Program-made: the position numbers and the translations under genes
Notes under the pieces: generated by a model
Seen by the model: the letters and a program-made list of their open reading frames with translations, nothing else
What the model was told of the DNA's origin: nothing
Databases searched by the model: none
DNA from: Gammaproteobacteria bacterium
Lineage (GTDB): Bacteria > Pseudomonadota > Gammaproteobacteria > Steroidobacterales > Foliamicaceae
Length of the DNA: 64,000 bases
Direction of reading: 5' to 3'
Assembly (NCBI GenBank): GCA_965213995.1
Contig: OZ243929.1
Coordinates: 899,324-963,323 of the forward strand
Shown here: positions 1 through 64,000 of the stretch, piece after piece
Position numbering within the stretch: the stretch's first letter is position 1
How the letters are laid out: every line of letters begins with the position of its first letter

Positions 1-431
1 AAACTTGGATATCGGCAAAACCCAGGTTCCGCAAGGAGTCCCCGGACGAGGCAGACCCACCCAGCCATAGCGATGACAAACTATGATTCTGCTGTACATC
101 CTGAATCAGCCAAGTCAGTAGAGAAGCAGTAAATCTCTGTGCCGCAACCTCCACATCCTCAGTCAGGCGGGAACTTTCGCCCTGCCGGTCGTGGACCGCG
201 GAAACATTCGCTGCGGCCTGTCGGGCGGCAGTCACCAAGAGCATAGGCACCGTAGCAGCGGCGTCGCGCTGCGACGGTTCCAGTTCCGCAATTCTTAGGC
301 ACAGCTCTGCGGGCAATCCGTAGTAGCCGCCTTCGCGGCCCAAAACCTGTAGCGCTATAAGATCAAGAAAACGTCGGTTGATTTCGTATATCTCATTGAG
401 CCTTTTACCCTCTCCGCGCGCTTCGTCCATA
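1..431 (-). CDS. partial CDS (5' part, continues past left edge); hypothetical protein with FlhD-like N-terminus
   Basis: Own minus-strand translation; absent from the ORF track because no stop lies in the window. ATG at 431-429 preceded by GAGGAGGAGGGCT. Reads MDEARGEGKRLNEIYEINRRFLDLIALQVLGREGGYYGLPAELCLRIAELEPSQRDAAATVPMLLV... and stays open to base 1. The IYxIN..FL.L and LG..E....L..Q spacing resembles the FlhD N-terminus. Weak similarity, and the ORF is longer than FlhD. Confidence 0.4.
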
Positions 432-641
432 GCCCTCCTCCTCACATTGAGCCGCGCACTCCTGCCCTCCCTATATGCTGACAGGATGTCAATCCGACCG
501 AATCCGTACCACCGCATGGTGGCCGTCACGGGCCGGCTGCTATTGAGACAGCCTGCGGGATGCGGATCAACCCCAAAAAGGCGGTAAAAACACCCAATTT
601 TCGGTTGCATTTTCGATCCAGACTCGTTACATATTTACAAC

Positions 642-1211
642 ATGCGGATAACGCAAAGCCGTTACGCAGGGGAGTTGAACCGATTCGAACTCGCGATGCG
701 AATGCTGCGCCTGCAAGCGCGCACCGGCACTATCGCCCGTTATACAGGGCTGTCGAACGACCGGATACGCAAGGCTTACGCCAACTATGTGCTTGAGCAT
801 GGCCACAACAAGTTGCCGCGGCGCAAGCGCGGGCGGCCGCCGAGCCGAATCGGCCAATTCCTAAGCACGCCGCAAAGGATTTGCGAATCCACAGTTCTGG
901 CGGCGCTCTTCATGCATGCCGGGCTGCTCGCCCGCGACGAGTTGTCACGATGCCATGTTCCCCGGAATCTGACCCGGCTGATGATGGGGCTACGCCTTTG
1001 CGACGCCTACGACATGTACCGGACGCTGATTCCGCAGGGACATATCAACCTGGAGGTGGCTGCCATGCTGCTGCGGGCGATCGGCGAGACCCAGGACTTG
1101 ATCATTACCTTTTGCGGCGCCTGCCAAGCGGTTTACGTGCAGGATGCTTACGCGCTCGATTACGGTCGCGGGCCATGCTGCGACTGGATGCCCCGGGGCG
1201 CGCAGTGCTGA
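642..1211 (+). CDS. FlhC-like transcriptional activator (SetC/BisC-type)
   Basis: ORF track, ATG start. LAMRMLRLQARTGTIARYTGLSNDRIRKAY...RGRPP...CDAYDMY...FCGAC...PCC parallels FlhC (LAMELITLGAR..LSRGRLIKLY..KG..P, AYRLY, CxxC plus a second Cys pair). Confidence 0.55.
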   Translation: MRITQSRYAGELNRFELAMRMLRLQARTGTIARYTGLSNDRIRKAYANYVLEHGHNKLPRRKRGRPPSRIGQFLSTPQRICESTVLAALFMHAGLLARDELSRCHVPRNLTRLMMGLRLCDAYDMYRTLIPQGHINLEVAAMLLRAIGETQDLIITFCGACQAVYVQDAYALDYGRGPCCDWMPRGAQC

Positions 1212-1253
1212 TCGAATAGGCGGAACGTTCAGCGACGAACCGCCGCGGTCGAT

Positions 1254-2120
1254 TCAGGCTTCCCTTGCGGCCGCCGCCAGCTCGGCGACAAAGGCATCGA
1301 ACGTTCGCAGCGGATGACCGACCGCCTCCTCGGAAGCCGCCACCGCCGCCGCGTCCGCCGCCGGCGCGTTCCTCTGCATGGAAAGAAGCATTTTCTTCAG
1401 CGATTCCAGCAGCCACGGAGCGATAAAGGCCTTGATCGGCTCAGCCCATTTCTCGACATCGTCGCCGCCGTAGCGGACTTCGCGCCCGAAATAACGGGCA
1501 TACACCTCAGCCGCGCCTGGACCGCTGATGGTGTCCGGCCCGCATAGCTCGTATTCAGCGCCGGCATGCCCGTCCTCAGTGAGCGCGCGAACGGCGCAAT
1601 CGGCGATATCGCGGGTATCGACGCGGTTCGTGCCGATCGAGCCGATGGGCATGGGATAGATGCCGTATTCGCGCACCGCCTGCACAACGGAGAGGTCGGT
1701 CTGATTGAAGTAGCCGGGACGCAAAATGGTGTATTCGCAGCCGCTTTCACGGATCGCTTGCTCAATGGGCAGCTTGCTGCGGCTGTGGGGAATGGGAGGC
1801 TCCTGATCGGGCGCCTGCACCGATAGGAAAACGATCCGCCGGACGCCGGCCGTCCGCGCCGCGCTCACCGCATTGAGCCCGCGCGCGGTCTCGGTTTCAC
1901 CGTTGGCGGTAATCAGAAAAAGTCGATCGATACCGTCAAACGCCGCATCCAAGCCGGCGCCGGTCTCCAGATCCGCGATGGCACCGCTTGCACCCTGGGG
2001 AAGAGCGGAGAATTTCTCCTCCGAGCGACTAAGGGCACGTACCGAATGCCCTTGCGCAATGAGAGCGGAAACAGTGGGGCGGCCAACATTTCCGGTGGCC
2101 CCGGCAACAACGATCGGCAT
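1254..2120 (-). CDS. NmrA-family NAD(P)-binding oxidoreductase (atypical SDR)
   Basis: ORF 1254..2288 trimmed to the internal ATG (cat at 2118-2120). N-terminus MPIVVAGATGNVGRPTVSALIAQGHSVRALSR is a Rossmann GxxGxxG typical of NmrA-like proteins. Confidence 0.75.
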   Translation of the reverse strand: MPIVVAGATGNVGRPTVSALIAQGHSVRALSRSEEKFSALPQGASGAIADLETGAGLDAAFDGIDRLFLITANGETETARGLNAVSAARTAGVRRIVFLSVQAPDQEPPIPHSRSKLPIEQAIRESGCEYTILRPGYFNQTDLSVVQAVREYGIYPMPIGSIGTNRVDTRDIADCAVRALTEDGHAGAEYELCGPDTISGPGAAEVYARYFGREVRYGGDDVEKWAEPIKAFIAPWLLESLKKMLLSMQRNAPAADAAAVAASEEAVGHPLRTFDAFVAELAAAAREA

Positions 2121-2294
2121 ATGCGGTAATCCCTTGTTCTCAAATATCCGGCAGTACATGTTATACGAGCGGCCCCGCCGGCAGTTTCCCTGCATCTGTG
2201 GATGCAGCAGGCCGGGCAAGCGCCTTACTTCCGCTTCCTTTATGCTGTGGCTGATTTGTGCGGCGCAGAGCCGCCGGGGTAGAATCAAGCGGCC

Positions 2295-2591
2295 ATGACT
2301 GATGACCCCAACGCAATGCCTGCAGCCCGGCCATTCGAGATCGTTACTCTGGAACAGACCGAATCGCCCGACGGCTCGGAAGCGGATGACTGGTATCGCT
2401 ACGAACTAACCCAGGGCACTACCACCATCACCGGCTACAAGCAGGGCGAGGCTGAAGAAGTGCGCGAAGAGGTCGCCAGCCTGGTTTCGCGCCTCAACGA
2501 ACGCCGCGCCGGCAAAACCAGCCGGGTTCACCTCACGCGCATCGGGCGCAAAAGCCAGCAGCGCGCGCAGGCTCCGGCGGGCAGCAACTGA
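2295..2591 (+). CDS. hypothetical small protein
   Basis: 98-aa ORF in an otherwise empty intergenic slot with no competing ORF of better quality. No recognisable motif. Confidence 0.4.
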   Translation: MTDDPNAMPAARPFEIVTLEQTESPDGSEADDWYRYELTQGTTTITGYKQGEAEEVREEVASLVSRLNERRAGKTSRVHLTRIGRKSQQRAQAPAGSN

Positions 2592-2653
2592 CGCGGCGCC
2601 AGCACACACGGCGCGCCGGTTCAGTGCGACCGAATAATCGTGGACGCGGATCA

Positions 2654-3592
2654 ATGAGCATCGATGTGCTAGTCAGCGAAGTGGGGCCGCGCGACGGCCT
2701 GCAAAGCCTCAAAGCCATCATGCCCACCGAGGCCAAGAAGGCTTGGATCAAGGCGGAGGCCGAAGCAGGCGTGCCGGAAATCGAGGTGGGTTCCTTCGTG
2801 CCGCCCAAGCTGCTGCCGCAAATGGCCGACTGCGAGGAGCTGGTGCGTTACGCCGCCGCCATTCCCGGCTTGCAGGTCACCACGTTGGCGCCGAACCTGA
2901 AGGGCGTGGAGCGGGCGGTCGCCGCAGGCACGCACAAGGTCAGCATTCCTGTTTCCGCCAGCGAAACGCACAGCCGGTCAAACGTCCGCAAGGATCACGC
3001 CGAAATGCTGGAGGAAGTCCGGCGCATCACCGAGATGCTGGATGAGCTTGCCGAGGAGCGACGGCCCGTATTCGAGGCTGGCATCGCCACTGCGTTCGGC
3101 TGCACCATGGAAGGGCCGGTGCCCGAAAGCAAGGTGCTGGAACTGGCCCATGCGCTGGTGGAGGCGGGCTGCAAGGAAGTGGGGCTGTCCGACACCACCG
3201 GCTACGCTAATCCTGCCCAGATCCGGCGCTTGGTGCGCCTGGTTCGCTCTGAGATCGGCGAGGAGAAGCTCACCGGAGTGCATCTGCACAACACCCGCGG
3301 CTTGGGATTGGCCAACGCCGTGGCGGCGCTGGAGGAAGGCATCACCACCCTGGACAGCTCGCTAGGCGGCATTGGCGGCTGCCCCTTCGCCCCCGGCGCC
3401 AGCGGCAATATCGTGACCGAAGACTTGGTATTCATGCTGGAATCCATGGGGCTGAACACCGGCATCGACCTTAACCGGCTGCTGAAGGTGCGCGATGTGG
3501 TCGCCGCCGCGCTCCCGACCGCCGAAATGTACGGCTTCACCCCTGAAGCCGGACTGCCTCTAGGATTCCATCCCGGCTGGGGCACTGCCTAG
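2654..3592 (+). CDS. hydroxymethylglutaryl-CoA lyase (HMGL-like aldolase)
   Basis: ORF 2624..3592 trimmed to ATG 2654. Motifs EVGPRDGLQ, HLHNTRGLGLAN and GGCPFAPGASGN are typical of the HMG-CoA lyase family. Confidence 0.85.
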   Translation: MSIDVLVSEVGPRDGLQSLKAIMPTEAKKAWIKAEAEAGVPEIEVGSFVPPKLLPQMADCEELVRYAAAIPGLQVTTLAPNLKGVERAVAAGTHKVSIPVSASETHSRSNVRKDHAEMLEEVRRITEMLDELAEERRPVFEAGIATAFGCTMEGPVPESKVLELAHALVEAGCKEVGLSDTTGYANPAQIRRLVRLVRSEIGEEKLTGVHLHNTRGLGLANAVAALEEGITTLDSSLGGIGGCPFAPGASGNIVTEDLVFMLESMGLNTGIDLNRLLKVRDVVAAALPTAEMYGFTPEAGLPLGFHPGWGTA

Positions 3593-3610
3593 CCCGCATA
3601 TTGCACCAAG
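3589..3610 (+). repeat. 22-nt recurring motif CTAGCCCGCATATTGCACCAAG (copy a)
   Basis: Exact sequence read in the window. Its TAG (3590-3592) is the stop codon of the preceding gene. Other copies at 14711, 12035 (variant) and 34299 (reverse complement). Confidence 0.8.
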
Positions 3611-3629
3611 CTGCTTGCTAATCCTCCGG

Positions 3630-3750
3630 CCGCTTCGCCGTCCCGCTTCCCCGGAGATGCCAACAAGCACATCCCTGTGGGCTCCGCGGCGGCATCCATG
3701 CCGCCGAGGCTCCGGGGAAGCGGGACGGCGGAGCGGCCTTTAGCAGGCGC
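3630..3750. repeat. nested-hairpin intergenic repeat, copy 1
   Basis: Arms CCGCTTCGCCGTCCCGCTTCCCCGGAG (3630-3656) and CTCCGGGGAAGCGGGACGGCGGAGCGG (3710-3736) are complementary with 1 mismatch. 53-nt loop containing CATCCATGCC. Right flank CCTTTAGCAGGCGC. Confidence 0.85.
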
Positions 3751-3826
3751 AATCTCCCAAGGCCGCGACGACCCAGCCAAGTGGTCCGGGTAGACGGCCC
3801 GAGCAGGCGCAATCCCAAGCAGCCCC

Positions 3827-3959
3827 CCAGCTAAAGCCCTGTTCTTGCCCCTGCCTCGCGGGAGCGTCTGGGGCAGGATGCCCCAGCCGAGCCCCATGGA
3901 CGGGGTCATGCGTCTCCCGCGAGGCAGGGGCAAGAACAGGGCGAGGAGAACCCAAGGGC
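3827..3959. repeat. nested-hairpin intergenic repeat, copy 2
   Basis: Flank CCAGCTAAAGCC. Arm CTGTTCTTGCCCCTGCCTCGCGGGAG (3839-3864) is perfectly complementary to CTCCCGCGAGGCAGGGGCAAGAACAG (3914-3939). 49-nt loop with sub-hairpin CTGGGGCA-GGA-TGCCCCAG and CCATGG. Confidence 0.9.
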
Positions 3960-3967
3960 CCGCTGGC

Positions 3968-5443
3968 TCAGGGGAGTTCGGTTGAGCCCATCAGGTAGCG
4001 GTCGATTTCGCGGGCGGCTTCGCGGCCTTCGTTGATGGCGTTCACGATCAGCGACTGGCCGCGCCGGCAGTCGCCGGCGGCGAACACGTTTTCCGCGCTG
4101 GTGCGGTATGCGCCGTATTCGGCGCGGTAGTTGCCGCGAGCGTCGTAGGCCAAGCCCAATGCGTCGGAAACAGCATGTTCGGGGCGCAGAAAACCCATGG
4201 CCAACAACACCAGGCCAGCCGTCCATTCCCGCTCGCTGCCCGGCACGTTTTGGAACTTGCCGTCTTTCAATTCCACATCGACGGTGCGGATCCCCGCAAC
4301 CCGGCCCCCGGTTCCGTTGCCGCCGCACGCCACGAACTCCGTTGACGAAATCAGGTAAACGCGCGGATCCTTGCCGAACCGGGCCGCGGATTCCTGATGG
4401 CCGTATTCGGTGCGGAAAATCACCGGCCAAGTGGGCCAAGGATTATGCGGCGCGCGCGTCGCCGGCGGCTGCGGGAGCAGTTCGAAATTAACCAGGCTCT
4501 TGCAGCCGTGGCGAAGCGCCGTGCCGATGCAGTCGGTGCCGGTGTCGCCGCCGCCGATCACGATCACGTCCTTGTCTTTTGCGGAAATATAGTTGCCGTC
4601 GGCGAGATCGGAATCGAGCAGGCTGCGGGTATTCCGGGTCAGAAAATCCATCGCGTAATGCACGCCGTCGAGATCGCGCCCCGGTATGGGCAGGTCGCGC
4701 GGAACGGTCGCCCCGGTGGCCAGAAGCACGGCATCGTATTCCTTTGCCAGTTCGCGCGCGTCGATGGAGCCGCCGCTGCCGTCGCCGACCGGCGCGTTCA
4801 CGCGAAATTCCACGCCCTCCTCGCGCATCAGGCTCAAGCGCCGCTCGACGATTTCCACCTTGTCGAGCTTCATGTTGGGGATGCCGTACATTAAAAGGCC
4901 GCCGATGCGGTCGGCGCGCTCATGGATCACCGCCATGTGGCCGGCCCGGTTCAACTGTTGCGCTGCGGCCAGTCCGGCGGGGCCGGAGCCGATCACCGCA
5001 ACGCGCCGTCCGGTGCGGCGGGAAGGCGGCTCCGCGACGATCCAGCCCTCCTCGAAGCCCCGGTCGGCGATCGCCATCTCGATATCCTTGATGGTGACCG
5101 CGGGATCGGTGATGCCCAGCACGCAGGCGCCTTCGCAGGGCGCCGGGCATACCCGGCCGGTGAATTCGGGAAAGTTATTGGTCTTATGCAGGCGGGCGAG
5201 CGCTTCCCGCCACTGGTTCCGGTAGATGAGGTCGTTCCATTCCGGGATCAGGTTATGGATCGGGCAGCCGTCGTGCGACTGGCAAAACGGCACCCCGCAA
5301 TCCATGCAGCGCGCGCCCTGTTTGGCGAGCCGGCCGGCATCGGGTTCGGTGTAGATCTCCTTGAAGTCACGCAAACGCGCGTTGGCGTCGCGATACGGCG
5401 CCGCCGCGCGCGCATACTCCATGAACCCCGTGGCCTTGCCCAT
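3968..5443 (-). CDS. gltD: glutamate synthase (NADPH) small subunit
   Basis: ORF track, ATG start. [10 protein letters not shown] Fe-S motif, [10 protein letters not shown] and GGGDTGTDC nucleotide-binding motifs. Lies immediately downstream of gltB. Confidence 0.95.
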
Positions 5444-5454
5444 CGCGCTTGCGC

Positions 5455-10065
<4,611 letters not shown>

Positions 10066-10354
10066 CTAGCCGATCCTCAAACCGAGCGCCGCGCCACCCC
10101 GTTCCGGGCCGGCCGCGCTGCCGCCCCGTGACACGCCGTCAAAATAAGCGTTCGCTTGCTAAGCCTTGGTGCAAGCGCTTCTTGAGCGCTGGCGCAGCCC
10201 TCGCTGCGCGCCTGCGACCGATCCGCCGCAGGTGGCCTGAAATGCAAGCAAACCGGCGCTTCGCACAGAAGCGCCAGCGGCCTAGTCTTACAAAATCCAG
10301 CGGATAAATCAAATTCGGACCCTTAGATACCAGCAACGCCATGATCGAAACACT

Positions 10355-10681
10355 ATGAACAACAAAGCCGTACACTCGAATCCCAACATCATGCACGGCA
10401 CTCCGGTGTTTATCGGCATCCGGGTGCCGGCTCCCGGCCTTTGGGATTATTTGGAAGCAGGATGCAGTTTGGACGAGTACTTGGATCAGTTTCCTACAGT
10501 CAAACGTGAACAAGCCATGTGGCTAATTCAGCAGGCCAGCCAATCCGAGGACGGCCGTCATGGCGAATCCGCGCTTTGGAAGGACGGGCGCGCCGCGCAT
10601 GCCAGCAAGGCATCCACATCGACGGCCCGCTCGATGCCGTCGGCCCATGCGTCCAGCGCCGCCTCCACGGCGGCTCCATAG
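10355..10681 (+). CDS. DUF433-family (antitoxin-like) protein; C-terminus probably read-through
   Basis: N-terminal 65 aa (NPNIMHGTPVFIGIRVPAPGLWDYLEAGCSLDEYLDQFPTVKREQAMWLI) look like DUF433. The ORF then continues 124 nt antisense into the 3' end of cobQ. Sits in a local low-GC patch. Confidence 0.5.
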   Translation: MNNKAVHSNPNIMHGTPVFIGIRVPAPGLWDYLEAGCSLDEYLDQFPTVKREQAMWLIQQASQSEDGRHGESALWKDGRAAHASKASTSTARSMPSAHASSAASTAAP

Positions 10682-12054
10682 TCCAGGCTCGACTGCCCGG
10701 ACGCGCCTGCGCGCTGTAGCCAAGCGCGTCGGAACCCGTCCTGCGCGAACATGCCGTGAACATAGCTGCCTTCGATCAGGCCATCGGCGGAGCGCGCCCC
10801 GTCCGCCCGTCCGCCGAGGTCGAACATGGGTCGCTCGCAGTCCCCGCCGGTGGTTCGGCCAACGTGGATCTCGTAGCCGGTGACGGGCAGCCCGGTGCGC
10901 GCGCAGCGCCCTTCAACCGGACGCACGGCCTTGGGTCCCGACATTTCGGTGCGCACATCCAGCAGGCCCAGCCCAGGTTCCCGGCCTGCCCGGCCATCAA
11001 CGCCTTGCGCGTCCTCGATCCGCGAGCCGAGCATCTGGTAGCCGCCGCACAGCCCCAGCACCCGCCCGCCCGTGCGGGCGTGGGCGAGGATGTCATGGTT
11101 CCAGCCTTGGGCGCGCAGGAATTGCAAGTCGCCCAGCGTGGACTTGGTGCCGAACAGGATTGCCACATCGGCATCCCGGGGCAGGGGCCGTCCGGGCGGT
11201 ATCCAGCGAAAATCGATGCCCGGTTCCAGCCGCAGCGGATCCGCATCGTCGAAATTGGCCAAGCGGGACAGCATCGGCGCGACGATCCGAAGCTCGCCGC
11301 CCGGATGGCGGCGGCCGCCGTCGATCGCCACGGCATCCTCGGCCGGCAGAGCCGCCGCGCAGGCGAGCCAGGGAACCACGCCGAAGGAACGCCATCCGGT
11401 ATGCGCTTCAATAGCCGCCAAGCCGTTGTCGAACAACGAGGGATCGCCCCGGAACTTGTTGATCACAAAGCCCCGGACCATCGCCGCGTCCGGCGGCGCC
11501 AGCACGGCCTGCGTGCCGACGAGACTGGCGATCACGCCGCCCTTGTCGATATCGCCGACCAGGCACACAGGGACCCCGGCTCGCCGGGCGAATCCCATGT
11601 TGGCGATATCGCCGTCGCGCAGGTTGACCTCGGCGGGGCTGCCGGCGCCTTCCACAACGATCAGTTCGTAAGCGCCCATGAGCCGCTCGAAGCTCGCGAG
11701 CACCGTGTCCATGCGGGCGCCGCGCCGCGCCATGTAATCGGCGGCCTCCATGCTGCCGACCACCTTGCCCCGCACGATCACTTGCGCCCGCCGGTCCGTT
11801 TCCGGCTTCAGCAGAACCGGATTGAAATCGACTTCAGGCTCCAAGCCGGCAGCCTTGGCCTGCAACGCCTGGGCGCGACCGATCTCGCCGCCGACGCAGG
11901 CCGCCGCGTTGTTCGACATATTCTGGGGCTTGAACGGCGCCACCTTGATCCCGCGCCGGCGGGCGATGCGGCACAGCGCCGCAACGATGAGGGACTTGCC
12001 CGCATCGGATCCGGTGCCTTGCACCATCAAGGCTCTAGCCCGCATATTCGCCAA
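10558..12054 (-). CDS. cobQ: cobyric acid synthase
   Basis: GTGSDAGKS P-loop-like N-terminus and glutamine amidotransferase domain GLCGGYQMLG. The track start at 12054 is TTG. An in-frame ATG at 12045 (MRARALMVQG) is an alternative start. Confidence 0.9.
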   Translation of the reverse strand: MANMRARALMVQGTGSDAGKSLIVAALCRIARRRGIKVAPFKPQNMSNNAAACVGGEIGRAQALQAKAAGLEPEVDFNPVLLKPETDRRAQVIVRGKVVGSMEAADYMARRGARMDTVLASFERLMGAYELIVVEGAGSPAEVNLRDGDIANMGFARRAGVPVCLVGDIDKGGVIASLVGTQAVLAPPDAAMVRGFVINKFRGDPSLFDNGLAAIEAHTGWRSFGVVPWLACAAALPAEDAVAIDGGRRHPGGELRIVAPMLSRLANFDDADPLRLEPGIDFRWIPPGRPLPRDADVAILFGTKSTLGDLQFLRAQGWNHDILAHARTGGRVLGLCGGYQMLGSRIEDAQGVDGRAGREPGLGLLDVRTEMSGPKAVRPVEGRCARTGLPVTGYEIHVGRTTGGDCERPMFDLGGRADGARSADGLIEGSYVHGMFAQDGFRRAWLQRAGASGQSSLDYGAAVEAALDAWADGIERAVDVDALLACAARPSFQSADSP

Positions 12055-12056
12055 GG
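12035..12056 (+). repeat. 22-nt motif variant CTAGCCCGCATATTCGCCAAGG (copy b)
   Basis: Shares the first 14 nt exactly with the motif at 3589 and 14711. Spans the cobQ ATG (12045-12043) on the opposite strand. Confidence 0.6.
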
Positions 12057-12090
12057 AGCCGTCGGGGAGGGATGCCGGCCGGGGGGCTGG

Positions 12091-12891
12091 TCATAGCGGG
12101 CCTTCCATCTCCACGCGATCGCCTTCGACGCGGCCGCGAACCGCGTAAATCTCCGCGAGCCGGGACGCGCTCAGCGTCTCGGCGGGCGGGCCGTCGGCAA
12201 CGATGCGGCCGCCTTTCATCCAGATAAGCCGGTCCGCGTAGCGCCGGGCAAGCGCCACGTCATGAAGCACGGCCAGCGCGCCGCCGCCCTGATCCACGAA
12301 GTCGCGGATCAGGTCCATGACCCGGAACTGGTGGTGCGGGTCGAGTTCCGCGACCGGCTCATCAGCGATCAGCAAGGGCGCTTCGGCGGCGAACGCGCGG
12401 GCGCAATGCACTCGGGCCAGCTCGCCTCCGGACAGCGTCGCAGTGGAGCGACCGGCCAGCCGTTCGAGATCGCAAGCGGCCAGCGCGCGTTCCACGCCCT
12501 GCCGGTCGGCGCCCCGCAAACGGCCGAGCGCAGCGCCATGGGAAAATCGGCCGAGGGCGACCACGTCCCGAACCGGGTTCGACCAGGCCAGGGGGCGATT
12601 CTGCGGCAGGTAGGCCAGCCGCCGCGCCCGGTGCCTGGGGGGCATGCGGGCGGTGTCCTGTCCGTCGATCCGGGCCCAGCCCGACACCCGCGGCATCAGG
12701 CCGATAGCGCCCCTGAGCAGGCTGGTCTTGCCCGCGCCGTTGGGGCCGAGCAGAGCGACCAGTTCGCCGGGACGCAAGCGGAACGTGGCGCCTTGGACCA
12801 GCGTTGCGCCGACGGCGGCCAAGGTCAGCCCCCGCGCGCAAAGCCCCCGCGCGGAACTCCGCCAGTCCCCTCCGGCGGGCGGCTCAGTCAT
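12091..12891 (-). CDS. btuD: ABC transporter ATP-binding protein (FecE/BtuD type)
   Basis: Walker A GPNGAGKTSLL, signature LSGGELARV, Walker B LLIADEP. Lies in the operon with the FecCD permease and the btuB/btuF-like genes behind a B12 riboswitch. Confidence 0.8.
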   Translation of the reverse strand: MTEPPAGGDWRSSARGLCARGLTLAAVGATLVQGATFRLRPGELVALLGPNGAGKTSLLRGAIGLMPRVSGWARIDGQDTARMPPRHRARRLAYLPQNRPLAWSNPVRDVVALGRFSHGAALGRLRGADRQGVERALAACDLERLAGRSTATLSGGELARVHCARAFAAEAPLLIADEPVAELDPHHQFRVMDLIRDFVDQGGGALAVLHDVALARRYADRLIWMKGGRIVADGPPAETLSASRLAEIYAVRGRVEGDRVEMEGPL

Positions 12892-13882
12892 GGACGCTGC
12901 GCCGCCGCATGGCGATCCAAATAAAAGCCGGAGCGCCGACCAAAGCCGCCACCACGCCCAGCTTGAGTTCGTTGGCGGCGGGCATCAGCCGCACGCCGAT
13001 ATCCGCCAGCACGAGGATCAATCCCGCCAGCAGGGCCGACGGAAGCAGCGACCGCGCCGGGTCGTGATCCACCATGGGCCGCACGATGTGCGGCGCGACA
13101 ATGCCCACGAAGCCGATCACGCCGGCCAGCGCCACCGCCGCGCCGGTGGCCAAACCCGCGCCAACAACGATGGCCAGCCGCTGGCGGCGCAGGTTCAGCC
13201 CTACGCCGCTGGCGGCCTCTTCCCCCAGCGTCAGGGCCGACAGGCCGCGGCGGGAGGCAAACAGGACGCCAAGCCCCGCGATCATAAACGGCGCGGCGAA
13301 CCCCAAGTCCTGCAAGCTCCGGTTGGCGACCGAGCCCAGCATCCAATTAATCATGTCCGCCAAGTAGAAAGGGTTCGGGGCCAAGTTCATCATTAGGTTC
13401 ATGGCAGCGGCGGCAAAACTGGAAAGACCCACGCCAATGAGGATCAGCGTAACCACCGAAGTGGTCCGCAGCGCCGCCAAGGCGATCAGCCCGGTGCCTG
13501 CGAGCGCGCCCATGATCGCGGCTGCGGGCATGGCCCAGGCGCTGATCGCGGCGAAGCCGTAGTACAAAGCGCCGGTCGCTCCCAAGGAGGCCATCGCGGA
13601 AATGCCGAGCACGCCGGGTCCCGCCAGCGGATTGCGAAGCAGTCCTTGCAGCGCGGCGCCGCTGGCGCCGAGGGCCGCGCCCACGGCGAAGGCGGCGAGC
13701 GCGCGGGGCAAGCGGATATGCAGCACCACCAGCCGGTCGCCTTGATCGCCGCCGAGCGCCAGCGCGGCCAGAACCCGCTCCGCCCCCATGGGCGTTGAAC
13801 CCAGCAGGCAGGCGGCGAACAACGCCGCCGCGCAGGCGAGGATCAGCGCCGCGAACGCAATCCGCATGATCCGGCGCCGCAT
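12884..13882 (-). CDS. btuC: FecCD-family ABC permease (cobalamin/siderophore type)
   Basis: Polytopic membrane ORF 12884..13936. Start trimmed to the in-frame Met MRRRIMRIAFAALIL just downstream of the btuF stop; the start is uncertain. Overlaps btuD by 8 nt. Confidence 0.8.
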   Translation of the reverse strand: MRRRIMRIAFAALILACAAALFAACLLGSTPMGAERVLAALALGGDQGDRLVVLHIRLPRALAAFAVGAALGASGAALQGLLRNPLAGPGVLGISAMASLGATGALYYGFAAISAWAMPAAAIMGALAGTGLIALAALRTTSVVTLILIGVGLSSFAAAAMNLMMNLAPNPFYLADMINWMLGSVANRSLQDLGFAAPFMIAGLGVLFASRRGLSALTLGEEAASGVGLNLRRQRLAIVVGAGLATGAAVALAGVIGFVGIVAPHIVRPMVDHDPARSLLPSALLAGLILVLADIGVRLMPAANELKLGVVAALVGAPAFIWIAMRRRSVHD

Positions 13883-13895
13883 CGGCTGCACTGGC

Positions 13896-14768
13896 TCAAC
13901 GCGCGGACGCGGCGGCGGCCAGCGCTTCCACGGCATCCGTCAGGAACCAAGCCCCGCAGGCGGTCCAAGCGCCATCTATCGGGATCAATTCGCCGCCTTG
14001 AAGCTGGGCCTTGGCCAGCGGATGGCGCATCGGGCTCCAAGCATGCGGATAATCGGACCGGCTGTCGAAGAAGGCCGGAATCATGAAATCCGGCTGCTCA
14101 TAGACCAGCCGCTCCAGCGGGATCGGCCGCCAGCCCGGTCGGGTCTGGAAATTCTCCAAGCCCGCCGCCGCGATGATCTCGTGGACCAAGGAACCCGGCC
14201 CGGAGGTCACGCCCCCAGGCGTCATGTAAAGCCCGTCAACCCCCGGCGCAGGGGCAGGCAGGGCCGCCAAGCGGTCCTGCATTTCCGCCACGACGGCCCG
14301 CCCCCGTTGCGCCGACCCGAGGACCCGCGCCGTTTCCAGAACCATCTCGGCGACGGTTTCGATATCTTCGGCCCAGGACACATGCTGCACCGGCACCCCG
14401 GCGCGCCGGAGCATCGCCGCCGCCCCGGGCCCGCCGCCGTAGGCGCGCACGACGAGGTCCGGCTTGAGAATAATGACATCCTCGGCAACCGGGCGCACCG
14501 AGGGTAGCCCCTCCGCCTGGGCGCGCATATAGGAAAATTCGCGCCCCGCATCCGGCGACAGGGCCACAATGCGATCCCTTTCGACGAACTTGAGCACATA
14601 CTGGTCGGCGCAAAAGTCGAGGCTGACGATGCGCTGGGGGCGCCGCTCCCCGGAATGCGGCTCCCGCGAATCCGCCCCGCATCCGGCAAGCATCGCCGCC
14701 AGCGCGACCGCTAGCCCGCATATTGCACCAAGCCGCTTGTTGCCTTCCCGATTTTGCCGATTAGTCAA
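13896..14768 (-). CDS. btuF: periplasmic substrate-binding lipoprotein (BtuF-like, Peripla_BP_2)
   Basis: RIVSLDFCADQYVL...DLVVRAYGGG is typical of class III binding proteins. The track ORF (to 15014) overlaps btuB, so I propose a TTG start at 14768-14766. That gives TNRQNREGNKRLGAICGLAVALAAMLAGC with lipobox LAGC. The start is inferred. Confidence 0.7.
   Translation of the reverse strand: MTNRQNREGNKRLGAICGLAVALAAMLAGCGADSREPHSGERRPQRIVSLDFCADQYVLKFVERDRIVALSPDAGREFSYMRAQAEGLPSVRPVAEDVIILKPDLVVRAYGGGPGAAAMLRRAGVPVQHVSWAEDIETVAEMVLETARVLGSAQRGRAVVAEMQDRLAALPAPAPGVDGLYMTPGGVTSGPGSLVHEIIAAAGLENFQTRPGWRPIPLERLVYEQPDFMIPAFFDSRSDYPHAWSPMRHPLAKAQLQGGELIPIDGAWTACGAWFLTDAVEALAAAASAR
14711..14732 (+). 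repeat. 22-nt recurring motif CTAGCCCGCATATTGCACCAAG (copy c)
   Basis: Identical to copy a. Lies inside the btuF signal-peptide codons (KRLGAICGLA) on the opposite strand. Confidence 0.8.
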
Positions 14769-14835
14769 TAGCTTGTGCCCGAATTGCCCGCTTTCCGCCT
14801 GATGCGAAAAGCGCGGGACGGGTTTGCGGCGCGCA

Positions 14836-16686
14836 TCAGTATTGCCACCGCGCGCCCAGCGAGACCGACCGACCGGGCGTTCCGTAGCCGAGGACTTGCT
14901 GGTAATGGGTGTCGAACAGGTTCTCAATGCGCCCGTATATTTCCAAACGCTCGGAAATCTCGTAACGCGCGTTGATGTCGAGGCGCGTCCAAGCATCGAG
15001 CTCGACACCCCCACGGTCCGGCTCCGCGCCGTTGTAGCGCAGCAGCAGGGCGCCTGAGAAGGCGCCCTGCGGATCGAAGTCCAGCAACAGGTCGCCGGAG
15101 TGCTTCGGCAGGCGAATCAAGGGATTGCCGTTGCCTTCCTTGGCCTCAATCCAAGCATAGTCCGCGCGCGCCTCCACATGCTCGTTGAGCGCCCAGCTTG
15201 CCGACACTTCGATGCCTTCGGATTCGACTTCGGCGATATTCCCATAGCCGCCGGCGCTGAAGGAGAAATTGATCAGATCCTCGGTGTATTGGCGAAACAG
15301 CGTGATGCCGACTTGGACGCGCCCCGCGGCCGGCTTCCAATCGAGACCCGCCTCCATGCCGTCGGAACGTTCCGGCCGCAGCGCTTCGTTGGCTGCCGTA
15401 GCGCCGCAGCAGAAGTAAGTCGATTGGAAGATGGTGGGCGCCTTGAAGCCCTGCCCCCAGCTGCCCCGCAGCGTAACCGCAGGGGAGGGCCGATACGAGG
15501 CGGCGAACCGGGCCGTGGTTTCCGACCCGAAGCGGTCGTGATCGTCGGAGCGCACGCCGCCGGTAAGCGTGAGCGGGTCGAAAGGCCTGAATTCGTAGAG
15601 AGCGAACAGTCCGCTGAGCACGCTGCGGTCCATTCTCGCCACCGATCTCTCGCGTTCGGCGCCAGCGGCCAAGGTATTGCGCGGATCGATATGCAATGTG
15701 CCCTGGTAGCGGAGGAGCGTGCGCTCGCCTGCGGAATCGAAGCTGGGGGAGCCGTCGCTCAAGTTCCGGCGATCGATCTCGGCGCGGCCCGCCAGCAGGC
15801 GGTTATCCAGCCGCCCGCCGAACAGCGGCACTTTCAGGGCCACATGCGCCGATCGCTCCATCGTCTCGCTGACTTCATCGCCGTCGCCGACGCTGCCCTG
15901 CGCGCCGGATCGAAAGCTGTCGAAATCCGCCCGCGCGTCGTTCCACAGAATGCTGCTGTCGATGCGCGCCCCGCCCGGCAGATTGAGCCCGGCATTTGCC
16001 GACAGGGCCAAGGAATCGAAGCCGTCTTTCTCCGTATTGCCGTTGCGCTCGTCGGCTTTGGAAATGCCTTCGGTCGTGAATTGCGTGGCGGCGAGCCTGA
16101 AATCCCCGGCATCGCCGCCATGGCTGATGGAGCCGCCGCCCCGAAAGGCATCGAACGAACCCGCCTCGCCGAAAAGGCTTCCCGCCAATCCCCCGCCCGG
16201 CCGCTTGGTGACGATGGACACCACGCCGCCAATGGCATCCGTGCCCCAAAGCGTCGATTGCGGCCCGCTGAGTATCTCGATCCGCTCGATATGCGCGGCA
16301 TCCAAGCGGGCGAAATTGAAACCGCCGCCGGGCGACGAAGCATCGTTGACGGCCACGCCGTCGATCAAAACCAGCGTCTGAGCGCTGGAAGCGCCGCGGA
16401 TGCGCACCGAGGCGACGCCGCCGAAGGCGCCGTTCTGGTTGATGGTCACGCCCGGCGTAGTGGCGATCGCATCGACCGCGTGGCTGAAGCCGAGCTCCTC
16501 CAGCTTGGCGGCATCAAGAACCCGTACCGTCGAGCCGGCCTCCGCGATTGTTTGCTCAATCCGCGTGCCGGTCACGACGATGGTGTCGATCGGGGCCTCG
16601 TCGTCGCCGCCGCCCAGCGTTTGAGCCTGTGCAACCGTGAACAGAAGTGTTTGGGCAGCCAATCCTGCAATCCAGAAAGCGCGCAT
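14836..16686 (-). CDS. btuB: TonB-dependent outer-membrane receptor (vitamin B12 transporter type)
   Basis: Signal peptide, TonB box/plug (DTIVVTGTR), long beta-barrel, terminal aromatic ...GARWQY. Directly downstream of a cobalamin riboswitch. Confidence 0.9.
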   Translation of the reverse strand: MRAFWIAGLAAQTLLFTVAQAQTLGGGDDEAPIDTIVVTGTRIEQTIAEAGSTVRVLDAAKLEELGFSHAVDAIATTPGVTINQNGAFGGVASVRIRGASSAQTLVLIDGVAVNDASSPGGGFNFARLDAAHIERIEILSGPQSTLWGTDAIGGVVSIVTKRPGGGLAGSLFGEAGSFDAFRGGGSISHGGDAGDFRLAATQFTTEGISKADERNGNTEKDGFDSLALSANAGLNLPGGARIDSSILWNDARADFDSFRSGAQGSVGDGDEVSETMERSAHVALKVPLFGGRLDNRLLAGRAEIDRRNLSDGSPSFDSAGERTLLRYQGTLHIDPRNTLAAGAERERSVARMDRSVLSGLFALYEFRPFDPLTLTGGVRSDDHDRFGSETTARFAASYRPSPAVTLRGSWGQGFKAPTIFQSTYFCCGATAANEALRPERSDGMEAGLDWKPAAGRVQVGITLFRQYTEDLINFSFSAGGYGNIAEVESEGIEVSASWALNEHVEARADYAWIEAKEGNGNPLIRLPKHSGDLLLDFDPQGAFSGALLLRYNGAEPDRGGVELDAWTRLDINARYEISERLEIYGRIENLFDTHYQQVLGYGTPGRSVSLGARWQY

Positions 16687-16854
16687 CGTTTATCTCCTCC
16701 CGCGCCCGGCGGGCGCACCGAATGACAAGTCCGGCCCCAACGACTGCAAGCGCCCTCGGGGCTTACCGCATGTCGTTACCAAGGAGAAGGGACATCGGAG
16801 ACTGCCCCGATGCTCGCTCCCGTCCGAAGGCAATGTCCCGACCGACGGACGAAC

Positions 16855-17030
16855 GACGCGATGGCAGGTCTCCTGGCTCGCCGATCAACGCTTTTTGGCC
16901 GCCTTCCCGGAGATATTCCCCAGTGGCATACGGGCCGCAAGCTTCCGGCTCACAGTTGCGGGTACAGCCTCGGATTCACACCGAGTTCCCTATTGGCCAC
17001 CTTGCGCAGGCGGCACCATCTGCCCCGCAT
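16855..17030 (-). promoter_or_regulatory. cobalamin (AdoCbl) riboswitch aptamer in the btuB leader
   Basis: The minus strand reads GGTGCC..AATAGGGAA..GGTGTGAATCC..CCCGCAACTGTGAGCC..GCCACTGGG..CGGGAAGGC..GAGCCAGGAGACCTGCCAT. The last block matches the B12-box consensus AGYCMGGAGACCKGCC. An expression platform follows, then SD GGAGGAG 6 nt before the btuB ATG. Confidence 0.85.
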
Positions 17031-17083
17031 AGTAGCGACCCCATCAGGAAAGTGTCAAGGCGCTGGCCGGGTTCACCACAGCC

Positions 17084-17120
17084 GAACCCGGCCAGTCTCA
17101 CATGTGTCTGAACCCGCACA
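17084..17120 (+). mobile_element. solo IS terminal inverted repeat (IRL-type)
   Basis: GAACCCGGCCAGTCTCACATGTGTCTGAACCCGCACA. Its last 20 nt are identical to 40644-40663, and it is the reverse complement of the IS ends at 36742 and 45644. No transposase is adjacent. Confidence 0.55.
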
Positions 17121-17174
17121 CACCGACTTTATTGGGGTATAGTAGAAAAAACAGCTTTGGAAGGAGAAACCAAC

Positions 17175-17480
17175 ATGAAGCGCAAAGCACCGGAACACAA
17201 ACTCCAGCCTGCCCCCCCCCCCCCCCCGAATCCAAGGCTTGGGCGCGCCCCTCAATCCCCTAACTTAACCTCCGGTCAACGCAAGGCACACCCGGAGGAC
17301 GGGACAAGCCTTACGAAATCGAGCCTTCCTACCCGCCATTGTCATAAAACCAGCCCGACCAGTCCCGGGAAACGGCCTTGGAGCGCTCCCACCGTGGTTG
17401 AGCTTGAGATGTTGGCCGCAGTCACGGCGAGTGGAAAATATGTTTATGACAAGGAGAATAGCTTCTATCGTCCTTCCTGA
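17175..17480 (+). CDS. hypothetical Pro-rich basic protein containing a C16 tract
   Basis: AAGGAG 8 nt upstream of ATG 17175. The C16 run (17212-17227) encodes APPPPP. Only the present tract length keeps a long frame; the other two frames stop within about 45 nt. No recognisable domain, so coding status is uncertain. Confidence 0.35.
   Translation: MKRKAPEHKLQPAPPPPPNPRLGRAPQSPNLTSGQRKAHPEDGTSLTKSSLPTRHCHKTSPTSPGKRPWSAPTVVELEMLAAVTASGKYVYDKENSFYRPS
17212..17227 (+). repeat. homopolymeric C16 tract
   Basis: Counted directly: 9 C at 17212-17220 plus 7 C at 17221-17227. Confidence 0.95.
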
Positions 17481-17579
17481 TTCCTAGCTAGGGTGCGGGG
17501 AGGGCTTCTCCGGGTCGGATCCAAGCCATAGCGCCTCATTGACCACGGCTTTCATGCCCTTGCAGGCGCGGCTCCCGGA

Positions 17580-17831
17580 TCAGAAATCGATGCCGCGCAG
17601 CGCCTTGATCCCCGCTCGGAACGGATGCTTGACGGCCCGCATCTCGCTGACCAAGTCCGCGTATTCGCACAGCCCCGGCTTGGCGCTGCGGCCCGTGAGG
17701 ATCACGCTGGTTCGCGCCGACCGCGCCTCGAGGCCTTCTATGACCGAGGCTTCCGACAAATACCCGTAGCGCAGGGCGATATTGATTTCGTCCAGCACAA
17801 CAAGGTCGTAAGCGACGCGCCGCCTAGCCAA
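17580..17831 (-). pseudogene. cobO: cob(I)yrinic acid a,c-diamide adenosyltransferase, 3' fragment only
   Basis: YDLVVLDEINIALRYGYL...VILTGRSAKPGLCEYADLVSEMRAVKHPFRAGIKALRGIDF matches the last 78 or so residues of CobO/BtuR (about 196 aa). The P-loop N-terminal 120 codons are absent, and an in-frame stop lies immediately upstream. Confidence 0.8.
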
Positions 17832-17869
17832 GCAGCGCTCGCAAGCGCCGATAGGCAGTCGGCATCAAA

Positions 17870-18262
17870 CTATGCGCTTAACACCTCAATTTCCGCGCAG
17901 CTTTGCAATTTCTTGTCGCTTGTGACCAAAGTGAGGCCGAGCACCTTGGCCGAAGCGGCGATGAACCGGTCGGCGGGGTCCTGATTCGCCACAGCGATGC
18001 TTCTGCTGCTTATGGCAATTTCCATGGAAATTGGAACCTCAATAACCGGACTATTCCGCAAAGCCTTGGCGAGCCAGGATTCCGCACGGGTCGCAAGCTC
18101 GATCCTGCCCTTTTCCGCAAGCAACAATACCTCCCAGCAGCTGATCGATGATAGGTGGAGGATGGCATCTTCCGAGGCCAATGCCTTTAGCGTGTTCTCT
18201 TGAATGCGATCCGGCGCAATCAGGCTCCAAATCCATACATGCGTATCAAGCAGCAGATTCAT
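17870..18262 (-). CDS. vapC: PIN-domain toxin, VapC family
   Basis: N-terminal LLLDTHVWIW acidic motif and C-terminal LVTSD. About 130 aa, directly downstream of a Phd/YefM-type antitoxin. Confidence 0.85.
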   Translation of the reverse strand: MNLLLDTHVWIWSLIAPDRIQENTLKALASEDAILHLSSISCWEVLLLAEKGRIELATRAESWLAKALRNSPVIEVPISMEIAISSRSIAVANQDPADRFIAASAKVLGLTLVTSDKKLQSCAEIEVLSA

Positions 18263-18306
18263 GTCTCAATGGATTGATCCGATATTCACCTATCGCGGCT
18301 GCAAAA

Positions 18307-18543
18307 TCAACGCAGAGCTTCCCAATCCTCCAAATCGCCGGTCGGCTCGACAATATCGCCCGGAATCCGGCCCGTGCCTTTCATGCTCCCGATCCAGCCC
18401 GAACCCGCCGGCTTGGGGGGAGGCACGACCCGGGCGACAGGCTTGCCATAGCGGGTGACGAGCACGGGGGTGCCTGTTTCGGAAACCTGCGCTAGGACTG
18501 CGAGGCACTTGGCTTTGAATTGAGAGACGTTGATCTGATTCAT
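18307..18543 (-). CDS. Phd/YefM-family antitoxin
   Basis: ORF 18307..18594 trimmed to ATG (cat 18541-18543). MNQINVSQFKAKCLAVLAQVSETGTPVLVTRYGKPVARVVP is typical of the prevent-host-death family. Confidence 0.8.
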   Translation of the reverse strand: MNQINVSQFKAKCLAVLAQVSETGTPVLVTRYGKPVARVVPPPKPAGSGWIGSMKGTGRIPGDIVEPTGDLEDWEALR

Positions 18544-18638
18544 GCCGACGACGCTAGCATGGTCCACATAAGCAGTCAACACGCATGTTGGCAACTACAG
18601 GGAGCACATAAAGCGTCCGGTCGTATCGTCCGGCGGAA

Positions 18639-18959
18639 TCAGGCAATCAGGCGCGAGTTGATCAGGCGATTGAGGCTGATGCCCTCCTCCGCCGCCTTGA
18701 TCGCAAGCTCGCGATGAGTCGCAGGCGGAATGCGCACAACGAATTTTCCGCTGTAGGCACGCTCGGACAGCGGCTCCGGCGGAGGTTCGCCTGTGGTTTT
18801 CATGTCGGCCAGCACTCCGCCAACCAGTTTACGAATACCCGCCAGCGCCTCGGCAGGGGTAGTAGCGACCCAGCTCAGCGAGGGAAACTCCGCGCAAAGC
18901 CCAATATGCTCTCCATCCTCGGCGGACCAAGTAATTCGATAGGTGTAGTAGTCAGTCAC
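18639..18959 (-). CDS. hicB: HicB-family antitoxin with C-terminal RHH
   Basis: N-terminal HicB fold signature (YRITWSAEDGEHIGLCAEFPSL) and C-terminal RHH-like THRELAIKAAEEGISLNRLI. Overlaps the hicA-like gene by 8 nt. Confidence 0.8.
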   Translation of the reverse strand: MTDYYTYRITWSAEDGEHIGLCAEFPSLSWVATTPAEALAGIRKLVGGVLADMKTTGEPPPEPLSERAYSGKFVVRIPPATHRELAIKAAEEGISLNRLINSRLIA

Positions 18960-19188
18960 GTTGATCCTCCATTTTTTCGATCGCCTTGAGGACTTGGCGA
19001 ACCTGATAGGCCTTGGCCATTCCGCCCCGACTTTGTATATTCACTCTCGGGTCCCCCGGCCACGGCATCCGATATACCCGATGGCTGGTTCCCGACCGCC
19101 GTGGCGCACCGAAATAGGCATCGCATATCCTGCAAAGATCACGGAAACGCACTCCGCCCGGGTTGCGCCGCAGCGAGTCGATATCCAT
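18952..19188 (-). CDS. hicA: HicA-like mRNA interferase toxin
   Basis: 78 aa. GTSHRVYRMPWPGDPRVNIQ and AKAYQVRQVLKAIE resemble the HicA GSHHIF..P...V and C-terminal helix. Sits upstream of hicB in the usual order. Confidence 0.65.
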   Translation of the reverse strand: MDIDSLRRNPGGVRFRDLCRICDAYFGAPRRSGTSHRVYRMPWPGDPRVNIQSRGGMAKAYQVRQVLKAIEKMEDQRD

Positions 19189-19439
19189 ATTCGCCTCCTA
19201 GCGTGTGGCTATGATACCACTATCGATACTAAAGCCTCGGTGCAAACGCCCCGGGCAGTTTGGATGCCGCGGCAACCGCCAAAGAGATCGGTCCAACAGG
19301 CCGACACCGGCCGCCGACAGGGATGGAGCCCGCAATGTGCTGAAGTTTGAGCCAGCTCGAGGCGGACGCAAAGCCAAGAGATAGACTGGCGGGTGTGAGA
19401 TTATTAGGGCAAGCAACGCGGTTAACGCAGGAGGACAAA

Positions 19440-19730
19440 ATGGCTGAATTGCTCTCTTCGGAGGCGGTGGCGGAGCGGCTTGGCGACCTGCCGGGCTGGG
19501 CTCTGGAAGGCGGCAAGCTGCACCGGTCGTTCCGTTTCGCGGATTTCCGGCGCGCCTTCGCCTTCATGGCCGGCGCGGCGCTGGCCGCCGAGCGCCTCAA
19601 CCACCACCCCGAGTGGTTCAACGTGTGGTCGAAGGTGGACGTGCATCTGAGCACGCACGAGGCCGGCGGCATCACCGATCTCGATTTCCGGCTGGCGCAA
19701 GCCATGAACGAACTGGCCGACGCGCTATGA
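19440..19730 (+). CDS. phhB: pterin-4-alpha-carbinolamine dehydratase
   Basis: ORF 19347..19730 trimmed to ATG 19440 (AGGAGGA 6 nt upstream). FRFADFRRAFAFM...NHHPEW...THEAGGIT is the PCD signature. Confidence 0.9.
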   Translation: MAELLSSEAVAERLGDLPGWALEGGKLHRSFRFADFRRAFAFMAGAALAAERLNHHPEWFNVWSKVDVHLSTHEAGGITDLDFRLAQAMNELADAL

Positions 19731-19809
19731 GGGCCATTGACGAACGCGGGGCGGGACCGGCGTTTAACTCACATTCCGAAACATCTGGCGGCTGCGGAGC
19801 GGGCGGGCG

Positions 19810-20832
19810 ATGAAGAGCGCGAATCCCGTCACGCTCACCGGAATCACCACTACCGGCACGCCCCACCTAGGCAACTACGTGGGCGCCATCCGTCCGGCGG
19901 TGGAGGCGAGCCGCAGCGCGCCCGCCGACAGCAGCTTCTTCTTTTTGGCCGATCTTCACGCCCTGGTCAAGAACCGCAACCCCGACAAAGTGGCGCGCTC
20001 CAGCCTGGAGGTGGCCGCCGCTTGGCTGGCGGCGGGCCTGGATACCGAAAACGCCGTGTTCTACCGGCAGTCGGATATTCCCGAAATCCCGGAGTTCACC
20101 TGGATACTCGCCACGCTCACGGCCAAGGGACTGATGAACCGCTCGCACGCCTACAAGGCCGCCAACGACGCCAACCGCGAGGCCGGCGTGGCCGACCTGG
20201 ACCGCGGAGTGACGATGGGGCTTTACTGCTATCCCATTCTGATGGCCGCCGATATCCTCATCTTCAAAGCCAACCGGGTGCCGGTGGGCAAGGACCAGCG
20301 CCAGCATGTGGAAATGGCCCGCGATATCGCCCAGCGCTTCAACCATCACTACGGCGAACTGCTGACCGTGCCGGAAGCGGATATCGACGAGCATCGCGCG
20401 GTGCTGCTGGGGCCGGACGGCCGCAAAATGTCCAAAAGCTATGGCAATGTGGTGCCGCTGTTCTGCCCGGCGAAACAATTGCGAAAATACATTATGCGGG
20501 TGCGGACCAACTCGCAGGCGCCCGGCGAACCCAAGGATCCGGATGACAGCTTGCTGTTCGATATGTACCGCTCGGTGGCGAGCCCGGAGGAAACCGCCGC
20601 CATGCGCGAACGCTACGCGGGCGGCATCGGCTGGGCGGAAATGAAAAACGAGCTTTACGAATACCTTGACGCGCTGCTGGCGCCGGGACGCGAAACATAC
20701 GAGCGCCTGATCGCCAGCCCGGGCGATGTGGAGGCCGAACTCAAGCGCGGCGCCGAGCGGGCACACAGCGTCAGCGAGCCGCTGCTTGGCGAAATCCGCG
20801 CCGCCGTGGGCTTGCGGACGCTCGGCGTATGA
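19810..20832 (+). CDS. trpS: tryptophan--tRNA ligase
   Basis: Class I signatures TGTPHLGNYVG and KMSKS; about 340 aa. Confidence 0.95.
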   Translation: MKSANPVTLTGITTTGTPHLGNYVGAIRPAVEASRSAPADSSFFFLADLHALVKNRNPDKVARSSLEVAAAWLAAGLDTENAVFYRQSDIPEIPEFTWILATLTAKGLMNRSHAYKAANDANREAGVADLDRGVTMGLYCYPILMAADILIFKANRVPVGKDQRQHVEMARDIAQRFNHHYGELLTVPEADIDEHRAVLLGPDGRKMSKSYGNVVPLFCPAKQLRKYIMRVRTNSQAPGEPKDPDDSLLFDMYRSVASPEETAAMRERYAGGIGWAEMKNELYEYLDALLAPGRETYERLIASPGDVEAELKRGAERAHSVSEPLLGEIRAAVGLRTLGV

Positions 20833-20978
20833 GGCGGCCGAACCGTCGAAACACGCGCTAGCGGTCCGGCACGAATCCATTGTGCCGCCCATGCGTCCGC
20901 GATATTTATGCAGCCGGGCGTGTGCGGGCACGCAACATTGATTAAGATACGCAACCCACAAACTCAAGGAGATTTTCC

Positions 20979-21770
20979 ATGCGCGCGCTTCAACTATTTC
21001 CCGGATTTCTGGCTGCCACCTTGCTGGCCGCCGCATGCCAGCAAAGCGGAGAGGCCGCCGCCGAGGCGGCGGAGCCTGCCGAGGAGCCCAAGCCGCTGGT
21101 GCTGGTGGCCGGGGCCACAGGCGGCACCGGTTCGCTGGTGGTTGCCGAGTTGCTGAGGCAAGGGTATCCGGTGCGCGCCTTTGTGCGGGACGCCGCCAAG
21201 GCGTTGGAACGGCTGGGGCCCGAAGTGGAAGCCGTGACCGGCGATCTCAAAGACGTTGCCAGCATCGCCGCGGCGCTTGACGGCGTGGGAGCGGTTATCA
21301 ATGCTGCCGGCGCAGGCGCGGGCGGCGGCGAGGACAACACGCCGGAGAAGGTCGATTACGAGGGCGCGCGCAACCTGGCAGAGGCGGCGCATGCGGCGGG
21401 AGCGAGCCAGTATGTGCTGGTGTCGTCGCGCGGCGTCACCGACGACGACCACTACCTCAACCGCATGTTCAACAACGTGCTGAAGTGGAAGCTCAAGGGC
21501 GAGGAAGCCGTTGCGGCAAGCGGGATCGACTACACCATCGTGCGTCCCGGCGGCCTCGGCGATGGCGAGGGCGGCGGCCAGACGATCGTATTCGAGCAGG
21601 GCGATAACCGCTCCGAGGGCATTTTCATCAACCGCGCCGATGTGGCGCGGGTTTGCGTGGCCGCGCTGCGGCACACCGCCGCCCGCAATAAAGTTTTCGA
21701 AATCCATGCCGCGGACGGCGAGCCGCAAGCGGATTTCGGGCCCGATTTCGAGGCGCTCAGCGGTTCCTGA
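20979..21770 (+). CDS. NAD(P)-binding atypical SDR with lipoprotein-like signal
   Basis: AAGGAG RBS and signal MRALQLFPGFLAATLLAAAC. Rossmann motif LVAGATGGTGSLVV. Confidence 0.75.
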   Translation: MRALQLFPGFLAATLLAAACQQSGEAAAEAAEPAEEPKPLVLVAGATGGTGSLVVAELLRQGYPVRAFVRDAAKALERLGPEVEAVTGDLKDVASIAAALDGVGAVINAAGAGAGGGEDNTPEKVDYEGARNLAEAAHAAGASQYVLVSSRGVTDDDHYLNRMFNNVLKWKLKGEEAVAASGIDYTIVRPGGLGDGEGGGQTIVFEQGDNRSEGIFINRADVARVCVAALRHTAARNKVFEIHAADGEPQADFGPDFEALSGS

Positions 21771-21800
21771 CCTCCGGGCGGCAGGCAGCAACACCGCAGG

Positions 21801-22814
21801 ATGCCGGGTGCCGCTCCAGTGCAGGCGGCCACAACAACCGTTGTCTGCGGCTCGCTCGCCTACGACAACATCATGGTGTTCAACGGGCGTTTCAGCGAAC
21901 ATATCCTCCCCGACAAGGTAGATCTTCTCAACGTGGCCTTCGAGGTGCCGCAGTTGCGCCGGGAGTTTGGCGGCTGCGCCGGAAATATTGCCTACAACCT
22001 CTCGCTGCTGGGCGAAAAACCGCTGATCCTGGCCAGCGCAGGAAGCGATTTCGGCGGCTACCGCCGCCGCATTGAGGAATGGGGCCTGGACACGTCGCTG
22101 ATCAGCGAGCTGCCCGACCAGCTGACCGCGCAGGCCTACATCATCACCGACCTTAACGATAACCAGATCACGGCCTTTCATCCGGGAGCCATGAACCACG
22201 CCCATCGCCAAAGGCTGCCGGCCGGCGGCGGCGCGGCAATTGGGCTTATCTCGCCGGACGGGCATCAGGCCATGCTGGAGCACTCCCGGCAAATGCACGC
22301 GGCCGGCCTGCCCTTCCTTTTCGATCCCGGGCAGGGGCTGCCCACATTCAGCCGCGACGAGCTGCACGAGTGCGTGCGAATGTCGAGCTGGGTGGCGGTC
22401 AACAGCTACGAGGCGGAACTGCTGCTGCGCAATAGCGGCTGGAGCCACGATGCCTTATGCAGCGAAACCGGCGCCTTCATCGTGACCGACGGCGCCGAGG
22501 GCGCGCGAATCCATCACTCCGGGACCTGCGAATATATTCCGGCGGCCAAGGCGCGGAAAGCGGCCGATCCCACGGGCTGCGGCGATGCCTTCCGGGCCGG
22601 TCTCGCCTACGGTATTGCGCGCGGCTGGAACTGGCGCGACACAGGACGGCTAGCGGCCCTGCTGGGGGCCATTAAGGCCGAAAGCGCCGGCACCCAGAAC
22701 CATCGCTTCGAACGCGTCCGGCTTGAGGCGAAATTCAAGGAGAACTACGGCTATGAGATTGACCTTGGCGGCGGCATTGATGCTGCTTTGCCTGAGCCTC
22801 AAGGCCCAGGATAA
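21801..22814 (+). CDS. PfkB-family carbohydrate/nucleoside kinase
   Basis: VVCGSLAYDNIMVF..., GGCAGNIAYNL, and a C-terminal DPTGCGDAFRAG anion-hole motif of the ribokinase/PfkB family. Confidence 0.75.
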   Translation: MPGAAPVQAATTTVVCGSLAYDNIMVFNGRFSEHILPDKVDLLNVAFEVPQLRREFGGCAGNIAYNLSLLGEKPLILASAGSDFGGYRRRIEEWGLDTSLISELPDQLTAQAYIITDLNDNQITAFHPGAMNHAHRQRLPAGGGAAIGLISPDGHQAMLEHSRQMHAAGLPFLFDPGQGLPTFSRDELHECVRMSSWVAVNSYEAELLLRNSGWSHDALCSETGAFIVTDGAEGARIHHSGTCEYIPAAKARKAADPTGCGDAFRAGLAYGIARGWNWRDTGRLAALLGAIKAESAGTQNHRFERVRLEAKFKENYGYEIDLGGGIDAALPEPQGPG

Positions 22815-25551
22815 CGAAGCCGCCTGGCGCGAAACGCTCGAACGGATCCGCCCGTCGGTGGTATCGCTGCGCGTCAACAAGACGCGCCCCTTCGACACCG
22901 AATCGAATAAGCTGCTGGACGGCACCGGCTTTGTGGTGGACGCGGAACGGGGCATCATCCTCACCAACCGCCATATTGTGTCCACCGGCCCGGTTCGCGG
23001 CGAGGCGCTGTTCGCCAACCAGGAGGAAATCGAGCTTGAGCGCGTCTACGCCGATCCCGTGCATGACTTCGGCTTCTTCCGCTACAACCCGGCCAGCCTG
23101 CGCTACATCCGGCCCGAAGGCCTGGAGCTTGCGCCGGAAGCGGCGCGGCTTGGGCTCGAGATACGGGTGGTGGGAAACGACGCAGGCGAGCGGTTCTCGA
23201 TTCTGGCCGGCACCATCGCGCGGCTGGACCGCGCTGCGCCCGACTACGGCTTCGGCCGCTACAACGATTTCAACACCTTCTACATCCAGGCGGCATCCGG
23301 CACCTCGGGCGGGTCGTCAGGCAGCCCGGTCATCGATATCCAAGGCCGCGCCGTGGCGCTGAACGCCGGTGGCCAGGTGCGCGCCGCCAGCAGCTATTTC
23401 CTGCCTCTGGACCGCGTGCAGCGGGCGCTGGAGCTGATCCGGGAGGGCCAGCCGGTACCGCGCGGGGGGCTGCTGACCACCTTCGAGCAACTGCCCTACG
23501 ACGAGCTGCGCCGGCTAGGCCTTGACGAAGCGTCGGAGGCCCGCGCGCGCAACGCTTTTCCGGACAGCGCCGGACTGCTGGTCGTGCGTTCCACGCTGAA
23601 GGGAACGGCCGCCGCGGCGCAACTGAAGTCCGGCGATATTCTGCTGCAGGTCGGGGCCGAGCGCTTTCCCGACTTCGTTCGCTTGGAAGGCGTGCTCGAC
23701 GAGCAGGCGGGCGATGCGGCCACGCTGATTATCGAGCGCCAAGGAACCATGCATGAGGTGCTTGTTGAAGTCAGCGATCTGCACCAGGTCACGCCGGCCG
23801 AATACATCTCGTTCGGCGGCGCCTTCATGCATCAGACCTCTTACCAGCAGGCCCGGCACTTCAATGTTCCTCTCAACACCATCTACGTGGCCCATCCGGG
23901 CTACATGCTGGGCTTGGCCGCAATCAAGAATGGCTCCATCATCCGGGAAATCAACGGTCGGCCGCTGGAAAACCTCGACGACGCGGAGCGGGCGCTGGCC
24001 GAACTCGGCCATGAGGATGTCGCGCAAATCCGCTTCAGCACGCCGCGCAACCCAAGATCCAACCAGTTGCGGAGCGTCCGCACGGGCCGGAGGTGGTTCG
24101 CGGCGGAACGCTGCCGGCCGAGCCTATCGAGCGACGAGTGGTCGTGCCGGGAACTGGCGCCGGCGCCGGCGGCGCAAGCCGCCGAGGCGCGCATCACCCA
24201 GCCACGCCAGTTCGGCGATCCAAGGCTGCGGCGGATCGCGCCTTCGCTAGTGCATGTGCAGTACGACATGCCGTACATCGTTTCCGCAGTGAACGGCCAG
24301 CACTACTATGGCGGCGGGCTGATCGTGGATGCCGGGCGCGGGTGGGTGGCGGTGGACCGCAATACGGCGCCGGAAACCATCGGCGACGCGGTGCTCACGT
24401 TCAACGGCACGCTGGAGGTCACGGCGGAACTGGCCTATATCCATCCGGTGCATAATCTCGCCGTGCTGAAATATGATCCGGCCTTGCTCGGCGCCACGCC
24501 GCTGAAATCCGCGTCATTCGCGCCGCGCCTGCCCAAGACCGGCGAAGAGGTTTTTCTGGCCGGCTTCCGTCCCGACCTGGAACCTGTCATCCGCTCCTAT
24601 GAAGCGGGCGAACTCAAGCTCATTGATCTCGAACCGTCCAACTTTGGCGCTTTCCGCGAATCCAACTTGGAAATCCTCGAGATCGACAACGCCGATGAGC
24701 AGATTTCCGGCGTGCTGCTCGATTCAAGGGGCCGGGTAAGCGCCTTGTGGAGCAGTTTCGCCACTGGTTCCGGCAAGCGCGCGCAGGAAATTGCGGGCGG
24801 CATTCCTGCGGAGAACATCGAAGTGATGCTGGATCATCTGCGTCGCGAGGCAGACTGGCGATCGCTAGAAGTGCTGTGGCAGCGCACACCATTGAGCGTG
24901 GCGCTTAGACGCGGCCTGCCGGAAAACTGGCGCGAGCGGATCGAGGCGCATGACCGCGAGCGGCGGCAGGTGCTGAGCGTGTCGCGAACCGTTGCCGGCA
25001 CACCTGCGGCGGCGGCGATGCAGCCCGGCGATATCCTGCTCACGATCAACGGCAGCCTCGCCACCCGGCCACGGCAAGTGGAGCGCGCGGTCGCAGGGCG
25101 GACCGAGGCCGAGGTGGTTGTGTGGAGAAATGGCAAGGAAGTTGAGCTGGCCTTCGATACGGTGGACCTAGGCTGGGGGGGAGTGCGCGAGGTGCTGTTT
25201 TGGGCCGGCGCGCTGGTGCAGGACCCGCAGCGCGGAATGGCCGCGCAAATGGCGATTCCGCCGCAAGGCGTCACCATTCAGCACTACACCTACGGTTCCC
25301 CGGCCCACCGCTACCTGCTGCCGGCCCGGTTTTTTCAGATTACCAGCGTGAACGGAATGCCCACAGGCAGCCTAGCGGAATTCTCCGGAATGCTGAGACG
25401 CTCCGGCGGCCAGCGGATCATGCGCGTTGAGGGCATCACGGGCACCGGCGCAACCAAGGTCGCCACCGTCAAGCTGGATCCCGGCTACTGGCCCAGTTCA
25501 CGCCTGCTCCACACGGACAGCGGCTGGCAACGTCTGCCCCTCGCGGAATAG
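22753..25551 (+). CDS. large secreted trypsin-like serine protease with PDZ domains (Nma111/HtrA-like)
   Basis: ORF 22723 (TTG) trimmed to ATG 22753, giving signal peptide MRLTLAAALMLLCLSLKA. Catalytic motifs TNRHIV and GTSGGSSGSPVID. Long C-terminal duplicated protease-like/PDZ region. Confidence 0.8.
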   Translation: MRLTLAAALMLLCLSLKAQDNEAAWRETLERIRPSVVSLRVNKTRPFDTESNKLLDGTGFVVDAERGIILTNRHIVSTGPVRGEALFANQEEIELERVYADPVHDFGFFRYNPASLRYIRPEGLELAPEAARLGLEIRVVGNDAGERFSILAGTIARLDRAAPDYGFGRYNDFNTFYIQAASGTSGGSSGSPVIDIQGRAVALNAGGQVRAASSYFLPLDRVQRALELIREGQPVPRGGLLTTFEQLPYDELRRLGLDEASEARARNAFPDSAGLLVVRSTLKGTAAAAQLKSGDILLQVGAERFPDFVRLEGVLDEQAGDAATLIIERQGTMHEVLVEVSDLHQVTPAEYISFGGAFMHQTSYQQARHFNVPLNTIYVAHPGYMLGLAAIKNGSIIREINGRPLENLDDAERALAELGHEDVAQIRFSTPRNPRSNQLRSVRTGRRWFAAERCRPSLSSDEWSCRELAPAPAAQAAEARITQPRQFGDPRLRRIAPSLVHVQYDMPYIVSAVNGQHYYGGGLIVDAGRGWVAVDRNTAPETIGDAVLTFNGTLEVTAELAYIHPVHNLAVLKYDPALLGATPLKSASFAPRLPKTGEEVFLAGFRPDLEPVIRSYEAGELKLIDLEPSNFGAFRESNLEILEIDNADEQISGVLLDSRGRVSALWSSFATGSGKRAQEIAGGIPAENIEVMLDHLRREADWRSLEVLWQRTPLSVALRRGLPENWRERIEAHDRERRQVLSVSRTVAGTPAAAAMQPGDILLTINGSLATRPRQVERAVAGRTEAEVVVWRNGKEVELAFDTVDLGWGGVREVLFWAGALVQDPQRGMAAQMAIPPQGVTIQHYTYGSPAHRYLLPARFFQITSVNGMPTGSLAEFSGMLRRSGGQRIMRVEGITGTGATKVATVKLDPGYWPSSRLLHTDSGWQRLPLAE

Positions 25552-25567
25552 CCTGCCCTCCAACCGA

Positions 25568-25691
25568 GGAGGGCGCTTCGATTCGCCCTCTGCTTGCTCC
25601 CTTCCTCCGGGAGACGCATAAATACATCCATGTAGCTTGCTCCGGCATCCCTGCCTCCGATACTCCCGGAGGAAGGGAGCAAGCAGAGGGC
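25568..25691. repeat. nested-hairpin intergenic repeat, copy 3
   Basis: Flank GGAGGGCGCTTCGATTC. Arm GCCCTCTGCTTGCTCCCTTCCTCCGGGAG (25585-25613) is perfectly complementary to CTCCCGGAGGAAGGGAGCAAGCAGAGGGC (25663-25691). 49-nt loop. Confidence 0.9.
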
Positions 25692-25717
25692 TTGCGGGAT
25701 GCCGACCCTCTTAGGGT

Positions 25718-25850
25718 CCGCGCCAGCCGAAGCCTTTTTGCGCGCTTGCCTCTCGCGGGAGACGCCATCCTTGGCTCGGTTCCGCCATCCATGGCTCCAA
25801 CGCTCCCGCGAGAGGCAAGCGCGCAAAAAGGCGAACCCGAAGCGACCTCC
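25718..25850. repeat. nested-hairpin intergenic repeat, copy 4 (loop in 'flip' orientation)
   Basis: Flank CCGCGCCAGCCGAAGCC. Arm CTTTTTGCGCGCTTGCCTCTCGCGGGAG is perfectly complementary to CTCCCGCGAGAGGCAAGCGCGCAAAAAG. Loop ACGCCATCCTTGGCTCGGTTCCGCCATCCATGGCTCCAACG. Right flank GCGAACCCGAAGCGACCTCC. Confidence 0.9.
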
Positions 25851-25891
25851 GCAGGGACTAAGTGCGGAATCGGAGCGGTGCGGGCGGCGGG

Positions 25892-27115
25892 TTAGCGCAT
25901 GGCGCGGGCGGCAAGCTGGCGCTTTAGGGGAGGGAGGCGATCGACGGCGGCCATGCCGAGGGCGGCGATCGGAGCGGCGGGGCCGCTGAAGGCCGCGTTG
26001 ATGGCGTGTACGCCGAACGACATCTCGTGGCCGTAGCGGGTACGTTCGCGGGCGAAGCGGGCCAGCGCGCGGGCATCGCCGATCATCGTTTTGCCTTGCT
26101 CGGCGCATACGCGGGCGAGCGCATCCGCATCGCCTATCCCCAGATTAAGGCCCTGGCCGGCCAGCGGATGCACAACCCGCGCGGCCTCGCCCACCAGAGC
26201 GTAACGCTCGCCGCACATCCGCGCCGCGACACCGCGGCGCAAGGGAAACGAAACGACCGGCGTGGCCGGAACCAGCCTACCCGCCACCGAAGCGCTGGCC
26301 TCGTTCAGCGCCTTGCCAAGGGCCCTCTCGTCGAGGCCGCGCAGCGACTCGGCGAGGGCGTTGGGCATGCTCCACACGATGCTCCAGCGCATCGCGCCCA
26401 GCGGAAGCAGCGCCAGCGTTCCGCCCTCCGCAAACCGCTGCCAGGCAGTGTCCCCGCCGGATTGATCCGATTCGGCTTCAAATACCAGAGCGCGCTGGCC
26501 ATAGCCCCGTGAATCGAAGCCGATGCCCAGCAACTGTCTGAAGCTGGAATCGCCGCCGTCGGCGCCTACCACAAGCTCGGCGGCTATTTCGCTGCCGTCC
26601 TGAAGCTTCAACAGCCCGTGTTCCGCCGTGATTTCCAGTGATTCGAAGGCGGCGCCGGAACGCAGATGGACTCCCGGGCATTCCTCGGCCAGCTCCCAGA
26701 GCGCGCGGCGCACGGGGCCCTCGTAAGCAACGCAACCCAAGGCGGATACGCCCAGTTCAGCTGCATCGAAGGTAATCGAGTTTCCGGGCGCCGGAGGGCC
26801 GTCTCCGCGCCAGACCACCATCCGGGAGAACGCATGCCCTTCCGGAACCAGCGGCGTTGCGCCTTCGCTGAAGGCGGCGGCATCCCCCCTGCCGGAAGAA
26901 GCGGCGCCGTTATGCCGAAGCCCGCATTCAGCCAGCACCTCCGCCACGCCGGGCGAAAGGGTCAGCGCGCGTTGCGGCGCCCTGCCGCCTGATCTCCCCG
27001 GCACGGAGCGCTCCGCCAACGCAACCTCCCATCCGCAGCGGCGGTTGAGCAGCAGCGCGCAGGCCAATCCCACGATGCCGCCGCCGGCCACCGCAGCCGG
27101 CAATCTTTCCCTCAC
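25892..27115 (-). CDS. UbiH/UbiF/VisC/COQ6-family FAD-dependent hydroxylase (ubiI/visC position)
   Basis: ORF 25892..27364 trimmed to GTG 27115-27113, which overlaps the ubiH stop in GTGA. N-terminus VRERLPAAVAGGGIVGLACALLL is an FAD GxGxxG motif. Gene order pepP-ubiH-this gene. Confidence 0.8.
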   Translation of the reverse strand: MRERLPAAVAGGGIVGLACALLLNRRCGWEVALAERSVPGRSGGRAPQRALTLSPGVAEVLAECGLRHNGAASSGRGDAAAFSEGATPLVPEGHAFSRMVVWRGDGPPAPGNSITFDAAELGVSALGCVAYEGPVRRALWELAEECPGVHLRSGAAFESLEITAEHGLLKLQDGSEIAAELVVGADGGDSSFRQLLGIGFDSRGYGQRALVFEAESDQSGGDTAWQRFAEGGTLALLPLGAMRWSIVWSMPNALAESLRGLDERALGKALNEASASVAGRLVPATPVVSFPLRRGVAARMCGERYALVGEAARVVHPLAGQGLNLGIGDADALARVCAEQGKTMIGDARALARFARERTRYGHEMSFGVHAINAAFSGPAAPIAALGMAAVDRLPPLKRQLAARAMR

Positions 27116-28422
27116 AACGGCAAGCCGCGCGCCATGCGGGACATCCGCCCGCCCTGCCCCAGCGCGAAACGCGCCAGCAGCGGCTTGGCTTGCGGGGCCA
27201 GATCGAAGGCCTGTAAGGCCAGGCCACGCAAAGGGCGCAGCAACGAGCGGCGGCTCAGCCGTGCCAGCGTATCGGTGAATCGGACCACATTGGCCTGGTC
27301 GCGGCGCCGCCAGCTGGCGTAGCGGGACAGCAGCTCGGCATCGCCAGGATCGGGCGGGGGGCATCGTTGCGCGCCAAGGTCCGGCGGTCCTTGTTGCGCG
27401 GCAAGCGTTTCGGTCAGCGCGGCAATATCCCGCAGGGCCAAGTTGAATCCCTGGGCAGCCAGCGGATGCATGCTGTTGGCTGCGGCGCCCACCAGCACGG
27501 CGCGCGGCGCCGTCACGCGGGCAGCGCGGCTCAGCGCCAGCGGATAGGCGGCGCGGCGCCCCACGCGCACGAATTCGCCGGCCCGGTAGCCCACGAGTTC
27601 CTGCAAGCGCGCCAGCAAATCGGCGTCTTCCATGGCCTTGAGGGCAGCGGCTTCGTCGCGGCTGGACACGATCACGAACCCGTAGCGATTCCCGCCCGCC
27701 GGAATCAGCGCCAGCGGCCCCTGAGCCGTAAAGCGCTCCCAGGCGGTGCGGGGCCTGACCAGCTTGCGGACCTGCACCAGTCCGGTAACCGCCATCTGCG
27801 CGTAGTCGGTCTGCTGCGCGGGAATCCCGAAGGCATCGCGCAAGGGCGAACGCGCGCCTTCCGCCACGGCAAGCAGCCGCGCCTTCACGGTTCGGATCGT
27901 TCCGCTCCGGCCGGTTCCGGCCTCGCCGCCATCGCTGTTTGCGCCGCCAGCCTTTGCTTTGCGCTCGCGCGCAACCGCGCTGTCTTCAATGCGGGCGGCA
28001 ACCGAACCGGAGCCGGTCTCCACGGACCGCACCCGCGCCGGACAAAAGATTTCGATGTTTTCAAGCTCGCGCAGCTTCTCCCAAAGCGCCTTTCCGAGCA
28101 CCCGGTTGCGAACCACGCAGCCCAAGTTGTCCAGCCCTTCCGCTTGGGCTTCGATGCGCGCCGCGCCGAAGCAGCCGCGCTCGGAAATCTCCACCGCGCC
28201 GATCGGGCAGGCCGCCTCGTCCAGCCGCGGCCAGACATCGAGCCGCTTGAGAATGCGGACTCCCGTGCGGGCGATGGCGCTGGTCCGGTCATCCAAACTG
28301 GGCTGCCCCGGGTCCCCTGGCGCAACGGCCTCCGCCACGGCCACCTTCAATCCCTGTCCCGCCAAGGCCACCGCGAGGCTGGCGCCTGTAAGACCTCCGC
28401 CGGCCACTAGGACATCGCGCAT
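27112..28422 (-). CDS. ubiH: 2-octaprenyl-6-methoxyphenol hydroxylase
   Basis: Track ORF 27112..29478 trimmed to ATG 28422-28420 (MRDVLVAGGGLTGASLAVALA). The upstream part of that ORF is antisense or out of frame to pepP. Shares 1 nt with the pepP stop codon. Confidence 0.85.
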   Translation of the reverse strand: MRDVLVAGGGLTGASLAVALAGQGLKVAVAEAVAPGDPGQPSLDDRTSAIARTGVRILKRLDVWPRLDEAACPIGAVEISERGCFGAARIEAQAEGLDNLGCVVRNRVLGKALWEKLRELENIEIFCPARVRSVETGSGSVAARIEDSAVARERKAKAGGANSDGGEAGTGRSGTIRTVKARLLAVAEGARSPLRDAFGIPAQQTDYAQMAVTGLVQVRKLVRPRTAWERFTAQGPLALIPAGGNRYGFVIVSSRDEAAALKAMEDADLLARLQELVGYRAGEFVRVGRRAAYPLALSRAARVTAPRAVLVGAAANSMHPLAAQGFNLALRDIAALTETLAAQQGPPDLGAQRCPPPDPGDAELLSRYASWRRRDQANVVRFTDTLARLSRRSLLRPLRGLALQAFDLAPQAKPLLARFALGQGGRMSRMARGLPL

Positions 28423-29732
28423 CAGAGCGATCCGACCAGCGCCTCGACTTGTTCCGGGTCCTTGGGCAGCGCATCCGTGAGCACCTCGTGCCCGGATGGC
28501 GTCACCGCCACATCGTCCTCGATCCGAATGCCGATCCCGCGGAACGCCGCAGGCGCTTTGTCGTTGTCCGGCGCAATGTAGATGCCGGGTTCGACCGTGC
28601 AGCACATGCCGGGCTCCAGCGCCCGCGGCTTGCCGTGGGCTTCGTAGTCGCCCACATCGTGAACGTCCATGCCCAGCCAGTGCGAGGTGCGGTGCATGAA
28701 GAACTCGCGGCAGGCCCCGTCGCGCACCAGCTTGGCGAGCCCGCCCTCGAGCAGGCCGATGCGCTTCAGGCCCTTGGTGATGACATCGATCGCGGCGTGA
28801 TGCGGATCGAGAATGGAGACGCCCGGCTCGATGGCGCCGATGGCCGCCTGCTGCGCTTGAAGCACGATTTCGTACACAGCGCGCTGCTCGGCGGAATAGC
28901 GCCCGCCCACCGGCCAGGTGCGGGTAATGTCGGAGGCGTAGCCTTCGAGCTCGCAGCCCGCATCCACCAAAAGCAGGTCGCCGTCCGCCATCCGCGCGTT
29001 GTTGTCGGTATAGTGCAGCACGCAGGCATTGGCCCCGGAGGCCACGATGGAAGGATACGATTCGGGCGCGCCGCCCTGCTTGAACCGGTAGATCAGCTCC
29101 GCCTCGATTTCGTATTCGTGCATGCCCGGGCGGGTGCGGCCCATCGCTTGCTTGTGCGCCTCCACGGCCAGCGCCGCCGACCGGCGCATGCAATCGAGTT
29201 CCGCTTCGCCCTTGCACAAACGCATTTCGTGCAGGTAGTAGTCCAGCGCGGCGATTTGCACAGGCGCCTTGGTGCGCTCCTTGGCCCGCTCGCGAAGGCG
29301 CTTGAGCCATCCGCCCAAGCGCGCCTCGAATTGCGGGTGGCGGCCGAGGTCGTAGCGCACCGTGTCCACGCCTTGCAGCAAGTCCGGCATGATCTCGTCG
29401 AGTTTTTCCACGGGATAGGCGGAATCGGCGCCGAATGCCGCCATCGCGCCCTCGGGACCGGCGCGCTTGCCGTCCCACAGCTCGCGAACGGGATCGCGTT
29501 CGCGGCAGAACAGCACGAAGGGCCCCTCGGGTCGGCCGGGCAGCAGCACGGCGACCGCTTGCGGCTCGGCAAACCCGGTGAGATAAAGCAGATTGGTGTC
29601 CGGGCGGTAGGGATAATCCACATCCCTGCTGCGGGTGCGCTCCGGGCTGGCCGGCACAATGGCGGCGCAGCCGGGTCCGAGCGCTTCGATCAGTTCGCCG
29701 CGGCGCCGGACGAATTCTTCAGGCGTGAGCAT
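28422..29732 (-). CDS. pepP: Xaa-Pro aminopeptidase
   Basis: N-terminal AMP_N region (YPYRPDTNLLYLTGF) and M24 metal ligands (DAGCE..., HWLGMDVHDVG, EPGIY, RIEDD). Confidence 0.9.
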   Translation of the reverse strand: MLTPEEFVRRRGELIEALGPGCAAIVPASPERTRSRDVDYPYRPDTNLLYLTGFAEPQAVAVLLPGRPEGPFVLFCRERDPVRELWDGKRAGPEGAMAAFGADSAYPVEKLDEIMPDLLQGVDTVRYDLGRHPQFEARLGGWLKRLRERAKERTKAPVQIAALDYYLHEMRLCKGEAELDCMRRSAALAVEAHKQAMGRTRPGMHEYEIEAELIYRFKQGGAPESYPSIVASGANACVLHYTDNNARMADGDLLLVDAGCELEGYASDITRTWPVGGRYSAEQRAVYEIVLQAQQAAIGAIEPGVSILDPHHAAIDVITKGLKRIGLLEGGLAKLVRDGACREFFMHRTSHWLGMDVHDVGDYEAHGKPRALEPGMCCTVEPGIYIAPDNDKAPAAFRGIGIRIEDDVAVTPSGHEVLTDALPKDPEQVEALVGSL

Positions 29733-29822
29733 GCCGAGATTTTAGCCGGTCGGCCGGTTCCCATACGACAAAAAACACCATTGAACGAGAATTGCCGGCC
29801 TTCCGTGCTATATTCGCGCTCC

Positions 29823-30047
29823 ATGACACAGGAACACAACCTGCACGAAGAGATTGAGTTGCTGTCCGAGCGGGTCGATGAACTGCTCGAAGCCAACGAT
29901 CAACTGCGCCGTGAGAACGCAGCGCTGCTCGACCAATGCGAGAAATTGCAAAGCGAGCGCTCGCGGCTGTTCAACACACGGGAGGAAGCGCGTCAGCAGG
30001 TCGCCGAGATGGTTCAGCGGCTGCGCAGCATGGAACGCAGCGTGTGA
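29823..30047 (+). CDS. small coiled-coil protein (ZapB-like/TIGR02449-type) upstream of zapA
   Basis: ATG 29823 inside the spurious 532-aa antisense ORF. The 74-aa heptad-rich sequence is EIELLSERVDELLEANDQLRRENAALLDQCEKLQSERSRL. Same position as in the Pseudomonas-type zapA locus. Confidence 0.6.
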   Translation: MTQEHNLHEEIELLSERVDELLEANDQLRRENAALLDQCEKLQSERSRLFNTREEARQQVAEMVQRLRSMERSV

Positions 30048-30379
30048 CCGGCGAGTTCGAGACTGTGAAGCTCAGAATTCTGGGCGAGAACCACACTATC
30101 GCTTGCGAACCTGAAGACCGCGAACTTCTGAAAAACGCCGCGCCGCTCCTCGACGAGCATATCGAAGCCGTGCAGCAGCAGGATCCCCTGCTCGATACCG
30201 CCAGCGTTTTCATGCTGGCCGGCCTGAAGCTGGCCGCCACCCTGCTGCAGTCGCAACGAGCGGCGGAGCGCGGCAACACGGAAACGCTCGACAGCGTGCG
30301 CAGCGTCCGGCGGCGCGTGGAGCGGCGCTTGGAAAAAGGAGCGGCCGCCGAGGGCGCCAAAGTCCAGGCGGCAGGCTGA
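30044..30379 (+). CDS. zapA: cell division protein ZapA
   Basis: GTG 30044 overlaps the upstream stop (GTGTGA). VKLRILGENHTIACEPEDRELLKNAAPLLDEHIEAV...MLAGLKLA is typical of ZapA. Confidence 0.8.
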   Translation: MTGEFETVKLRILGENHTIACEPEDRELLKNAAPLLDEHIEAVQQQDPLLDTASVFMLAGLKLAATLLQSQRAAERGNTETLDSVRSVRRRVERRLEKGAAAEGAKVQAAG

Positions 30380-30494
30380 ATCGGCCCGAAAAGAGGGGTT
30401 GCCCGCCGGAAAAGAGGCGCCCGAACCGGAGCCAGCGCATCCCCGCCGGGAATATCCGCGGCGCGCCCTCGACACAAGACCACGAAGCCGCAAT

Positions 30495-31076
30495 ATGCCC
30501 ATTGATGACCTGCGCTCCGCCCTGCGCAAGGCGCGCGAAAACTTAAGCGGCGCCCAGCGCGAAGAAGCCGCCGGACGCTGCGCGCGACGCGCCCGCGCCC
30601 TGCCGGCGCTCCGGCGCGCGCGGTGCATCGCGGCGTATATGGCCCATCGCGGCGAAATATCCTGCGGGCCGATTATCGAATGGGCGCTGGAACGCGGCGC
30701 CAGCGTGCTGCTGCCCGTGGTCGCAGGAAAGCGCATGCGCTTCACCCCATGTCATCCCGGCGAGACGCTGAGGCCGAACCGATGGGGAATTCTCGAGCCC
30801 GAGTGGCAGCCCCGGCGCTGGGTCAGCGCGATACGTCCGAGCGTGGTCCTCATGCCGCTGGTGGCCTTCGACTCCGCAGGCAATCGGCTCGGCCAGGGAG
30901 GCGGCTACTACGATCGCGCGTTCGCGTTCCGCAGTGCCGCGAAGAGCTGGCGGCGCCCCCTGCTGGTGGGCCTGGCCTACGAGTTTCAGCAAGTGGGCAA
31001 GCTCAATGCCAAGCCGACCGACGTGCCGCTGGATGCGGTGCTCACCGAACGGCGGATCCACCAGTTCCAGCGCTGA
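30495..31076 (+). CDS. ygfA: 5-formyltetrahydrofolate cyclo-ligase
   Basis: ORF 30399..31076 trimmed to ATG 30495 (MPIDDLRSALRKAR). Motifs GEISCGPIIEWA, LLPVV, PLVAFDSAGNRLGQGGGYYDR. Confidence 0.85.
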   Translation: MPIDDLRSALRKARENLSGAQREEAAGRCARRARALPALRRARCIAAYMAHRGEISCGPIIEWALERGASVLLPVVAGKRMRFTPCHPGETLRPNRWGILEPEWQPRRWVSAIRPSVVLMPLVAFDSAGNRLGQGGGYYDRAFAFRSAAKSWRRPLLVGLAYEFQQVGKLNAKPTDVPLDAVLTERRIHQFQR

Positions 31077-31269
31077 TCCGGATCATGGAGGAAGGCAGGG
31101 AGGAGCCTTCCTGTCCTCGGAGGGCCGGAAGCCTTCGTTGACCCGCGGCGGGGTCAAGCCCTCGCTCCCGGCGGACACTCTCGCTCGGGGAGCAAGCCAT
31201 TGCTCCATATAATGGCGGCATCCGGTTACCCGCGAGGCTGTTTCTCGCCCCCCTTTACGGCAAAGCCGA

Positions 31270-31947
31270 TTGCGATCGAAAAGAACCGATAAAGAAGCAG
31301 CGCTGGCGGCCAAGCGCAACGCCGCGCGGGCCGCGATCGAGCAGATCCGCCACGGCTGCCGCTTGGGCGTGGGCACGGGCAGCACCGCCAACGAGTTCAT
31401 CGCCTTGCTCCCGGAAGTCCGCGACCGGATCACGGTCGTCGCTTCCAGCTCGCAAGCCACCACCGCCCTGCTCAGCGAGCTGGGCTTCGAGGTGTTGCCG
31501 CTCAGCGAATGCGGAACGCTGGACCTCTACGTGGACGGCGCCGACGAGACCGACGATCACCGCCGCCTCATCAAAGGCGGCGGCGGCGCGCTAACCGGGG
31601 AAAAAATACTCGCGGCCTCCTCGCGGCGGTTCGTCTGCATCGTCGATGAAAACAAGCGGGTGAAGCTGCTCGGCAAATTCCCGCTTCCCGTCGAAGTCAT
31701 TCCTATGGCGCGCTCGTCGGTGGCCCGCAAGCTCGCCGCGATGGGCGGCCAGCCGCAGTACCGCGAGGGCGTGGCCACCGACTACGGCAACGAGATCCTG
31801 GATGTCCGCAATCTCAGGATCCTCGACCCGATGGAGATGGAAACCGAAATCAACCAGATTCCCGGCATCGTGACCGTGGGCCTGTTCGCCCGCCACCGAC
31901 CGGAACTCGTGATCGTGGGCACCGCGCAAGGCGCCTACTCGCTGTAA
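31270..31947 (+). CDS. rpiA: ribose-5-phosphate isomerase A
   Basis: GVGTGSTA, DGADE and KGGGGALTGEK motifs. The start is TTG at 31270 with no nearby ATG, so it is uncertain. Confidence 0.9.
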   Translation: MRSKRTDKEAALAAKRNAARAAIEQIRHGCRLGVGTGSTANEFIALLPEVRDRITVVASSSQATTALLSELGFEVLPLSECGTLDLYVDGADETDDHRRLIKGGGGALTGEKILAASSRRFVCIVDENKRVKLLGKFPLPVEVIPMARSSVARKLAAMGGQPQYREGVATDYGNEILDVRNLRILDPMEMETEINQIPGIVTVGLFARHRPELVIVGTAQGAYSL

Positions 31948-31950
31948 GCG

Positions 31951-32236
31951 CCCGCTAAAGCCCTGCGCCTGCCCGCGCCTCGTGGGAGCGTCTGGGGCAG
32001 GGCGAGCATCGGGCGCTGCGCACGGCGCAGCGAGGCAAAGCATACCTTTGCCAGATGCGAGCGGGCCGACAGGAGGTCGGCCCCGGGCGTTGCTTTTTCG
32101 ATACTGCGCGGCAGGAATGCCAACAGCAACTTATGGGAAACAGGAGGATGGGTTCTTGACCTATGCAGGTCAAGCTTCAAATAGTCATGCGTCTCCCGCG
32201 AGGCGCGGGCAGGAACAGGGCGAGGAATGGCGGGGG
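31951..32236. repeat. long-form (about 270 bp) member of the hairpin repeat family, MITE-like
   Basis: Same termini as the short form: GCTAAAGCCC, arm CCTGCCCGCGCCTCGTGGGAG / CTCCCGCGAGGCGCGGGCAGG, loop ends CGTCTGGGGCAGG...GTCATGCGT. The interior is about 190 nt with at least 4 internal stem-loops. A near-copy lies in inverse orientation at 49970-50262. Confidence 0.85.
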
Positions 32237-32356
32237 ACAGGCAGAATCCTGCGCGGCCTCCGCGCCCCTCGGCGAAATAGGCGGATTAGCCGCCAAGCCG
32301 CTTCCTTCCGAACATGGCACAATGCTCGCCTCACCCACGGCCAAGGAAATGCGCCC

Positions 32357-33808
32357 ATGCCCGCCGACACCGCTCCGTTCGCCCCCATCCATGTCCGCAA
32401 CCCGCGCAGCGGCAAGCGCGACCACATCATCAAGCCCGCAACCCCCGACGAGGTCGCCTCCGCCGCCGACCGCCTGCGCATGAACCAGCCCGCCTGGCTG
32501 GACCTGGGGCTGGAGAAACGCATCGAGGCGATGAACGAGTTCGCCGATGCCGTGCAGGATAACCGCCAAAAGATTTTCGACGCGCTTTGCGCCGATACGG
32601 GCAGGGTGCTGATCACGCATATCGAGATCGACAACCTGCGCCACATGACCGACCGGATGGCCGGTTTCGCCCGGGAGCTGCTGAAGAAGGAAGCGGCGCG
32701 AAACAGCGCGGTGCCCGCCATCATGGCGCGCACGCAACTGGTCCCCTACCCGCTGGTGGGCATTATCTCGCCCTGGAACTTCCCCTTACTGCTGGGCATG
32801 ATCGACTCGGTGCCGGCGCTGATCGCGGGCAGCGCGATCCTCTACAAGCCCAGCGAAATCACGCCCCGGCACGCGGACCCCGTGCGCGAGTGCTTCGCCC
32901 AGGTTCCGATGCTGGCGGATGTGGTCGATTACGCCATGGGCGGCGGCGCCACCGGCGAGGCCGTGATCGACAATGCGGACGCGGTGTGCTTCACCGGCAG
33001 CGTGCGCACCGGCCGGCTGGTGGCCGAGCGCGCGGCCGGCAACTTCATTCCCGCATTTTTGGAAATGGGCGGCAAGGACCCGGCCATCGTGCTGGAATCG
33101 GCGGATTTGGAACGCACCGCCCAAATCCTGCTGCGCGGCTCGGTGGCGGCCACGGGCCAAGCCTGCCAGTCCGTGGAGCGCATCTACGTGGCCCGGCCGC
33201 TGCATGACGCCTTGGTGGCGCGGCTCGCGGAATTGGCCGCCGACGTCACGCTCAACACGGAAGCGCCCGACAAGGGCCATATCGGCCCGCTGATCTTCGA
33301 GAAGCAGCTCGCGACCATACAGTCGCATATCGACGATGCCGTGGAGAAGGGCGCCACCGTGCATTGCGGCGGCCAGCCCGTCGAGGTGGGCGGCACCTGG
33401 TATCCCGCCACCGTGCTGAGCGGCGTCAACCACACGATGCGCGTTATGACCGACGAGACCTTCGGGCCGGTGCTGCCCGTCATGCCCTTCGACAGCATCG
33501 AGGAGGCCGTGGAACTGGCCAACGATTCGCGCTACGGCCTGAGCGCCAACGTCTTCGCCGGCAGCGAGGAGGAAGGCGTGGAAGTGGGCCGCCGCCTGAA
33601 CGGCGGCGTCGTGAGCGTCAACGAAGCATCGCTATCGGGGAGCGTCCACGAATTCGAGCAGGATCCCTTCAACCTCTCAGGCTTGGGCCGTTCCCGCATG
33701 GGCCCCGCCGGCGTGGAACGCTTCTACCGCCACAAGCTCATCCTCTCGGACCTGTCGCCCGAAGCCCGCGGCATCGATGCCTACGCCGAACCCGCCACCA
33801 ACGCCTGA
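32357..33808 (+). CDS. NAD(P)-dependent aldehyde dehydrogenase family protein
   Basis: ORF 31982..33808 trimmed to ATG 32357; the upstream part reads through the repeat element. Motifs FLEMGGKDP, catalytic GQACQSVERIYV, and ETFGPVLPV. Confidence 0.85.
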   Translation: MPADTAPFAPIHVRNPRSGKRDHIIKPATPDEVASAADRLRMNQPAWLDLGLEKRIEAMNEFADAVQDNRQKIFDALCADTGRVLITHIEIDNLRHMTDRMAGFARELLKKEAARNSAVPAIMARTQLVPYPLVGIISPWNFPLLLGMIDSVPALIAGSAILYKPSEITPRHADPVRECFAQVPMLADVVDYAMGGGATGEAVIDNADAVCFTGSVRTGRLVAERAAGNFIPAFLEMGGKDPAIVLESADLERTAQILLRGSVAATGQACQSVERIYVARPLHDALVARLAELAADVTLNTEAPDKGHIGPLIFEKQLATIQSHIDDAVEKGATVHCGGQPVEVGGTWYPATVLSGVNHTMRVMTDETFGPVLPVMPFDSIEEAVELANDSRYGLSANVFAGSEEEGVEVGRRLNGGVVSVNEASLSGSVHEFEQDPFNLSGLGRSRMGPAGVERFYRHKLILSDLSPEARGIDAYAEPATNA

Positions 33809-33888
33809 TGCGAAACACGCATGCCGCGTTCCCGCTGGTCTTTTGCCCGCTGGCGCGCATAGCCTCGCTGCGCTGTATGCACGGCTAT

Positions 33889-34297
33889 GCCTTCGCCTTC
33901 GCTCGCCCTCGCCCTTTGCTTGCCCCTGGCCTCGCGGGAGACGCATGAACCCATCCATGGGGCTTGGCGGCGGCTGTCCTGCCGCCTTCGCTCGCCCTCG
34001 CCCTTTGCTTGCCCCTGCCTCGCGGGAGACGCATGAACCCATCCATGGGGCTTGGCGGCGGCTGTCCTGCCGCCTTCGCTCGCCCTCGCCCTTTGCTTGC
34101 CCCTGCCTCGCGGGAGACGCATGAACCCATCCATGGGGCTTGGCGGCGGCTGTCCTGCCGCCTTCGCTCGCCCTCGCCCTTTGCTTGCCCCTGCCTCGCG
34201 GGAGACGCATGAACCCATCCATGGGGCTTGGCGGCGGCTGTCCTGCCGCCGACACTCCCGCGAGGCAGGGGCAAGCAAAGGGCTTTAGCTGGCGCGG
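33889..34297. repeat. 88-bp tandem array (4 units) of hairpin-repeat left arm plus loop, closed by one right arm
   Basis: Units start at 33895, 33984, 34072 and 34160. Unit sequence: GCCTTCGCTCGCCCTCGCCCTTTGCTTGCCCCTGCCTCGCGGGAGACGCATGAACCCATCCATGGGGCTTGGCGGCGGCTGTCCTGCC. A single closing arm CTCCCGCGAGGCAGGGGCAAGCAAAGGGC lies at 34255-34283, then flank TTTAGCTGGCGCGG. Confidence 0.95.
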
Positions 34298-34298
34298 A

Positions 34299-34319
34299 TT
34301 GGTGCAATATGCGGGCAAG
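34299..34319 (-). repeat. recurring motif, reverse-complement copy (CTTGCCCGCATATTGCACCAA)
   Basis: The plus strand reads TTGGTGCAATATGCGGGCAAG. Lies between the 88-bp array and tRNA-Pro. Confidence 0.75.
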
Positions 34320-34406
34320 GAAACACAGCAAGCACCGCACGGCAAACTTGCCGCCTGAAATCTACCCGCCGGTGTTATCATGCGCTCCGCTGGCTCGGCA
34401 TGGCGG

Positions 34407-34483
34407 CGGGGTATGGCGCAGTCTGGTAGCGCGTCTGCTTTGGGAGCAGAAGGTCAACGGTTCGAATCCGTTTACCCCGACCA
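34407..34483 (+). tRNA. tRNA-Pro (anticodon TGG)
   Basis: Manual cloverleaf: acceptor CGGGGTA/TACCCCG, D arm GCGC..GCGC, anticodon stem TCTGC/GCAGA with loop TTTGGGA, T arm AACGG-TTCGAAT-CCGTT, encoded ACCA. Confidence 0.9.
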
Positions 34484-34525
34484 CTGCTTCATAAAAGCCG
34501 CCGCTTTCCCGCTTAACCAGTCGAT

Positions 34526-34602
34526 GCGCCTGTAGCTCAACGGGATAGAGCATCGGCCTTCTAAGCCGGTGGTTGCAGGTTCGAGTCCTGCCAGGCGCGC
34601 CA
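34526..34602 (+). tRNA. tRNA-Arg (anticodon TCT)
   Basis: Acceptor GCGCCTG/CAGGCGC, D arm GCTC..GAGC, anticodon loop CTTCTAA, T arm GCAGG-TTCGAGT-CCTGC, encoded GCCA. Confidence 0.9.
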
Positions 34603-34654
34603 TCGGCATCGGCGCAGGCGGTCGGCGAGCCGGGCACAGCGCATAACAAACCGT

Positions 34655-34731
34655 GGTGGGCGTAGCTCAGTTGGTAGAGCCCCAGATTGTGGATCTGGTC
34701 GTCGTGGGTTCGAGTCCCATCGTCCACCCCA
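34655..34731 (+). tRNA. tRNA-His (anticodon GTG) with G-1
   Basis: Extra 5' G, acceptor GTGGGCG/CGTCCAC, anticodon loop TTGTGGA, T arm GTGGG-TTCGAGT-CCCAT, encoded CCCA. Confidence 0.9.
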
Positions 34732-34826
34732 CCCTCCCCCGCATCGAAGGCACCCCCTCCTTGCGGCCCAAAGCTATGGCAATATGGCACCCTCACCGGC
34801 GTGGCGCTCAACGCCACGCCCACACC

Positions 34827-34900
34827 GGGCCGTTAGCTCAACTAGGTAGAGCAGTGGACTCTTAATCCATTGGTTGCGGGTTCGATTCCCTCACGGCCCA
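34827..34900 (+). tRNA. tRNA-Lys (anticodon CTT), no encoded CCA, T-stem C:U mismatch
   Basis: Acceptor GGGCCGT/ACGGCCC, anticodon stem GTGGA/TCCAT with loop CTCTTAA. T arm GCGGG-TTCGATT-CCCTC (CCCGC expected). The discriminator A is followed by CTC, not CCA. Confidence 0.8.
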
Positions 34901-35034
34901 CTCACTTTCTGTAGCCCGTGGTCCTGCTGGAAAAACTAACGCCAAGAAGGACAAGTGATCATTAACGTCGCCATGCTGCACACCGCCTATTGACCTGTGG
35001 ACGCAAGTATTCGGTCTGTGGCTGGTTCGCTCCG

Positions 35035-35487
35035 TTATCGGGCATCGCCCAAGAATGCGCCAATAAGCTGCTTTGCGTAATGAGAAGCGGATCGGCGAAT
35101 TAGCCAACGGCTTGCGAATAGGATCAAAAAGTAAATTGCCGTTAAGGCGAGAAAGACCCAACCCATGGTCGTATCGACGTGCCAGATAAGACCAGCAGCG
35201 CATACAACGGCAGCTATGATGCTTCCTCCCGCCAAGTTTCGAAAGAAGCCGTACTCCCAATTTCTCTGCAACAATAGCGGCGATCCTCCGGCTGCCGCCC
35301 GAATGCGAGCCACTATGTCGCGGACTTGACGACGTGCCGCGATCTCGTCCCTTTCGCACAATTCGGGTGATGGCAGCTTCATGTTGAATTCCGTCTTTAC
35401 TTTTTCCGCAATTGCAACTTCGCATAGTTCGATCTGCCTGCTTGCACTCGCCATCATTTCCCAGTAGGGTTTACAGATTATATCCAT
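35035..35487 (-). CDS. small membrane protein with two C-terminal TM helices
   Basis: ORF 35035..35667 trimmed to ATG 35487 (MDIICKPYWEMM...) so that it does not overlap the divergent XRE gene; Met at 35457 is an alternative. TM segments GGSIIAAVVCAAGLIW and GWVFLALTAIYFLILFA. No recognised domain. Confidence 0.5.
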   Translation of the reverse strand: MDIICKPYWEMMASASRQIELCEVAIAEKVKTEFNMKLPSPELCERDEIAARRQVRDIVARIRAAAGGSPLLLQRNWEYGFFRNLAGGSIIAAVVCAAGLIWHVDTTMGWVFLALTAIYFLILFASRWLIRRSASHYAKQLIGAFLGDAR

Positions 35488-35497
35488 ATTGGATATA
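35479..35497. promoter_or_regulatory. perfect palindrome TATATCCA-TAT-TGGATATA in the divergent promoter region (putative XRE operator)
   Basis: 8-bp arms with a 3-nt spacer, read directly. Lies in the 35-bp gap between the 2TM gene and the XRE-ImmA gene. Confidence 0.45.
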
Positions 35498-35522
35498 TGT
35501 GTAAACTTAGGAGGAGCGAAGG

Positions 35523-36593
35523 ATGTTGGCACAACGACTGCACCGGGCACGGCAGGCGAGTGGCTTTTCGCTGCGGGCGCTGGCGGAGAAAGTTGGGGTT
35601 TCGGCAATGATGATTTCGAAGTACGAACGCGCTCAGTCCGTACCGTCCTCGGAGGTTCTGCTCTCATTGGCTAAAGCGCTCGGCGTTCGTACCGAGTACT
35701 TTTTCCGCACGTCTACAGTCAACCTTGAACGCATTGAACACCGTAATCGGAATGTTTGGAAATTGCCGAAAAGCGCGGAGAAAAAGGTACTCGCCGATGT
35801 AAGTGATCAGCTTGAGCGCTGGTTAGTACTCGACGATGTAATTCCTGCACCTTGGTCGACCCCATTCTCGTTGCCCATGGATATTCCTGAATCAGTGGAT
35901 AACTTGAATACGATCGAATCGATAGCTTCGCTAGTGCGAAATCACTGGGATCTCGGCCTGAATCCCATACCAGATCTTATTGATTCGTTGGAATCGCGCG
36001 GACTCAAGGTGTTCACGACAAAATTTGACGATCCACGATTCGAGGGAATGAGTGCGATGGCCGATGAACATTACATCATCGTTGTCAGCGGCCATTGGTC
36101 CGGTGATCGCCAACGATTTACCTTGGCTCATGAACTCGGCCATATCGTTTTAGACGATCGCCTTACGCAGGAAATTGACAAAGAAGACGCTGCAAATCGT
36201 TTTGCGGGCGCCTTCTTGGCGCCGGAAGAAAAGGTTATGGAAACCTTGGGCGCAAAACGTCGGGCTTTGGAATTCGCCGAACTGTATCTGTTGAAACACG
36301 AATTTGGATTGAGTATGGCCGGGTGGAGTTATCGAGCACTCAATCTGAACATCGTCACAAAAGCATCCCACAAGGCGTTTTGGACTGACTTTGCTGCCAA
36401 AGGGTGGAATGTAGAGGAACCTGGTCAACCATATCCTTCAGAATCGCCTCGATTGTTTCAGCAAACTGTCTATCGCGCACTCAGCGAGGAATTGATTGGT
36501 GAATCCAAGGCTGCGGAACTGCTATCCATAACTGCAAATGAACTCGCCGCTCGACGGCGGATGGAGATCGTTAATGGCGATTCTGGTCGGTGA
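35523..36593 (+). CDS. XRE-family HTH fused to ImmA/IrrE zinc metallopeptidase
   Basis: AGGAGG RBS, ATG start. N-terminal HTH (FSLRALAEKVGVSAMMISKYERAQSVPS) and HEXXH motif in FTLAHELGHIVL (COG2856-type). Confidence 0.85.
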   Translation: MLAQRLHRARQASGFSLRALAEKVGVSAMMISKYERAQSVPSSEVLLSLAKALGVRTEYFFRTSTVNLERIEHRNRNVWKLPKSAEKKVLADVSDQLERWLVLDDVIPAPWSTPFSLPMDIPESVDNLNTIESIASLVRNHWDLGLNPIPDLIDSLESRGLKVFTTKFDDPRFEGMSAMADEHYIIVVSGHWSGDRQRFTLAHELGHIVLDDRLTQEIDKEDAANRFAGAFLAPEEKVMETLGAKRRALEFAELYLLKHEFGLSMAGWSYRALNLNIVTKASHKAFWTDFAAKGWNVEEPGQPYPSESPRLFQQTVYRALSEELIGESKAAELLSITANELAARRRMEIVNGDSGR

Positions 36594-36741
36594 TGCAAAT
36601 ATCTTTATTGACGTCACTGTTTCAAATCTCTCTGAGGCAATGTTCCGTCTTGAAGACACCATCGCCACACCGGATGTTTTGTATCAAGATGAGCTTCTGC
36701 AACACCACCCGGAATTACCAGGCTTAGGGTTGCAAATTAAT
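36574..36741 (+). pseudogene. PIN-like nuclease gene truncated by an IS end
   Basis: MAILVGDANIFIDVTVSNLSEAMFRLEDTIATPDVLYQDEL resembles the N-terminal strand-Asp-helix of PIN-like (DUF3368/DUF4411-type) partners of XRE-ImmA genes. The reading frame runs into the IS inverted repeat at 36742. Confidence 0.5.
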
Positions 36742-37080
36742 TGTGCGGGTTCAGGACATGTGGGACTGGCGGGGTTCAGTTGTCCTTTGCTTGCGAAAGT
36801 ATTCCATCGGGGTCATCAAGTCCAGCGCGCAGTGGGACCGGACATGGTTGTGGAAGCGCTGGTATTCGGCCAATGCGGGCGCGGCGTACTTGGCGGTCTT
36901 TCTCCTCGGCAGAGGTTCCAGAACTCGGTTGTGGAGCTGTCGCTGGCGCGCTCGACGATGCCATTGATCTCGGGGCATTTGGGCGGCAGGACGGCCAGCG
37001 GGAGGCCGAGCGCCTGGCAGGCGCACTTTCGTCCAGTATCTAGAAGCCGTAATCCCCTACTACTGCGACAGAGTAGGCCA
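36742..37080 (-). mobile_element. IS remnant: right inverted repeat plus frameshifted 3' third of a DDE (rve) transposase
   Basis: IR TGTGCGGGTTCAGGACATGTGGGACTGGCGGGGTTCAG at 36742-36779. Minus-strand fragments read LLDTGRKCACQALGLPLAVLPPKCPEINGIVER... and, after a frameshift, YQRFHNHVRSHCALDLMTPMEYFRKQ. These correspond to the DNG..F, P.TNGKVER and YN..RPH.AL...TP motifs of IS3/IS481-type integrase cores. Confidence 0.65.
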
Positions 37081-37296
37081 GCAACTGCGGCGCTAGACCT
37101 CACCTGCTCCCCTAAAGAAAGAACGAAACGAGGGCCTAGCTGAGAGTGCAAATTAGAAAATCCAGTCAAAGACTGCGCCAAGTTTCATCTCGGATCGGAT
37201 AAAACAACCCTCACGCCCGCGTAAGTTTCGCTTTGTTCCCTGTTATGGTTGCGCGGCGGTTAGCGACATCCCGAGGCAAGCGACCACTCACGGACA

Positions 37297-38313
37297 ATGA
37301 GCGAAACAATAGCAGTGCGCGTCGAACCGGGAGAAACGCTCTCGGAGATTGCCATCCGGCACAGCGTCACCGTCGAGCAATTGCAGGAATGGAATCGGAT
37401 CGAAGAAGCGGACTATGTGCAGGCGGGCCAGAGAATCGTCGTCCATAAGGCGGCGGTTGCTCCAGGCTGGAACGAAGCGGCCGCCCCTTGGGATGCATTG
37501 CTGGGAGGAGCGCTCGTTGTAGCGGCACTGTTATTCCTGTTCCGCCGCAAACGCCAAACTCCGACTTCGTCGCCTGATACCGGAGTCCGCCCACCGAAAA
37601 AAGCACCACATCGGCCCGAACCGAAATCCGCTGCGGCATTGCGGAAACCCGCGCCGCCAGCAAACGCCGGCGAGCAACGGGTCCGATCAGTGTTGGCGAG
37701 GCGTTATCGGGACTGGCCGCTGCTTAATGACGTGCTGCTTCCGTCCGGGGGAGGGACGGCACAGATCGATCACATCCTCATCTCGCCCGCCGGCGTGTTC
37801 GTAATCGAGACCAAGGACATGGGCGGTTGGATATTCGCAAGTCCCGGGCAGCAACGGTGGACGCAAACATTGCCGGCGGGCCGTTGGTCCCGCATGATGG
37901 GCATCAAGTCGAGGCGGTTCCCTTTCTACAATCCGCTGCGGCAGAATGAAGGGCACGCGAAGGCCTTGGTCAAACTCGGCATCGTTAATCCTAGGGAGAT
38001 TCGGCCTGTCGCCGTATTCGTGGGCGAGGCCGAGATGAAAACGGAGGAGAAGTTCGCAGGATTCGAGGAGCATGAAGAGAAGGCAAAGCGGTTCCGTAGC
38101 TGGCGAATGCGAGGCGTTGTCTGCATGAGCCTGCGGGAGTTGCGGCGCTACATCGCCTTCTCCGTTCGTGCGCCATCAGGACCAAGCCTGACGCGCGAGA
38201 GGATGGAAGCGATCCGGTCAAAGATAGCAAAAGCTGCCCTGCCCTTGACGGCGGAAACTCACGCCAGACATGTCGAGTTCGCCCGGTCTGCTGAACGAGC
38301 ATCGTGGCAATGA
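37297..38313 (+). CDS. LysM - transmembrane - NERD domain fusion protein
   Basis: LysM: VRVEPGETLSEIAIRHSVTVEQLQEWNRIEEADYVQAGQRIVV. TM: ALLGGALVVAALLFLF followed by RRKRQ. NERD: GEQRVRSVLARRYRDWPLLNDVLLP..TAQIDHILISPAGVFVIETKDMGGWIF. Confidence 0.75.
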   Translation: MSETIAVRVEPGETLSEIAIRHSVTVEQLQEWNRIEEADYVQAGQRIVVHKAAVAPGWNEAAAPWDALLGGALVVAALLFLFRRKRQTPTSSPDTGVRPPKKAPHRPEPKSAAALRKPAPPANAGEQRVRSVLARRYRDWPLLNDVLLPSGGGTAQIDHILISPAGVFVIETKDMGGWIFASPGQQRWTQTLPAGRWSRMMGIKSRRFPFYNPLRQNEGHAKALVKLGIVNPREIRPVAVFVGEAEMKTEEKFAGFEEHEEKAKRFRSWRMRGVVCMSLRELRRYIAFSVRAPSGPSLTRERMEAIRSKIAKAALPLTAETHARHVEFARSAERASWQ

Positions 38314-38495
38314 ACCGCAATATCGCATGTTTGGGCTGGGGGCCTCTCATCTGGGATCCCCCGAGATCACGCACAAGTCAGCCGAAATCGGTCCCGTCAA
38401 GAATGCTCTTTAGGTGGTCGCGCCACGCGGCTTTGCCGTCTTCATCGGAAACTTCCTGCCACAGATGGTTCAGTATCCCTCTGGCGCGCTCCCGG

Positions 38496-39125
38496 TCAGG
38501 CGAAGCCATTGCTGCCGGAAGCCGGATCGAAATTCATCCACAATGATTCCCGCCTGATGCTCTTGGAGGAGTTGCAGATTTTCTCCGGCGCATCCACTCG
38601 GCGCCAATCGCCGAACAGCTCGTCGTAAAGATCGCATCGGTATCCTGAAAGCACCGCCCGACCCTTCACGCTTTGCAGCGCAGCAGCCATGTCGCGGTGG
38701 TCCTGGTCGGTCATTTCATGCCCGTAAGCACTCGAATCCCCTCGGCTGTTATGAACATAAGGAGGATCCAAGTAGAAAAGCGTTTTCGGCGTGTCGTAGC
38801 GTTGGACAACTTCCAAGGCGGGAGCGTTCTCGATCTGCACTCGCTGCAATCTTTGCGCGATTTCCGGCAGCCCTTCAACCGCTCCTAGCCAACGGGAAAC
38901 AGCGCCAGCCATGCCGGCTCTGGAAGTCAGGACGCAGTGAGCCCAACGCCCTTCGCTGCTCGTTTGCGCGAGCCCCGTGCGGGTTTGCCGCGCCCGAACG
39001 TAGAACCGGCGGGCACGCTCAAGAGATGACAGGTTCTCCGATGAGCCGCACGCTTTGACGAGTTCCGCTCTTGAGAACGGCGTCAGCCCGATGCCACGAA
39101 TAAGATCGTCGGGCTGGTCGCGCAA
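38496..39125 (-). pseudogene. D12-class (Dam-like) N6-adenine DNA methyltransferase lacking its N-terminal SAM-binding region
   Basis: Catalytic FYLDPPY motif and a Dam-like C-terminal half. The ORF opens right after an in-frame stop (39135-39137) and begins at a TTG. The usual N-terminal 60-90 residues (KWAGGK...FxGxG) are missing. It abuts the Fic gene stop. Confidence 0.65.
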
Positions 39126-39140
39126 AACGGCAATTCAGGA

Positions 39141-40481
39141 TTAGCCCAGCTTCCGCAGTCGCTCTTCGGTATTTTCCGCCGGACGGAAGATAAATGAGCG
39201 ACCGCGTTTGGTCATTTTCAGCAAACCGAGGTCAGCGAGCTTAAGCAGATCGGTTCGAGCCGTTTGATAGGTTACGTTGTGTGAAGTCCGGTGGCTGCGG
39301 ATCGTATATAGCTGATCGGGCTGCTTTCGCGCGGAAATCAATAGCGCCATCTGTCGGTGGTTAAGAATGGTTGTCAGCGCCGATCCGGCAAGAAGGCGCT
39401 GAACCTCGGAAATTTCTTTTGATTTTCGCGCCAGGTACTTGTGGAGCCGCTCAATCGCGCCAAGAATGACGCGAAGGTTGTAGTCAATGAAATAGGTGGC
39501 GTCATTGTCATCGGTTTCCGAAAAAATATACGACCTCGCGTACTGCGCTGGCGCTTTGCGAATAATGGTCGAGATTGAAAGGCACTCCGCCATCCAGTAC
39601 CCGGCGCGCGCCATGGCCCAGTAGAAAAGAGCGCGAGCGGTCCGCCCGTTGCCGTCAACAAACGGGTGCTCGTAGCCGATCATGAAGTGCAGGAGCACGG
39701 CCTTAATCACAGGATGAATGAACGAGGCGTCGTCCGTATGATTGGCAAAACGGAAAAGGTTATTCAGACGTTCTTCGAGATGGGCGGCATTGGGCGGAAT
39801 ATGCAGCACCTCGTTGTCCCGGCTGTCAATAACAAGCACCTCATCCTCGGCTCGCCTGAACCGGCCCGCAATGCCTGCATCGTTCGTCGTGCCCTCGACG
39901 AGGATGCTCTGCAGCTCCAGCAGCAAGGACATGGACAGATTCTCCCCGCCGAGTTCTCGAAGAAACTCCATGGCGCGGTAATTGTTGGCAATCATCCTTT
40001 CGCTTTTGGTCTGCGGTTCGCGCCCGGTTCGCAGCATCTCCTTGGCGACGCGGCGGGTTGTGGCAGCGCCCTCTAGTTGACTTGAGGTAATCGCTTCTTC
40101 GATCAGCGAGCTCACTAGGTAGCGATTCCGCGATTGCGGATTCACAACGTCAACCGGCAATTCGATACGACCGCTGGCATCGCGATCGATCTGGTGAAGC
40201 ATCCGGTTCAGATACCCTGAGTCGCTGAACGAAAATCGGCATCCGTTCTTGTCAGCAAGCGGAAGCTCGTGTCTTATCGAAGCCCTTGCGAACTTTATTG
40301 CCAGCCACCATTCTTCATTGGATATCCCCTCAGGTGGCTGCATGTGCTTCAGTTTTGACCAATGCGCATATCGGTCATTCGGGATATTCCCCACTCCGGA
40401 TGAGACCAGATTCAGGATTTTCCTTGCCTGCTCATGGGAATCCAAGCCGCTCAGGGAAGGCAGCGGAGAAGGCAGCTTCAT
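39141..40481 (-). CDS. Fic-family protein (AMPylase type) with autoinhibitory helix and C-terminal winged-helix
   Basis: Fic motif HPFVDGNGRTARAL and inhibitory motif SSQLEG. Start placed at ATG 40481; the track start at 40520 is TTG. Confidence 0.88.
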   Translation of the reverse strand: MKLPSPLPSLSGLDSHEQARKILNLVSSGVGNIPNDRYAHWSKLKHMQPPEGISNEEWWLAIKFARASIRHELPLADKNGCRFSFSDSGYLNRMLHQIDRDASGRIELPVDVVNPQSRNRYLVSSLIEEAITSSQLEGAATTRRVAKEMLRTGREPQTKSERMIANNYRAMEFLRELGGENLSMSLLLELQSILVEGTTNDAGIAGRFRRAEDEVLVIDSRDNEVLHIPPNAAHLEERLNNLFRFANHTDDASFIHPVIKAVLLHFMIGYEHPFVDGNGRTARALFYWAMARAGYWMAECLSISTIIRKAPAQYARSYIFSETDDNDATYFIDYNLRVILGAIERLHKYLARKSKEISEVQRLLAGSALTTILNHRQMALLISARKQPDQLYTIRSHRTSHNVTYQTARTDLLKLADLGLLKMTKRGRSFIFRPAENTEERLRKLG

Positions 40482-40525
40482 TGAGAATAAACCTAGACTG
40501 GAAGGCAAGCCAAATATCAATTTTC

Positions 40526-40598
40526 TACTAATTCATATCAAATTAGTAACTCGTGGCGCCCAATGTAAATAAAATACTAATTAATGTCAAATTAGTAT
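40526..40598. promoter_or_regulatory. two operator-like palindromes upstream of Fic gene 1
   Basis: TACTAATT-CATATCA-AATTAGTA (40526-40548) and ATACTAATT-AATGTCA-AATTAGTAT (40574-40598). Both have the same half-site and a 7-nt spacer, in an AT-rich region. Confidence 0.5.
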
Positions 40599-40624
40599 TT
40601 TGATTCAGGCTAGCGCGCTCAGAT

Positions 40625-40663
40625 CAACCCGATCCCAGTCCCGCATGTGTCTGAACCCGCACA
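40625..40663 (+). mobile_element. solo IS terminal inverted repeat (IRL-type)
   Basis: ...CCCAGTCCCGCATGTGTCTGAACCCGCACA. Its last 20 nt are identical to 17101-17120. It is in inverted orientation relative to the IS end at 36742. Confidence 0.55.
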
Positions 40664-40831
40664 TGACTCCACCGGCCGCCAACAATCATGTGATAGTATG
40701 CACACATGATTGCTATCACAAGAGGCGTTGAACATGCTGGCCTTAGGAACTAGCACGGCTTGCCGGAATCGGCGGCTGGGTCGGCCCGTGAAACGCCAAA
40801 CGATAGCAAGACACCACTACTTGGAGGAGTC

Positions 40832-41491
40832 ATGTATATTAAATCCCCCCCCCCCCCTTCAAAAAAACTAGCGCTACTTGCAGCAACCGCACTGCTATCC
40901 GCCACCCAGCTAGCATTAGCAGCACCTGGAGTATCTCTGGGCACAAAGCAAAGCAACATGGGCGGAAGTGAGCTCACCCTTTCATTGACCTGCGGTACGA
41001 AAGGATATCTCGCCACAGGGGTTGGAGAGGACCATGCGACCTATCTGGGGCAGCGACAGCGTAGTGACGGCTCCAACACGACTCCGTTGGAGTCCGGGCT
41101 CGTCAATCTTGCGTCCACGTACTTCTACGTCCGAGGGGTAGGTATCGGAAGAGCATCGGATGACGGTAATTTCTCGCCCCTTCCAGAAAATCATCCCGGG
41201 CGTGCCTGGGGCGCAAAGAGATGGGGAGATTTATGGGGTGCCGTCATGCAGCCTCGTTACGAGGTTGACATTGAGTTGACCGCGACTCCACAGCCGGACC
41301 CTCCGGTGTATTTCGTAACTAACAACACTAGCGGTATTCCAGTCGAGAGCAAGACTGTGATCGTTCAGCGCAGGTATGACACCCCATACGCAGAGCAAAA
41401 CGTGAGCTTGGTGCGTTACTGCGATCTCAATTCCAAAGAAACGATCAGTGTCACCATCAATGGAAGGATCACAGGCAAAAGGCCATTGTGA
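40832..41491 (+). CDS. secreted hypothetical protein with a C13 tract in its signal-peptide codons
   Basis: GGAGGA 4 nt upstream of ATG 40832. MYIKSPPPPSKKLALLAATALLSATQLALA|APG looks like a Sec signal peptide. The mature part has no recognised domain. Confidence 0.6.
   Translation: MYIKSPPPPSKKLALLAATALLSATQLALAAPGVSLGTKQSNMGGSELTLSLTCGTKGYLATGVGEDHATYLGQRQRSDGSNTTPLESGLVNLASTYFYVRGVGIGRASDDGNFSPLPENHPGRAWGAKRWGDLWGAVMQPRYEVDIELTATPQPDPPVYFVTNNTSGIPVESKTVIVQRRYDTPYAEQNVSLVRYCDLNSKETISVTINGRITGKRPL
40845..40857 (+). repeat. homopolymeric C13 tract followed by TTC and A7
   Basis: Counted directly: 6 C at 40845-40850 plus 7 C at 40851-40857. A7 at 40861-40867. Confidence 0.95.
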
Positions 41492-41749
41492 TCCTTGAGA
41501 CGACCGACGGAAGCATGGTGGAGTCATGATCCGTTGCCCTCCTCACCATCCCTGCACTCGCGACGGCGGAGCTATGCGACGACCACTGGTACGACAACCT
41601 CCATCGAAAAATCGAACCCGATAACTAACTCTACGCGGGGATTACCGGAGCAAGGCCTTGGGCCTGTACTCCGACACCATCATGCGCCCGGCTGCGGAAA
41701 TCGAAAAGCATCTGGCGCGGCGGAAGGCGGCGCAGGAAGCGGAAAGCCG

Positions 41750-42679
41750 TTAGGCGCGCTGATCCGACCAGGCGGCCACGATTTCGGCGGCCGGGGCCGA
41801 CCAGATGCCGGCCTGCTCCGAAATATGCTTCAAAGCCGATTCCAAGGCGGCGATGCGATGCGGCTGGCCCATGAGCCAGGGATGGATGGACAGGGCCAGC
41901 AGCCGCCCGTGCCCGGTGGCCTCGGCCTCCGCCAAAAGGTAATCGCAGGCATCCTTCACTTGCTCGGCGTACTCCCATTCCGAGTGCAGATTGCTCTGGA
42001 TAATGAACTGGTCGTCGAGTTCCAGCGATAGAGGCAGCGCAACCAACTCGCCGTGCCGGATGGCGAACGGATAGGGCATATCGTCGTTGATCCAGTCGCC
42101 CATATAGCGCAGTCCGGCCTCGGCGAGCAGATCCGGCGTGTTGTGGCTTTGCGACCGCGCCGGGCTTAGCCAGCCCGTAACGGGTTGATCCACGGCCGCG
42201 CGCAGGGCGCTGAGCGAACGGTCGATCAACTCGCGCTCGTCTTCAATAGCCAGCTCGCCGTGATGCAGGGTGTCCATGTGCCAGGAACTCGCCAGAATCT
42301 CGTTGCCGCGCCGGTTCAGGCGCTCTAGCAACTGCGGGCAACGCTCGGCGATGGCCGCGTTCACGGAAAAAGTAGGCGTGAAGCCCGCATGGTCCAGCGC
42401 TTCGAGGCAGCGGAACAGGCCCACCCGGTTGCCGTAATCGCGCAGCGTGTAGTGGCGCAGGTCCGGGTACGGGGTGCTCATGCCGCCCGGCGGGGGAAAC
42501 GGCTTGCCGCGCTGGTTCAGCGGGAAGAACTGCACCGCCAAGTTGATCCAAAGCGCCAGCCGGGCGCCGTTGGGCCATGCGACCGGAGCGCGGCGCGACA
42601 GCATCGACCACTCGTAGCGGTTGTGGTCCATGCCGTAGCGGCGGCGCTCGTATTTCAGGTAGGCCGGGTCAAGCGCCAT
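41750..42679 (-). CDS. polysaccharide deacetylase-family hydrolase (PuuE/allantoinase-like), paralog 1
   Basis: ORF 41750..42757 trimmed to Met MALDPAYLKYERRRYGMDHNRY. Motifs RDYGNRVG and WHMD... are typical of the divergent NodB-fold family. Confidence 0.75.
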   Translation of the reverse strand: MALDPAYLKYERRRYGMDHNRYEWSMLSRRAPVAWPNGARLALWINLAVQFFPLNQRGKPFPPPGGMSTPYPDLRHYTLRDYGNRVGLFRCLEALDHAGFTPTFSVNAAIAERCPQLLERLNRRGNEILASSWHMDTLHHGELAIEDERELIDRSLSALRAAVDQPVTGWLSPARSQSHNTPDLLAEAGLRYMGDWINDDMPYPFAIRHGELVALPLSLELDDQFIIQSNLHSEWEYAEQVKDACDYLLAEAEATGHGRLLALSIHPWLMGQPHRIAALESALKHISEQAGIWSAPAAEIVAAWSDQRA

Positions 42680-43616
42680 TGCCGCTGGCCTCCGAATCCT
42701 CCCTGCCCCGCTGCGCCGCGGCTTGGTCGTAATAGTGCTCCACGAAGTGCTCGGCAATTTCCCGGGCCGTGGCCACCCACACGTCCGGATGCCCGGTGAT
42801 ATAGGCCAGCGCGTCCTCGAACGCGCGCAGCCGGTGCGGATGCGCCACCTGGTAGGCGTGCAGCGGCACGCACATCACCGTGCCGCCCCGCTCGCCTTCC
42901 CGGCGGAGCCGGTCGAAGGCCTGCTTGATCATGGCACCGTAACGCCTAGGCTCGATGCGGTTGACCACATAGACGATGGTGTCGTTGAGTTCCAGCGAGT
43001 AGGGCACGGAAACGAACGGCTTGCCGGAGCGCACCCGCACCGGCGTGGGCTGGTCGTCGTGGAAAAGATCGCAGGTGTAAAGCCCGCCGGCCTCGCTGAA
43101 CAGGTCGAGCGTGCGCTCGGTATGGGTGAGGGCCGGGGCCAGATAGCCGGAGCACTGCTGCCCCGTGTGCTTGGCGATGGCGCGCACCGAATCCTCAATC
43201 ATGGATCGCTCCTGAGCCTCGTCCATGCCGTACACGTAGCGCGTGTTGTAGATGCCGTGGCTGAAGAATTCCCAATTGCGCTCGCGGCACATGTCGATGA
43301 TCTCGGGATGGTGCTCGCACAACGCCACCGACAGGCTCACCGAGCCGCGCACGCCGTGGCGGTCGAGCACCTCCATCATGCGCGCATGGCCCACCCGGTT
43401 GCCGTAGTCGCGCGTTCCGTAGCCCTGGATATCGGGCGCCGGGCGCGGCCAGGCCTTGCGCTGCGGATTAGGCGGCGGATCCAGTTCGTAGAACTCGATA
43501 TTGGGCGCCACCCAGAAGGCGACCCTGGCGCCGCCCGGCCAGCGGATCGGCAGGCGCTCGTCCCAAGCGCGGTAGTCGTAAAGGGCCGGATCCTCGCGCA
43601 CTGGAAATACCCGCAA
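42669..43616 (-). CDS. polysaccharide deacetylase-family hydrolase, paralog 2
   Basis: Shares RDYGNRVG, HGV..S.S..A and PWL/HPHR-type blocks with paralog 1. The track start is TTG, so the start is uncertain. Confidence 0.75.
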   Translation of the reverse strand: MRVFPVREDPALYDYRAWDERLPIRWPGGARVAFWVAPNIEFYELDPPPNPQRKAWPRPAPDIQGYGTRDYGNRVGHARMMEVLDRHGVRGSVSLSVALCEHHPEIIDMCRERNWEFFSHGIYNTRYVYGMDEAQERSMIEDSVRAIAKHTGQQCSGYLAPALTHTERTLDLFSEAGGLYTCDLFHDDQPTPVRVRSGKPFVSVPYSLELNDTIVYVVNRIEPRRYGAMIKQAFDRLRREGERGGTVMCVPLHAYQVAHPHRLRAFEDALAYITGHPDVWVATAREIAEHFVEHYYDQAAAQRGREDSEASGNGA

Positions 43617-43623
43617 ACCGCCC

Positions 43624-44337
43624 CTAGAAGCCCGCGCCGCGCGCCTGACGGATCGGCTCGCAGCCGGGATGGCTCTTAAGCCAGCTTTCCACTGCGGCGA
43701 AAGGCTCCACGTCCGCGTACTTGAGCATGATGTCGCAAAGGTTGGCGAAATGCGGAATCTCGTGCTTGTCGGCCACGCACTCCTCCGGCACGACGGTCCG
43801 ATAGCCGTGCGAAAGCGAGGCGACCGCCGAGGCGCGCACGCAGCCGGACGTGCTGCCGCCGGTAAGGATCACCGTATCGACCTTGTGCCAAACCAAAAGC
43901 GAGGGAATCAGGCTGTCGTGGAAAACGCTCGCCATGCGCTTGTTGACCACGGCATCGCGGTCGCGATCGACCTCAAGGCGCGGGTCGAGCTCCGCCCGGG
44001 CGCCGCCCTCCTTGATATTCTGGAGCGAATGCTCGGTATTGGTGCGCGTGCCCCAAACGCCGGCATCATCGGCGTTGCCCATGTAGGCCACGTAGGTCCA
44101 GATCACCGGCATGTTCCGGCCGCGCGCCAGCGCCGACAGACGGTTGATATAGTCGATCTGGCCGGGGTCCGTCTGGTAGGCCGTGGGAAAGCGGTCGATA
44201 TCCGTATAGGCGCGCTGCAAATCGATATTGATCAGCGCCGCTTTTTCGCCGAAGCCGAAACGCGCCCGGTTAGGGTTGGACTTGACCTCTTCCCAATACT
44301 GGCGCGGCGTCAGATTGGAGGTTTGCATCTTTGGCAT
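43624..44337 (-). CDS. isochorismatase-family cysteine hydrolase
   Basis: ALINIDLQRAY (Asp), VNKRMASVF (Lys), and TVILTGGSTSGCVRASA (catalytic Cys). Confidence 0.8.
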   Translation of the reverse strand: MPKMQTSNLTPRQYWEEVKSNPNRARFGFGEKAALINIDLQRAYTDIDRFPTAYQTDPGQIDYINRLSALARGRNMPVIWTYVAYMGNADDAGVWGTRTNTEHSLQNIKEGGARAELDPRLEVDRDRDAVVNKRMASVFHDSLIPSLLVWHKVDTVILTGGSTSGCVRASAVASLSHGYRTVVPEECVADKHEIPHFANLCDIMLKYADVEPFAAVESWLKSHPGCEPIRQARGAGF

Positions 44338-44432
44338 CGGCGCACCCGGGCAATGGCATGACGGTCGATAAAGCCCATGTTAATCCATCAACGGCTTGAA
44401 GCCGGCCTCGTCGTTGCCGAACCCGCCGGCAA

Positions 44433-45524
44433 TCAGGGGCCCTCGGACAGGAGCGCCAGCAGCGGCGGGTTGATGTAAAGGTTTTCGCGGCCCGCCTTCA
44501 TCTTCTCCAGAATGGCCTCGTCCGCCAAAGTGTTCAGATAGACGGCGGCCGTCTGGCGCTGTCCTATGCCCGCCCTGACCACATCGTTCACCCGGCAGTA
44601 GGGATTCACGAAGATCAGTTCCACCAGTTCCCGGGAGTAGATTTTCGGCAACTTCCACCGGATTGCGGAGGTTGTCTCGTCGAGAAGCCTGCGGATTGCG
44701 CGGATTTTCTCCGTGGTCCATTCAGCTGTCGTCCTGACGGCTTCCAGCATGAAAAGGATCCATGCCTCCCAATCCTGTCCGGTCGTCACCGCGAGCAGGT
44801 GCCGATAGTAGAGCGCCTTGTTCCTGATGATGTATCGGCTGAGATAGAGAACAGGAATATCAAGCAGATTCTTGTCCACAAGAAAAAGCAGGTTCAACAC
44901 CCGCCCGGTTCGACCATTGCCGTCCGCAAACGGGTGGATCGCCTCGAACTGATAATGCATGACCGCGAGCCGGATCAAGGGATCGATCTCTTCGGCCCCG
45001 TGGATATAGCGTTCCCAATTGGCCAGTTTCGTCCGAATCAAGTCCTCTCCCGCAGGCGGCGTGTAAATCAACTTTTGGGTCGCGTCATTGATCAGGGCCG
45101 TTCCAAGGACTTTGCGAATATCGAGATCGATGCCCTTGATGATTCTGCACACCTCAACGGCCATGGCGGTCGCAGCCGGCCGGTTATTCAGCATCTCGAA
45201 GCCCCTGTGGAGGGCGGTGCGGTAGCGCAGGGCCTCCTTAGTGGCGGGATCCGCCCGGCCTGTCGCATCGTTGGCATGGCGGAACAGCCGGTCAGCCGTC
45301 GTGACGATGTTTTCGATCTCGGAACTCGCTTGGGCTTCAAGCAGCGGGATCGAGTTGATCAGCACGGACTGGTTCGGAATGAGCTTCCCGGAAGCCCGCA
45401 GTTCCGCCAGCGCCGCGCGTGCCGCGATGCAACTGCGGAGAATCGTCTTTGTCTCGGTTTCCGCGGCGGGCGGCAGGTCCGGCAATTCGTTGTATGGACG
45501 CGCAGGGTCGAATGACTGGGGCAT
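44433..45524 (-). CDS. Fic-family protein with Fic_N domain
   Basis: ORF 44433..45596 trimmed to ATG 45524 (MPQSFDPARPYNELPDLPP). Inhibitory motif SSEIEN and Fic motif HPFADGNGRTGRVL. Confidence 0.9.
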   Translation of the reverse strand: MPQSFDPARPYNELPDLPPAAETETKTILRSCIAARAALAELRASGKLIPNQSVLINSIPLLEAQASSEIENIVTTADRLFRHANDATGRADPATKEALRYRTALHRGFEMLNNRPAATAMAVEVCRIIKGIDLDIRKVLGTALINDATQKLIYTPPAGEDLIRTKLANWERYIHGAEEIDPLIRLAVMHYQFEAIHPFADGNGRTGRVLNLLFLVDKNLLDIPVLYLSRYIIRNKALYYRHLLAVTTGQDWEAWILFMLEAVRTTAEWTTEKIRAIRRLLDETTSAIRWKLPKIYSRELVELIFVNPYCRVNDVVRAGIGQRQTAAVYLNTLADEAILEKMKAGRENLYINPPLLALLSEGP

Positions 45525-45562
45525 GTTGTCCTGTATCCCGCTGATGCGGATGGGTCCGCGGA

Positions 45563-45623
45563 ACATGTCGATTTTATCGACATGTCGCTGAAACATGTCG
45601 ATAAAATTGAATTATATCGACAT
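45563..45623. promoter_or_regulatory. two operator-like palindromes upstream of Fic gene 2
   Basis: ACATGTCGAT-TTT-ATCGACATGT (45563-45585, perfect 10-bp arms) and ATGTCGATA-N11-TATCGACAT (45595-45623). Confidence 0.5.
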
Positions 45624-45643
45624 ATCCTAACGCAGCAAGCAGT

Positions 45644-46015
45644 TGTGCGGGTTCACCACATATGGGACTTTTCGAGTTCAGCCGTCCTATGTTTGCGAAG
45701 GTATTCCATCCCTGTCCGGCATCTGGCGGACCACCCGCGAAGCCATCGCCAAGCACTACCTCAACCACCACGCCGCAAAGCGAATAGCCGTTCCGCGCTT
45801 TGCCCAAAGCCGTGCCGTCAGGATGAAGTCTTTCGTCCGACAACCAGCGCTTCTGTCATCCTGTTCCTTAGATTCTCCGCCGCGCCCAAATGGTAGAAAT
45901 GCGAGAAGGTTCTAATCTCATATTCCCGGAAGGATTGATGCAGCCGCTCATTTTTCCTGTACTTGTTTTCAGACCACATCGAATCGCCCGTTCCTCCATG
46001 AAGTGCAACCCTAAG
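45644..46015 (-). mobile_element. second, more degenerate IS remnant of the same family (right IR plus decayed transposase 3' end)
   Basis: IR TGTGCGGGTTCACCACATATGGGAC... at 45644. Minus-strand fragments read SENKYRKNERLHQSFREYE (compare P.TNGKVERF..TLK.E) and MEYLRKHRTAELEKSHMW* (compare MEYFRKQRTTEPRQSHMS* in remnant 1). Confidence 0.55.
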
Positions 46016-46018
46016 GCA

Positions 46019-46657
46019 TTAGGAGAAACTGAAATCTTCGAAGCGCTGTTTCAAAGCTTGTTTGTTAGGCTTTCGCGCCCTGTTTTTCGGCTCACGTAGA
46101 GGTCGGCCGTGATACTTCCCGTAGCCGCTATTGCGGAGTTCCGCTTTGACCACAACCTTGAAGCTGCCCGGATCGATAGTTATTAGGCCGCAGTCGAACA
46201 GCGTGTGAATATCGGCGCGGAGCAGGAGCCCGTTGCTTACGCAGCTCGTGCCTTTATCTGCGTACGGGTGAATATGCGCCGCCTCCAATACATCCTGAAC
46301 CGCGCATTTAGTGATCGCACACTTGTGTTCATAGGCTTCAAGCAATCCTTGCCGAAATGCACTTTGTCCGCGGCGTTGCAGGATCAATGTATTGATCCGT
46401 TCCCATGCCCCCTCGATCGTTTCCAGGTTGCCTGCGTCATCGTCCGCAGCGTCCGGTGAAAGCGGTGACAGACCGCCGAGTGGGCCAAGCACCTCCTGCA
46501 GTTTCTTGCGATTCTCCTCCTTCGGACGGCGAGTCCCACGCTCCCAATGAGAAATCATTCCCGTAGACACGCCAATTTTCTCTGCGAGCTTGGCTTGCGT
46601 AAGACCAATTTCGAGACGACGGCGCTGCATGCTTTTGCCAAGACTGTTATCACTCAT
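46019..46657 (-). CDS. XRE-type HTH fused to HNH_2 endonuclease domain
   Basis: AAGGAG RBS, ATG start. HTH: LTQAKLAEKIGVSTGMISHWERGTRRP. HNH: CAITKCAVQDVLEAAHIHPYADKGTSCVSNGLLLRADIHTLFDCGLITID. Confidence 0.8.
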   Translation of the reverse strand: MSDNSLGKSMQRRRLEIGLTQAKLAEKIGVSTGMISHWERGTRRPKEENRKKLQEVLGPLGGLSPLSPDAADDDAGNLETIEGAWERINTLILQRRGQSAFRQGLLEAYEHKCAITKCAVQDVLEAAHIHPYADKGTSCVSNGLLLRADIHTLFDCGLITIDPGSFKVVVKAELRNSGYGKYHGRPLREPKNRARKPNKQALKQRFEDFSFS

Positions 46658-46739
46658 TGCTGATTTCTCCTTGGATGGCAGATTGAGGTTATCTTGCCCG
46701 TTTGTTGATTGTTCTTAATTGGCGCTACCCCGCCTTCTG

Positions 46740-47549
46740 CTAGCGTGACAGAGCCTTGCTGATTTGCTGGCAGAATTTCTTTCTTTCAGGGGCTTCTGTG
46801 TAGAGCACAGCCTGCTGCAGGTTTGAATGGCTCGTGCCTTCAACCTCGGAGAGCGCGAACCTCTTGCCGCCCGGATTTTCTGGATCGTCCTCGTAAGAGT
46901 AGGACATGAAGATGATGTTGACGGTGCTGTCCCGCACGTCCCGCGTCCGCATGAATTCCGCCTTGGCCCGCACGTATTCGTACAAGACATCCTGCATCAC
47001 CGCGACAATCTTCGTGCCCCAATGATGATGAAAATATCCCTTTCGTATGAGCTGCGTGATGTAGCGCTTATAGACATTGTCGAAGTTAAGCCCGTAGCTT
47101 TTCTTCGTCTCCATCTGCCGCACTTCGCGCATGGCCGAGTAGGCATCCCCCACCGTTCCAGTGATATCAATGGCTTGCAGTTCAACCGATAAGAACTGGC
47201 CTATGCCGCCCTCTTCATCGACATCGGCCACAACGAAATCCACGTTGCCAAAGCCCGTCATCTTTACTTCGCGGGCCACCTTGGGATTCACAGGCGGGTT
47301 TCCGGGCCAGCAATGCTTGACAACATCGCTCAAGAAATCGACTTGATTGAAGCGTTTGGGACACACGCATACCTGCCTGCCCAATTTCCAAATTGAGCAG
47401 ACCGGATAAGGCTCCTTGAGGGAAGTGCTGCGCTTGACGCACTGCGTTCCCAGGAACGGGCACGTGAACGAATGGGCGGACGGATCGAGTCCTGGCTCTG
47501 CGGGCCGACCCAAGACCTCGCAAATGTATTCTCTCGGATCAGACGGCAA
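46740..47549 (-). CDS. type II restriction endonuclease, NotI-like fold
   Basis: The N-terminal Cys cluster FTCPFLGTQCVKRS..PYPVCSIW..VCVCPKRF resembles the NotI Fe-Cys4 motif (CPFL..C..VC..VCP.R). Later blocks LSVELQAIDITG and GLNFDNVYKRYITQL parallel NotI. Overlaps the Dcm gene by 11 nt. The start is TTG and uncertain. Family assignment is from memory, not from a search. Confidence 0.6.
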   Translation of the reverse strand: MPSDPREYICEVLGRPAEPGLDPSAHSFTCPFLGTQCVKRSTSLKEPYPVCSIWKLGRQVCVCPKRFNQVDFLSDVVKHCWPGNPPVNPKVAREVKMTGFGNVDFVVADVDEEGGIGQFLSVELQAIDITGTVGDAYSAMREVRQMETKKSYGLNFDNVYKRYITQLIRKGYFHHHWGTKIVAVMQDVLYEYVRAKAEFMRTRDVRDSTVNIIFMSYSYEDDPENPGGKRFALSEVEGTSHSNLQQAVLYTEAPERKKFCQQISKALSR

Positions 47550-48693
47550 TGGCTAGTTCCAAGTCGGCATCGCCTTGGCGTTCCGGTTCCGCAAGCTGCA
47601 TCGCGCGAAGCATTGCTTGGGCAACGCGCTTTGCGAGAACCGGCGGCACCGCGTTGCCCACTTGAACAAACTGTTCGGTTCTAGGCCCCTGAAATTGAAA
47701 CCGGTCCGGAAAGGATTGCAGCCGTGCCGCTTCGCGCACGGTGAGCACGCGATCCTGTTCGGGGTGGATATACGCGCCCCAATGGATATCGCATTTTGTA
47801 AGCACGGTGCTTGACAGGCCATCGTTGCGGAGCCGGCCGTAACGCTTGGTATGGTCGCAACGGCGCGCCTTTTTCATTCCGGCCGGCAATAGGTCGTGCG
47901 GAATATCGCGCCAGCTGCCTCCCGGCCCAATATGCTTCATCCGCTGCAAATTGATCGGGGCAAGGCGGGGCGCGGCGTGGTTATGGACGACGGTTGAATC
48001 GCCCCGCATCATTGCCTGAAAGCCCGAACGGGCCGGGGCGCGGTAGCTCGCAGGGCCAGCATCTTCGCCGTTCTTGAGTTTCGGCAAATCGCTGATGGCC
48101 TCCCCCACAGTCACAAAGGGCAGAAGGCCGCGCCCATGTGTCGGCTGCGGCCACAACACAGGCAAGCCCAGCCGGTTGCCAACGAAAAATACCCGGCGCC
48201 GCTCTTGCGGCACGCCGTGCTCTTCCGCCCTTAACGTCCGCATATCCACAACGTAGCCCAACTCGGAGAGGCCCGCCAAAATTTTCTTGACCGCCTTGCC
48301 TTTTCCGGCGGAAGTAATCCCGGTGACATTCTCCAGCACCACCCATTTCGGGGCCAATCCCCTAACAATCCGCAGATATTCCTCGAATAGCCTGCTGCGC
48401 TTGTCGTGAAGGCCGCGCTGATGGTTATAAACGCTGAACGCTTGGCAAGGCGGCCCGCCGATCAGGCAGTCCAGCCCCCCTTTTTCCAGACCGGTTGCTT
48501 CAAGGAGATGGTCCGCGCTGATTTCCTCGATGGGTCCCGGCAGGAACCCGGCGGCATCATGCGCCACGCTGAATGTGGCGCCGGCATGCTCGTCGAAATC
48601 GTTGCCGGCCAGAATCGTGAAGCCCGCCTGCTGAAATCCCTCGGAAAGACCTCCTGCTCCGCAGAACAGGTCGATGGCTGTTATTTCCTGCAT
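47539..48693 (-). CDS. dcm: DNA (cytosine-5)-methyltransferase
   Basis: Motif I DLFCGAGGLSEGF, IV GGPPCQAFS, VI VVLENV, IX RLQSFPDRFQF, X VGNAVPP. Confidence 0.92.
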   Translation of the reverse strand: MQEITAIDLFCGAGGLSEGFQQAGFTILAGNDFDEHAGATFSVAHDAAGFLPGPIEEISADHLLEATGLEKGGLDCLIGGPPCQAFSVYNHQRGLHDKRSRLFEEYLRIVRGLAPKWVVLENVTGITSAGKGKAVKKILAGLSELGYVVDMRTLRAEEHGVPQERRRVFFVGNRLGLPVLWPQPTHGRGLLPFVTVGEAISDLPKLKNGEDAGPASYRAPARSGFQAMMRGDSTVVHNHAAPRLAPINLQRMKHIGPGGSWRDIPHDLLPAGMKKARRCDHTKRYGRLRNDGLSSTVLTKCDIHWGAYIHPEQDRVLTVREAARLQSFPDRFQFQGPRTEQFVQVGNAVPPVLAKRVAQAMLRAMQLAEPERQGDADLELAIAV

Positions 48694-48791
48694 TGCCCTA
48701 GCTCCTTGGCTTGATGCGTGGTTGGCATGTTCGCTGCCTTGCTCCGCAACGGTCGGATTGCATTATCCTAAAGCAAAAGCCTTTTCGCGGG

Positions 48792-49919
48792 CTAGCAGTA
48801 GCGGCAGCGGCGGCGGCAATCGGGATTGCGGGCCTGCTTGAACTCGGTGAAGCGCGAGGCCAGCGCGTCGTAGTGGAGCAGCCTGCCCACTAGCGGATCG
48901 CCAATGCCGAGCAGGATCTTGATGGCCTCCGCCGCCTGAAGCAGCCCCACCACGCCCGGCACTATGCCCAGAACGCCGGCCTCGGCGCACGACGGCGCTA
49001 ATTCGGGTGGCGGCGGCTCTGGATGCAGGCAGCGGTAGCAGGGGCCGGGCGCCCCTTCGCGCGACGGCCAGAATACCGTCACCTGCCCCTCGAAACGGAA
49101 TACCGAGCCATGCACGTTGGGCCGACCGTGCTTGACGCAGGCATCGTTGACCAGGTAGCGGGTGGCGAAGTTGTCCGAACCGTCCACCACCACGTCGTGC
49201 CCGGCAAGCACTTCGTCCACGTTGCCGCGGTCCAGCCGCAGCGCATGCTCGACCACCGTCACCGCCGGATTGAGCGCGTTCAGCGCCGCGCGTGCCGAGG
49301 CCGCCTTGGAAAGACCCACGCGCTCGTTGGTATGCAGGATTTGCCGCTGCAAGTTGGTGCGGTCCACTACGTCGTGATCAACAATGCCGAGCGTGCCCAC
49401 GCCGGCGGCCGCCAGATAAAGCGCCGCCGGCGAGCCGAGGCCGCCCGCGCCGATCAGCAGCACCCTGCTTTGCAGCAGCTTGAGCTGTCCGGCTTCCCCC
49501 ACTTCCGGCATCGCCAAGTGCCGCGCGTAGCGCTGGCGCGCATCGGCATCCAGCGCCTTGGGGATATCGAAGGGCAGGCCCTCGTACTTCCATTGATTGA
49601 AGCCGCCGGCAACGGAGCGCACGTCGGCGTATCCCATGCGCTTAAGATCGGCGGCGGCGAACAGCGAGCGGCCGCCGCTGGCGCAGGCCACCAGCACCGT
49701 GCGGTCCAAGTCCGGCACCGCCTCCTCGATGCGGAACTCCAGAAAGCCGCGGTCGATGCGAAGCGCGTTTCGCGGGCTGCCCTGGGCGATTTCGGCGGCA
49801 TCGCGAACATCCACCAGCACCGCGCCATCCCGTTGCAAGGCCAGCGCCCGCCCGGGCGTCACCTCCGGAATGCTTTTTTTGAGTTCGGCCAGCCGCCGTT
49901 CTATCGCTTTCACCGCCAA
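48792..49919 (-). CDS. moeB: ThiF/MoeB-type adenylyltransferase with N-terminal rhodanese domain
   Basis: Rhodanese active-site loop VLVACASGGRS. E1-like LLIGAGGLGSPAALYLAAAG and DRTNLQRQ, with CYRC and a C-terminal Cys cluster. The track start is TTG. Confidence 0.8.
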   Translation of the reverse strand: MAVKAIERRLAELKKSIPEVTPGRALALQRDGAVLVDVRDAAEIAQGSPRNALRIDRGFLEFRIEEAVPDLDRTVLVACASGGRSLFAAADLKRMGYADVRSVAGGFNQWKYEGLPFDIPKALDADARQRYARHLAMPEVGEAGQLKLLQSRVLLIGAGGLGSPAALYLAAAGVGTLGIVDHDVVDRTNLQRQILHTNERVGLSKAASARAALNALNPAVTVVEHALRLDRGNVDEVLAGHDVVVDGSDNFATRYLVNDACVKHGRPNVHGSVFRFEGQVTVFWPSREGAPGPCYRCLHPEPPPPELAPSCAEAGVLGIVPGVVGLLQAAEAIKILLGIGDPLVGRLLHYDALASRFTEFKQARNPDCRRRCRYC

Positions 49920-49969
49920 CCGCCCACCATCCGCAGAACGCGACCCCGATTCTACTATCCGCTTGACTT

Positions 49970-50262
49970 GGGCCGTGCTTCCTCCGCCCTTTCTCCCCCC
50001 TTTCCCGCAGGAGACGCATGACTACTTGAAGCTTGACCTGCATAGGTCAAGAACCCATCCTCCTTCTTCCCGGGAGTTGCTGTTGGCATCCCTGCCGCGC
50101 GGCGGTGCCGGAATCACGCCCGGGGCCGGCCTCCTGTCGGCCCGCTCGCATCTGGCAAAGGCATGCTTTGCCTCGCTGCGCTGCGCACAGCGACCGATGC
50201 TCGCCCTGCCGCCGACACTCCTGCGGGAAAGGAGGGGAGAAAGGGCTCACGACGGCGCTGAC
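49970..50262. repeat. long-form hairpin-repeat element, inverse-orientation copy
   Basis: Arms GCCCTTTCTCCCCCCTTTCCCGCAGGAG (49986-50013) and CTCCTGCGGGAAAGGAGGGGAGAAAGGGC (50218-50246). The interior is the reverse complement of 31989-32192, with a diverged central segment. Confidence 0.85.
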
Positions 50263-50295
50263 CTCCATACGCTGCCGCAGCTCCTCGGACCTGCA

Positions 50296-50360
50296 CTCCC
50301 ATAGCCTGTTCTTGCCCCTTCCTTCCGGGAGTATTGGAGGCAGGATGCCGATCATCAGGG
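50296..50360. repeat. half hairpin-repeat element (left arm plus loop start only)
   Basis: CTGTTCTTGCCCCTTCCTTCCGGGAG followed by TATTGGAGGCAGGATGCCGAT. No matching right arm before the next element begins. Confidence 0.7.
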
Positions 50361-50493
50361 GCCGCGCCAGCCGAAGCCTCTATGCGCGTTTCCCTCTCGC
50401 GGGAGTGTTGGAGCCAGGGATGGCGGAACCAAGCCAGGGATGGCGCCTCCCGCGAGAGGGAAACGCGCATAGAGGCGGAATCGAAGCGCCTCC
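50361..50493. repeat. nested-hairpin intergenic repeat, copy with loop in 'flop' orientation
   Basis: Flank GCCGCGCCAGCCGAAGCC. Arm TCTATGCGCGTTTCCCTCTCGCGGGAG is perfectly complementary to CTCCCGCGAGAGGGAAACGCGCATAGA. Loop TGTTGGAGCCAGGGATGGCGGAACCAAGCCAGGGATGGCGC. Right flank GGCGGAATCGAAGCGCCTCC. Confidence 0.9.
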
Positions 50494-50627
50494 AGCATAA
50501 GTGACAAGTAGTGCGCGCCTATCGGGCCTATGAAAACGGCGGGCCGGGGGGCGGCGGCGCGCCGGCCGCAGGCTGCTACAATTGCGGGTTTTTCACGCAT
50601 ATCCCGATAACCGGGACGGAATATCCT

Positions 50628-52667
50628 ATGACTTATGTGTATGCGGCCATCGCCGCCGGCGTGCTGGCCATTCTTTACGGACTTTTGAGCACCCGCTGGG
50701 TGCTGCGGCGCGATGCCGGCAACGAACGCATGCAGGAAATCGCAGCGGCGGTGCAACTCGGCGCCAAGGCCTATCTCAACCGGCAGTACTCCACGGTGGC
50801 CCTGGCGGGACTGCCGCTCATGCTGCTGCTCGGTTTCGTGCTGGACTGGGCGGTGGCCGGCGGTTTCCTGCTGGGCGCGATATTCTCCGGTGCGGCGGGC
50901 TATATCGGCATGAACGTGTCGGTGCGCGCCAATTCACGCACCGCCCAGGCGGCCCATAACGGCATGAACGCCGCTTTGGCGGTGGCTTTCCGGGGCGGCG
51001 CCATCACCGGCATGCTGGTGGTGGGATTGGCGCTGCTGGGCGTGGCCGGCTACTACCTGCTCCTCGACAGCATGGGACTGGGCGACGGCGACGTGCTGCA
51101 CGCGCTGGTGGGGCTGGCCTTCGGCGGCTCGCTGATCTCGATTTTCGCGCGGCTGGGCGGCGGCATCTTCACCAAGGGCGCGGATGTGGGGGCCGATTTG
51201 GTCGGCAAGGTGGAAGCGGGAATCCCCGAAGACGACCCGCGCAATCCGGCGGTGATCGCCGACAACGTGGGCGATAACGTGGGCGACTGCGCGGGCATGG
51301 CCGCGGATCTGTTCGAGACCTATGCCGTGACCCTGATCGCCACCATGCTGCTCGGTTTCCTCACGGTGCAGGAGGCGCCCGCCACGGCCGTGCTGTATCC
51401 GCTGGCGATCGGCGCGGTGGCGATCGTGGCCTCGATTATCGGAACGTTCGCCGTGCGCGCCGGCAAGAACGGCTCGGTGATGTCCGCTTTGTACAAGGGC
51501 GTGATCGCGGCGGGCGTGCTGGCGGCGCTGGGCATCTGGTTCGTTACCGCCGAGATGTGGGCGGACAGCGGCGCTTATCCGCCCGCCAGCCTGTTCCTGT
51601 CGGCGCTGGTCGGCCTGGTGCTGACCGGCGTGATCATGTTCATCACCGACTACTACACGGGCACCGGGTTCCCGCCGGTTCGCAAGCTGGCGCAGGCCTC
51701 CTCCACCGGCCACGCCACCAATATCATCGCCGGCCTAGGGCTGTCGATGAAGGCCACCGCGCTGCCGGTGCTGGCGGTATGCTTGAGCATCCTCGCGACC
51801 TACCAGCTGGCGGGGCTGTACGGCTTGGCGATCGCCGCCACGGCGATGCTTTCGATGACCGGCATGATCGTGGCGCTGGATGCTTTCGGGCCAATCACCG
51901 ACAACGCCGGAGGGATTGCGGAAATGGCCGAAATGCCGGAGAAAATCCGCAATATCACCGATCCGCTGGATGCCGTTGGCAATACCACCAAGGCGGTCAC
52001 CAAGGGCTACGCGATAGGCTCGGCGGGCTTGGCGGCGCTGGTGCTGTTCGCCGACTACACCCACAATTTGCAGGCGGCGGGCAAGAGCTTCGTGTTCCGG
52101 CTCGACGATCCGGCTGTGATCATCGGCCTGTTCGTGGGCGGCTTGATCCCGTACCTGTTCGGGGCGCTGGCCATGGAGGCCGTGGGACGCGCGGCGGGCA
52201 GCGTGGTGAAGGAGGTGCGGCGGCAGTTCAAGGAGATCGCCGGGATCATGGAAGGCACGGCCAAGCCGGACTACGGGCGCGCTGTGGATCTGCTGACCAA
52301 GGCGGCGATCCGCGAAATGATCGTGCCGTCGCTGCTGCCGGTGCTGGCGCCGGTGGCGCTGGTGCTGGTGATCGGCTGGCTGATGCCCGAAGGCGCGGGC
52401 GCCCGGGCGCTGGGCGGCATGCTGATAGGGTCGATCGTGACCGGGCTGTTCGTGGCCATTTCCATGACCACCGGCGGCGGGGCTTGGGACAACGCCAAGA
52501 AATACGTGGAGGACGGCGCGCTGGGCGGCAAGGGCTCGGAAGCGCACCACGCGGCGGTCACGGGCGACACGGTGGGCGATCCCTACAAGGACACCGCCGG
52601 CCCGGCCATCAATCCGCTGATTAAAATCGTCAATATCGTGGCGCTGCTGATCGCGCCCTTGCTCTGA
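50628..52667 (+). CDS. hppA: H+-translocating (membrane-bound) pyrophosphatase
   Basis: ORF 50511..52667 trimmed to ATG 50628 ([14 protein letters not shown]). Signature [22 protein letters not shown] and a polytopic membrane profile. Confidence 0.93.
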
Positions 52668-52710
52668 TTTGCTGGCTCGGTTTCGCGTTGATTGAAGCGC
52701 CGCGTTTGCG

Positions 52711-52876
52711 GCCCGTCCCCTTTTTCCGGGAGACGCATGCCGCTTTGGGTTCGCCTCTTTGCGCGTTCCCCTCTCGCGGGAGACGCATGAACCCATCCAT
52801 GGGGCTTGGCGGCGGCTGTCCTGCCGCCGACACTCCCGCGAGAGGGGAACGCGCAAACAGGCTTCGGCTGGCGCGG
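52711..52876. repeat. half element plus one complete nested-hairpin repeat
   Basis: Half element: GCCCGTCCCCTTTTTCCGGGAGACGCATGCCGC. Full copy: arm CTCTTTGCGCGTTCCCCTCTCGCGGGAG, loop ACGCATGAACCCATCCATGGGGCTTGGCGGCGGCTGTCCTGCCGCCGACA, arm CTCCCGCGAGAGGGGAACGCGCAAACAG, flank GGCTTCGGCTGGCGCGG. Confidence 0.9.
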
Positions 52877-52946
52877 GCGCAGGCTTTTCTTGGCAGAGGC
52901 GGCAAGAGGGTAGAATCCGCTCGTTCATTTCGGCAGCTCCTCCCCT

Positions 52947-54362
52947 ATGAAAAAGATCATCCTGCTCGCCGCGCTCTCAGCCTTGGCCGGCGCGCCCCTG
53001 CCGGGTTCGGCGGAAAATTTGCTCGAGGTGTACGAACGGGCGCGCATGAACGATCCGCTGCTGCGCGAGGCCGAGGCGCGGCTAATGGCATCCCGGGAAG
53101 TGCGTTCGCAAGCCCGCAGCCTCCTGTTCCCGGAAATCGACGCAAACGGCAGCTACTCGCGCCAAGACAGCCGCGCGGCGCTGCTGTTTTACGCGCCCAC
53201 GCCAACCGGAGCGTTCGCGCCCGTTGTCGATAACAGCACCACCGACGCGAAGTCCACCGGATGGGGAGTCACCTTGCGTCAGAGCGTTTTCGACTGGGCC
53301 GCGATCGTTGCGCTGGGCGCCTCCGGCGATGTGTTGGCGCAGGGCGAGGCGGATTTCGAGGCCGCTTTGCAAGAATCCATGCTGCGCACCGCCCAAGCCT
53401 ATTTCACGGTGCTGGGCGCGCAGGACGAGCTCGCTTCGCAGAGCGCCAACCGCACCGCCATCGCCCGCCAGCTTGAACAAGCGCAGAAGCGTTTCGAGGT
53501 GGGCCTCATCGCGATCACCGACGTGCAGGAGGCGCAGGCCGCGCATGACCAGGCGGTCGCGGCGGAGATCGAGGCCAAGCGGTCGCTGGCCACGGCCGAG
53601 GAGCAGCTGCGCGAAATCGTGGGCGCGCCCATGCCAGCGGCCAGCCTCACCCGGCCCGCCGAAGGCATGCCTTTGCCCCTGCCTTCGCCTAACGTTGAGC
53701 AATCCTGGATCGATACCGCGCTGCAACAAAACCCCAGCCTCGTGTCGGCCCGGCTGGCCGCCTCCATCGCCGAGGCCGAGGTCAGGCTGCGCCGCACCGA
53801 TTACTTCCCCACGCTGGAACTGGTGGCGGATGTGAACGGCAGCAGCGGCGACCGGGAACGGGTCTTCCGCAGCATGGGGGCGGAGTACCGCGACAGTTTC
53901 CGCAGCGAATCGATCAGGCTGCAACTCTCAGTGCCGATTTTCGACGGCTTCAACCGAAATTCCAGAGTTCGCGAAGCCAAGTTCCTGCACCGCGCGTCAA
54001 CCGAGCGCCTTGAAGGCGTGGAGCGGGCGGTGGTGCGCCAAACCCGGGATGCCTTCCTAGGCGTGAGTTCGGAAATTTCCCGCGTGAATGCGCTGCGCCA
54101 AGCGGTGGCCTCCAGCCAAACCGCGCTGCGGGCCACCGAGGCCGGCTATGAAATCGGCACCCGCACCATCGTCGATGTGCTGGACGCGCGGCGCAATCTG
54201 GTGCAGGCCGAAACCAATTACGCGCGCAGCCGCTACGACTTCATCATCAACGTGCTCAATCTCAAGAGCGCCGCCGGCATCATCACGAAGGAGGACCTTG
54301 CCGAAGTCAGCCGCTGGATGGAGCAGAGCGCGCCTTCGGGGCAGGAAGAAGCGGCTCAATAA
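52947..54362 (+). CDS. tolC: TolC-family outer membrane efflux protein
   Basis: Signal peptide MKKIILLAALSALAGAPLPGSA, N-terminal LLEVYERARMNDPLL, and two OEP repeats. Confidence 0.85.
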   Translation: MKKIILLAALSALAGAPLPGSAENLLEVYERARMNDPLLREAEARLMASREVRSQARSLLFPEIDANGSYSRQDSRAALLFYAPTPTGAFAPVVDNSTTDAKSTGWGVTLRQSVFDWAAIVALGASGDVLAQGEADFEAALQESMLRTAQAYFTVLGAQDELASQSANRTAIARQLEQAQKRFEVGLIAITDVQEAQAAHDQAVAAEIEAKRSLATAEEQLREIVGAPMPAASLTRPAEGMPLPLPSPNVEQSWIDTALQQNPSLVSARLAASIAEAEVRLRRTDYFPTLELVADVNGSSGDRERVFRSMGAEYRDSFRSESIRLQLSVPIFDGFNRNSRVREAKFLHRASTERLEGVERAVVRQTRDAFLGVSSEISRVNALRQAVASSQTALRATEAGYEIGTRTIVDVLDARRNLVQAETNYARSRYDFIINVLNLKSAAGIITKEDLAEVSRWMEQSAPSGQEEAAQ

Positions 54363-55623
54363 GGCTTAAGGTCCGATCCAGCACGGCCTGTCCGGCGGCA
54401 ACGCAGGATCTGGCCCCATCGCGGGCGCTGCGCCGGGCCTCCTCGCTCTCAAGCAGACGGGCCGCAACCCCGGCCAGTTCACTGGCATCGCGCACCCTGA
54501 ACAGGGCGCCTGCATCGCCCAGAAGACGCGCGCTTTGAGGCGTGTTGAACAGATGCGGGCCAGCCAGCACCGGCAAGCCGAAGGCGGCAGGCTCCAGCAG
54601 GTTGTGTCCGCCCTTAGGGGCAATGCTGCCGCCCACGAAGGCGAGGTCCGATGCCGCGTAAAAGGCGGTCATCTCGCCTAAGGAATCCAGCAAAAAGACC
54701 TGCGTTTGCGCGTCCGGCGCGCGGTGGCGCGACCGCATCGCAACCCTGAGGCCGCTCTGGCCAAGGTATGCGCGCACCGCCGCGAAACGTTCGCGATGGC
54801 GAGGAGCGAGGATGAGCAGGGCATCGGGACGCTCATTAAGGAAGCGGCGGTGGGCGCGGAGGGCGATCCGCTCCTCCGGCTCATGGGTGCTGGCGGCAAT
54901 CCATACCGGCCGGGCGGCGCCCAAGGCGGCGCGAAGCTCGGCGCCGCGCTCAAGCACGCCTGCCTGAGGACGGTAATGAAACTTCAGATTGCCGCTCACC
55001 CGCACATCGAGGCCATCGCAACCGAGCGCGCGGAAACGCTCGGCATCCTCGTCGGTTTGCGCGCCCACGACGCGGACCGCGCTCAGCGACGCGGCGATAA
55101 GCGGGCGAACTTTGCGGTAGCGGCGATACGAGCGCTCGGTGAGGCGGGCGCTGGCGATCATCAGCGGCACGCCGGCCGAGCGGCAGGCGGCGTAGAGGCC
55201 GGGCCAGATCTCGGTTTCGAGGATCACGCCCAGGGCGGGCCGGACCGCGCGCAAAAAGCGCCGGTTCACGATGCCCAGGTCGAGCGGAAGCAGGCTATGC
55301 GACTGGCCTTCCCGCAAGCCGCGTTGAATAGCCGCCGAGCCGGCAGGAGTGAACGCGGTCAGCAGCAGCGGCAGGTCCGGTCGGCGGCGCTCCAGTTCCC
55401 CGGCCAGTATCGAAAGCGCAGCGACCTCGCCGAGCGAAGCGCCATGCAGCCACACGCCGCCTGCGGGCACAGCGGGCACACGCGCCCCCCAGCGTTCGGA
55501 CAGACATCTGCGCCAGCCCGGATCGCGCACCGAACGCGCCAGCATGTAGCCGCACAAGGCCGGCGCCACGACCCAGGAAAGCGCGCCGTAGGCGCCAAGC
55601 GCCGCTTTGCCGATCAGGGACAT
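54307..55623 (-). CDS. waaA: 3-deoxy-D-manno-octulosonic acid transferase
   Basis: N-terminal membrane anchor, then WLHGASLGEV, typical of KdtA/WaaA. About 438 aa. Its 3' end overlaps tolC convergently by 56 nt. Confidence 0.85.
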   Translation of the reverse strand: MSLIGKAALGAYGALSWVVAPALCGYMLARSVRDPGWRRCLSERWGARVPAVPAGGVWLHGASLGEVAALSILAGELERRRPDLPLLLTAFTPAGSAAIQRGLREGQSHSLLPLDLGIVNRRFLRAVRPALGVILETEIWPGLYAACRSAGVPLMIASARLTERSYRRYRKVRPLIAASLSAVRVVGAQTDEDAERFRALGCDGLDVRVSGNLKFHYRPQAGVLERGAELRAALGAARPVWIAASTHEPEERIALRAHRRFLNERPDALLILAPRHRERFAAVRAYLGQSGLRVAMRSRHRAPDAQTQVFLLDSLGEMTAFYAASDLAFVGGSIAPKGGHNLLEPAAFGLPVLAGPHLFNTPQSARLLGDAGALFRVRDASELAGVAARLLESEEARRSARDGARSCVAAGQAVLDRTLSLIEPLLPAPKARSAPSSG

Positions 55624-55699
55624 CCGCTGTCAGGTTTCACGTCCGGCGCCAGCTCCCGGCGGGAAAGTGCTTGGCGTGTGCAAGCGCGTTCCGGTGGCT

Positions 55700-57172
55700 T
55701 CATTCGCGGGAAATGCGCTTGAGGAGGCCGGAGGTGGACAGGCCGTCGCGGTACGGGAGAATGGCCACGCGCCCGCCTAAGCGCTCCACGGATGCGCCGC
55801 CGGCCACCTCTTCGGGACGGTAATCGCCGCCCTTGGCCAGCACCAGCGGGCCAACCCGGTCGATCAGCCGCTCCGGCGTGTCCTCGCTGAAAGGCACCAC
55901 CCAATCCACGCAGCCCAGCGCGGCGAGCAGCTGCATGCGCTGCCCAAGCGGCACGACCGGCCGGCCCGCGCCCTTGAGCCTGCGGACCGAATCGTCGTCG
56001 TTGACCGCAACCATGAGGCCGTCGCCCAGCGCGCGGGCCTCGGCGAGGCAGGCTGCATGTCCGGCATGGAGCAAATCGAAGCAGCCGTTGGTCATCACCA
56101 GCCGGCGACCGGAATCGCGCTGGCGACGACCGATTTCCTCAGCTTGGGCCGCATCGATAACCGCAGCGGGCGCCCGCGCCGCAGTCTCCTCCAGCGCTTG
56201 CCGGAGATCGGACAAGCCCACAGCCGCCACGCCCACGCGCCTCACGGCCACGCCGGCAGCCACATTGGCCAAATAAGCCATGCGGTCGAGGTCGGCGCCT
56301 ATAGCGAGACCCGCGGCCAGCACGGCAACCACCGTATCGCCGGCGCCGGTCACGTCGAAAACTTCGCGGGCCCGGGCCGGAATATGCTGCGGCGCGCCGT
56401 CGGCCGACGCCAGCAGCAGGCCGCGCTCGCCCAGCGTCACCACCATGCCGCCGATCTCCAGCCGGACGCAAGCCTTTTTCGCCCGGGCGGCCATATCGCC
56501 GGCCGATTCCTCCGAGCCGCCCAAGGCCGCCTCGAACTCGGCGCGGTTGGGCGTCAGCAGGCTGGCGCCGCGGTACTTCCCGAAGTCGCTGGATTTGGGA
56601 TCCACGAGCACCGGCTTGCCTGCGGCGCGGGCGGCGGCGATCAGCGCGGCGGGATCGGCCAGACTGCCCTTGGCGTAGTCGGACAGCACCACAGCGGAAC
56701 AGCCTTCTAGGAGCTCCGGGAATTTTTGCGCCAGACGCGCGGAATCAGCGGCATCGAAAGGCGTTTCGCGGTCCAGCCGAATCACCTGCTGGTTGCGGCT
56801 CAGCACCCGCAGCTTGCGCACGGTGGGCTGCTGCCGCGAACGGATCCATTCCCCGGACACGCCCCTTTCTCGAATTTGCCGCTCCAGCGCCTCGGCCTCG
56901 GGGTCCCGGCCCACAATGCCCAGCAGCGCCACATCCGCGCCCAGGCCCGCCAGATTGCAGGCCACATTGGCGGCGCCGCCCGCGCGCCGCTCGCTGCGCT
57001 CCACGTTCACCACCAGCGCGGGCGCTTCGGGCGATACGCGCCGGGCCGCGCCGTGCCAGTACTCGTCGAGCATCACATCGCCCGCCACCAGCACCCGCAC
57101 CCGGGAGAAATCAGGAATCACGGCATCAGGCCCGCCGCCGGGTCCGCCCGGGCTGGTGGCGGGCGACTGCAC
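55700..57172 (-). CDS. hldE: bifunctional D-beta-D-heptose 7-phosphate kinase / heptose 1-phosphate adenylyltransferase
   Basis: PfkB-like N-domain (VLVAGDVMLDEYWHG, GAGD) and C-terminal cytidylyltransferase TNGCFDLLHAGH. The track start is GTG, so the start is uncertain. Confidence 0.9.
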   Translation of the reverse strand: MQSPATSPGGPGGGPDAVIPDFSRVRVLVAGDVMLDEYWHGAARRVSPEAPALVVNVERSERRAGGAANVACNLAGLGADVALLGIVGRDPEAEALERQIRERGVSGEWIRSRQQPTVRKLRVLSRNQQVIRLDRETPFDAADSARLAQKFPELLEGCSAVVLSDYAKGSLADPAALIAAARAAGKPVLVDPKSSDFGKYRGASLLTPNRAEFEAALGGSEESAGDMAARAKKACVRLEIGGMVVTLGERGLLLASADGAPQHIPARAREVFDVTGAGDTVVAVLAAGLAIGADLDRMAYLANVAAGVAVRRVGVAAVGLSDLRQALEETAARAPAAVIDAAQAEEIGRRQRDSGRRLVMTNGCFDLLHAGHAACLAEARALGDGLMVAVNDDDSVRRLKGAGRPVVPLGQRMQLLAALGCVDWVVPFSEDTPERLIDRVGPLVLAKGGDYRPEEVAGGASVERLGGRVAILPYRDGLSTSGLLKRISRE

Positions 57173-57942
57173 TAGTTACACTTTGAATCGCCGCAATTGA
57201 GGCAGGTCAAGCAGCCGTCCATCATCACGACGGCGGTGGTGTGGCAACGCCCGCAAAGCTGCGCGCCGGCGGGGAAGGGGCTTTTGGCGAAGGCATCCTC
57301 CTGGCGCTGGGCATCCTCGTAATCCTGCCGCTTGGCATCCAGCGCCCGGCGCTCGGCCAAGCTCAGCGAATGTTCGCCGAGGAACCCGATCCGCTCCAGG
57401 TGCTCGCCCACCACGCAGCCCAGCTCGGCGATGATGGAAGGCATGTACACGCCGCCGGGTTGCCAGTAGCCGCCGCGCGGATCGAACACGGCCTTGAGCT
57501 CGTCCACCAGGAAGGCCACATCGCCGCCCTTGCGGAACACGGCGGACATCACCCGGGTCAGCGCCACTATCCACTGGTAGTGGTCGAGATTCTTGGAGTT
57601 GATGAAGATCTCGAACGGGCGGCGGCGCTCGTCGGCCGTGCCTTCGTTTAGCACGATATCGTTGATGGTCACGTACATGGCATGATCCGACACCGGCGTT
57701 TTGACCTTGTAGGTGGTGCCTTCCAGGCGTTCCGGCCGTTCCAGGCCCTCGTGCATGCGCACCACTTTGCCGTCGTCGCTCGCGGGCCGCGAAGGCATCG
57801 CCTTTGGCGGCGCAGGGCTGCGGTCGGCATCGGCGGCGGCAGGGGCGCTTGCCGGGAGGGCTGCGGCCTCAGCCGCAGCAGTCGGCTGCTCCACGCGGTA
57901 GCCCACGATCTTGGCGGCGATTTTCTTGGCGGTTTCAGTCAT
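57172..57942 (-). CDS. nrdJb: class II ribonucleotide reductase, small C-terminal polypeptide (NrdJb)
   Basis: C-terminal Cys cluster CGRCHTTAVVMMDGCLTCLNCGDSKC and the preceding RNR C-terminal region. Directly downstream of nrdJa, as in Pseudomonas-type split NrdJ. Confidence 0.8.
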   Translation of the reverse strand: MTETAKKIAAKIVGYRVEQPTAAAEAAALPASAPAAADADRSPAPPKAMPSRPASDDGKVVRMHEGLERPERLEGTTYKVKTPVSDHAMYVTINDIVLNEGTADERRRPFEIFINSKNLDHYQWIVALTRVMSAVFRKGGDVAFLVDELKAVFDPRGGYWQPGGVYMPSIIAELGCVVGEHLERIGFLGEHSLSLAERRALDAKRQDYEDAQRQEDAFAKSPFPAGAQLCGRCHTTAVVMMDGCLTCLNCGDSKCN

Positions 57943-57973
57943 TGCAAGTAGGGTCCGGTTTCCAGGCGATCAC

Positions 57974-60124
57974 TCAGAATTTGCCGTAGTAGCCCTCCTT
58001 GAGCGCGTCAAAGAGGTTGGCGGCGGTATGCACCTGGCCGTCGTACTCGACTTCCTCGTCGCCGGCGAACCTCGCCTCGCTGCCGTCTTCGAGCTGGAAC
58101 ACGTAGAAGGTGCTCTTCAAGTCCTTCTCCTTCACCAGCACGCCCTGGAAGGCGGCGGGATTGAAGCGGAAGGTGGTGCAGCCCTTCAGCCCGCTTTTCC
58201 ATGCCTTCACGTAAATATCCTTAAAGCGCTCGTACGGATAGTCCGAGGGCACGTTGGCGGTTTTGGAAATGGATGAATCCACCCACTTTTGCGCCGCGCT
58301 CTGGATGGCCACATGCTCCGCGGGCGATACGTCGTCGGCAGTCACGAAATAGTCGGGCAGCGCCTGCCCGCCCTCGCCTTCGGGATTGGCATCGGGATTG
58401 ATCCGCTCGCGGTAGGCCAGCAGCTCATACGAATAAACGGGCACCTTCTCCTTGGTTTTGCGGCCTTCGCGGATCACATTGCGGAAGTAGTGGTGGGCGA
58501 AGCTGGGTTCGATGCCGTTGCTGGCGTTATTGCCCAGCGACAGCGAAATGGTGCCGGTGGGGGCGATCGAGGAATGGTGGGTGAAGCGCGCCCCTTCCGC
58601 GGCAATGGATTCGACCAGCTCGGGATCCTCTCCAGCCACCCGCTGCATATAGCGGCTGTAGCGCGCCATGAGCACCCTGCCCGGCAGCCGGTCCCCGGCC
58701 TTGATGCCGTCTTCGGCCATTTCCGGGCGCTGGCGCAGCATTTGCGGCGTGACCTCGAACTCCTCGCTCATGATCGGCGCCGGCCCCTTCTCGCGCCCCA
58801 GTTCCAGGCCCACCCGCCAGCCGGTGAGCGCGAGCTCGCGCGCCACGCGCTCGGTGAATTCGGTGGATTGCCCGCTGCCGTAGCGGATGCGCAGCATGGC
58901 GAGCGTCGATCCCAGCCCCAAAAAGCCCATGCCGTGGCGGCGCTTGCGCAGGATCTCGCTCACTTGGCTGTCCAAAGGTAGCCCATTGATCTCCACCACG
59001 TTGTCGAGCATGCGCGTGAAAACCGCCACCACCTCGTTGAATTCCTCCCAGTCGAAACAGGCCTCGGCGGTGAAAGGCCGGCGCACGAAGCGGGTTAGAT
59101 TGACCGAGCCCAAAAGGCAGGCCCCGTACGGCGGCAGCGGCTGCTCGCCGCAGGGATTGGTGGCACGGATATTCTCCACGTACCAGTTGTTGTTCATCTC
59201 GTTGACGCGGTCGATGAGAATGAAGCCCGGCTCGGCGAAATCGTAGGTGGAGCGCATGATGAGATCGAACAGCTCGCGAGCTGGCAGCGCTCCGTACACC
59301 TTGCAGGCCACGCGCCCCTCGTCGTCGCTGATGTAGCCCCTCGTGGCGGGCCACTCGCGCCACACCACCCCGCCGGCATCGTTCAGATCGAAGCCGTCCT
59401 CCCCGGCCTCGAGCGGATCCAGCGGGAAGGCCAGCACCCAGTCCTGTCCGGCCTCCACGGCCTGCATGAATTCGTCGGTGATCATCAGCGACAGGTTGAA
59501 CTGCCGCAGCCGCCCGTCCTCGCGCTTGGCGGTGATGAATTCCTTCACGTCGGGATGACCCACGTCGAAGGTGCCCATTTGCGCGCCGCGGCGCCCGCCC
59601 GCCGACGACACCGTAAAGCAGACCTTGTCGTAGATATCCATGAATGACAGCGGACCGGAAGTGTAGGCGCCGGCGCCGGCCACATAGGCGCCGCGCGGGC
59701 GCAGCGTCGAGAACTCGTAGCCGATGCCGCAGCCGGCCTTGAGCGTGAGGCCGGCCTCGTGCGCCATCTCCAGAATGCTGTTCATGGAATCGCCCACGGT
59801 TCCGGACACCGTGCAGTTGATGGTGGAGGTGGCGGGCTTGTGCTCCTGGGCGCCGGCGTTGGAAACGATCCGCCCGGCGGGAACGGCGCCGTGGCTCAGC
59901 GCCCAGAGGAAGGACTCATACCATTTGCCGCGAATCGCCTCGGGTTCCACTTCGGCCAGCGTGCGCGCCACCCGGGCGTAGGTGTCGTGAACCTCTTGGT
60001 CGAGAATATCGCCCTTCTTGGTCTTGAGGCGGTACTTGGAGTCCCAGATATCGAGGGACGCGGGCTGCAAGGAAATTTCCTCTCTTGCTTCGCCTATGCT
60101 GGCCAGCTTGACCGGTTGCCCCAT
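57974..60124 (-). CDS. nrdJa: adenosylcobalamin-dependent (class II) ribonucleotide reductase, large polypeptide (NrdJa)
   Basis: Active-site loop TNPCGEQPLPPYGACLLGS and the RNR barrel blocks. Start moved from TTG 60160 to ATG 60124, which has GGCGAGGGGGG upstream. Confidence 0.9.
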   Translation of the reverse strand: MGQPVKLASIGEAREEISLQPASLDIWDSKYRLKTKKGDILDQEVHDTYARVARTLAEVEPEAIRGKWYESFLWALSHGAVPAGRIVSNAGAQEHKPATSTINCTVSGTVGDSMNSILEMAHEAGLTLKAGCGIGYEFSTLRPRGAYVAGAGAYTSGPLSFMDIYDKVCFTVSSAGGRRGAQMGTFDVGHPDVKEFITAKREDGRLRQFNLSLMITDEFMQAVEAGQDWVLAFPLDPLEAGEDGFDLNDAGGVVWREWPATRGYISDDEGRVACKVYGALPARELFDLIMRSTYDFAEPGFILIDRVNEMNNNWYVENIRATNPCGEQPLPPYGACLLGSVNLTRFVRRPFTAEACFDWEEFNEVVAVFTRMLDNVVEINGLPLDSQVSEILRKRRHGMGFLGLGSTLAMLRIRYGSGQSTEFTERVARELALTGWRVGLELGREKGPAPIMSEEFEVTPQMLRQRPEMAEDGIKAGDRLPGRVLMARYSRYMQRVAGEDPELVESIAAEGARFTHHSSIAPTGTISLSLGNNASNGIEPSFAHHYFRNVIREGRKTKEKVPVYSYELLAYRERINPDANPEGEGGQALPDYFVTADDVSPAEHVAIQSAAQKWVDSSISKTANVPSDYPYERFKDIYVKAWKSGLKGCTTFRFNPAAFQGVLVKEKDLKSTFYVFQLEDGSEARFAGDEEVEYDGQVHTAANLFDALKEGYYGKF

Positions 60125-60492
60125 ACCCCCCTCGCCTTTTGAGGTTTTATTTATTTGCAAAAAAGGGGCGAAAGAAAGACTTAAGCCCTAGATTGCTATT
60201 TCTGCGCCTATTCGCGCAAAAACCGCGCTGTGCTGTTTTAACCCTAATTCCCACCAATTACAACCGCGCCCCAAAGCTCAATGAAATGGCCAAATCCTCA
60301 ACCGCATGGCGGAATCGGGCGGCACAAGATGCGGCGCGGACCGAGCGCCTCTGGATTACAATGAGCGGGTCGGCTGGCCGCGCATGGTGTTGCGGCGCTG
60401 GCTGGCTTTAAGACAGGCAACCCCTTGGGGCGCTCGCGCATCAAGGCAGGAACGCACAGCAAATCTCTTCCAGCATTAACGGGATCAGGCCA

Positions 60493-61893
60493 ATGACACG
60501 CAGAAATCCGATCGCCATGCTCGTCCTCGCGCTCGCTCTTTCCGGCATCGGCGCGCTGCATGGCGGCGCCCGGGCGCAAACCGGCATTGCGAAGCCGCCG
60601 ACCGTCGAGCCCTTCCCCAGCTTGGCGCCGCTGGTCGAGGCCACCCAGCCGGCGGTGGTGAGCATCGCCATCGCCCGGCCCACGCGGAACTTTCGCTCGC
60701 CGTTTCGCGGCGATCCGTTCTTCGAGCGCTTCTTCCCCAACCCGCCGCGCCAGGAGCAGCGCGAGGCGCGGCCGGTGCCGGCGGGCTCGGGCGTGATCGT
60801 GGATGCCGAGCGCGGCTTGGTGCTCACCAACCACCATGTGATCGATAACTCGAACAAGATCGTGGTGACTTTGAGCGACCAGCGCAGCGTGGAGGCCAAG
60901 GTGGTCGGCTCGGACCCCGGCACCGATATCGCCCTGCTGGAGCTCGAGGAGGCGGACAACCTCACGCAAATGCCGCTGGGCGATTCCGAATCGTTGCAGG
61001 TGGGCGACTTCGTGCTGGCGATCGGCAATCCCTTCGGCCTCACGCACACGGTCACTTCGGGCATTGTGAGCGCGCTGGGCCGCACCATCGGCCAGGCGCC
61101 GGGCAGGCAGGGCCGGCCCAGCCCGATTCAGGACTTCATCCAAACCGACGCGTCCATCAATCCCGGCAATTCGGGCGGGGCGCTGGTGAACATGCGCGGC
61201 GAGCTGGTGGGCGTTCCGTCCAATATCCTGTCGCGCTCGGGCGACAACGCCGGCATCGGCTTTGCGATCCCCACCTCCATTGCCAGCGAGATCATGCGCC
61301 AGTTGCTGGATTTCGGCGAGGTCCGCCGCGGCCGCCTGGGCGTGGTGGTGGGCGGCGTGGACCAGGAGCTGGCCGACACCTTGGGGCTTGACGAGGCCTC
61401 CGGCGCCATCGTGCAGGAAGTGGTGCCCGACTCGGCGGCCGAAAAGGCCGGAATCGAGCCCGGCGACGTGATCGTGCGGGTCAACGACAAGAAGATCAAG
61501 ACAAGCAGCGACTTGGTGAATGCCGTGGGCCTGCGCGCAGTCGGCGACGCGGTGACGCTGGAGATCGTGGGCGAGGACGGGCAGTCGAAGGTGGTGGAAG
61601 CGGTGCTGGGCGGCTTGGTGGCCGCCACCGGCACCGATATTCATCCGGCGCTCAGCGGCGCCTCGCTGGCGGATTCGGATGCCGGCGACTATGAGGGCGT
61701 GCTGGTGGAAACCATCGAGGAAGGCAGCACGGCGCAGCGCTCGGGCCTGCGGGCCGACGACATGATCGTGGCCGTTAACCGCACGCGCGTGCGCAATATC
61801 GAGCAGTTCAGGAAAGTGGCGGAAGGGCAGTCGCTCATCGTGCTGAGCATCCGCCGCGGCAACCGCACACTGGTGCTGCCGCTGCGATCCTGA
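60493..61893 (+). CDS. Do/DegQ-family periplasmic serine endoprotease
   Basis: Signal peptide. Catalytic triad motifs TNHHVI, DIALLEL and GNSGGALVN. Two PDZ domains. Confidence 0.9.
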   Translation: MTRRNPIAMLVLALALSGIGALHGGARAQTGIAKPPTVEPFPSLAPLVEATQPAVVSIAIARPTRNFRSPFRGDPFFERFFPNPPRQEQREARPVPAGSGVIVDAERGLVLTNHHVIDNSNKIVVTLSDQRSVEAKVVGSDPGTDIALLELEEADNLTQMPLGDSESLQVGDFVLAIGNPFGLTHTVTSGIVSALGRTIGQAPGRQGRPSPIQDFIQTDASINPGNSGGALVNMRGELVGVPSNILSRSGDNAGIGFAIPTSIASEIMRQLLDFGEVRRGRLGVVVGGVDQELADTLGLDEASGAIVQEVVPDSAAEKAGIEPGDVIVRVNDKKIKTSSDLVNAVGLRAVGDAVTLEIVGEDGQSKVVEAVLGGLVAATGTDIHPALSGASLADSDAGDYEGVLVETIEEGSTAQRSGLRADDMIVAVNRTRVRNIEQFRKVAEGQSLIVLSIRRGNRTLVLPLRS

Positions 61894-61916
61894 GCGGCCC
61901 GCCGGCCTCGAGCGGG

Positions 61917-63131
61917 ATGGACTGCTACTTGGTAGGCGGCGCGGTTCGCGACCGGCTGCTGGGCTTGGAAATCAGCGAGCGCGACTGGGTGGTGGTGGGC
62001 GCCACCGCTGGCCAACTCGAGCGCCAAGGCTACAAGGAGGTGGGGCGCTCGTTTCCCGTATTCCTGCATCCCGAAACCCGCGAGGAATACGCGCTGGCCA
62101 GGCGCGAGACCAAAACCGCGCCCGGCTACCGGGGCTTTAAGGTGGATTTCGGCCCCGAGGTGACGCTGGAGGAGGATCTCGCAAGGCGCGATCTAACGAT
62201 CAATGCGATGGCCGAGGATGCCGAAGGCCATGTGATCGATCCCTATGGCGGACAGCGCGATATCGAGCAAAGAACGCTGCGGCACGTGTCGCCGGCCTTC
62301 CGCGAGGACCCCGTGCGGATCCTGCGCGCGGCGCGCTTTGCCGCGCGCTTTCACGGCCTTGGGTTTAGGCTTGCCCCGGAAACGCTGGCGCTGATGCGCG
62401 CGATGGTGGCCGACGGCGAGGCGGCGGCGCTGGTGCCCGAGCGGGTCTGGCAGGAAACGGCCAGCGCGCTGGCCGAGGACGCGCCGCAGCGCTTTTTCGA
62501 GGTATTGCGCGAGTGCGGGGCGCTGAAGGCGGTTTTCCCGGAGATCGACCGGCTGTGGGGGGTGCCGCAACCGGAGCGCTGGCACCCGGAGATCGACACG
62601 GGCGTGCATGTCATGATGGTGCTGGAGCAGGCGGCGCGCTTCTCGTCGAAGGCGGAAGTGCGGTTCGCGGCGCTGACGCACGATCTGGGCAAGGGAGTCA
62701 CGCCGAGGAAATACTGGCCGCGGCACAGCGGCCATGAAGCGGCCAGCGTGCGCTTGGCGGGCCAGCTATGCGAACGCCTAGGCGCGCCGAAGCGGTTCCG
62801 CGCGCTGGCCGAGCAGGTGGCGCGTTTCCACGGCGTTTGCCATCGCGCGGCGGAACTGCGCCCGGAAACGCTGCTCAAGGTGCTGGAGGCGCTGGGAGCG
62901 TTTCGGGAAGGCGGCATGCTGGAGGATTTCCTGGTCGCCTGCGAAGCCGATTACCGGGGCCGCAAGGGCATGACGGAGCATAAATATCCGGCGGCGGAGG
63001 TGTTCCGCGAGGCTTTCCGCGCCGCCAGCGGAGTATCGGGGGCGGATCTGGCCGCCGAAGGCTACGAGGGCGCCCGCCTAGGCCAAGAGCTTCGACGGCG
63101 GCGCATCGCCGCGATCGCGGGGAGGCTCTAA
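61917..63131 (+). CDS. cca: multifunctional CCA-adding enzyme
   Basis: N-terminal YLVGGAVRDRLLG and RD.TINA nucleotidyltransferase motifs, plus an HD domain (HDLGK). Confidence 0.9.
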   Translation: MDCYLVGGAVRDRLLGLEISERDWVVVGATAGQLERQGYKEVGRSFPVFLHPETREEYALARRETKTAPGYRGFKVDFGPEVTLEEDLARRDLTINAMAEDAEGHVIDPYGGQRDIEQRTLRHVSPAFREDPVRILRAARFAARFHGLGFRLAPETLALMRAMVADGEAAALVPERVWQETASALAEDAPQRFFEVLRECGALKAVFPEIDRLWGVPQPERWHPEIDTGVHVMMVLEQAARFSSKAEVRFAALTHDLGKGVTPRKYWPRHSGHEAASVRLAGQLCERLGAPKRFRALAEQVARFHGVCHRAAELRPETLLKVLEALGAFREGGMLEDFLVACEADYRGRKGMTEHKYPAAEVFREAFRAASGVSGADLAAEGYEGARLGQELRRRRIAAIAGRL

Positions 63132-63141
63132 CCGGTTCCTC

Positions 63142-63200
63142 GGGCTTTGCCTCGTTGCCTCTTGCGCGGAAACGCATGAAGGGGAACAGGACTAAAGCCC
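63142..63200. repeat. degenerate hairpin-repeat fragment
   Basis: GGGCTTTGCCTCGTTGCCTCTTGCGCGGAA-ACGCATGA-...ACTAAAGCCC retains the arm, loop start and flank motifs but has no complementary arm. It is followed by a 28-nt direct repeat TAAAGCCCGCGC(A/G)CGCGTCCGCCGCAA at 63193 and 63252. Confidence 0.5.
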
Positions 63201-63382
63201 GCGCACGCGTCCGCCGCAATGCCGGGGGGCGGCCGCGCCGCCGCCTGCCCTTAAAGCCCGCGCGCGCGTCCGCCGCAAACACGCATCTTTTCATTTGACA
63301 CCGCCCGCCCGGATCGGCTAAAACATGAACTTGGAAGGAGCGCCGCAGGGGCGGTCCAGAAAACTTTTCAAGGAGGATCAAC

Positions 63383-63961
63383 ATGCCGCAGCCCGCATTC
63401 GACACCCACGCGGAAGTAGGGAAACTCAAACAGGCCGGCTGCCCGGAAAAGCAAGCGGAAGCCATGGTGGATCTTGTTAGCCGAGCCCCGGTAAACGCGT
63501 CGATCGCCAGAACGCTGGATCAGATGCAGCACCGCCTCGAATCCATCGAGTCCGCCTTAGCCACCAAGGCCGCCAAGGCCGATCTGGAAGCCTTGCGCGC
63601 CGACATGATCGAACGCATCGAGTCCCTGCGCGGATCCACCCATACCAGCATCGAGGAGCTGCGCGGGTCCACCAAAGCCAGCATCGATGCCCTGCGCGAG
63701 TCCACCAAAGCCAGCATTGAGGAGCTGCGCGGGTCCACCAAAGCCAGCATCGATGCCCTGCGCGGGTCCACCAAAGCCAGCATCGATGCCCTGCGCGAGT
63801 CCACCAAAGCCGACATTGCAGAGCTGCGCGGGTCCACCAAAGCCAGTATTGAGTCCCTGCGCGCGCAAATGGCCCGCATGCTATGGGTTCAGGGATTGGC
63901 GCTGGCTACGCTCATTATCAGTCTGGCCGGCATCATGATCAGTCTGGCTGGCTCAGGATAG
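63383..63961 (+). CDS. DUF1640/CCDC90-like coiled-coil protein with C-terminal membrane anchor and 11-aa tandem repeats
   Basis: AGGAGG RBS, ATG start. N-terminus FDTHAEVGKLKQAGCPEKQAEAMVDLV is typical of DUF1640. C-terminal TM WVQGLALATLIISLAGIMISLAG. Confidence 0.65.
   Translation: MPQPAFDTHAEVGKLKQAGCPEKQAEAMVDLVSRAPVNASIARTLDQMQHRLESIESALATKAAKADLEALRADMIERIESLRGSTHTSIEELRGSTKASIDALRESTKASIEELRGSTKASIDALRGSTKASIDALRESTKADIAELRGSTKASIESLRAQMARMLWVQGLALATLIISLAGIMISLAGSG
63617..63865 (+). repeat. 33-bp in-frame tandem repeat, about 7.5 copies
   Basis: Units start at 63617, 63650, 63683, 63716, 63749, 63782, 63815 and 63848. Consensus ATCGATGCCCTGCGCGGGTCCACCAAAGCCAGC encodes I(D/E)xLR(G/E)STKAS. 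Confidence 0.9.
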
Positions 63962-64000
63962 AAGCGGCGGAACTTGCGCAACTAAAACGGCGGGCGCTCC

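Follow-up and report, generated by a model that had tools for sequence, protein, structure and literature searches.

What are the nested hairpins that recur between the genes of the 64-kb stretch of DNA analyzed here (from here on, the window), and what keeps the two arms of each hairpin complementary as the arm sequence changes from copy to copy? We identify this intergenic repeat as an undescribed family of ~110-base Y-shaped hairpins in the sponge-associated Candidatus Foliamicus group. Besides seven complete units, the window contains three fragments, two long forms of ~290 nt, and an array in which three 88-nt half-units follow one another in tandem (Table 1). The enumeration suggested in the original prediction, using the pattern CTCGCGGGAG-N30-60-CTCCCGCGAG, gave 5 matches in the window versus 0 in 100 shuffles, and the 10-mer ATGCGTCTCC was present 10 times versus 0.11 times expected, with all 10 occurrences inside units. 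Using the seven units of the window as the seed, nhmmer recovered 13 non-overlapping pieces in the window.

Table 1. Members of the repeat family in the window
Feature	Coordinates	Strand	Description
Unit G	3608..3758	-	Hairpin 3628-3738; 29-bp stem, 1 mismatch; 53-nt loop, type e; left member of a head-to-head dimer with unit A
Unit A	3821..3961	+	Hairpin 3836-3942; perfect 29-bp stem; 49-nt loop, type b; flanks X = CCAGCTAAA and Y = GAGGAGAACCC
Unit F	25568..25712	-	Hairpin 25585-25691; perfect 29-bp stem, base CTCCGGGAG; loop type c; left member of a dimer with unit B
Unit B	25711..25849	+	Hairpin 25732-25832; perfect 30-bp stem; 41-nt loop, type d
Long form H	31945..32228	+	Arms 31960-31988 and 32193-32221, 3 mismatches; interior ~200 nt
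Tandem array	33906..34169	-	Three 88-nt half-units, each with Y flank, one arm, and loop to first mini-hairpin
Unit D	34170..34299	-	Hairpin 34176-34283; perfect 29-bp stem; 50-nt loop, type a
Long form I	49970..50262	-	Arms 49986-50013 and 50218-50246, 1-nt indel between them
Half-unit J	50297..50349	+	X flank, left arm, and loop start; fused to unit C at GGATGCCGA
Unit C	50355..50493	+	Hairpin 50376-50476; perfect 30-bp stem; 41-nt loop, type d
Fragment K (half-unit)	52711..52745	-	One arm, stem base CCGGGAG, ACGCATG
Unit E	52739..52880	-	Hairpin 52753-52862; 30-bp stem, 1 mismatch; 50-nt loop, type a
Fragment L (degenerate)	63142..63200	.	Arm-like, ACGCATGA and CTAAAGCCC motifs; by eye

Family members were found at every position listed in the original prediction, but not all of them are ordinary copies. 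Those at 31951-32236 and 49970-50262 are long forms with an interior of ~200 nt. They share their termini with ordinary units. The two interiors are oppositely oriented, match at 87% identity, and contain no ORF; that of long form H includes a 31-nt module that carries, at 32156-32185, a promoter-like TTGACC-18-AATAGT. At the site of long form I, the close relatives L096 and L097 have a short unit that shares the arms of the long form. The entry at 33889-34297 is more exactly three 88-nt half-units and one complete unit (unit D), which closes the array 108 nt upstream of tRNA-Pro, while those at 50296-50360 and 52711-52745 are only half-units. At the site of half-unit J, L096 and L097 carry a complete unit, and the fusion of J to unit C shows ectopic recombination. 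The degenerate fragment at 63142-63200 was missed by nhmmer seeded with the seven units and is a weak member of the family.

Based on an inverted-repeat scan and folding, a unit consists of a 29- to 30-bp stem and a conserved interior, forming a hairpin of 101 to 111 nt. The interior comprises the stem base CTCGCGGGAG and a loop of 41 to 54 nt that folds into two mini-hairpins with CA-KGGA-TG loops, rather than the one small sub-hairpin originally proposed; the proposed CCATGG loop core is present in some loop types and lacking in others. In the predicted DNA folds, which have z-scores of −9.7 to −12.8, a long stem carries two mini-hairpins whose 4-nt loops, GGGA or TGGA, are closed by CA/TG, and the predicted shape is that of a three-way-junction hairpin. 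The loop of unit C forms two GCCA-GGGA-TGGC mini-hairpins, and loop types c and e contain CUACAUGGAUGU and CCACAGGGAUGU. Flanks X and Y are asymmetric, giving the unit an orientation. The sequence immediately before the arm at the 5' flank reads ...GCTAAA, ...GCCGAA, or ...CCGCAA, and the hairpin foot is AA/GCC...GGC/GA. Invariant columns of the alignment fall in the stem base, in the CA.GGATG motifs, and in GCGTCTCC but not at the arm ends; the GGA of the mini-hairpins is invariant across 43 units. The functional core probably consists of the stem base CTCGCGGGAG, the two CA-KGGA-TG mini-hairpins, and the tail ATGCGT, and pairing would be the sole requirement on the distal arms of 17 to 20 nt. 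The arms fall into A/D-, F-, B/C/E-, and G-type subfamilies, and arm types and loop types combine as mosaics across units. In unit B, the loop runs opposite to the X and Y flanks ("flop" form) and agrees with the reverse-complemented loop of unit C at 36 of 41 positions. Because the loop is inverted in only 1 of ~45 units, an AAV-like flip/flop equilibrium is ruled out.

The original prediction held that the arms differ from copy to copy and yet co-vary within each copy such that a DNA or RNA hairpin is preserved. The inverted-repeat scan gave seven arm pairs of 29 to 30 nt, of which five were 100% and two 97% complementary. Using an alignment-free comparison of 44 units, drawn from the window and from related MAGs, we found that 1277 of 1286 stem positions are Watson-Crick pairs and only 4 are G.T pairs. 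In a 43-sequence alignment, 28 of the 30 pairs of the main stem had double-sided changes, and there were 346 double-changed cells versus 97 ± 9 after shuffling and 42 to 100 with the partner slid by 1 to 3 columns. These data support that the arms co-vary, although part of the arm diversity between copies reflects subfamily structure. At an orthologous copy compared between L021 and L029, the loop is ~95% identical, both stems are perfect, and each arm mirrors the other in a 6-nt indel as well as a C/G change. Similarly, orthologous sites in the window and the r_cahl1 MAG have seven arm differences and zero stem mismatches in either genome; we note that some of the "orthologous" copies may be replacements instead. 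The long forms, with spacers exceeding 200 nt, have three and one arm defects. The scarcity of G.T pairs, the lack of an orientation bias relative to genes (see below), and the mirrored indel argue that pairing is maintained in DNA and not in RNA. Thus, the compensatory pattern stands, and the stems are most likely upheld at the DNA level.

The family comprises at least 79 pieces in at least 33 stretches. Among the matches listed, every family member lies in a gammaproteobacterial MAG of the Candidatus Foliamicales type, an apparent rather than a proven restriction to this clade. The scan of contigs across genomes used the stem-base pattern and, among the stretches listed, 65 of 93 were chance palindromes in unrelated taxa. 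A scan of JGI metagenomes for units gave only 4 matches, and searches of plasmids and viral contigs gave none. Searching the whole window against Rfam 15 in gathering and E-value modes, we found no family at threshold for the units; only tRNAs and a cobalamin riboswitch passed in the window, and the sole matches of the units below threshold were to models of animal miRNA-precursor hairpins. The ERIC1R and ERIC2 primer sequences had no match within 3 mismatches. Our literature search for comparable repeats in Foliamicus or sponge symbionts found nothing. These results agree with the original view that the units are not recognizable as a named REP/BIME/MITE family, and what is new here is a repeat family of an uncultured order of sponge symbionts without earlier description. 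We also observed that MAG assemblies are broken at units, with contig ends falling inside them.

Using a gene model based on codon-usage log-odds, applied to the window and related loci, we found that 63 of 64 units are intergenic, including, as originally claimed, every member in the window. Most of the occupied regions hold a gene 3' end, with units located 1 to 70 nt past stop codons, and regions between divergent genes are under-represented (3 of ~38). The claim that units mostly follow gene 3' ends therefore holds for most regions but not for the cluster at 49.97-50.49 kb, which sits between divergent genes. Genes bracketed by units are housekeeping genes (Coq7-like, RpoC, aldehyde dehydrogenase, and H+-PPase). 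An orientation bias relative to genes was apparent in the window alone and was gone with more loci; lone units in tandem-gene contexts were sense in 8 cases and antisense in 7 relative to the upstream gene. Adjacent units lie mostly head-to-head: among 22 pairs, the arrangement was (-)(+) in 16, (-)(-) in 5, (+)(+) in 1, and (+)(-) in 0, and the F/B and G/A heterodimers recur. A transposase adjoining the units had been proposed as something to look for; Pfam scans of 50 window proteins detected no transposase domain. A consensus scan of 24-35 kb for intrinsic terminators called no unit, and at most 2 to 3 T follow the stem, on one side.

Comparison of related genomes revealed filled and empty sites. 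The PPase-OEP site is filled in the window and empty in L096, L097, and L095 (~94% nucleotide identity), which lack K and E (~220 nt) at the matching site. The aldDH-tRNA-Pro site is filled in the window, L084, and L102, while L104 and L105 have just 10 to 11 nt from the stop codon to the conserved GGTGTTATCAT. Conversely, the TSCPD-RNR site is filled in L096 and empty (31 nt) in the window, and L069 carries a unit missing from L014. Between relatives, a whole dimer or a single unit can be inverted, and the same intergenic regions are occupied repeatedly, with different orientations and arms. Such repeated occupancy could come from long residence and recombination without transposition. In four comparisons of filled and empty sites, no target-site duplication or clean junction was visible; insertion junctions were unreadable because the flanks of filled sites have rearranged or diverged. 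Rearrangement, gene loss, and possibly the delivery of promoters have hotspots at the units.

The reading that we favor, with somewhat better than even confidence, is that the units are lineage-specific, non-autonomous, interspersed non-coding palindromic DNA repeats of the BIME/REPIN-like kind, and that arm-to-arm templating in DNA, not selection in RNA, keeps their arms perfect. The distribution of units among close relatives is seen directly; their mode of spread is inferred. Units, often as head-to-head heterodimers, would colonize intergenic regions with gene 3' ends and would be mobilized in trans; the proposed enzyme, encoded at another locus, would read the conserved junction and loops, possibly in folded single-stranded DNA. 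A further contribution would come from copies that often recombine ectopically or undergo gene conversion with one another. The perfect Watson-Crick stems would arise if one arm templates the other in DNA, and candidate processes are intramolecular template switching (quasipalindrome correction) and arm-to-arm gene conversion. Templating would turn a single mutation, even an indel, into a mirrored change and would occasionally invert the spacer. Template switching has been reported to homogenize the arms of inverted repeats, to invert spacers, and to prefer short spacers (PMC8604942), and the apparent compensatory changes that it causes can keep hairpins perfect (PMC8794818). DNA-level selection for a cruciform or hairpin function would be an alternative route to perfect stems. 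The loops are more conserved than neighboring coding DNA, and a host function of the loops is therefore plausible.

Two alternative readings place the function of the units in RNA. That they are cis-acting 3' UTR hairpins comparable to ERIC, Correia, or REP elements, acting as terminators or in mRNA stabilization or processing and with stems under selection for RNA pairing, is unlikely. The hairpins are very stable, their position shortly past stop codons and their rarity between divergent genes fit such a role, and UUU, UUC, or UUG follows the stem when read from the Y side; however, zero units in the scanned 24-35 kb scored as an intrinsic terminator, there is no U-tract, no orientation bias exists, some units lie in 5' regions, and neither the low G.T count nor an indel mirrored in both arms is expected under RNA-level selection. 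We regard it as quite unlikely that the units are dual-site ligands of the global regulator CsrA/RsmA in RNA, in which two GGA-loop mini-hairpins atop a very stable stem would serve as dispersed regulatory sites or as a sponge. The SELEX consensus of CsrA is RUACARGGAUGU, in which ACA and GGA are invariant and GGA lies in a hairpin loop (PMC4347634), and the type c and e loop sequences can be set beside it. CA-KGGA-TG comprises the most conserved loop positions in both mini-hairpins, with GGGA or TGGA in the predicted 4-nt loops as described above, CAKGGATG occurs 20 times in the window versus 5.6 expected with 13 of the 20 in units, and a head-to-head dimer would place one sense unit in a transcript from either side. 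Against this reading stand the balanced sense and antisense counts of lone units, the near absence of G.U pairs from the stems, and Rfam searches in which neither CsrB nor Rsm families were matched. A tblastn search with Escherichia coli CsrA gave no match in clade DNA that covers <15% of one genome and is uninformative in this respect. The more specific proposal that the conserved interior is a mobile dual-site CsrA/RsmA-binding module, with a few hundred dispersed copies acting as a distributed sponge or as post-transcriptional wiring, appears very doubtful, and the figure of a few hundred copies in a reduced symbiont genome is an extrapolation from the density in the window. If true, near-consensus GGA hairpin pairs on rigid stems would be present genome-wide, and the dimers would guarantee one sense copy in either direction.

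The remaining alternatives invoke known DNA mobility systems. Classical MITEs, i.e., deletion derivatives of a DDE-transposase IS that move via terminal inverted repeats and make target-site duplications, could explain that the termini are common to short and long forms, as would be the case in a MITE/IS series, and that relatives are polymorphic for the presence of units. Nevertheless, a MITE origin is highly unlikely: the terminal 17 to 20 nt vary strongly within one genome while the interior is conserved, which is the opposite of recognition of terminal inverted repeats by a transposase; target-site duplications are not visible, with filled-site junctions diverged or rearranged; the long-form interior is ORF-less and only ~200 nt; and neither a transposase among the 50 scanned window proteins nor a parent IS was seen. 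Structure-recognized sites for site-specific recombination, such as integron attC sites, have a conserved structure and a variable stem sequence as their hallmark, and the units share this feature. This reading is nearly negligible in probability and is already contradicted by the anatomy of the units, since the R''/R' core sites (GTTRRRY) are lacking at the foot, no extrahelical bases interrupt the perfect stems, and the units, rather than forming cassette arrays, lie dispersed next to housekeeping genes.

Among known systems, the RAYT-associated REP/BIME/REPIN elements of Enterobacteria and Pseudomonas resemble the family in being abundant, extragenic, palindromic, and non-coding, in lying mostly where genes end, in joining two unit types head-to-head with characteristic linkers, and in the absence of evident target duplications. 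The inverted doublets typical of these elements are matched by the excess of (-)(+) over (+)(-) pairs. A REP unit is a short imperfect palindrome of ~20 to 40 nt; in contrast, units of the family are 3 to 4 times larger, with perfect, variable 29- to 30-bp stems and structured 41- to 54-nt loops, and they conserve the three-way-junction interior and not the stem. A GTAG-like tetranucleotide at the 5' foot is absent from the units, with GTAG at one unit only, in L075, and no RAYT gene was seen in the 64-kb window and 8- to 22-kb fragments of related genomes. ERIC/IRU elements (~127-bp enterobacterial intergenic palindromes) are similar in size, long hairpin (whether perfect or imperfect), occurrence in both orientations, longer variants with internal insertions at fixed points, and location in intergenic, probably transcribed regions; however, with the ERIC primer sites absent, the family shows no relationship to ERIC in sequence, ERIC is conserved over its full length and the family only in its interior, and pairing in the family appears to be a DNA-level property. 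Correia/NEMIS and other bacterial MITEs share a size of ~100 to 150 bp, non-autonomy, inverted ends, short and long forms, and insertion polymorphism. MITEs make target-site duplications (TA for Correia), and none are visible in the family; moreover, MITE ends are conserved and the interior is dispensable, whereas the family is the reverse. CsrB/RsmY/RsmZ likewise carry a series of short hairpins that present GGA in their loops, close to the SELEX consensus, and the two mini-hairpins of each unit correspond to their A(N)GGA loops. Each of these RNAs, however, comes from a discrete sRNA gene that has a terminator and many GGA hairpins, while a unit of the family has only two such hairpins and belongs to a dispersed DNA repeat that occurs in both orientations and has no Rfam match. 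If a protein such as CsrA or a transposase binds the loops, that system would become directly accessible through the family in an uncultivable lineage.

Quasipalindrome template switching (Ripley model; PMC8604942, PMC8794818) makes four predictions: arms stay perfect while they diverge, changes of several nucleotides are mirrored, spacers occasionally invert, and the effect weakens across long spacers. All four agree with what we observed in the family. Template switching is a mutational process and not an element family, and it leaves the spread of units and the conservation of their loops unexplained. The family would be a clean natural example in which apparent compensatory evolution is better explained by homogenization of arms at the DNA level than by selection on RNA, and it advises caution in RNA discovery based on covariation. 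Compared to MITEs and REPs, its logic is inverted: the interior is conserved, and the arms vary freely yet stay perfect.

An enumeration of the stem-base pattern CTCGCGGGAG-N30-60-CTCCCGCGAG, along the lines suggested in the original prediction, gave 5 matches in the window compared with 0 in 100 shuffles. A mechanical inverted-repeat scan of the window returned seven arm pairs of 29-30 nt spaced 41-53 nt apart, five with 100% and two with 97% complementarity, and a profile seeded with these seven units identified 13 non-overlapping pieces. Moreover, the conserved 10-mer ATGCGTCTCC was observed 10 times (0.11 expected), in all cases within units. The predicted coordinates were all right and all listed members belong to the family, with the refinement that they include two long forms, whose interiors are 87% identical, a tandem half-unit array, two half-units and one stretch that is degenerate only.

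Coordinates of repeat units and their derivatives in the window
Feature	Coordinates	Description
G/A	3608-3961	dimer
F/B	25568-25849	dimer
H	31945-32228	long form; ordinary termini, ~200-nt interior
H, extra module	32156-32185 (+)	31 nt
Tandem array	33906-34169	three 88-nt half-units; adjoins complete unit D
D	34170-34299	complete unit
I	49970-50262	long form; ordinary termini, ~200-nt interior
I, extra module	50023-50053 (-)	31 nt
J	50297-50349	half-unit
C	50355-50493	complete unit
K	52711-52745	half-unit
E	52739-52880	complete unit
L	63142-63200	degenerate fragment

Unit orientation was defined from the asymmetric X and Y flanks. Next to the X flank, which ends in …GCGCCAGCYRAA or …CCGCAA, lies a 5' arm made up of GCC and ~17 pyrimidine-rich nt. 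The stem base, CTCGCGGGAG or one of its variants CTCCGGGAG, CCGCAGGAG and CCCCGGAG, leads into a loop, after which stem base and arm return as their exact complement, and the Y flank (GAAYCGAAGCGCC or GAGGG.AAGCACAC) completes the unit. The predicted single-stranded DNA fold of 6/6 units is a long stem capped with two mini-hairpins (consensus NNCA-KGGA-TGNN), with z-scores of -9.7 to -12.8. In a 43-unit alignment, the stem base, both CA.GGA(T)G motifs and the tail GCGTCTCC were invariant or nearly so; thus, the interior is conserved and the distal arms are variable. At least five loop types (a-e) are combined with arm types as a mosaic. In two units from related MAGs (L071 2242-2440 and L074 6098-6290), a small palindrome, GTGCGCCAATGGCTTGGCGCAC, is nested in the loop, which is stretched to 62-71 nt while the stem is still perfect. 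In both long forms, the extra module contains a sigma70-like TTGACC-18-AATAGT that is directed out of the element at the downstream gene (for H, aldehyde dehydrogenase; for I, thiF-like); the long form may be a vehicle for promoter delivery.

The window's H+-pyrophosphatase has ~40 homologues at 89-98% identity that form a tight clade including Candidatus Foliamicus sp., a member of the gammaproteobacterial order Candidatus Foliamicales, while the next match is at 77%. A scan with the stem-base pattern of one genome per species matched at least 93 stretches; the profile recognized units in 28 of the 93 listed, all from six Gammaproteobacteria MAGs, i.e., JAPYNE01 (r_cahl1, ~92% identical to and syntenic with the window), JAPOTY01 (CAR4_bin_12), OZ244880 (Ca. 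Foliamicus), OX639965, VYBN01 and JAPPHC01. With further loci added, the total was 79 pieces in 33 stretches. JGI metagenome records gave four matches, and searches of viral contigs and plasmids gave none. The units matched no Rfam family; no ERIC primer sites were found, and the literature returned nothing relevant on such repeats in Foliamicus or sponge symbionts. Several metagenomic contigs end within a unit (L096 20939-20980 and the starts of L102, L103, L036, L088 and L090), and short-read assemblies of these MAGs therefore seem to be interrupted by the family. In a more distant relative (L105 5700-5990), the spacer between rpiA and aldDH is occupied by two copies of a different direct repeat of ~100 nt, which has a Y flank-like motif (GGCGCCTTCGATC) and may represent a related family.

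The central claim of the original prediction, that the arms co-vary, was borne out. Without alignment, 1277 of 1286 stem positions were Watson-Crick (44 units, stem length ≥26 bp), the nine others being four T.G, two G.G, one C.A, one A.A and one T.C. In a MAFFT alignment, 28/30 main-stem pairs changed on both sides, with 346 double-changed cells versus 97 ± 9 in shuffles and 42-100 with the partner slid by 1-3 columns; in the mini-hairpins, 4/7 and 2/4 pairs covaried. Part of the arm diversity is subfamily structure, yet there are dozens of distinct arm sequences.

Several observations point to pairing at the level of DNA. G.T accounted for 0.3% of stem positions, and lone units in tandem-gene contexts read in the same sense as the upstream gene in 8 cases and antisense to it in 7. 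Ca. Foliamicus (L021) and r_cahl1 (L029) share an orthologous site at which flanking genes are 73-85% and loops ~95% identical. The arms at this site are distinguished by a 6-nt indel and a C/G change; each of the two has its mirror image on the other side of the stem, and the stem is fully paired in both genomes. Similarly, two sites common to the window and r_cahl1 have four and three arm differences with zero stem mismatches in either genome, while the long forms, with arms >200 nt apart, are the least perfect (three mismatches and one indel). Template switching between inverted-repeat arms homogenizes arms, inverts spacers and prefers short spacers (PMC8604942), and is also proposed to give rise to perfect hairpins and to preserve them via apparent compensatory changes (PMC8794818). 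The predicted spacer inversion was observed once: units B and C have flanks that are 90% identical, and the B loop is the reverse complement of the C loop (36/41). Based on these data, we infer that the perfect stems are kept by arm-to-arm templating rather than by RNA-level selection, although the data do not discriminate between such templating and selection acting on a cruciform or hairpin in DNA.

Adjacent units were arranged as (-)(+) in 16 pairs, (-)(-) in five, of which three are the window's tandem array, (+)(+) in one and (+)(-) in none; thus, units pair head-to-head through their X flanks. The heterodimer classes F/B and G/A recur in several genomes. As predicted, placement is intergenic (63/64 units). 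By region, ~11-13 contexts were convergent, 22-24 tandem and three divergent, and promoter-only regions are therefore avoided. No transposase domain was detected in any window protein scanned, and the genes bracketed by units are housekeeping genes.

Sites were polymorphic among relatives. The PPase-OEP site contains K and E (~220 nt) in the window, an unrelated unit in L094 and none in L095, L096 and L097 (the latter two ~94% identical in nucleotide sequence). At the aldDH-tRNA-Pro site, units are present in the window, L084 and L102, while L104 and L105 have just 10-11 nt from the stop codon to the conserved GGTGTTATCAT. The rpiA-aldDH site is occupied in the window (H), L102 and L103 and vacant in L104; the TSCPD-RNR site is filled in L096, contains remnants in L094 and L095, and spans only 31 nt in the window; and the unit in L069 is missing from L014. 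No target-site duplication was readable at any junction of the compared sites. Rearrangements were also observed. Relative to the window, the entire F/B dimer is reversed in r_cahl1, and the r_cahl1 unit preceding tRNA-Pro points the other way and contains another loop type; L094 and L095 have oppositely oriented units at the same site; and the site of long form I is taken in L096 and L097 by a short unit that shares the arms of I. A fusion at GGATGCCGA joins half-unit J, which retains the orthologous Y flank, to unit C and indicates ectopic recombination with an F/B-type dimer. In the more distant relatives L094 (9164-9858) and L095 (9184-9974), thiS and JAB lie upstream of thiF; both are missing from the window (49920-50510), L096 and L097, where repeat units fill the space.

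The window has additional features. A low-GC (55-58%) island at 34900-48700, directly after a tRNA-Pro/Arg/His/Lys cluster, encodes defence-type proteins (HTH with M78 peptidase, NERD with LysM, a D12 methyltransferase fragment, two Fic proteins, HNH with HTH, and a NotI-like endonuclease with C5 methylase), and its gene content varies among L084, L096, L102 and L104. Within it, a 68-nt direct repeat (36741-36808 and 45643-45710, 81% identical), with one copy near each Fic gene, may mark module boundaries. A cobalamin riboswitch (16846-17036 (-), 127 bits) lies upstream of an operon for a TonB-dependent receptor and a BtuCDF-like ABC transporter. The BtuR/CobO ORF (17580-18959) spans only profile positions 96-172 of 172 and, therefore, looks truncated; it adjoins PIN-domain and HicB toxin-antitoxin genes. 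A gene for a CCDC90-like/DUF1640 coiled-coil membrane protein (63383-63961) contains seven tandem repeats of 33 nt, or 11 codons (63582-63896).

The units could alternatively constitute a putative CsrA/RsmA-binding RNA module, because the mini-hairpins are close to RUACARGGAUGU with GGA in the loop and CAKGGATG was observed 20 times (5.6 expected), 13 of these in units; however, the units show no preferred orientation and almost no G.U pairs, both of which speak against this. The same lack of orientation bias, together with the lack of a U-tract, disfavours 3'-UTR hairpins that terminate or stabilize transcripts, and no unit qualified in intrinsic terminator scoring. A DDE-type MITE fits poorly since the ends are variable and no duplication is visible, and the anatomy does not fit that of an attC-like site. 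The best-supported reading is that the units represent a non-autonomous, BIME/REPIN-like interspersed repeat family. Its anatomy, distribution, perfect and covarying stems, polymorphic sites and rearrangements were all demonstrated directly. Regarding its mobilization and arm maintenance, we infer that the conserved three-way-junction core would be the presumed recognition determinant, that units would spread among intergenic sites by a putative trans-acting activity and ectopic recombination, and that the arms would be homogenized at the DNA level by template switching.

The family is chiefly valuable as a natural example of "compensatory" evolution at the level of DNA and as a handle on a putative protein-nucleic-acid recognition system in uncultured sponge symbionts. 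Interspersed extragenic palindromic repeats are well known as a kind of element, while this family is undescribed and lineage-specific, and its design is unusual in five respects: the large, Y-shaped unit, the conserved interior, the variable yet perfect arms, the heterodimers and the long forms. The head-to-head units and recurrent heterodimers have the same type of organization as BIME/REPIN. The layout of a conserved interior and variable distal arms is the reverse of that of a MITE.

Follow-up and report, generated by a model that had tools for sequence, protein, structure and literature searches.

A reversed hairpin tip in a GC-rich, perfectly palindromic, TwoAYGGAY-like repeat family of an uncultured gammaproteobacterium

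How can two copies of one intergenic hairpin repeat have the same flanks in the same order and carry tips that read in opposite directions? This question is raised by hairpins A (25732–25832) and B (50376–50476) of the window, the 64,000-nucleotide stretch of DNA analyzed here. The host is an uncultured gammaproteobacterium. It is most closely related to metagenome-assembled genomes, among them JAPYNE01 (~92% identical at the nucleotide level across syntenic genes), JAPOTY01, and Candidatus Foliamicus. An earlier note on this DNA had concluded that at least one inversion across the arms had occurred, and had offered two mechanisms for it: an inverton-like switch, or a flip/flop in a fold-back intermediate.

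Opposed tips in two hairpins with the same flanks

Both hairpins consist of 30-nt arms that are 100% complementary and enclose a 41-nt spacer. They sit between chromosomal genes, at internal sites and not at the ends of a linear replicon: A lies between two convergent genes, one for a trypsin/PDZ protease with its end at 25551 and one for a UbiH-like FAD monooxygenase that ends at 25892 on the opposite strand, and B between a divergent ThiF-like gene and an H+-pyrophosphatase gene. The left flank and left arm align directly (25713–25761 vs 50357–50405, 90% identity), in agreement with the earlier reading that the flanks are the same and in the same order. That reading also took the arms to be inverted repeats, as they are, but gave their length as 28 bp, which we measured as 30 bp. 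The full 101-nt hairpins of A and B are 87% identical as an inverted repeat, whereas direct alignment gives 60% over the right half. When reverse-complemented, the loop of A matches that of B at 36 of 41 positions, compared with 11 of 41 in the direct register, which confirms the earlier description of opposite 41-nt loops differing by five substitutions. The arms of the two copies differ at four positions, each of which is mirrored in the opposite arm. Furthermore, a covariance model of the tip, trained only on tips of the 49-nt type with A and B left out, gave the tip of A 57.4 bits on the minus strand versus 19.3 on the plus strand, and the tip of B 58.9 bits on the plus strand versus 18.9 on the minus strand. 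The opposed orientation of the two tips is real and far beyond chance.

A and B are members of a dispersed family of intergenic hairpin repeats, with at least 11 full or partial copies in the window (Table 1) and many more in related genomes. Related loci were collected by a pattern scan of a genome collection with CTCGCGGGAG-N30-60-CTCCCGCGAG; the matches listed were mostly unrelated sequences, and at least ~25 useful related loci were among them. A family copy is laid out as a left flank of ~15 nt, an arm, a tip, the complementary arm, and a different right flank (~15 nt). The arms are 29–30 bp long and end in CTCGCGGGAG or a close variant, and the tips measure 41 or ~49 nt, or 204 nt in two window copies. 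A given subtype of arm tends to come with a given subtype of flank, which indicates that the inherited unit includes the flanks. Copies are often paired head-to-head via a conserved linker, and A forms a two-hairpin composite with its partner, hairpin X. The same linker and the same two hairpin types were found in four related loci (L034, L040, L049, and L081), in all of which the A-type member has canonical polarity. The L049 tip is the reverse complement of A's tip at 41 of 41 positions and stands in canonical polarity at a non-orthologous site; L049 was considered as an orthologue of A and rejected, as its match is limited to the repeat region.

Table 1. Coordinates of the hairpins, their parts, and other family copies in the window
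Feature	Position	Strand	Remarks
Family copy	3628–3738	minus	Left member of a (−)(+) pair
Family copy	3836–3942	plus	29-bp perfect arms, 49-nt tip
Hairpin X	25585–25691	minus	29-bp perfect arms, 49-nt tip, canonical; 83.6 bits on minus
Linker X–A	25692–25717		Equals the reverse-complemented left flank of X
Left flank of A	25718–25731	plus	CCGCGCCAGCCGAA, family left-flank motif in plus orientation
Left arm of hairpin A	25732–25761		30 nt, 100% complementary to 25803–25832
Tip of A	25762–25802	minus	41 nt; CA(N)GGAUG hairpins read on minus, inverted relative to A's flanks
Right arm of hairpin A	25803–25832		Pairs with left arm
Right flank of A	25833–25850	plus	GAACCCGAAGCGACCTCC, family right-flank motif in plus orientation
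Family copy	31960–32221	plus	204-nt tip
Tandem array	33836–34283	minus	88-nt units, partial copies; ends in one complete hairpin (34176–34283)
Family copy	49986–50246	minus	204-nt tip; L159/L160 orthologue with ordinary 50-nt tip
Half hairpin Y	50304–50349	plus	Left arm and tip start; right half replaced by linker and B
Left flank of B	50362–50375	plus	CCGCGCCAGCCGAA
Hairpin B	50376–50476	plus	Arms 50376–50405 and 50447–50476, tip 50406–50446, canonical polarity
Right flank of B	50477–50493	plus	GGAATCGAAGCGCCTCC
Half copy	52711–52739	minus	One arm and tip start; abuts next hairpin
Family copy	52753–52862	minus	Arm/flank type as in A and B, 50-nt tip, canonical polarity

Some copies depart from this plan. 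The two 204-nt tips retain the normal tip ends and hold ~155 nt of extra, structured-looking sequence, which matched no Rfam family. In the tandem array, four partial copies follow one another head-to-tail, each made up of a flank, a single arm, and the greater part of the tip. The array lies immediately upstream of four clustered tRNA genes (Pro, Arg, His, and Lys, 34407–34901), a position at which the relative L090 has a single copy. A low-GC stretch (34300–48700, 55–58% vs ~65%) starts just ahead of these tRNA genes, ends near a C5 cytosine DNA methylase gene (47539–48693, minus strand), and is probably a genomic island; within it lie 68-nt direct repeats (36741–36808 and 45643–45710) that are 81% identical. 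A tandem repeat at 63582–63896, with ~9–10 units of 33 nt that are 67–89% identical, is probably a coding repeat. At Rfam gathering thresholds the window yielded only tRNAs and a cobalamin riboswitch (16846–17036, minus strand, 126.8 bits), and matches to microRNA-precursor families were set aside as generic long-hairpin matches.

Tip polarity across the family

To decide which of the two copies deviates requires a rule for the family. Relative to the strand that bears the GGA loops, family members have ...GCGCCAGCNNAA/GCC on the left and GGC/GRRNNNRAAGCGCC on the right. We oriented 48 hairpins from the window and related genomes by their GGA strand, 11 of them from the window's own genome, and scored the 47 that had enough flank with leave-one-out position matrices in both orientations. 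The strand calls of the covariance model agreed with the GGA-strand orientation. Canonical polarity was found in 38 of the 47 hairpins, which upholds the earlier observation that loop direction tracks flank direction in the other copies that can be oriented, and a random 50:50 orientation was rejected (p ~1e-8). B obeys the rule with a score of +25.6 bits; A is therefore the deviant copy. Its score was −30.6 bits, and its flanks read in reverse scored +19.9 bits. A's tip is thus reversed against the family rule, in support of at least one inversion across the arms. All ten of the other window copies are canonical.

Two further hairpins, both in the sister genome L080, are probable flips (L080:6134–6259, −21.2 bits; L080:2075–2183, −15.1 bits), which suggests that the event recurs. 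A third candidate, L081:5337 (−10.4 bits), was rejected as an artefact of a truncated arm, and the rest of the scored copies had weak or undecided polarity scores. Pairs normally have the arrangement (−)(+), whereas X–A is (−)(−) and the L080 pair 6134/6390 is (+)(+). In each of these two pairs the flanks retain the pair layout and a single tip is reversed.

The census bears directly on the proposal that the tip can be turned when the element is copied, by a fold-back or hairpin intermediate that may be resolved either way, as at parvovirus or poxvirus termini. Several properties of the family would suit such an intermediate: the fold of the tip is Y- or T-shaped, a long stem topped by two small hairpins, the arms are kept perfectly complementary, and close relatives differ by gain and loss of copies. 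However, it predicts flips and non-flips at ~1:1, and we counted 38 canonical hairpins against one certain and two probable flips. Moreover, flanks, arm subtypes, and a fixed tip polarity are passed on as a set, and the copies occupy internal chromosomal sites. We regard this mechanism, one of the two that the earlier note had named, as extremely improbable.

The reversed tip could also be an assembly error in which the inverted repeat collapsed in the assembly graph, given that k-mers of up to 31 (≤31) cannot unambiguously place a 41-nt segment with perfect 30-bp inverted repeats on either side. Against this, a protein 100% identical to the H+-pyrophosphatase of the window is recorded on a 2.48-Mb contig, and relatives in the clade have hifiasm-style contig names, which would suggest that the window, too, was assembled from accurate long reads reaching across the element. 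An error confined to A would also have to be squared with the uniform polarity of the other window copies. An assembly error is, in our view, very unlikely.

Arm pairing, exchange between copies and the origin of the flip

The arms are paired with unusual fidelity. Thirty-seven of 48 stems are perfect, and only 12 of 1312 pairs are not Watson–Crick, three of which are G/T. In an alignment of the inner stem, G·U and U·G pairs are present and A·C pairs are absent; over the full arms this asymmetry is 3 vs 2, too weak to be used for choosing the folded strand. Had selection acted on an RNA helix, many G·U pairs should have accumulated at the divergence seen between copies. Their near absence suggests instead that one arm is copied from the other at the DNA level. 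The arms thus appear to be kept paired at the DNA level, with the GGA-bearing tip as the conserved part.

Copies also exchange parts with one another. A complete hairpin, Y, lies upstream of the pyrophosphatase gene in L159 and L160 (H+-pyrophosphatase 97–98% identical), whereas the window has only the left half of Y, fused to the linker and B (50304–50476 vs L159:850–1430 and L160:650–1215). The Y/B junctions fall in sequence common to family members (GGCAGGGATGCC and GGCGGAATCGAAGCG). This fusion directly documents ectopic exchange among members of the family. Downstream of the pyrophosphatase gene, a repeat block of ~225 nt (52690–52915) is absent in L159 and L160, which have a 58-nt spacer there, and no target-site duplication was evident at this insertion on comparison with the two relatives (one junction). 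At the same position, the 94% relative L163 has a different hairpin subtype.

The A locus itself has turned over in the relatives. At the position of A, L096 has a nested hairpin with quite different arms and a 49-nt tip, in canonical polarity between homologous flanks, which indicates that cassettes are replaced within flanks. L094 and L162 have a deletion remnant at this locus, and in some relatives the contig ends inside the repeats. Among the relatives compared, none had an uninverted A at the orthologous locus and none had A's own arms there; the inversion is therefore read from the family rule rather than seen directly. In a sister genome, at L009:1–96 (minus strand), orthologous to ~25.6 kb of the window, an ORF start, MTHHTVGVDISKNRLDAHRLPDGEAARFSND, is inserted right after a hairpin arm and runs to the contig end. 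These 32 residues had no match in Pfam or PDB, and no full copy was found; we take MTHHTVGVDISKNRLDAHRLPDGEAARFSND to resemble the N-terminus of IS110-family transposases. IS110-family transposases target palindromic repeats.

Such turnover opens another route to a reversed tip, namely a separate insertion or replacement in which a whole hairpin cassette, arms and tip together, entered a pre-existing flank site in reverse. Cassette replacement of the kind seen in L096 speaks for this route, as does the placement of B at its locus by exchange with another copy. It fits less well with the arms of A, which are of the type that normally accompanies its flanks, and free insertion in two directions would give many more flips than were counted. 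We consider a reversed cassette unlikely.

The second mechanism of the earlier note, an inverton-like switch in which recombination between the arms toggles the strand of the GGA module within the population, would account for an orientation-dependent module between perfect 30-bp inverted repeats and for recurrent flips (A and the two probable cases in L080). The flipped A also places both modules of X–A on the strand of the downstream ubiquinone-hydroxylase-like operon. An inverton, however, depends on an invertase and in most cases on a promoter, and its segment must be long enough for synapsis; 41 bp is a very short spacer across which a site-specific recombinase would have to synapse. No recombinase gene was present among the neighbors checked with Pfam (protease, FAD monooxygenases, M24 peptidase, PfkB kinase, and epimerase), and neither a sigma-70-like promoter nor a terminator was found in or near element A. 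A scan of metagenome contigs specific for the arms of A returned 0 matches and hence no second allele, and a single polarity is kept in 38 of 47 copies. We therefore give very little credence to a programmed switch at A.

The flip of A is probably a rare, unprogrammed inversion through its 30-bp inverted arms, B and the family being canonical. We infer that the inverting event used these arms, and it might have done so in three ways: by an inter-strand template switch within copy A, by recombination within copy A between its inverted arms, or by conversion from another family copy paired in reverse register, a pairing that the palindromic arms would permit. Inversion within the copy, conversion in reverse register, and reinsertion of a reversed cassette would leave indistinguishable outcomes. 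Inter-strand template switching inverts the loops of perfectly paired hairpins and leaves no footprint in the stem, and it introduces several compensatory changes into the stem in a single event (Mönttinen and Löytynoja, 2022; PMC8794818). It would thus explain both features of A, the inverted loop and the mirrored arm changes, and the same DNA-level process would account for the perfect Watson–Crick arms of the family despite the divergence between copies. As a consequence of the flip, the GGA module of A now lies on the minus strand, the same strand as that of its partner X.

A therefore looks like a rare structural mutation within a TwoAYGGAY-like family of GC-rich, perfectly palindromic repeats. 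As such, it is a clean natural example of the inversion of a large (41-nt) hairpin loop that fits the template-switch model, and it illustrates how, in scans of sequence only, an inverton can be imitated by perfect inverted repeats around a short spacer. A bolder version of the idea is that tips invert in vivo at a measurable rate with no recombinase, via cruciform formation or template switching at the perfect arms. We hold this to be a long shot; if it were true, the repeats would be strand switches that need no recombinase, and each flip would move a CsrA-type binding module to the opposite transcript in convergent or divergent gene pairs.

The GGA module and its likeness to known systems

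The tip is the conserved, strand-specific part of the element. Identity between copies is 80–87% in the tips versus 53–59% in the distal arms. In the 49-nt tips the fold comprises two small hairpins, and 12 of its 19 predicted pairs show compensatory changes. In each of the 48 tips CA(N)GGA(U)G is matched once or twice, on a single strand, with no match on the opposite one, and the motif CA(N)GGA[UCA][GA] occurs 88 times in these tips against 1.9 expected from shuffles. The loop sequences are AUGGAU and AAGGAU in A, AGGGAU twice in B, and AUGGAU with AGGAU or AGGGAU in the 49-nt tips. Moreover, a 21-mer of the tip, GGTTCCGCCATCCNTGGCTCC, also occurs in several hairpin families with unrelated arms on metagenome contigs, which suggests that the module, and not the arms, is maintained.

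Two other groups of elements came to light around this module. A separate hairpin family shares the 21-nt tip module (L101, L108, L111, L117, L123, L128, L143, L156, L158, and others, among them Ga0182737_* and Ga0160451_* contigs), and many of its copies have a (CAACRG)n hexamer microsatellite ahead of them. At L100:6762–6912 there is a structured element of ~150 nt with a long outer stem and two CAUGGAUG hairpins, and similar elements occur at ~25 marine metagenome loci (L099, L103, L105, L106, L113, and others). The L100 element scored 28.2 bits with the TwoAYGGAY model, below the gathering score of 43, and its arms are unrelated to those of the window family.

The Rfam model TwoAYGGAY (RF01731) also aligned to A, on the minus strand, with 27 bits against the gathering score of 43; B and the copy at 3836 had no match at E ≤ 1. 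Because the score is below the threshold, we call the family TwoAYGGAY-like and not a member. The loops of TwoAYGGAY have been noted to match the CsrA-binding motif (PMC4333381). In the present family, GGA in the hairpin loops, at two or more sites, fits the CsrA/Rsm-binding consensus by sequence. The module might act as an RNA, for example by binding a CsrA-type protein, a suggestion that we draw from this motif resemblance, our sole lead to a function. A tblastn search with E. coli CsrA found no csrA in the window and related loci, ~0.3 Mb of the clade. Among unpaired copies, the GGA strand showed no clear preference for the sense or antisense strand of neighboring genes (8 sense vs 5 antisense, tallied manually with crude gene calls). 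With head-to-head pairs, transcription from either direction runs through one module in sense and one in antisense; in the X–A pair, both sense modules are on the strand of the monooxygenase operon. A is a natural experiment: if the module works as RNA, it should act here on the transcript opposite to that of its relatives. The repeat family itself is a more interesting object than the single flipped copy; it places the orphan TwoAYGGAY-type module, in uncultured gammaproteobacteria, on mosaic, perfectly palindromic repeats with a fast turnover.

Among known systems, invertons share with A the inverted repeats around a segment whose orientation matters; they differ in that the spacer here is 41 bp, neither promoter nor invertase was found nearby, and polarity is fixed in nearly all copies. 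The inverted terminal repeats of parvoviruses likewise have a long stem capped by two small internal palindromes and configurations that are reverse-complementary to each other, but the present sites are chromosomal and internal, and flip and flop are far from equimolar. As in MITEs, the arms are terminal inverted repeats, and copies present in the window are absent in 97–98% relatives, although the 52690–52915 junction bears no evident target-site duplication. REP/BIME elements (REPINs) are also short intergenic palindromic repeats that occur in clusters of alternating orientation, form mosaic composites, and turn over rapidly between strains; a further likeness is that the present family is possibly a target of an insertion, presumably of IS110 type. 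Unlike in REP/BIME, it is the tip and not the arms that is conserved in the present family, the arms are not themselves palindromic, and the family consensus lacks the GTAG-type conserved end. The loop inversions described by Mönttinen and Löytynoja (2022) resemble that of A in that the loop is inverted between intact, perfectly paired stems with no footprint. Those rRNA loops, however, are mostly 4 nt and at most 7–8 nt long, compared with 41 nt in A and 49 and 62 nt in the probable cases, and the mechanism at A is a proposed one.

The likeness to TwoAYGGAY lies in the module itself. That motif has two terminal AYGGAY-like loops (CAUGGAUG) enclosed by a P1 stem that its discoverers described as "often very large" (Weinberg et al., 2010, supplement), to which the 29–30-bp arms of the present family, perfect in 37 of 48 stems, correspond. 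The Rfam consensus hairpin GCCAUGGAUGGC is literally contained in the tip of A, and according to the seed alignment the motif is multi-copy in another gammaproteobacterium, Psychromonas ingrahamii. In contrast to TwoAYGGAY, one of the two loops in the present family is usually AGGAU or AGGGAU and not AYGGAY, the elements are GC-rich with perfect 30-bp arms, and they have asymmetric conserved flanks and paired, mosaic arrangements.

Follow-up and report, generated by a model that had tools for sequence, protein, structure and literature searches.

REPINs are intergenic elements of about 100-150 nt that form one long hairpin, carry compensatory changes along it, lie in ordered tandem clusters and are rapidly gained and lost between close strains (PMC3116915). 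Their ends, the REPs with a 5' GTAG, are invariant and enclose a variable spacer (PMC3116915, PMC8266576). BIMEs are mosaics of a few motifs that combine short REP palindromes with linkers. Tandem copies are frequent among them (PMC8266576). ERIC (IRU) elements are imperfect palindromes of ~127 bp that lie in transcribed intergenic DNA and vary in copy number between relatives. Longer ERIC variants, as reported by Sharp & Leach 1996 and Wilson & Sharp 2006, arise when tens of bases are inserted at fixed internal positions, and they are the nearest known counterpart of the short and long forms described below. ERIC also affects mRNA decay through RNase E (PMC10969869). Correia elements of Neisseria (NEMIS or CREE) are hairpin MITE-like repeats whose long and short subtypes differ by an internal segment. 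Their terminal inverted repeats are conserved and 26 bp long, and there is a TA duplication. Some Correia subtypes have sigma-70 promoters that point outward, the elements are able to invert, and RNase III cuts their transcripts, and MITE-like repeats at large act as promoters and as RNase III/RNase E targets (PMC10969869).

The window considered here, the whole 64-kb stretch of DNA that was analysed, comes from an uncultured gammaproteobacterium known solely from metagenome-assembled genomes. A profile built from short copies locates a palindromic repeat family at about 10 loci in the window, all of them intergenic, and extrapolation from this density puts the copy number at probably hundreds per genome. 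The family is a familiar kind of bacterial palindromic mosaic repeat but is not itself REPIN, ERIC, Correia or BIME, because it lacks a GTAG next to the palindrome, reverses the pattern of conservation known from REPINs and MITEs, has no match in E. coli genomes, plasmids or phages, and shows no visible target-site duplication at the one polymorphic site. Two copies, A and B, are of a long form, and we consider them probably to be a long subtype of this high-copy, intergenic, REPIN/ERIC/BIME-like mosaic.

A family of shared parts and variable arms

The members found in the window are the following, with copies A and B dissected further below.

3642-3750, minus strand: diverged short copy
3825..3953, plus strand: short member, arm type i
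25578-25693 and 25719-25830: two adjacent short members between convergent genes
31948-32233, plus strand: copy A, ~285 bp
33894..34296, minus strand: one full short member and an 88-bp tandem array
49975-50262, minus strand: copy B, ~285 bp
50303-50350 and 50363-50474, plus strand: a truncated member and a complete short one, sharing their intergenic region with copy B
52754..52875, minus strand: short member downstream of the H+-pyrophosphatase gene

Two lesser traces were also noted, an orphan fragment at 52729-52741 that comprises a loop end and partial arm (GGCATGCGTCTCCCGG...), and a degraded copy at 63140-63200, after a gene ending at 63131.

Family elements measure ~130-285 bp, have inverted arms of 29 bp and consist of a left flank motif, a stem of ~29 bp, a conserved apical region edged by GGGAG...CTCCC, and a right flank motif. 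The arms have no constant sequence other than GCCC at the stem base and GGGAG at the stem top. The flank motifs are asymmetric: the left one is CGCGCCAGCYRAAGCC, with aligned copies reading ...CGCGCCAG CYRAAGCC, and the right one is GGGCGAGG or GGCGAACC...GAAGCG. Within the window the left motif occurs only where it adjoins a family member, and we rejected the idea that a flank motif is a repeated target site, as it was never met there without an element. Some copies have an extra left module, GCCCGCATATTGCACCAAT, and an outer module of ~20-30 nt, (T)AGCCCGCATATTGCACCAAT, precedes the left flank motif at three otherwise unrelated loci:

window 34297-34330, minus strand: outer module (T)AGCCCGCATATTGCACCAAT
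L026 ~4998-5030, minus strand: the same outer module
L027 ~13038-13070, minus strand: the same outer module

(L-numbers denote DNA records of relatives.) Optional modules shared by some copies in this manner indicate that the family is a mosaic. Long and short repeats have the loop ends CGTCTGGGGCAGG...GTCATGCGTCTCC in common, and both ends are over-represented in the window, the right end being matched 12 times where 2.1 matches would be expected and the left end 6 times where 0.5 would. The original prediction that the long elements are members of a hairpin-repeat family is borne out.

Rearranged members occur within the window itself. The 88-bp array (33894-34250, minus strand) comprises 4.0 units that are 99% identical, each unit being a loop, right arm and flank. 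In another pair of copies, at 25719-25830 and 50363-50474, arm type and flank orientation are the same and the apical loops are opposite, the one at 25719-25830 being inverted relative to its flank motifs; this loop variant is itself an internal direct repeat, AGCCAGGGATGGCG x 2.

Measured against REPINs, the family shares the long hairpin of inverted halves with compensatory changes, the intergenic location, the high copy number, the tandem clusters and the rapid gain and loss. Neither GTAG nor CTAC stands next to the stem in any of the aligned copies (cf. PMC8266576), and whereas the ends are the most conserved part of REPs and REPINs (PMC3116915), the pattern here is the opposite, with stem ends and apical loop conserved and the middle of the stem variable. 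A Pfam scan of 20 window ORFs found no transposase, RAYT included, and the lack of any mobilising enzyme among these ORFs counts against reading A and B as palindromic repeats of this kind. RAYTs are single-copy genes. A cognate autonomous IS sharing the termini was likewise not found in the window or in 0.5 Mb of related loci.

Compared with ERIC, the stems of this family are longer and essentially perfect and its modules are larger (114 and 31 nt), and a short copy had no blastn match (word size 11) in 5,426 E. coli genomes. Neither the long nor the short form had a BLAST match in plasmids, phages or E. coli genomes, and scans of genome, metagenome and viral collections with exact patterns of the long form found nothing either. 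The family forms hairpins and has long and short subtypes as Correia elements do. In contrast to Correia elements, the arms differ between copies, no duplication was seen at one polymorphic site, and a promoter-like match passes the scan in copy A only. The family is like BIMEs in being a mosaic of few motifs (flanks, the optional left module, arms and loop modules) with frequent tandem copies, but where BIMEs join short REP palindromes by linkers, it has a single long stem topped by a conserved apical region.

Several other features of the window were recorded alongside the repeats. The 88-bp array lies directly upstream of a four-tRNA cluster (34407-34900, plus strand); elsewhere, the array site holds ~10 nt only (L008, L010), an unrelated 1.7-kb insert (L001) or one short copy that faces the other way (L007). 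Just past the tRNA cluster, ~34900-41500 has a low GC3 (0.51-0.67 vs ~0.8 elsewhere) and encodes an HTH and M78 peptidase (IrrE-like) protein, a LysM-NERD nuclease, a D12 methyltransferase fragment and a Fic protein. Part of it, 34903-37157, is missing from the ~95%-identical relative L001, and the stretch resembles a genomic island that is associated with tRNA genes and carries defence-type genes. The stretch 46019-48693 (minus strand), just upstream of a ThiF/rhodanese gene, holds an HTH-HNH endonuclease-like ORF with a C-5 cytosine DNA methylase close by; the two may form a restriction-modification pair. The cobalamin riboswitch is represented at 16846-17036 (minus strand) by a full-length aptamer (RF00174, 126.8 bits, E = 1.7e-31).

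Copies A and B

Both long elements, with their shared termini, lie essentially where the original prediction had placed them. The neighbouring genes it named are also confirmed by Pfam as rpiA, an aldehyde dehydrogenase, a ThiF/rhodanese (MoeB-like) gene and an H+-pyrophosphatase. Copy A begins 1 nt past the rpiA TAA (31945-31947), the right arm of copy B lies ~65 nt upstream of the start of the ThiF/rhodanese gene, and each copy points toward the next gene on its own strand. Their parts are as follows.

31948..31959, plus strand: copy A left flank motif GCGCCCGCTAAA (family consensus CGCGCCAGCYRAA), read from the sequence and the aligned left flanks
31960..31988, plus strand: copy A outer stem (29 bp), left arm GCCCTGCGCCTGCCCGCGCCTCGTGGGAG
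31989..32001, plus strand: copy A apical loop, conserved first part CGTCTGGGGCAGG, common to short copies
32002..32115, plus strand: copy A 114-nt module, from alignment A3, nhmmer and pair counts
32116..32155, plus strand: copy A apical loop, 3' portion AATGCCAACAGC...AGGAGGATGGGTTC, homologous to the short-form loop but diverged from it
32156..32186, plus strand: copy A 31-nt module TTGACCTATGCAGGTCAAGCTTCAAATAGTC, a perfect 8-bp hairpin
32187-32192, plus strand: copy A loop end ATGCGT, followed at 32193-32221 by the right arm CTCCCGCGAGGCGCGGGCAGGAACAGGGC
32222..32233, plus strand: copy A right flank motif GAGGAATGGCGG, still present in the L001 deletion remnant
50218-50246, minus strand: copy B left arm, sense GCCCTTTCTCCCCTCCTTTCCCGCAGGAG, followed at 50205-50217 by the loop start TGTCGGCGGCAGG
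50091..50204, minus strand: copy B 114-nt module with the common patch TGATTCCGGCACCGCCG
50051-50090, minus strand: copy B 3' loop segment, followed at 50020-50050 by the 31-nt hairpin module
50014-50019, minus strand: copy B loop end ATGCGT, followed at 49986-50013 by the right arm

The long form is thus the usual apical loop of ~49 nt with two additions, a 114-nt module of three hairpins and a perfect hairpin of 31 nt. In copy A the apical loop measures 204 nt (31989-32192) vs ~49 nt in short copies, and the extra sequence comes to ~155 nt (114 + 31 + ~10), less than the ~190 nt first estimated. The hairpins of the 114-nt module in copy A are CGCTGCGC/GCGCAGCG, GGCAAAG/CTTTGCC and GGCCGAC/GTCGGCC, and a second GGCAGG stands at its end; all four of the internal stem-loops listed in the original prediction are present in the sequence as written there. 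The left arm of copy A matches, at 27/29 positions, that of the short element which L007 carries at this site, and its right flank together with the arm end reads GGGCGAGG, the right flank consensus of the family. The arm type of copy B is also seen in two copies from relatives, L027b and L028.

The two copies had been described as reverse complements of each other apart from a diverged centre. This is true of the core, where A 31985-32200 (plus strand) aligns to B 50221-50006 (minus strand) over 219 nt at 86.8% identity (BLASTN, E = 3e-71) and includes a diverged patch of 17 nt in copy A (32090-32106), but not of the arms flanking it, which are unrelated in sequence (alignment A1). The patch is unique to copy A, and the other five DNA copies of the long type have TGATTCCGGCACCGCCG in its place.

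Since there are two copies in opposite orientation, each spanned by ORFs (72-155 aa), an inverted segmental duplication or a small protein-coding gene could be imagined. Both ideas have next to nothing left in their favour. A duplication is refuted by the unrelated flanks and arms and by six further long-type copies at unrelated loci of other genomes, in agreement with the earlier argument from the differing flanks. A gene is refuted by frames and start codons that are not conserved and by the lack of homologues of the ORF frame, matches to any frame being the repeat itself. The ORFs at 31955..32173 (minus strand) and 50033..50500 (plus strand) are the same repeat frame and both start MTCIGQEPILL, just as had been supposed when they were set aside as the repeat read as protein. 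The 72-aa antisense frame has no homologue in 5.8 billion proteins, and a protein search with one sense frame of the repeat found none. A 34-aa peptide (32055-32159) was also considered and rejected, its ATG being lost in L027a and its frame in L026. Copies A and B are non-coding.

Long-type copies and site turnover in relatives

We fetched the corresponding loci of relatives via RpiA, and found further long copies by comparing the translation of an 81-aa frame of the repeat with 1.84 billion representative proteins; the matches are spurious ORFs, in which the same repeat is read as protein. The records fetched via RpiA are all labelled 'MAG: Gammaproteobacteria bacterium', with isolate names that seem to resemble those used in sponge-microbiome studies. 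Among the relatives, L001 is ~94-96% identical in DNA to 21-39 kb of the window. The new long-type DNA copies are these:

L026, 4755-4997: long-type copy
L027, 9935-10177: long-type copy
L027, 12783-13037: long-type copy
L028, 1798-1997: long-type copy

Two more, P0001 and P0002, are known as protein only and lie on a contig of 2.48 Mb, which brings the long type to eight copies, six as DNA and two as protein. All six of the additional copies have the 114-nt module and none has the 31-nt TTGACC...AGTC hairpin; for P0001 and P0002, its absence was read from N-termini that span GGGTTCATG. With the 114-nt module as query, nhmmer found exactly six copies in 0.5 Mb of window and related-locus DNA, and these are carried on four arm types. 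The 31-nt module is found in copies A and B only, where it differs by one base. Neither module was ever found outside a family hairpin in the window and the related loci.

The original prediction had taken the long form as the parent of the short repeats, which would be products of internal deletion. Direct repeats do bracket the 114-nt module (GGCAGG in A, GCGGCAGGG in B-type copies), so that slippage would delete it, and internal deletions are known in these hairpins (L001, L003). An insertion would account for these direct repeats just as well, and the deletion product they predict (…GGCAGGGATGCCAACAGCAAC…) is absent among 13 short copies. Short loops contain a paired CGGCGGC/GCCGCCG or CTGGGGC/GCCCCAG hairpin at a place where the long form has no such hairpin, and short forms are taxonomically wider, reaching the more divergent genomes L005 and L023-L025. 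The long form furthermore encodes nothing, and so has no capacity as an autonomous element, and its 31-nt module is private to two copies. Parenthood therefore looks quite improbable for the long form, and since six of the eight long-type copies are without the 31-nt hairpin, the ~285-bp form of A and B is the most derived long form seen and not the ancestral one.

The rpiA 3' site illustrates how fast these elements change. It holds the long form in the window and a short form on nearly the same arms in L007. In L001, at ~95% nucleotide identity, only a remnant of flank motifs and outermost stem bases is left, GCTAAAGCCCTGTGCC-GATTT-GGGCGAGG, and L008 and L010 have no element. These states imply that the arms reside at the locus and change at about the genomic rate, with the apical content swapped in place. 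At this site in L007 (7024-7110), the last bases of rpiA and the left flank (CTGTAAGCGCGG[G/A]CTAAAGCCC) also appear twice, ~60 nt apart, and a second partial copy (loop and right arm) lies just before the aldehyde dehydrogenase start.

Partial tandem arrays (window and L007) and internal deletions (L001 and L003) show the usual instability of long palindromes. In addition, the 31-nt module is near-identical in A and B despite arms of 48% identity, which shows that apical modules reassort between copies.

A second site, a junction between convergent genes, was found in five states. At L005 4751-4913, a 160-nt insert consists of an outer GGGAGCG/CGCTCCC hairpin that encloses a family member. 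The stop codons abut one another in L002 (~628) and L004 (~4893), reading CAACTGA(G)|TCAGCG, and are 6 nt apart in L006; L010 (~4900) has a small GGGAGCGA/TCGCTCCC hairpin alone, and L003 (~4830) an internally deleted member. No duplicated target bases are visible at the L005 site, where the direction of change among the five junction states is uncertain. For the window copies, no clean empty site occurs among the relatives' loci.

Nesting of this sort could mean that the modules are themselves small mobile insertions into single-stranded hairpin loops. The L005 member inside the loop of an outer hairpin that stands alone at the same site in L010 is what such insertions would leave, as are the direct repeats of 6-9 bp that flank the 114-nt module and the occurrence of the same modules on unrelated arms. 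The modules, however, have no terminal inverted repeats of their own and are never met outside the family hairpin, gene conversion explains the same mosaics without a new mechanism, and the sample is eight copies; we consider the idea very doubtful. The 114-nt module as a MITE in its own right was rejected, as its ends have no inverted repeat.

Arms, interior and possible functions

Within a copy the arms are almost perfectly complementary, as 544/552 positions in 19 copies are Watson-Crick. The eight mismatches (3 G·T, 2 C·A, 3 other) indicate neither wobble enrichment nor strand bias in the arms. Between long copies, the arms are 48-80% identical (48% for A vs B) and the interior is 80-95% identical. 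A conserved apical part is unusual in comparison with REPINs and MITEs, in which the ends are conserved and the middle is variable. The elements are MITE-like in that they are small, non-coding and bounded by terminal inverted repeats (29-bp arms, no conserved ORF). Their arm sequences, however, are not conserved across copies as a transposase site would be, and no target-site duplication is visible at one polymorphic site, so the earlier suggestion of a MITE is not supported.

The other early suggestion was a structured RNA, in its fuller form a functional small RNA or cis-regulatory element that comprises the apical region with the 114-nt module on a variable stem. Several observations are favourable to it. 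The interior is more conserved than the arms, and the fold of copy A is far below that of shuffled sequences (z = -8.4 for the plus strand and -7.3 for the minus strand). Moreover, both window copies face the next gene on their own strand. In the four local hairpins, stem columns are less often variable (5/56) than loop columns (6/17; Fisher p = 0.015), which hints at constraint on the 114-nt module in a small sample, the six long-type DNA copies compared. One compensatory pair is found inside the GGCCGAC/GTCGGCC hairpin, where A-U and G-C are linked by an A·C intermediate.

The covariation check that had been proposed does find double compensatory changes in alignment A3, at 12/80 predicted pairs, but 11 of these 12 lie in the two outer-arm helices (10 fall within the main stem, which has 18 pairs), and the Watson-Crick arms have no G·U enrichment. 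Most internal pairs of the interior hairpins never vary, and invariant pairs say nothing for or against RNA structure. The interior consensus folds equally well in sense (-66.6 kcal/mol) and antisense (-64.7 kcal/mol). With no asymmetry in G·U pairs or in folding, our attempts to name a transcribed strand from either were rejected.

Orientation to genes is equally inconsistent: sense in copy A and L027b and antisense to both neighbours in L026, with convergent genes around L027a and L028 and a divergent pair around copy B. The loop, moreover, can be inverted relative to the flanks. No Rfam family matches the elements at the gathering score or at E <= 10, the sole covariance-model matches over them being sub-threshold ones to generic hairpins (miRNA precursors), and no promoter or terminator is conserved. 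For these reasons we think a functional RNA unlikely.

We also considered regulatory signals within the element. The 31-nt module of copy A contains a sigma-70-like TTGACC-18-AATAGT, while that of copy B has AGTAGT and fails the scan; a conserved promoter was rejected on this ground, and the module would be at best a weak outward promoter. An intrinsic terminator was rejected because no T-run follows the stem. The notion that the interior consists of rearranged pieces of other members was likewise rejected (best local score of 29 vs a shuffle maximum of 31).

Taken as a mosaic repeat, the elements behave as DNA palindromes and not as genes, and are gained, lost and truncated between close relatives. 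We propose that the long subtype arose when the apical region gained the GC-rich 114-nt module and, in the source genome only, the 31-nt hairpin as well, while the arms within each copy were kept exactly complementary. Apical modules would be swapped between copies with unrelated arms, likely by gene conversion through the stem-top and loop-end sequences, as the mosaic patterns suggest. Recombination between the arms would flip the loop, and slippage would produce tandem partial arrays and deletion remnants. Spread would probably depend on a structure-recognising enzyme that acts in trans on the single-stranded hairpin, in the REPIN/RAYT manner. If the 29-bp stem is co-transcribed, it may serve as a 3'-end barrier to exonucleases or as an RNase III target, by analogy with Correia and ERIC (PMC10969869).

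It is also conceivable, if improbable, that the apical region and its add-on modules are a real functional or mobile unit, either an RNA on a varying stem or a loop-targeted element. In the latter, the recognition site of the enzyme may lie in the loop and not at the termini, and the unit may insert into loops or be copied between them. If true, either version would explain the near-identical apices on unrelated stems across genomes, as well as the family member nested in the loop of another hairpin.

For the lineage itself, a density of about one family copy per 6 kb yields spurious ORF calls of 72-155 aa and likely breaks metagenomic assemblies. The repeats mark rapid structural change between strains, which makes them useful for annotation and strain typing. 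By itself the family reveals no new mechanism. It is a clean natural example of hairpin arms that diverge yet stay complementary while near-constant apical modules are shuffled among them, a pattern that is unlike textbook MITEs and REPINs and could inform how palindromic repeats are recognised and homogenised.

Follow-up and report, generated by a model that had tools for sequence, protein, structure and literature searches.

The interval between tRNA-Lys(CTT) and a moeB-like gene in the window (the whole stretch of 64,000 nucleotides analyzed here, with related loci denoted by L numbers) is in all likelihood a long-lived variable region, or hotspot, rather than one integrated element. At least six different contents start just past tRNA-Lys: the type seen in the window and L107, an amidohydrolase gene in L001, the content of L081, a PDC-S37/Hhe-like helicase-nuclease with a PLD-like gene in L085/L088, an NgoFVII/PLD-like nuclease in L086, and, in other lineages, core DNA. 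No integrase was found in any of these six contents over the 0.04-15 kb that was examined downstream. After PDA1 there is a second variable spot, where relatives carry a PemK toxin-antitoxin pair (L100), AAA_14/DUF4143 (L080), a methyltransferase with an XcyI-like endonuclease (L006), or a DEAD helicase (L099). The first-pass annotation had described a mosaic, defense-rich, decayed, and recombinase-free region, which stands, and had taken it for a single 13.9-kb island, which does not, given a catabolic trio that appears to be core DNA and a NotI-like/Dcm pair that also lies by moeB in four relatives. The gene content that it listed agrees with our Pfam, PADLOC, and NCBIfam calls (Table 1).

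Table 1. Features of the interval between the two conserved anchors, in window positions
Feature	Position	Strand	Evidence
tRNA-Lys(CTT), left anchor of hotspot	34827..34900	+	ARAGORN; Rfam 66.4 bits
C-terminal ~128 codons of 228-aa membrane protein gene	35035..35422	-	82% aa identity to C-terminus of L107 5746-6432
Deletion junction	35411..35422		3.75 kb of L107 missing in window
XRE-HTH + M78 (ImmA/IrrE) peptidase fusion, predicted RmrA-type antitoxin, intact gene	35523..36593	+	Pfam, PADLOC
Truncated PIN/DUF3368 toxin partner, first 56 codons	36574..36741	+	Colinear with L107 163-aa PIN gene
Putative DDE (rve-type) IS remnant	36742..37190	-	Stitched translation vs rve_3
LysM-transmembrane-NERD protein, window-specific	37297..38313	+	Pfam NERD 3.5e-26, LysM 1e-10
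Dam-type (D12) adenine methyltransferase, C-terminal 212 of 310 codons	38496..39134	-	89% aa identity to L002
Fic gene 1, distant SoFic-like	39141..40520	-	Pfam Fic 2e-17; PADLOC SoFic 3e-40
Two copies of palindrome TACTAATTnATnTCAAATTAGTA, 49 nt apart	40526..40597		Direct-repeat family D6
Single-gene cassette	40682..41643	+	95.4% identity over 971 nt to L106 9853-10821
Catabolic trio: two PuuE-like polysaccharide-deacetylase-family genes + isochorismatase-family hydrolase	41686..44395	-	Synteny, composition
SoFic (Fic gene 2), intact	44433..45596	-	NCBIfam equivalog NF046030; PADLOC SoFic 1e-114
Second fragment of same putative IS family: transposase C-terminus + IS end	45643..45710	-	81% identity to 36741-36808
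3' remnant of deleted PDA-paralogue gene	45708..45769	+	95% identity to L013 12649-12710 (gene end)
HTH-HNH nuclease gene	46019..46657	-	Pfam HNH_2 6e-14, HTH_3 2e-12; PADLOC HNH 9e-16
NotI-like endonuclease (46740-47549) + Dcm-type m5C methyltransferase (47539-48693)	46740..48693	-	Pfam
moeB-like ThiF/rhodanese gene, conserved right anchor	48792..49919	-	Pfam ThiF 1e-81, Rhodanese 5e-14

Borders, Composition, and the tRNA-Lys Gene

The G+C content is 0.655-0.664 in the flanks, 0.547 at 34902-38482, 0.536 at 39134-41685, 0.651 across the trio (41686-44395), and 0.54-0.58 at 44396-48740, such that windowed composition bears out the previously noted drop past position 34900. The tetranucleotide distance from the core is greatest in the two left pieces (z = 7-8), smaller in the right pieces (3.2-3.8), and nil in the trio (0.0). 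At the left border, homology to four relatives stops at 34902-34903, and two contigs that are 97.7% identical upstream of tRNA-Lys are unrelated right past the discriminator base; the proposed start of variable DNA at the last base of the tRNA holds to within about 10 nt. Among the relatives compared, none showed a true empty site there at >95% identity. On the right, the search for moeB relatives yielded 357 matched stretches, from which 80 loci were kept. The border had been placed at the moeB stop codon, but does not lie there in any recent sense, because the NotI-like/Dcm pair adjoins moeB in four relatives, with core-like divergence.

ARAGORN places four tRNAs (Pro, Arg, His, and Lys(CTT)) at 34407-34901. 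Read from the sequence, the first three (Rfam scores of 63.8-72.6 bits) encode CCA, and tRNA-Lys does not, its 3' end being ...ACGGCCCA followed by CTCA, with a T stem (GCGGG/CCCTC) that contains a C50:U64 mismatch. In this respect the sequence agrees with the first-pass annotation, which had singled out tRNA-Lys among the four for both features and had concluded from them that its 3' half looks replaced by that of an integrating element. This argument fails the refuting test proposed along with it: seven related loci (L001, L081, L085/L088, L086, and L107/L108) have an orthologous tRNA-Lys with exactly this mismatch and no CCA, and in one of them, L001, a high-GC amidohydrolase gene ends 42 nt past the tRNA and there is no island. 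The whole gene is in fact identical in L081, L085, L086, L088, L107, and L108, and the L001 copy differs in the D loop only. Other lineages encode CCA in tRNA-Lys, whereas all members of the window's lineage are without it. In other lineages the pair is G50:U64, with the same 3' strand, and the mismatch is thus due to the base at position 50, which belongs to the 5' strand of the T stem, and not to the 3' strand. Both oddities are traits that the lineage has inherited, in a gene whose score remains that of a normal tRNA, and nothing in these comparisons points to a replacement of the 3' half in a common ancestor long ago.

Resident and Acquired Pieces of the Interval

The trio (by Pfam, two Polysacc_deac_1 genes and an isochorismatase) is found downstream of moeB in 8 of the 15 closest moeB loci (L013, L003, L004, L006, L008, L009, L059, and L080) and in five further contigs (L099, L100, L102, L103, and L104); in about 20 related genomes, it forms the tail of a conserved catabolic cluster adjoining moeB. 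The synteny map of the 15 closest loci places this cluster downstream of moeB, and the called-gene contexts of L099, L100, L103, and L104 agree. As the trio is common to relatives, has core-like composition, and shows a GC3 of 0.82-0.86, it is best read as ancestral core DNA and not as island cargo; its dN/dS is 0.09-0.18. Both L103 and L100 have the catabolic cluster without the restriction-modification (RM) pair and without the tRNA, with defense cargo being absent from the stretch of L103 that was read and limited in L100 to the small PemK pair after PDA1. The contig of L013, the closest relative of the window (95%), stops in a poly-G run 300 bp beyond the trio.

To the right of the trio, the block 44396-45707 stands in for three genes that relatives have there (alpha/beta-hydrolase, Amdase-family, and PDA-paralogue), with exact breakpoints against L013 (window 44395 = L013 15270; window 45708 = L013 12710), and the PDA-paralogue gene persists as a 62-nt remnant with the translation ...GIWRTTREAIAKHYLNH. 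The Fic gene in this block reaches 578.6 bits against NF046030 (cut-off 550), with Pfam Fic_N, Fic, and SoFic_C domains. The HTH-HNH gene is co-oriented with the RM pair and occupies the same place as Vsr in L001 (14504-14917) and L012. For the RM pair itself (Pfam NotI 28.3 bits, with a cut-off of 22; DNA_methylase 3e-64), orthologues adjoin moeB in L001, L002, L012, and L013, with the L013 NotI gene cut to 62 codons, and dN/dS is 0.06-0.10; the genes look like a type II RM pair that is long resident and under purifying selection. Compared with L001, the dS of the RM genes is about 1.1, twice the 0.58 of moeB, and this excess could reflect allelic exchange instead of strict co-descent.

The piece adjoining the tRNA, 34901-36741, appears to be a decayed copy of a larger defense island found at the same tRNA-Lys in L107, where a membrane protein gene is followed by the E1-E2-JAB fusion, a 385-aa gene, the RmrA-PIN toxin-antitoxin, type I RM, and further genes. 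By blastn, window 34366-35422 corresponds to L107 5115-6134 (81% identity) and window 35411-36741 to L107 9889-11219 (89%), and the segment absent between them holds the E1-E2-JAB fusion gene (E1-E2 in L107: PADLOC 1.6e-81), the 385-aa gene, and the membrane protein gene's 5' portion. A 210-aa ORF at 35035-35667 is a chimera made by this deletion, with residues 1-86 matching the L107 region upstream of RmrA. The XRE-M78 protein (Pfam HTH_3 4e-14, Peptidase_M78 3e-16; PADLOC RmrA 1.3e-55), which is 92% identical to P0131 of L107, is predicted to be an RmrA-type antitoxin of RosmerTA-like toxin-antitoxin defense modules. The PIN gene tracks its L107 counterpart to '...GLGLQIN' (codon 56), then departs and meets the IS end TGTGCGGG; the fragment shares 51% identity with the N-terminus of PIN proteins of 164 aa that are encoded after XRE genes on plasmids of Shewanella and Vibrio. 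The PADLOC model for RmrT gave no match, and RmrA is probably an orphan antitoxin in the window.

The IS remnants reported earlier are real, though degenerate. In the left fragment, the IS end TGTGCGGGTTCAGG... directly adjoins the truncated PIN gene, and frameshifts interrupt the transposase C-terminus; a stitched minus-strand reading of 36754-37031 matches rve_3 with E = 5e-5, at 23.3 bits and thus below the Pfam cut-off of 26.5, and window 37016-37169 is 75% identical to L085 690-843. The 68 nt at 36741-36808 recur at 45643-45710, where the reading ...MEYLRKHRTAELEKSHMW, followed by a stop, parallels ...MEYFRKQRTTEPRQSHMS, followed by a stop, of the left fragment. With a sub-threshold domain match and a motif reading behind it, the IS assignment is putative.

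Between the left IS fragment and the trio lies a series of further genes. The LysM-NERD protein has no close homologue in the 100+ related loci, the sole match being to L049 (43% aa identity over 111 residues). The Dam fragment, a partial MethyltransfD12 match in Pfam, corresponds to residues 99-310 of L002 6703-7635 with a dN/dS of 0.07; its N-terminus was lost where it meets the Fic1 block, and blastn homology stops at 39133. In the translation of Fic gene 1, the HPFVDGNGRTAR motif is intact and an SSQLEG inhibitory motif is present, and the palindrome pair directly upstream is a candidate operator. The gene of the 0.96-kb cassette (40832-41491) encodes a signal-peptide protein of no assigned family, and its codons 5-9 contain a C13 tract (40845-40857) that is C22 in the L106 copy; a poly-Pro run is also present in P0124. 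Because the matching 971 nt of L106 lie in an unrelated genomic context, where they adjoin IS genes, the cassette is considered mobile. Judging from intact ORFs and family membership, the RM pair, SoFic, Fic1, and NERD may still be functional defense genes.

Alternative Origins

A single ~13.9-kb integrative element that entered tRNA-Lys site-specifically, supplied its 3' half, and later lost its integrase and distal repeat would account for variable DNA beginning at the last base of the tRNA, for low-GC DNA flanking the trio on both sides, and for a CCA that is missing throughout the lineage and encoded in others. The tRNA-Lys 3' end can indeed serve as an attachment site, as indicated by a bare 25-nt copy, including CCA, at a prophage/host junction in the unrelated viral contig L098. 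As a 13.9-kb unit, however, this element is already contradicted, and we regard it as highly improbable: the trio and the RM pair are common to many relatives at the locus, L013 has catabolic genes exactly at the window's SoFic position, L001 shares the tRNA traits without an adjacent island, and the mismatch stems from C50, with a 3' strand that is that of the G50:U64 lineages. Neither a recombinase remnant nor a direct repeat was recovered. Neither the ORFs nor the gaps other than 38290-38520, translated in six frames (with gap 40500-41780 covered on one strand in two of three frames), show a tyrosine or serine recombinase domain, and searches for a second copy of the tRNA-Lys 3' end, with a 22-mer or 16-mer at up to 3 mismatches or a 29-mer at up to 6, gave none, the sole near match being a 12-mer with one mismatch at 47918, within the conserved Dcm gene. 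These domain and repeat searches bear out the earlier description of an integrase-free region without a convincing tRNA 3'-end repeat.

A narrower possibility, which we consider rather unlikely, is that only the part near the tRNA (34901 to about 41686) represents one or more classical tRNA-targeting islands, with integrases acting in trans or encoded distally and with the contents of relatives being different elements at the same attB. The islands of L107 and L085 run on past the sequence that was read, and their far ends may hold an integrase or a direct repeat. Integrases of tRNA-linked islands usually adjoin the tRNA, and none is present within 0.6-15 kb of it in 5/5 occupied contexts. A tRNA-end repeat is likewise absent at every locus read, and the first nucleotides past the tRNA vary by island type, which is unexpected if a common core ran past it. 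Weighing in favor of such islands are the sharp junction at the discriminator base between contigs that are near-identical upstream, the occurrence behind this one tRNA of five or more low-GC contents unrelated to one another, and the role of tRNA 3' ends as classical attB sites, as Williams 2002 is cited in PMC10250203. An assembly artifact, in which the mosaic arose from chimeric strain joins at the tRNA cluster and the IS fragments of a metagenome-assembled genome (MAG), appears very improbable. Hotspots and IS copies are typical places of misassembly, the closest relatives are all MAGs, as are most of the 80 moeB loci, and the L013 contig breaks just past the trio; nevertheless, the tRNA-to-island junction is seen independently in two different assemblies (L107 and L108), the RM-moeB junction recurs in all four relatives that have the pair, and the scars at the trio-to-SoFic and IS-to-PDA-remnant junctions are those of a simple deletion or replacement that left gene remnants behind, with no unrelated core DNA abruptly joined there.

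Proposed History and Comparison with Known Hotspots

Returning to the long-lived hotspot as the preferred reading, from the observed homologies, breakpoints, truncations, and conservation patterns we infer the following order of separate events. The ancestral state in this gammaproteobacterial clade would have been moeB followed by PALP, SDR, PDA-paralogue, Amdase-family, alpha/beta-hydrolase, amidohydrolase, isochorismatase, PDA2, and PDA1. The NotI-like/Dcm pair would have settled by moeB long ago and been retained by selection, after which a rearrangement would have put the aldehyde-dehydrogenase/tRNA cluster against the far end of the catabolic cluster, and an L107-type defense island would have taken the site right past tRNA-Lys. 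This island would then have decayed, with the 3.75-kb deletion removing the E1-E2-JAB genes and the rve-type IS cutting the PIN toxin after codon 56, everything beyond being lost or replaced. Further cassettes (LysM-NERD, the now truncated Dam gene, a Fic gene, and the secreted-protein cassette) would have gathered subsequently, and finally the SoFic gene and an IS fragment would have taken the place of three catabolic genes. Turnover at the tRNA end probably proceeded via homologous recombination in the conserved flanks, tRNA-targeting elements without retained integrases, or both.

Among known systems, the core defense hotspots cDHS1 and cDHS2 of Pseudomonas aeruginosa (Johnson et al. 2023, PMC10250203) share with the window a position defined by conserved flanks of core DNA, one of them a tRNA or tmRNA gene, defense-gene sets that vary by genome, a lowered G+C content, and no single mobile-element type that accounts for the site. 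In contrast to these, the window site belongs to an uncultured, sponge-associated-type gammaproteobacterial lineage, its cargo amounts to about 9 kb compared to a cDHS median of 26 kb (PMC10250203) and is interleaved with remnants of the catabolic cluster that it eroded, and no mobility genes at all were seen in the copies read. The tRNA 3'-end border, atypical composition, and accessory cargo resemble tyrosine-recombinase tRNA-linked genomic or pathogenicity islands, insofar as these are represented by the citation of Williams 2002 in PMC10250203, but the interval studied here has no integrase, tRNA 3'-end repeat, or excisable unit, and part of it is ancestral core. Similarly, to the extent that flexible genomic islands are outlined where PMC10250203 cites the concept, unrelated cassettes at one position between conserved flanks recall the replacement type and several discrete insertions gathering beside a tRNA the additive type, whereas here both behaviors occur in one 14-kb interval, with exchange deduced from sequence. 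At the level of individual systems (Millman et al. 2022, bioRxiv 10.1101/2022.05.11.491447), the Zn-peptidase antitoxin has the HTH+M78 architecture of RmrA in RosmerTA, although its PIN/DUF3368 partner is cut after codon 56 and the predicted module is not intact, and Fic gene 2 is, like the SoFic system, a stand-alone Fic protein with a full-length match to the SoFic model. The hotspot beside tRNA-Lys is thus a tRNA-flanked defense hotspot of a known kind, and an ordinary bacterial variable region.

Composition, gene content and features of an integrated element

The G+C content falls after position 34900, from 0.655-0.664 in the flanks to 0.50-0.56, and recovers at about 48.7 kb, as described in the first-pass annotation, which had proposed a single integrase-less island of 13.9 kb (34827-48790) between tRNA-Lys(CTT) and moeB. 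Within this interval, G+C is 0.65 again over 41.7-44.4 kb and then 0.54-0.58 up to about 48.7 kb. The gene list of that annotation is correct by Pfam, PADLOC and NCBIfam, and the features are collected in the table.

Features between the tRNA cluster and moeB (window positions)
Feature	Position	Basis
tRNA-Pro, tRNA-Arg, tRNA-His, tRNA-Lys(CTT)	34407-34901	Rfam
HTH_3 + Peptidase_M78 gene	35523-36593	Pfam
LysM + NERD gene	37297-38313	Pfam
Partial D12 methyltransferase gene (Dam fragment)	38496-39125 (fragment 38483-39133)	Pfam; homology to related locus L002
Fic1	39141-40520	Pfam Fic
Secreted-protein gene	40832-41491	
Two polysaccharide-deacetylase-family genes (PDA1, PDA2) and isochorismatase-family gene (the trio)	41750-44337	
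Full-length SoFic (Fic2)	44433-45596	
HTH-HNH protein gene	46019-46657	
NotI-family endonuclease and Dcm methyltransferase genes	46740-48693	
ThiF/rhodanese moeB	48792-49919	

Of the four features that define an integrase-mediated tRNA island, the region has one, a tRNA gene as a boundary, with homology to relatives stopping at 34902-34903, and it lacks the other three. In agreement with the first-pass annotation, no tyrosine or serine recombinase domain was found by Pfam in ORFs of at least 150 aa or in the gaps scanned in six frames (34890-35700, 36540-37320 and 45570-46040) or in five of six (40500-41780); the sole match was a sub-threshold one to rve_3 (DDE transposase). The direct repeat of the tRNA 3' end that had been sought in vain at the right border is also absent from the window as a whole: the sequence that an attR copy would carry is GGTTCGATTCCCTCACGGCCCA, and searches with a 22-mer and a 16-mer (each with up to 3 mismatches) and a 29-mer (up to 6 mismatches) gave no match, the nearest being a 12-mer with one mismatch at 47918, within the conserved Dcm gene. 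Such repeats are absent from the related loci L001, L081, L085, L086 and L088 as well. Finally, the presence or absence of the block as one unit is contradicted by the relatives, among which the trio, the restriction-modification (RM) pair, the Dam fragment and the block carrying the RmrA-type gene (HTH_3 + Peptidase_M78) are each distributed differently, and the proposed single 13.9-kb unit is not supported.

Searching viral contigs with the tRNA 3' 22-mer returned a pair of unrelated tRNA-Met genes together with a single fragment at a prophage junction in an unrelated organism, and no element related to the proposed island. We note that viral contig L098, from an unrelated organism, holds at 2706-2730 a 25-nt copy of the tRNA 3' end, bare but with CCA, that separates a GH31 host gene from phage structural genes, as an attachment-site-type fragment at a prophage border. 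Tandem Repeats Finder gave nothing meaningful. Three repeats within 34300-50000 were set apart from chance hits, namely a 68-nt IS fragment, twin palindromes upstream of Fic1 and an 18-nt palindrome at the SoFic start; the remaining inverted and direct repeats look like chance or PDA1/PDA2 paralogy. A 29-nt match (93% identical) links 40635-40663, upstream of the secreted-protein cassette, to 17092-17120 in the left core, ~23 kb away.

tRNA-Lys(CTT) and the boundary of the variable DNA

As read from the sequence, CCA is encoded after tRNA-Pro, tRNA-Arg and tRNA-His, unlike tRNA-Lys, which ends in ...TTCGATTCCCTCACGGCCCA followed by CTCA, and the T stem of the latter (GCGGG/CCCTC) contains a C50:U64 mismatch; both oddities had been correctly noted. 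This tRNA-Lys scores 66.4 bits with the Rfam tRNA model (63.8-72.6 bits for its three neighbours), and an Rfam scan of 34000-50500 gave nothing above threshold besides the four tRNAs. In tRNA-His (34655-34731), both the G-1 residue (34655) and the CCA end are encoded. The spacer between tRNA-His and tRNA-Lys measures 95 nt in the window; that of L001, with a long imperfect palindrome inside it, measures 255 nt.

The first-pass annotation had attributed the two oddities to replacement of the tRNA 3' half by an integrating element. The orthologous tRNA-Lys of L001, however, has an identical 3' half, with C50:U64 and without CCA, and there a high-GC amidohydrolase gene that belongs to the catabolic cluster has its stop codon 42 nt past the tRNA, so that L001 has no adjacent island. 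A metagenome scan with positions 50 and 64 left free in the search pattern found a tRNA-Lys identical to that of the window in L081, L085, L086 and L088, all of the window's lineage, and the tRNA-Lys genes of L107 and L108 are identical to it too. In 11 contigs of other lineages, position 50 paired as G50:U64 in nine and was a U in two, with CCA encoded in all. On its 3' side, the T stem thus has the common sequence, and the mismatch arises from the C at position 50. The missing CCA and C50:U64 are lineage traits that do not depend on the downstream DNA. Insofar as orthologues stand in for paralogues of the same organism, this is the outcome that the first-pass annotation had named as refuting its replaced 3' half. 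A replacement of the 3' half that occurred anciently, in the ancestor of the lineage, is possible, but is without positive support. The state is unchanged in at least seven loci with flanks about 15% diverged. That the tRNA-Lys 3' end may serve as a landing point for whole-cassette swaps, independently of a recombinase or with one acting in trans, and that its CCA-less, C50:U64 state would be a fixed by-product or requirement of this rather than neutral drift, we consider improbable.

By the same comparisons, the tRNA end is a genuine boundary of variable DNA. The left flank, with an aldehyde dehydrogenase gene and the four-tRNA cluster, is common to L001, L081, L085, L086, L088 and L107, and the right flank, with moeB and an H+-PPase gene, was found in 15 loci. 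L081 and L086 share 97.7% identity as far as the discriminator base, past which they are unrelated, and G+C drops across the tRNA from 0.63-0.65 to 0.49-0.55 in all four lineage contigs (L081, L085, L086 and L088). The cargo that follows comprises a TIR-like protein, a PLD-like protein and a 1992-aa DUF4011/MTES_1575 helicase-nuclease (PADLOC PDC-S37, Hhe) in L085/L088, an NgoFVII/PLD-type nuclease in L086, and an unassigned ORF in L081. No integrase was found in the 0.6-15 kb read after the tRNA in the occupied sites of relatives.

Ancestral genes, a resident RM system and separate cassettes

A scan with the moeB protein, one genome per species, gave 80 loci, the closest of which belong to uncultured Gammaproteobacteria known from MAGs ('Candidatus Foliamicus' and bins from sponges), with moeB amino-acid identities of 95% for L013 and 77-82% for a further group. 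Mapping the proteins of the window and of L001 onto the 15 closest loci revealed a conserved order after moeB: PALP enzyme, a further polysaccharide-deacetylase gene (PDA-paralogue), Amdase-family protein, alpha/beta-hydrolase, amidohydrolase, isochorismatase, PDA2 and PDA1. Called-gene contexts of further relatives, reached via PDA1 homologues, agree with this order and lengthen it at either end, to H+-PPase, JAB, ThiS, moeB, PALP, SDR, the cluster, TonB-dependent receptor, SDR, GlnS, RpoD and DnaG. The higher-GC trio (segment 41686-44395) is therefore the far end of a core cluster of ancestral origin. In tetranucleotide composition it cannot be told from the core of the window (z = 0.0), and it has a GC3 of 0.82-0.86 and a dN/dS vs relatives of 0.09-0.18. 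PDA1 is 100% identical to database protein P0001. The stretch read in L103 is without defence genes, RM system or tRNA, and L100 differs from it solely by a small PemK toxin-antitoxin pair after PDA1. In L002 (4020-6514), the block of alpha/beta-hydrolase, Amdase and PDA-paralogue runs in the opposite direction from that in every other relative, and next to it comes a 310-aa Dam of full length.

Directly after PDA1 lies a second variable spot, occupied by that PemK pair in L100, an AAA_14/DUF4143 ATPase in L080, a methyltransferase with an XcyI-like endonuclease in L006, and a large DEAD helicase in L099. Across genomes, the count of different contents is at least six at tRNA-Lys and at least five at PDA1.

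The RM pair is compositionally foreign (z = 3.2). Its Dcm, a complete predicted m5C methyltransferase, matches DNA_methylase (Pfam, 3e-64) over profile positions 2-323 of 324, and its endonuclease scores 28.3 bits against NotI (cut-off 22). As in a type II RM system, the genes are co-oriented and adjacent, with an 11-nt overlap. The pair also stands beside moeB in L001, L002, L012 and L013, at 83-97% amino-acid identity and with dN/dS of 0.06-0.10; it is an old resident kept by selection. A Vsr gene follows it in L001 and L012, at the position of the HTH-HNH gene in the window. In L013 (12349-12575), the NotI-like endonuclease is down to its last 62 codons and Dcm is intact, an RM system on its way to a solitary methyltransferase.

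The SoFic gene occupies the place of part of the ancestral cluster. Homology of the trio to L013 runs to window 44395 (L013 15270) and resumes at window 45708 (L013 12710) with 62 nt, 95% identical, from the 3' end of the L013 PDA-paralogue gene. Between these breakpoints, L013 has 2.56 kb with the alpha/beta-hydrolase gene, the Amdase-family gene and most of the PDA-paralogue, and the window has 1.31 kb with the SoFic gene and a 68-nt fragment (45643-45710). Fic2 scores 578.6 bits against NF046030 (cut-off 550; model positions 1-357 of 361) and Fic1 49 bits, so that the latter is not a SoFic member by this curated-model test; the motif HxFx(D/E)GNGRxxR reads HPFADGNGRTGR in the translation of Fic2 and HPFVDGNGRTAR in that of Fic1. 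An 18-nt inverted repeat (TCGATTTTATCGACATGT / ACATGTCGATAAAATTGA, 7-nt spacer) spans the SoFic start codon region at 45568-45610. The 68-nt fragment is 81% identical to 36741-36808, and on the minus strand both copies encode a transposase C-terminus followed by a stop (...TPMEYFRKQRTTEPRQSHMS and ...TGMEYLRKHRTAELEKSHMW). We read the two as probable degenerate copies of one rve-type IS family, with the caveat that the longer remnant (36754-37031, frameshift-corrected) matches Pfam rve_3 below the cut-off (E = 5e-5; 23.3 bits vs 26.5). No intact copy of this IS was found in the window or in the related loci searched.

The left third of the block has its counterpart in L107. The HTH_3 + Peptidase_M78 protein matches PADLOC RmrA over its full length (1.3e-55), and a 92% homologue (P0131) lies on contigs L107 (ENA ERZ23491298, scaffold_354; 15 kb read) and L108, where the aldehyde dehydrogenase and the four tRNAs are those of the window. 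Homology between the window and L107 continues past the tRNA in two blocks (window 34366-35422 = L107 5115-6134, 81%; window 35411-36741 = L107 9889-11219, 89%), between which L107 has 3.75 kb that are missing from the window, with the 5' portion of a gene for a 228-aa membrane protein, a 734-aa E1-E2-JAB fusion (PADLOC E1-E2 1.6e-81, JAB 5e-23) and a 385-aa gene. The 210-aa 'TM protein' ORF of the window (35035-35667) is a chimera made by this deletion, and was rejected on that ground as an RmrT toxin candidate; PADLOC gave no RmrT model match in the window. In L107, a complete 163-aa PIN/DUF3368 gene overlaps the end of the RmrA gene; the window stays colinear as far as codon 56 (...GLGLQIN) and switches at 36742 to TGTGCGGGTTCAGG, the end of the IS. 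The genes that come after PIN in L107 (a type I RM system, HEPN_AbiU2 and an Mrr-like gene) are all missing from the window. Segment 34901-36741 is thus a decayed version of the left end of a larger defence island, which stands at the same tRNA-Lys in L107. The same XRE-plus-PIN pair is also found on Shewanella and Vibrio plasmids. Both RosmerTA and SoFic are described defence systems (Millman et al., bioRxiv 10.1101/2022.05.11.491447); the HTH and Zn-peptidase (M78) antitoxin of RosmerTA is present in the window whereas an intact adjacent toxin gene is absent, such that the RosmerTA-like module appears to survive as an orphan antitoxin only.

In L107 itself, the multi-pass membrane protein, the 734-aa E2-E1-JAB triple fusion and the 385-aa protein are encoded right after tRNA-Lys (5746-9843) as a predicted ubiquitin-like conjugation operon within a defence island; the window keeps just the last ~128 codons of such a membrane protein. 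CBASS was considered for this set and rejected, as the 385-aa protein has no cyclase-like match and weak MBL-like hits only, and the set is left unnamed.

The remaining cassettes have other affinities. The Dam fragment corresponds to residues 99-310 of the 310-aa Dam at the far end of the L002 catabolic cluster, its N-terminus having been lost at the junction with the Fic1 block. LysM-NERD and Fic1 have no close counterpart in the loci read, the sole match being a 43%-identity NERD-domain protein in L049. Directly upstream of Fic1 lie two copies (40526-40548 and 40575-40597) of a 23-nt palindrome, TACTAATTnATnTCAAATTAGTA, which look like candidate paired operator sites for a dimeric regulator. 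The secreted-protein gene, which encodes a signal peptide and is without family assignment, lies in a 0.96-kb segment (40682-41643) that is 95.4% identical to 9853-10821 of L106, a higher-GC contig otherwise without similarity to the window, where it adjoins IS genes; the gene plus promoter behaves as a mobile cassette of one gene. Codons 5-9 contain a C13 tract (40845-40857), vs C22 in L106, a 9-nt difference that leaves both in frame, with no out-of-frame variant, such as phase variation would produce, seen in the two copies; a poly-proline run is also present in a 65% homologue and absent from more distant ones. The length difference and the run in the homologue make a hypermutable tract plausible, though both lengths are in frame.

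Routes of cassette exchange and relation to known hotspots

The comparisons establish that deletions with mapped end points took place, that IS ends lie at two of the junctions, and that one single-gene cassette recurs in an unrelated context. Exchange of cassettes at the tRNA end could have proceeded via homologous recombination, for which the conserved tRNA cluster and right flank would supply the anchors, or, alternatively, via tRNA-targeting elements whose integrases have been lost or lie beyond the DNA read. We favor a mixed history; that the left part arose by purely integrase-driven insertion seems unlikely.

In Pseudomonas aeruginosa, core defence hotspots lie between core genes, a tRNA or tmRNA gene among them, and cannot be ascribed to a single type of mobile element (PMC10250203); these are the closest described phenomenon to the region studied here. 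The region has the features of such a core-flanked hotspot: conserved flanks, differing contents, and known defence families, which are RmrA, SoFic (twice), HNH, REase_II and MTase_II in the window (PADLOC), and E1-E2/JAB, type I RM, AbiU2, Mrr, PDC-S37/Hhe and PLD nucleases in the cargo of relatives. It is a further example of this known type and not a new kind of element. Of the earlier picture of an old, decayed and rearranged defence-type island, the decay, the rearrangement and the defence character stand, and the single island and the replaced tRNA half are not supported.

A low-GC block beside a tRNA, when judged from one genome, can pass for a single island, whereas comparison with relatives reveals several independent cassettes in it, alongside core genes of ancestral origin and a long-resident RM system. 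The exact breakpoints document defence genes displacing metabolic genes in little-studied, uncultured, symbiont-type Gammaproteobacteria, and L107-type islands and the tRNA-Lys and PDA1 sites are places to seek further defence systems in these organisms.
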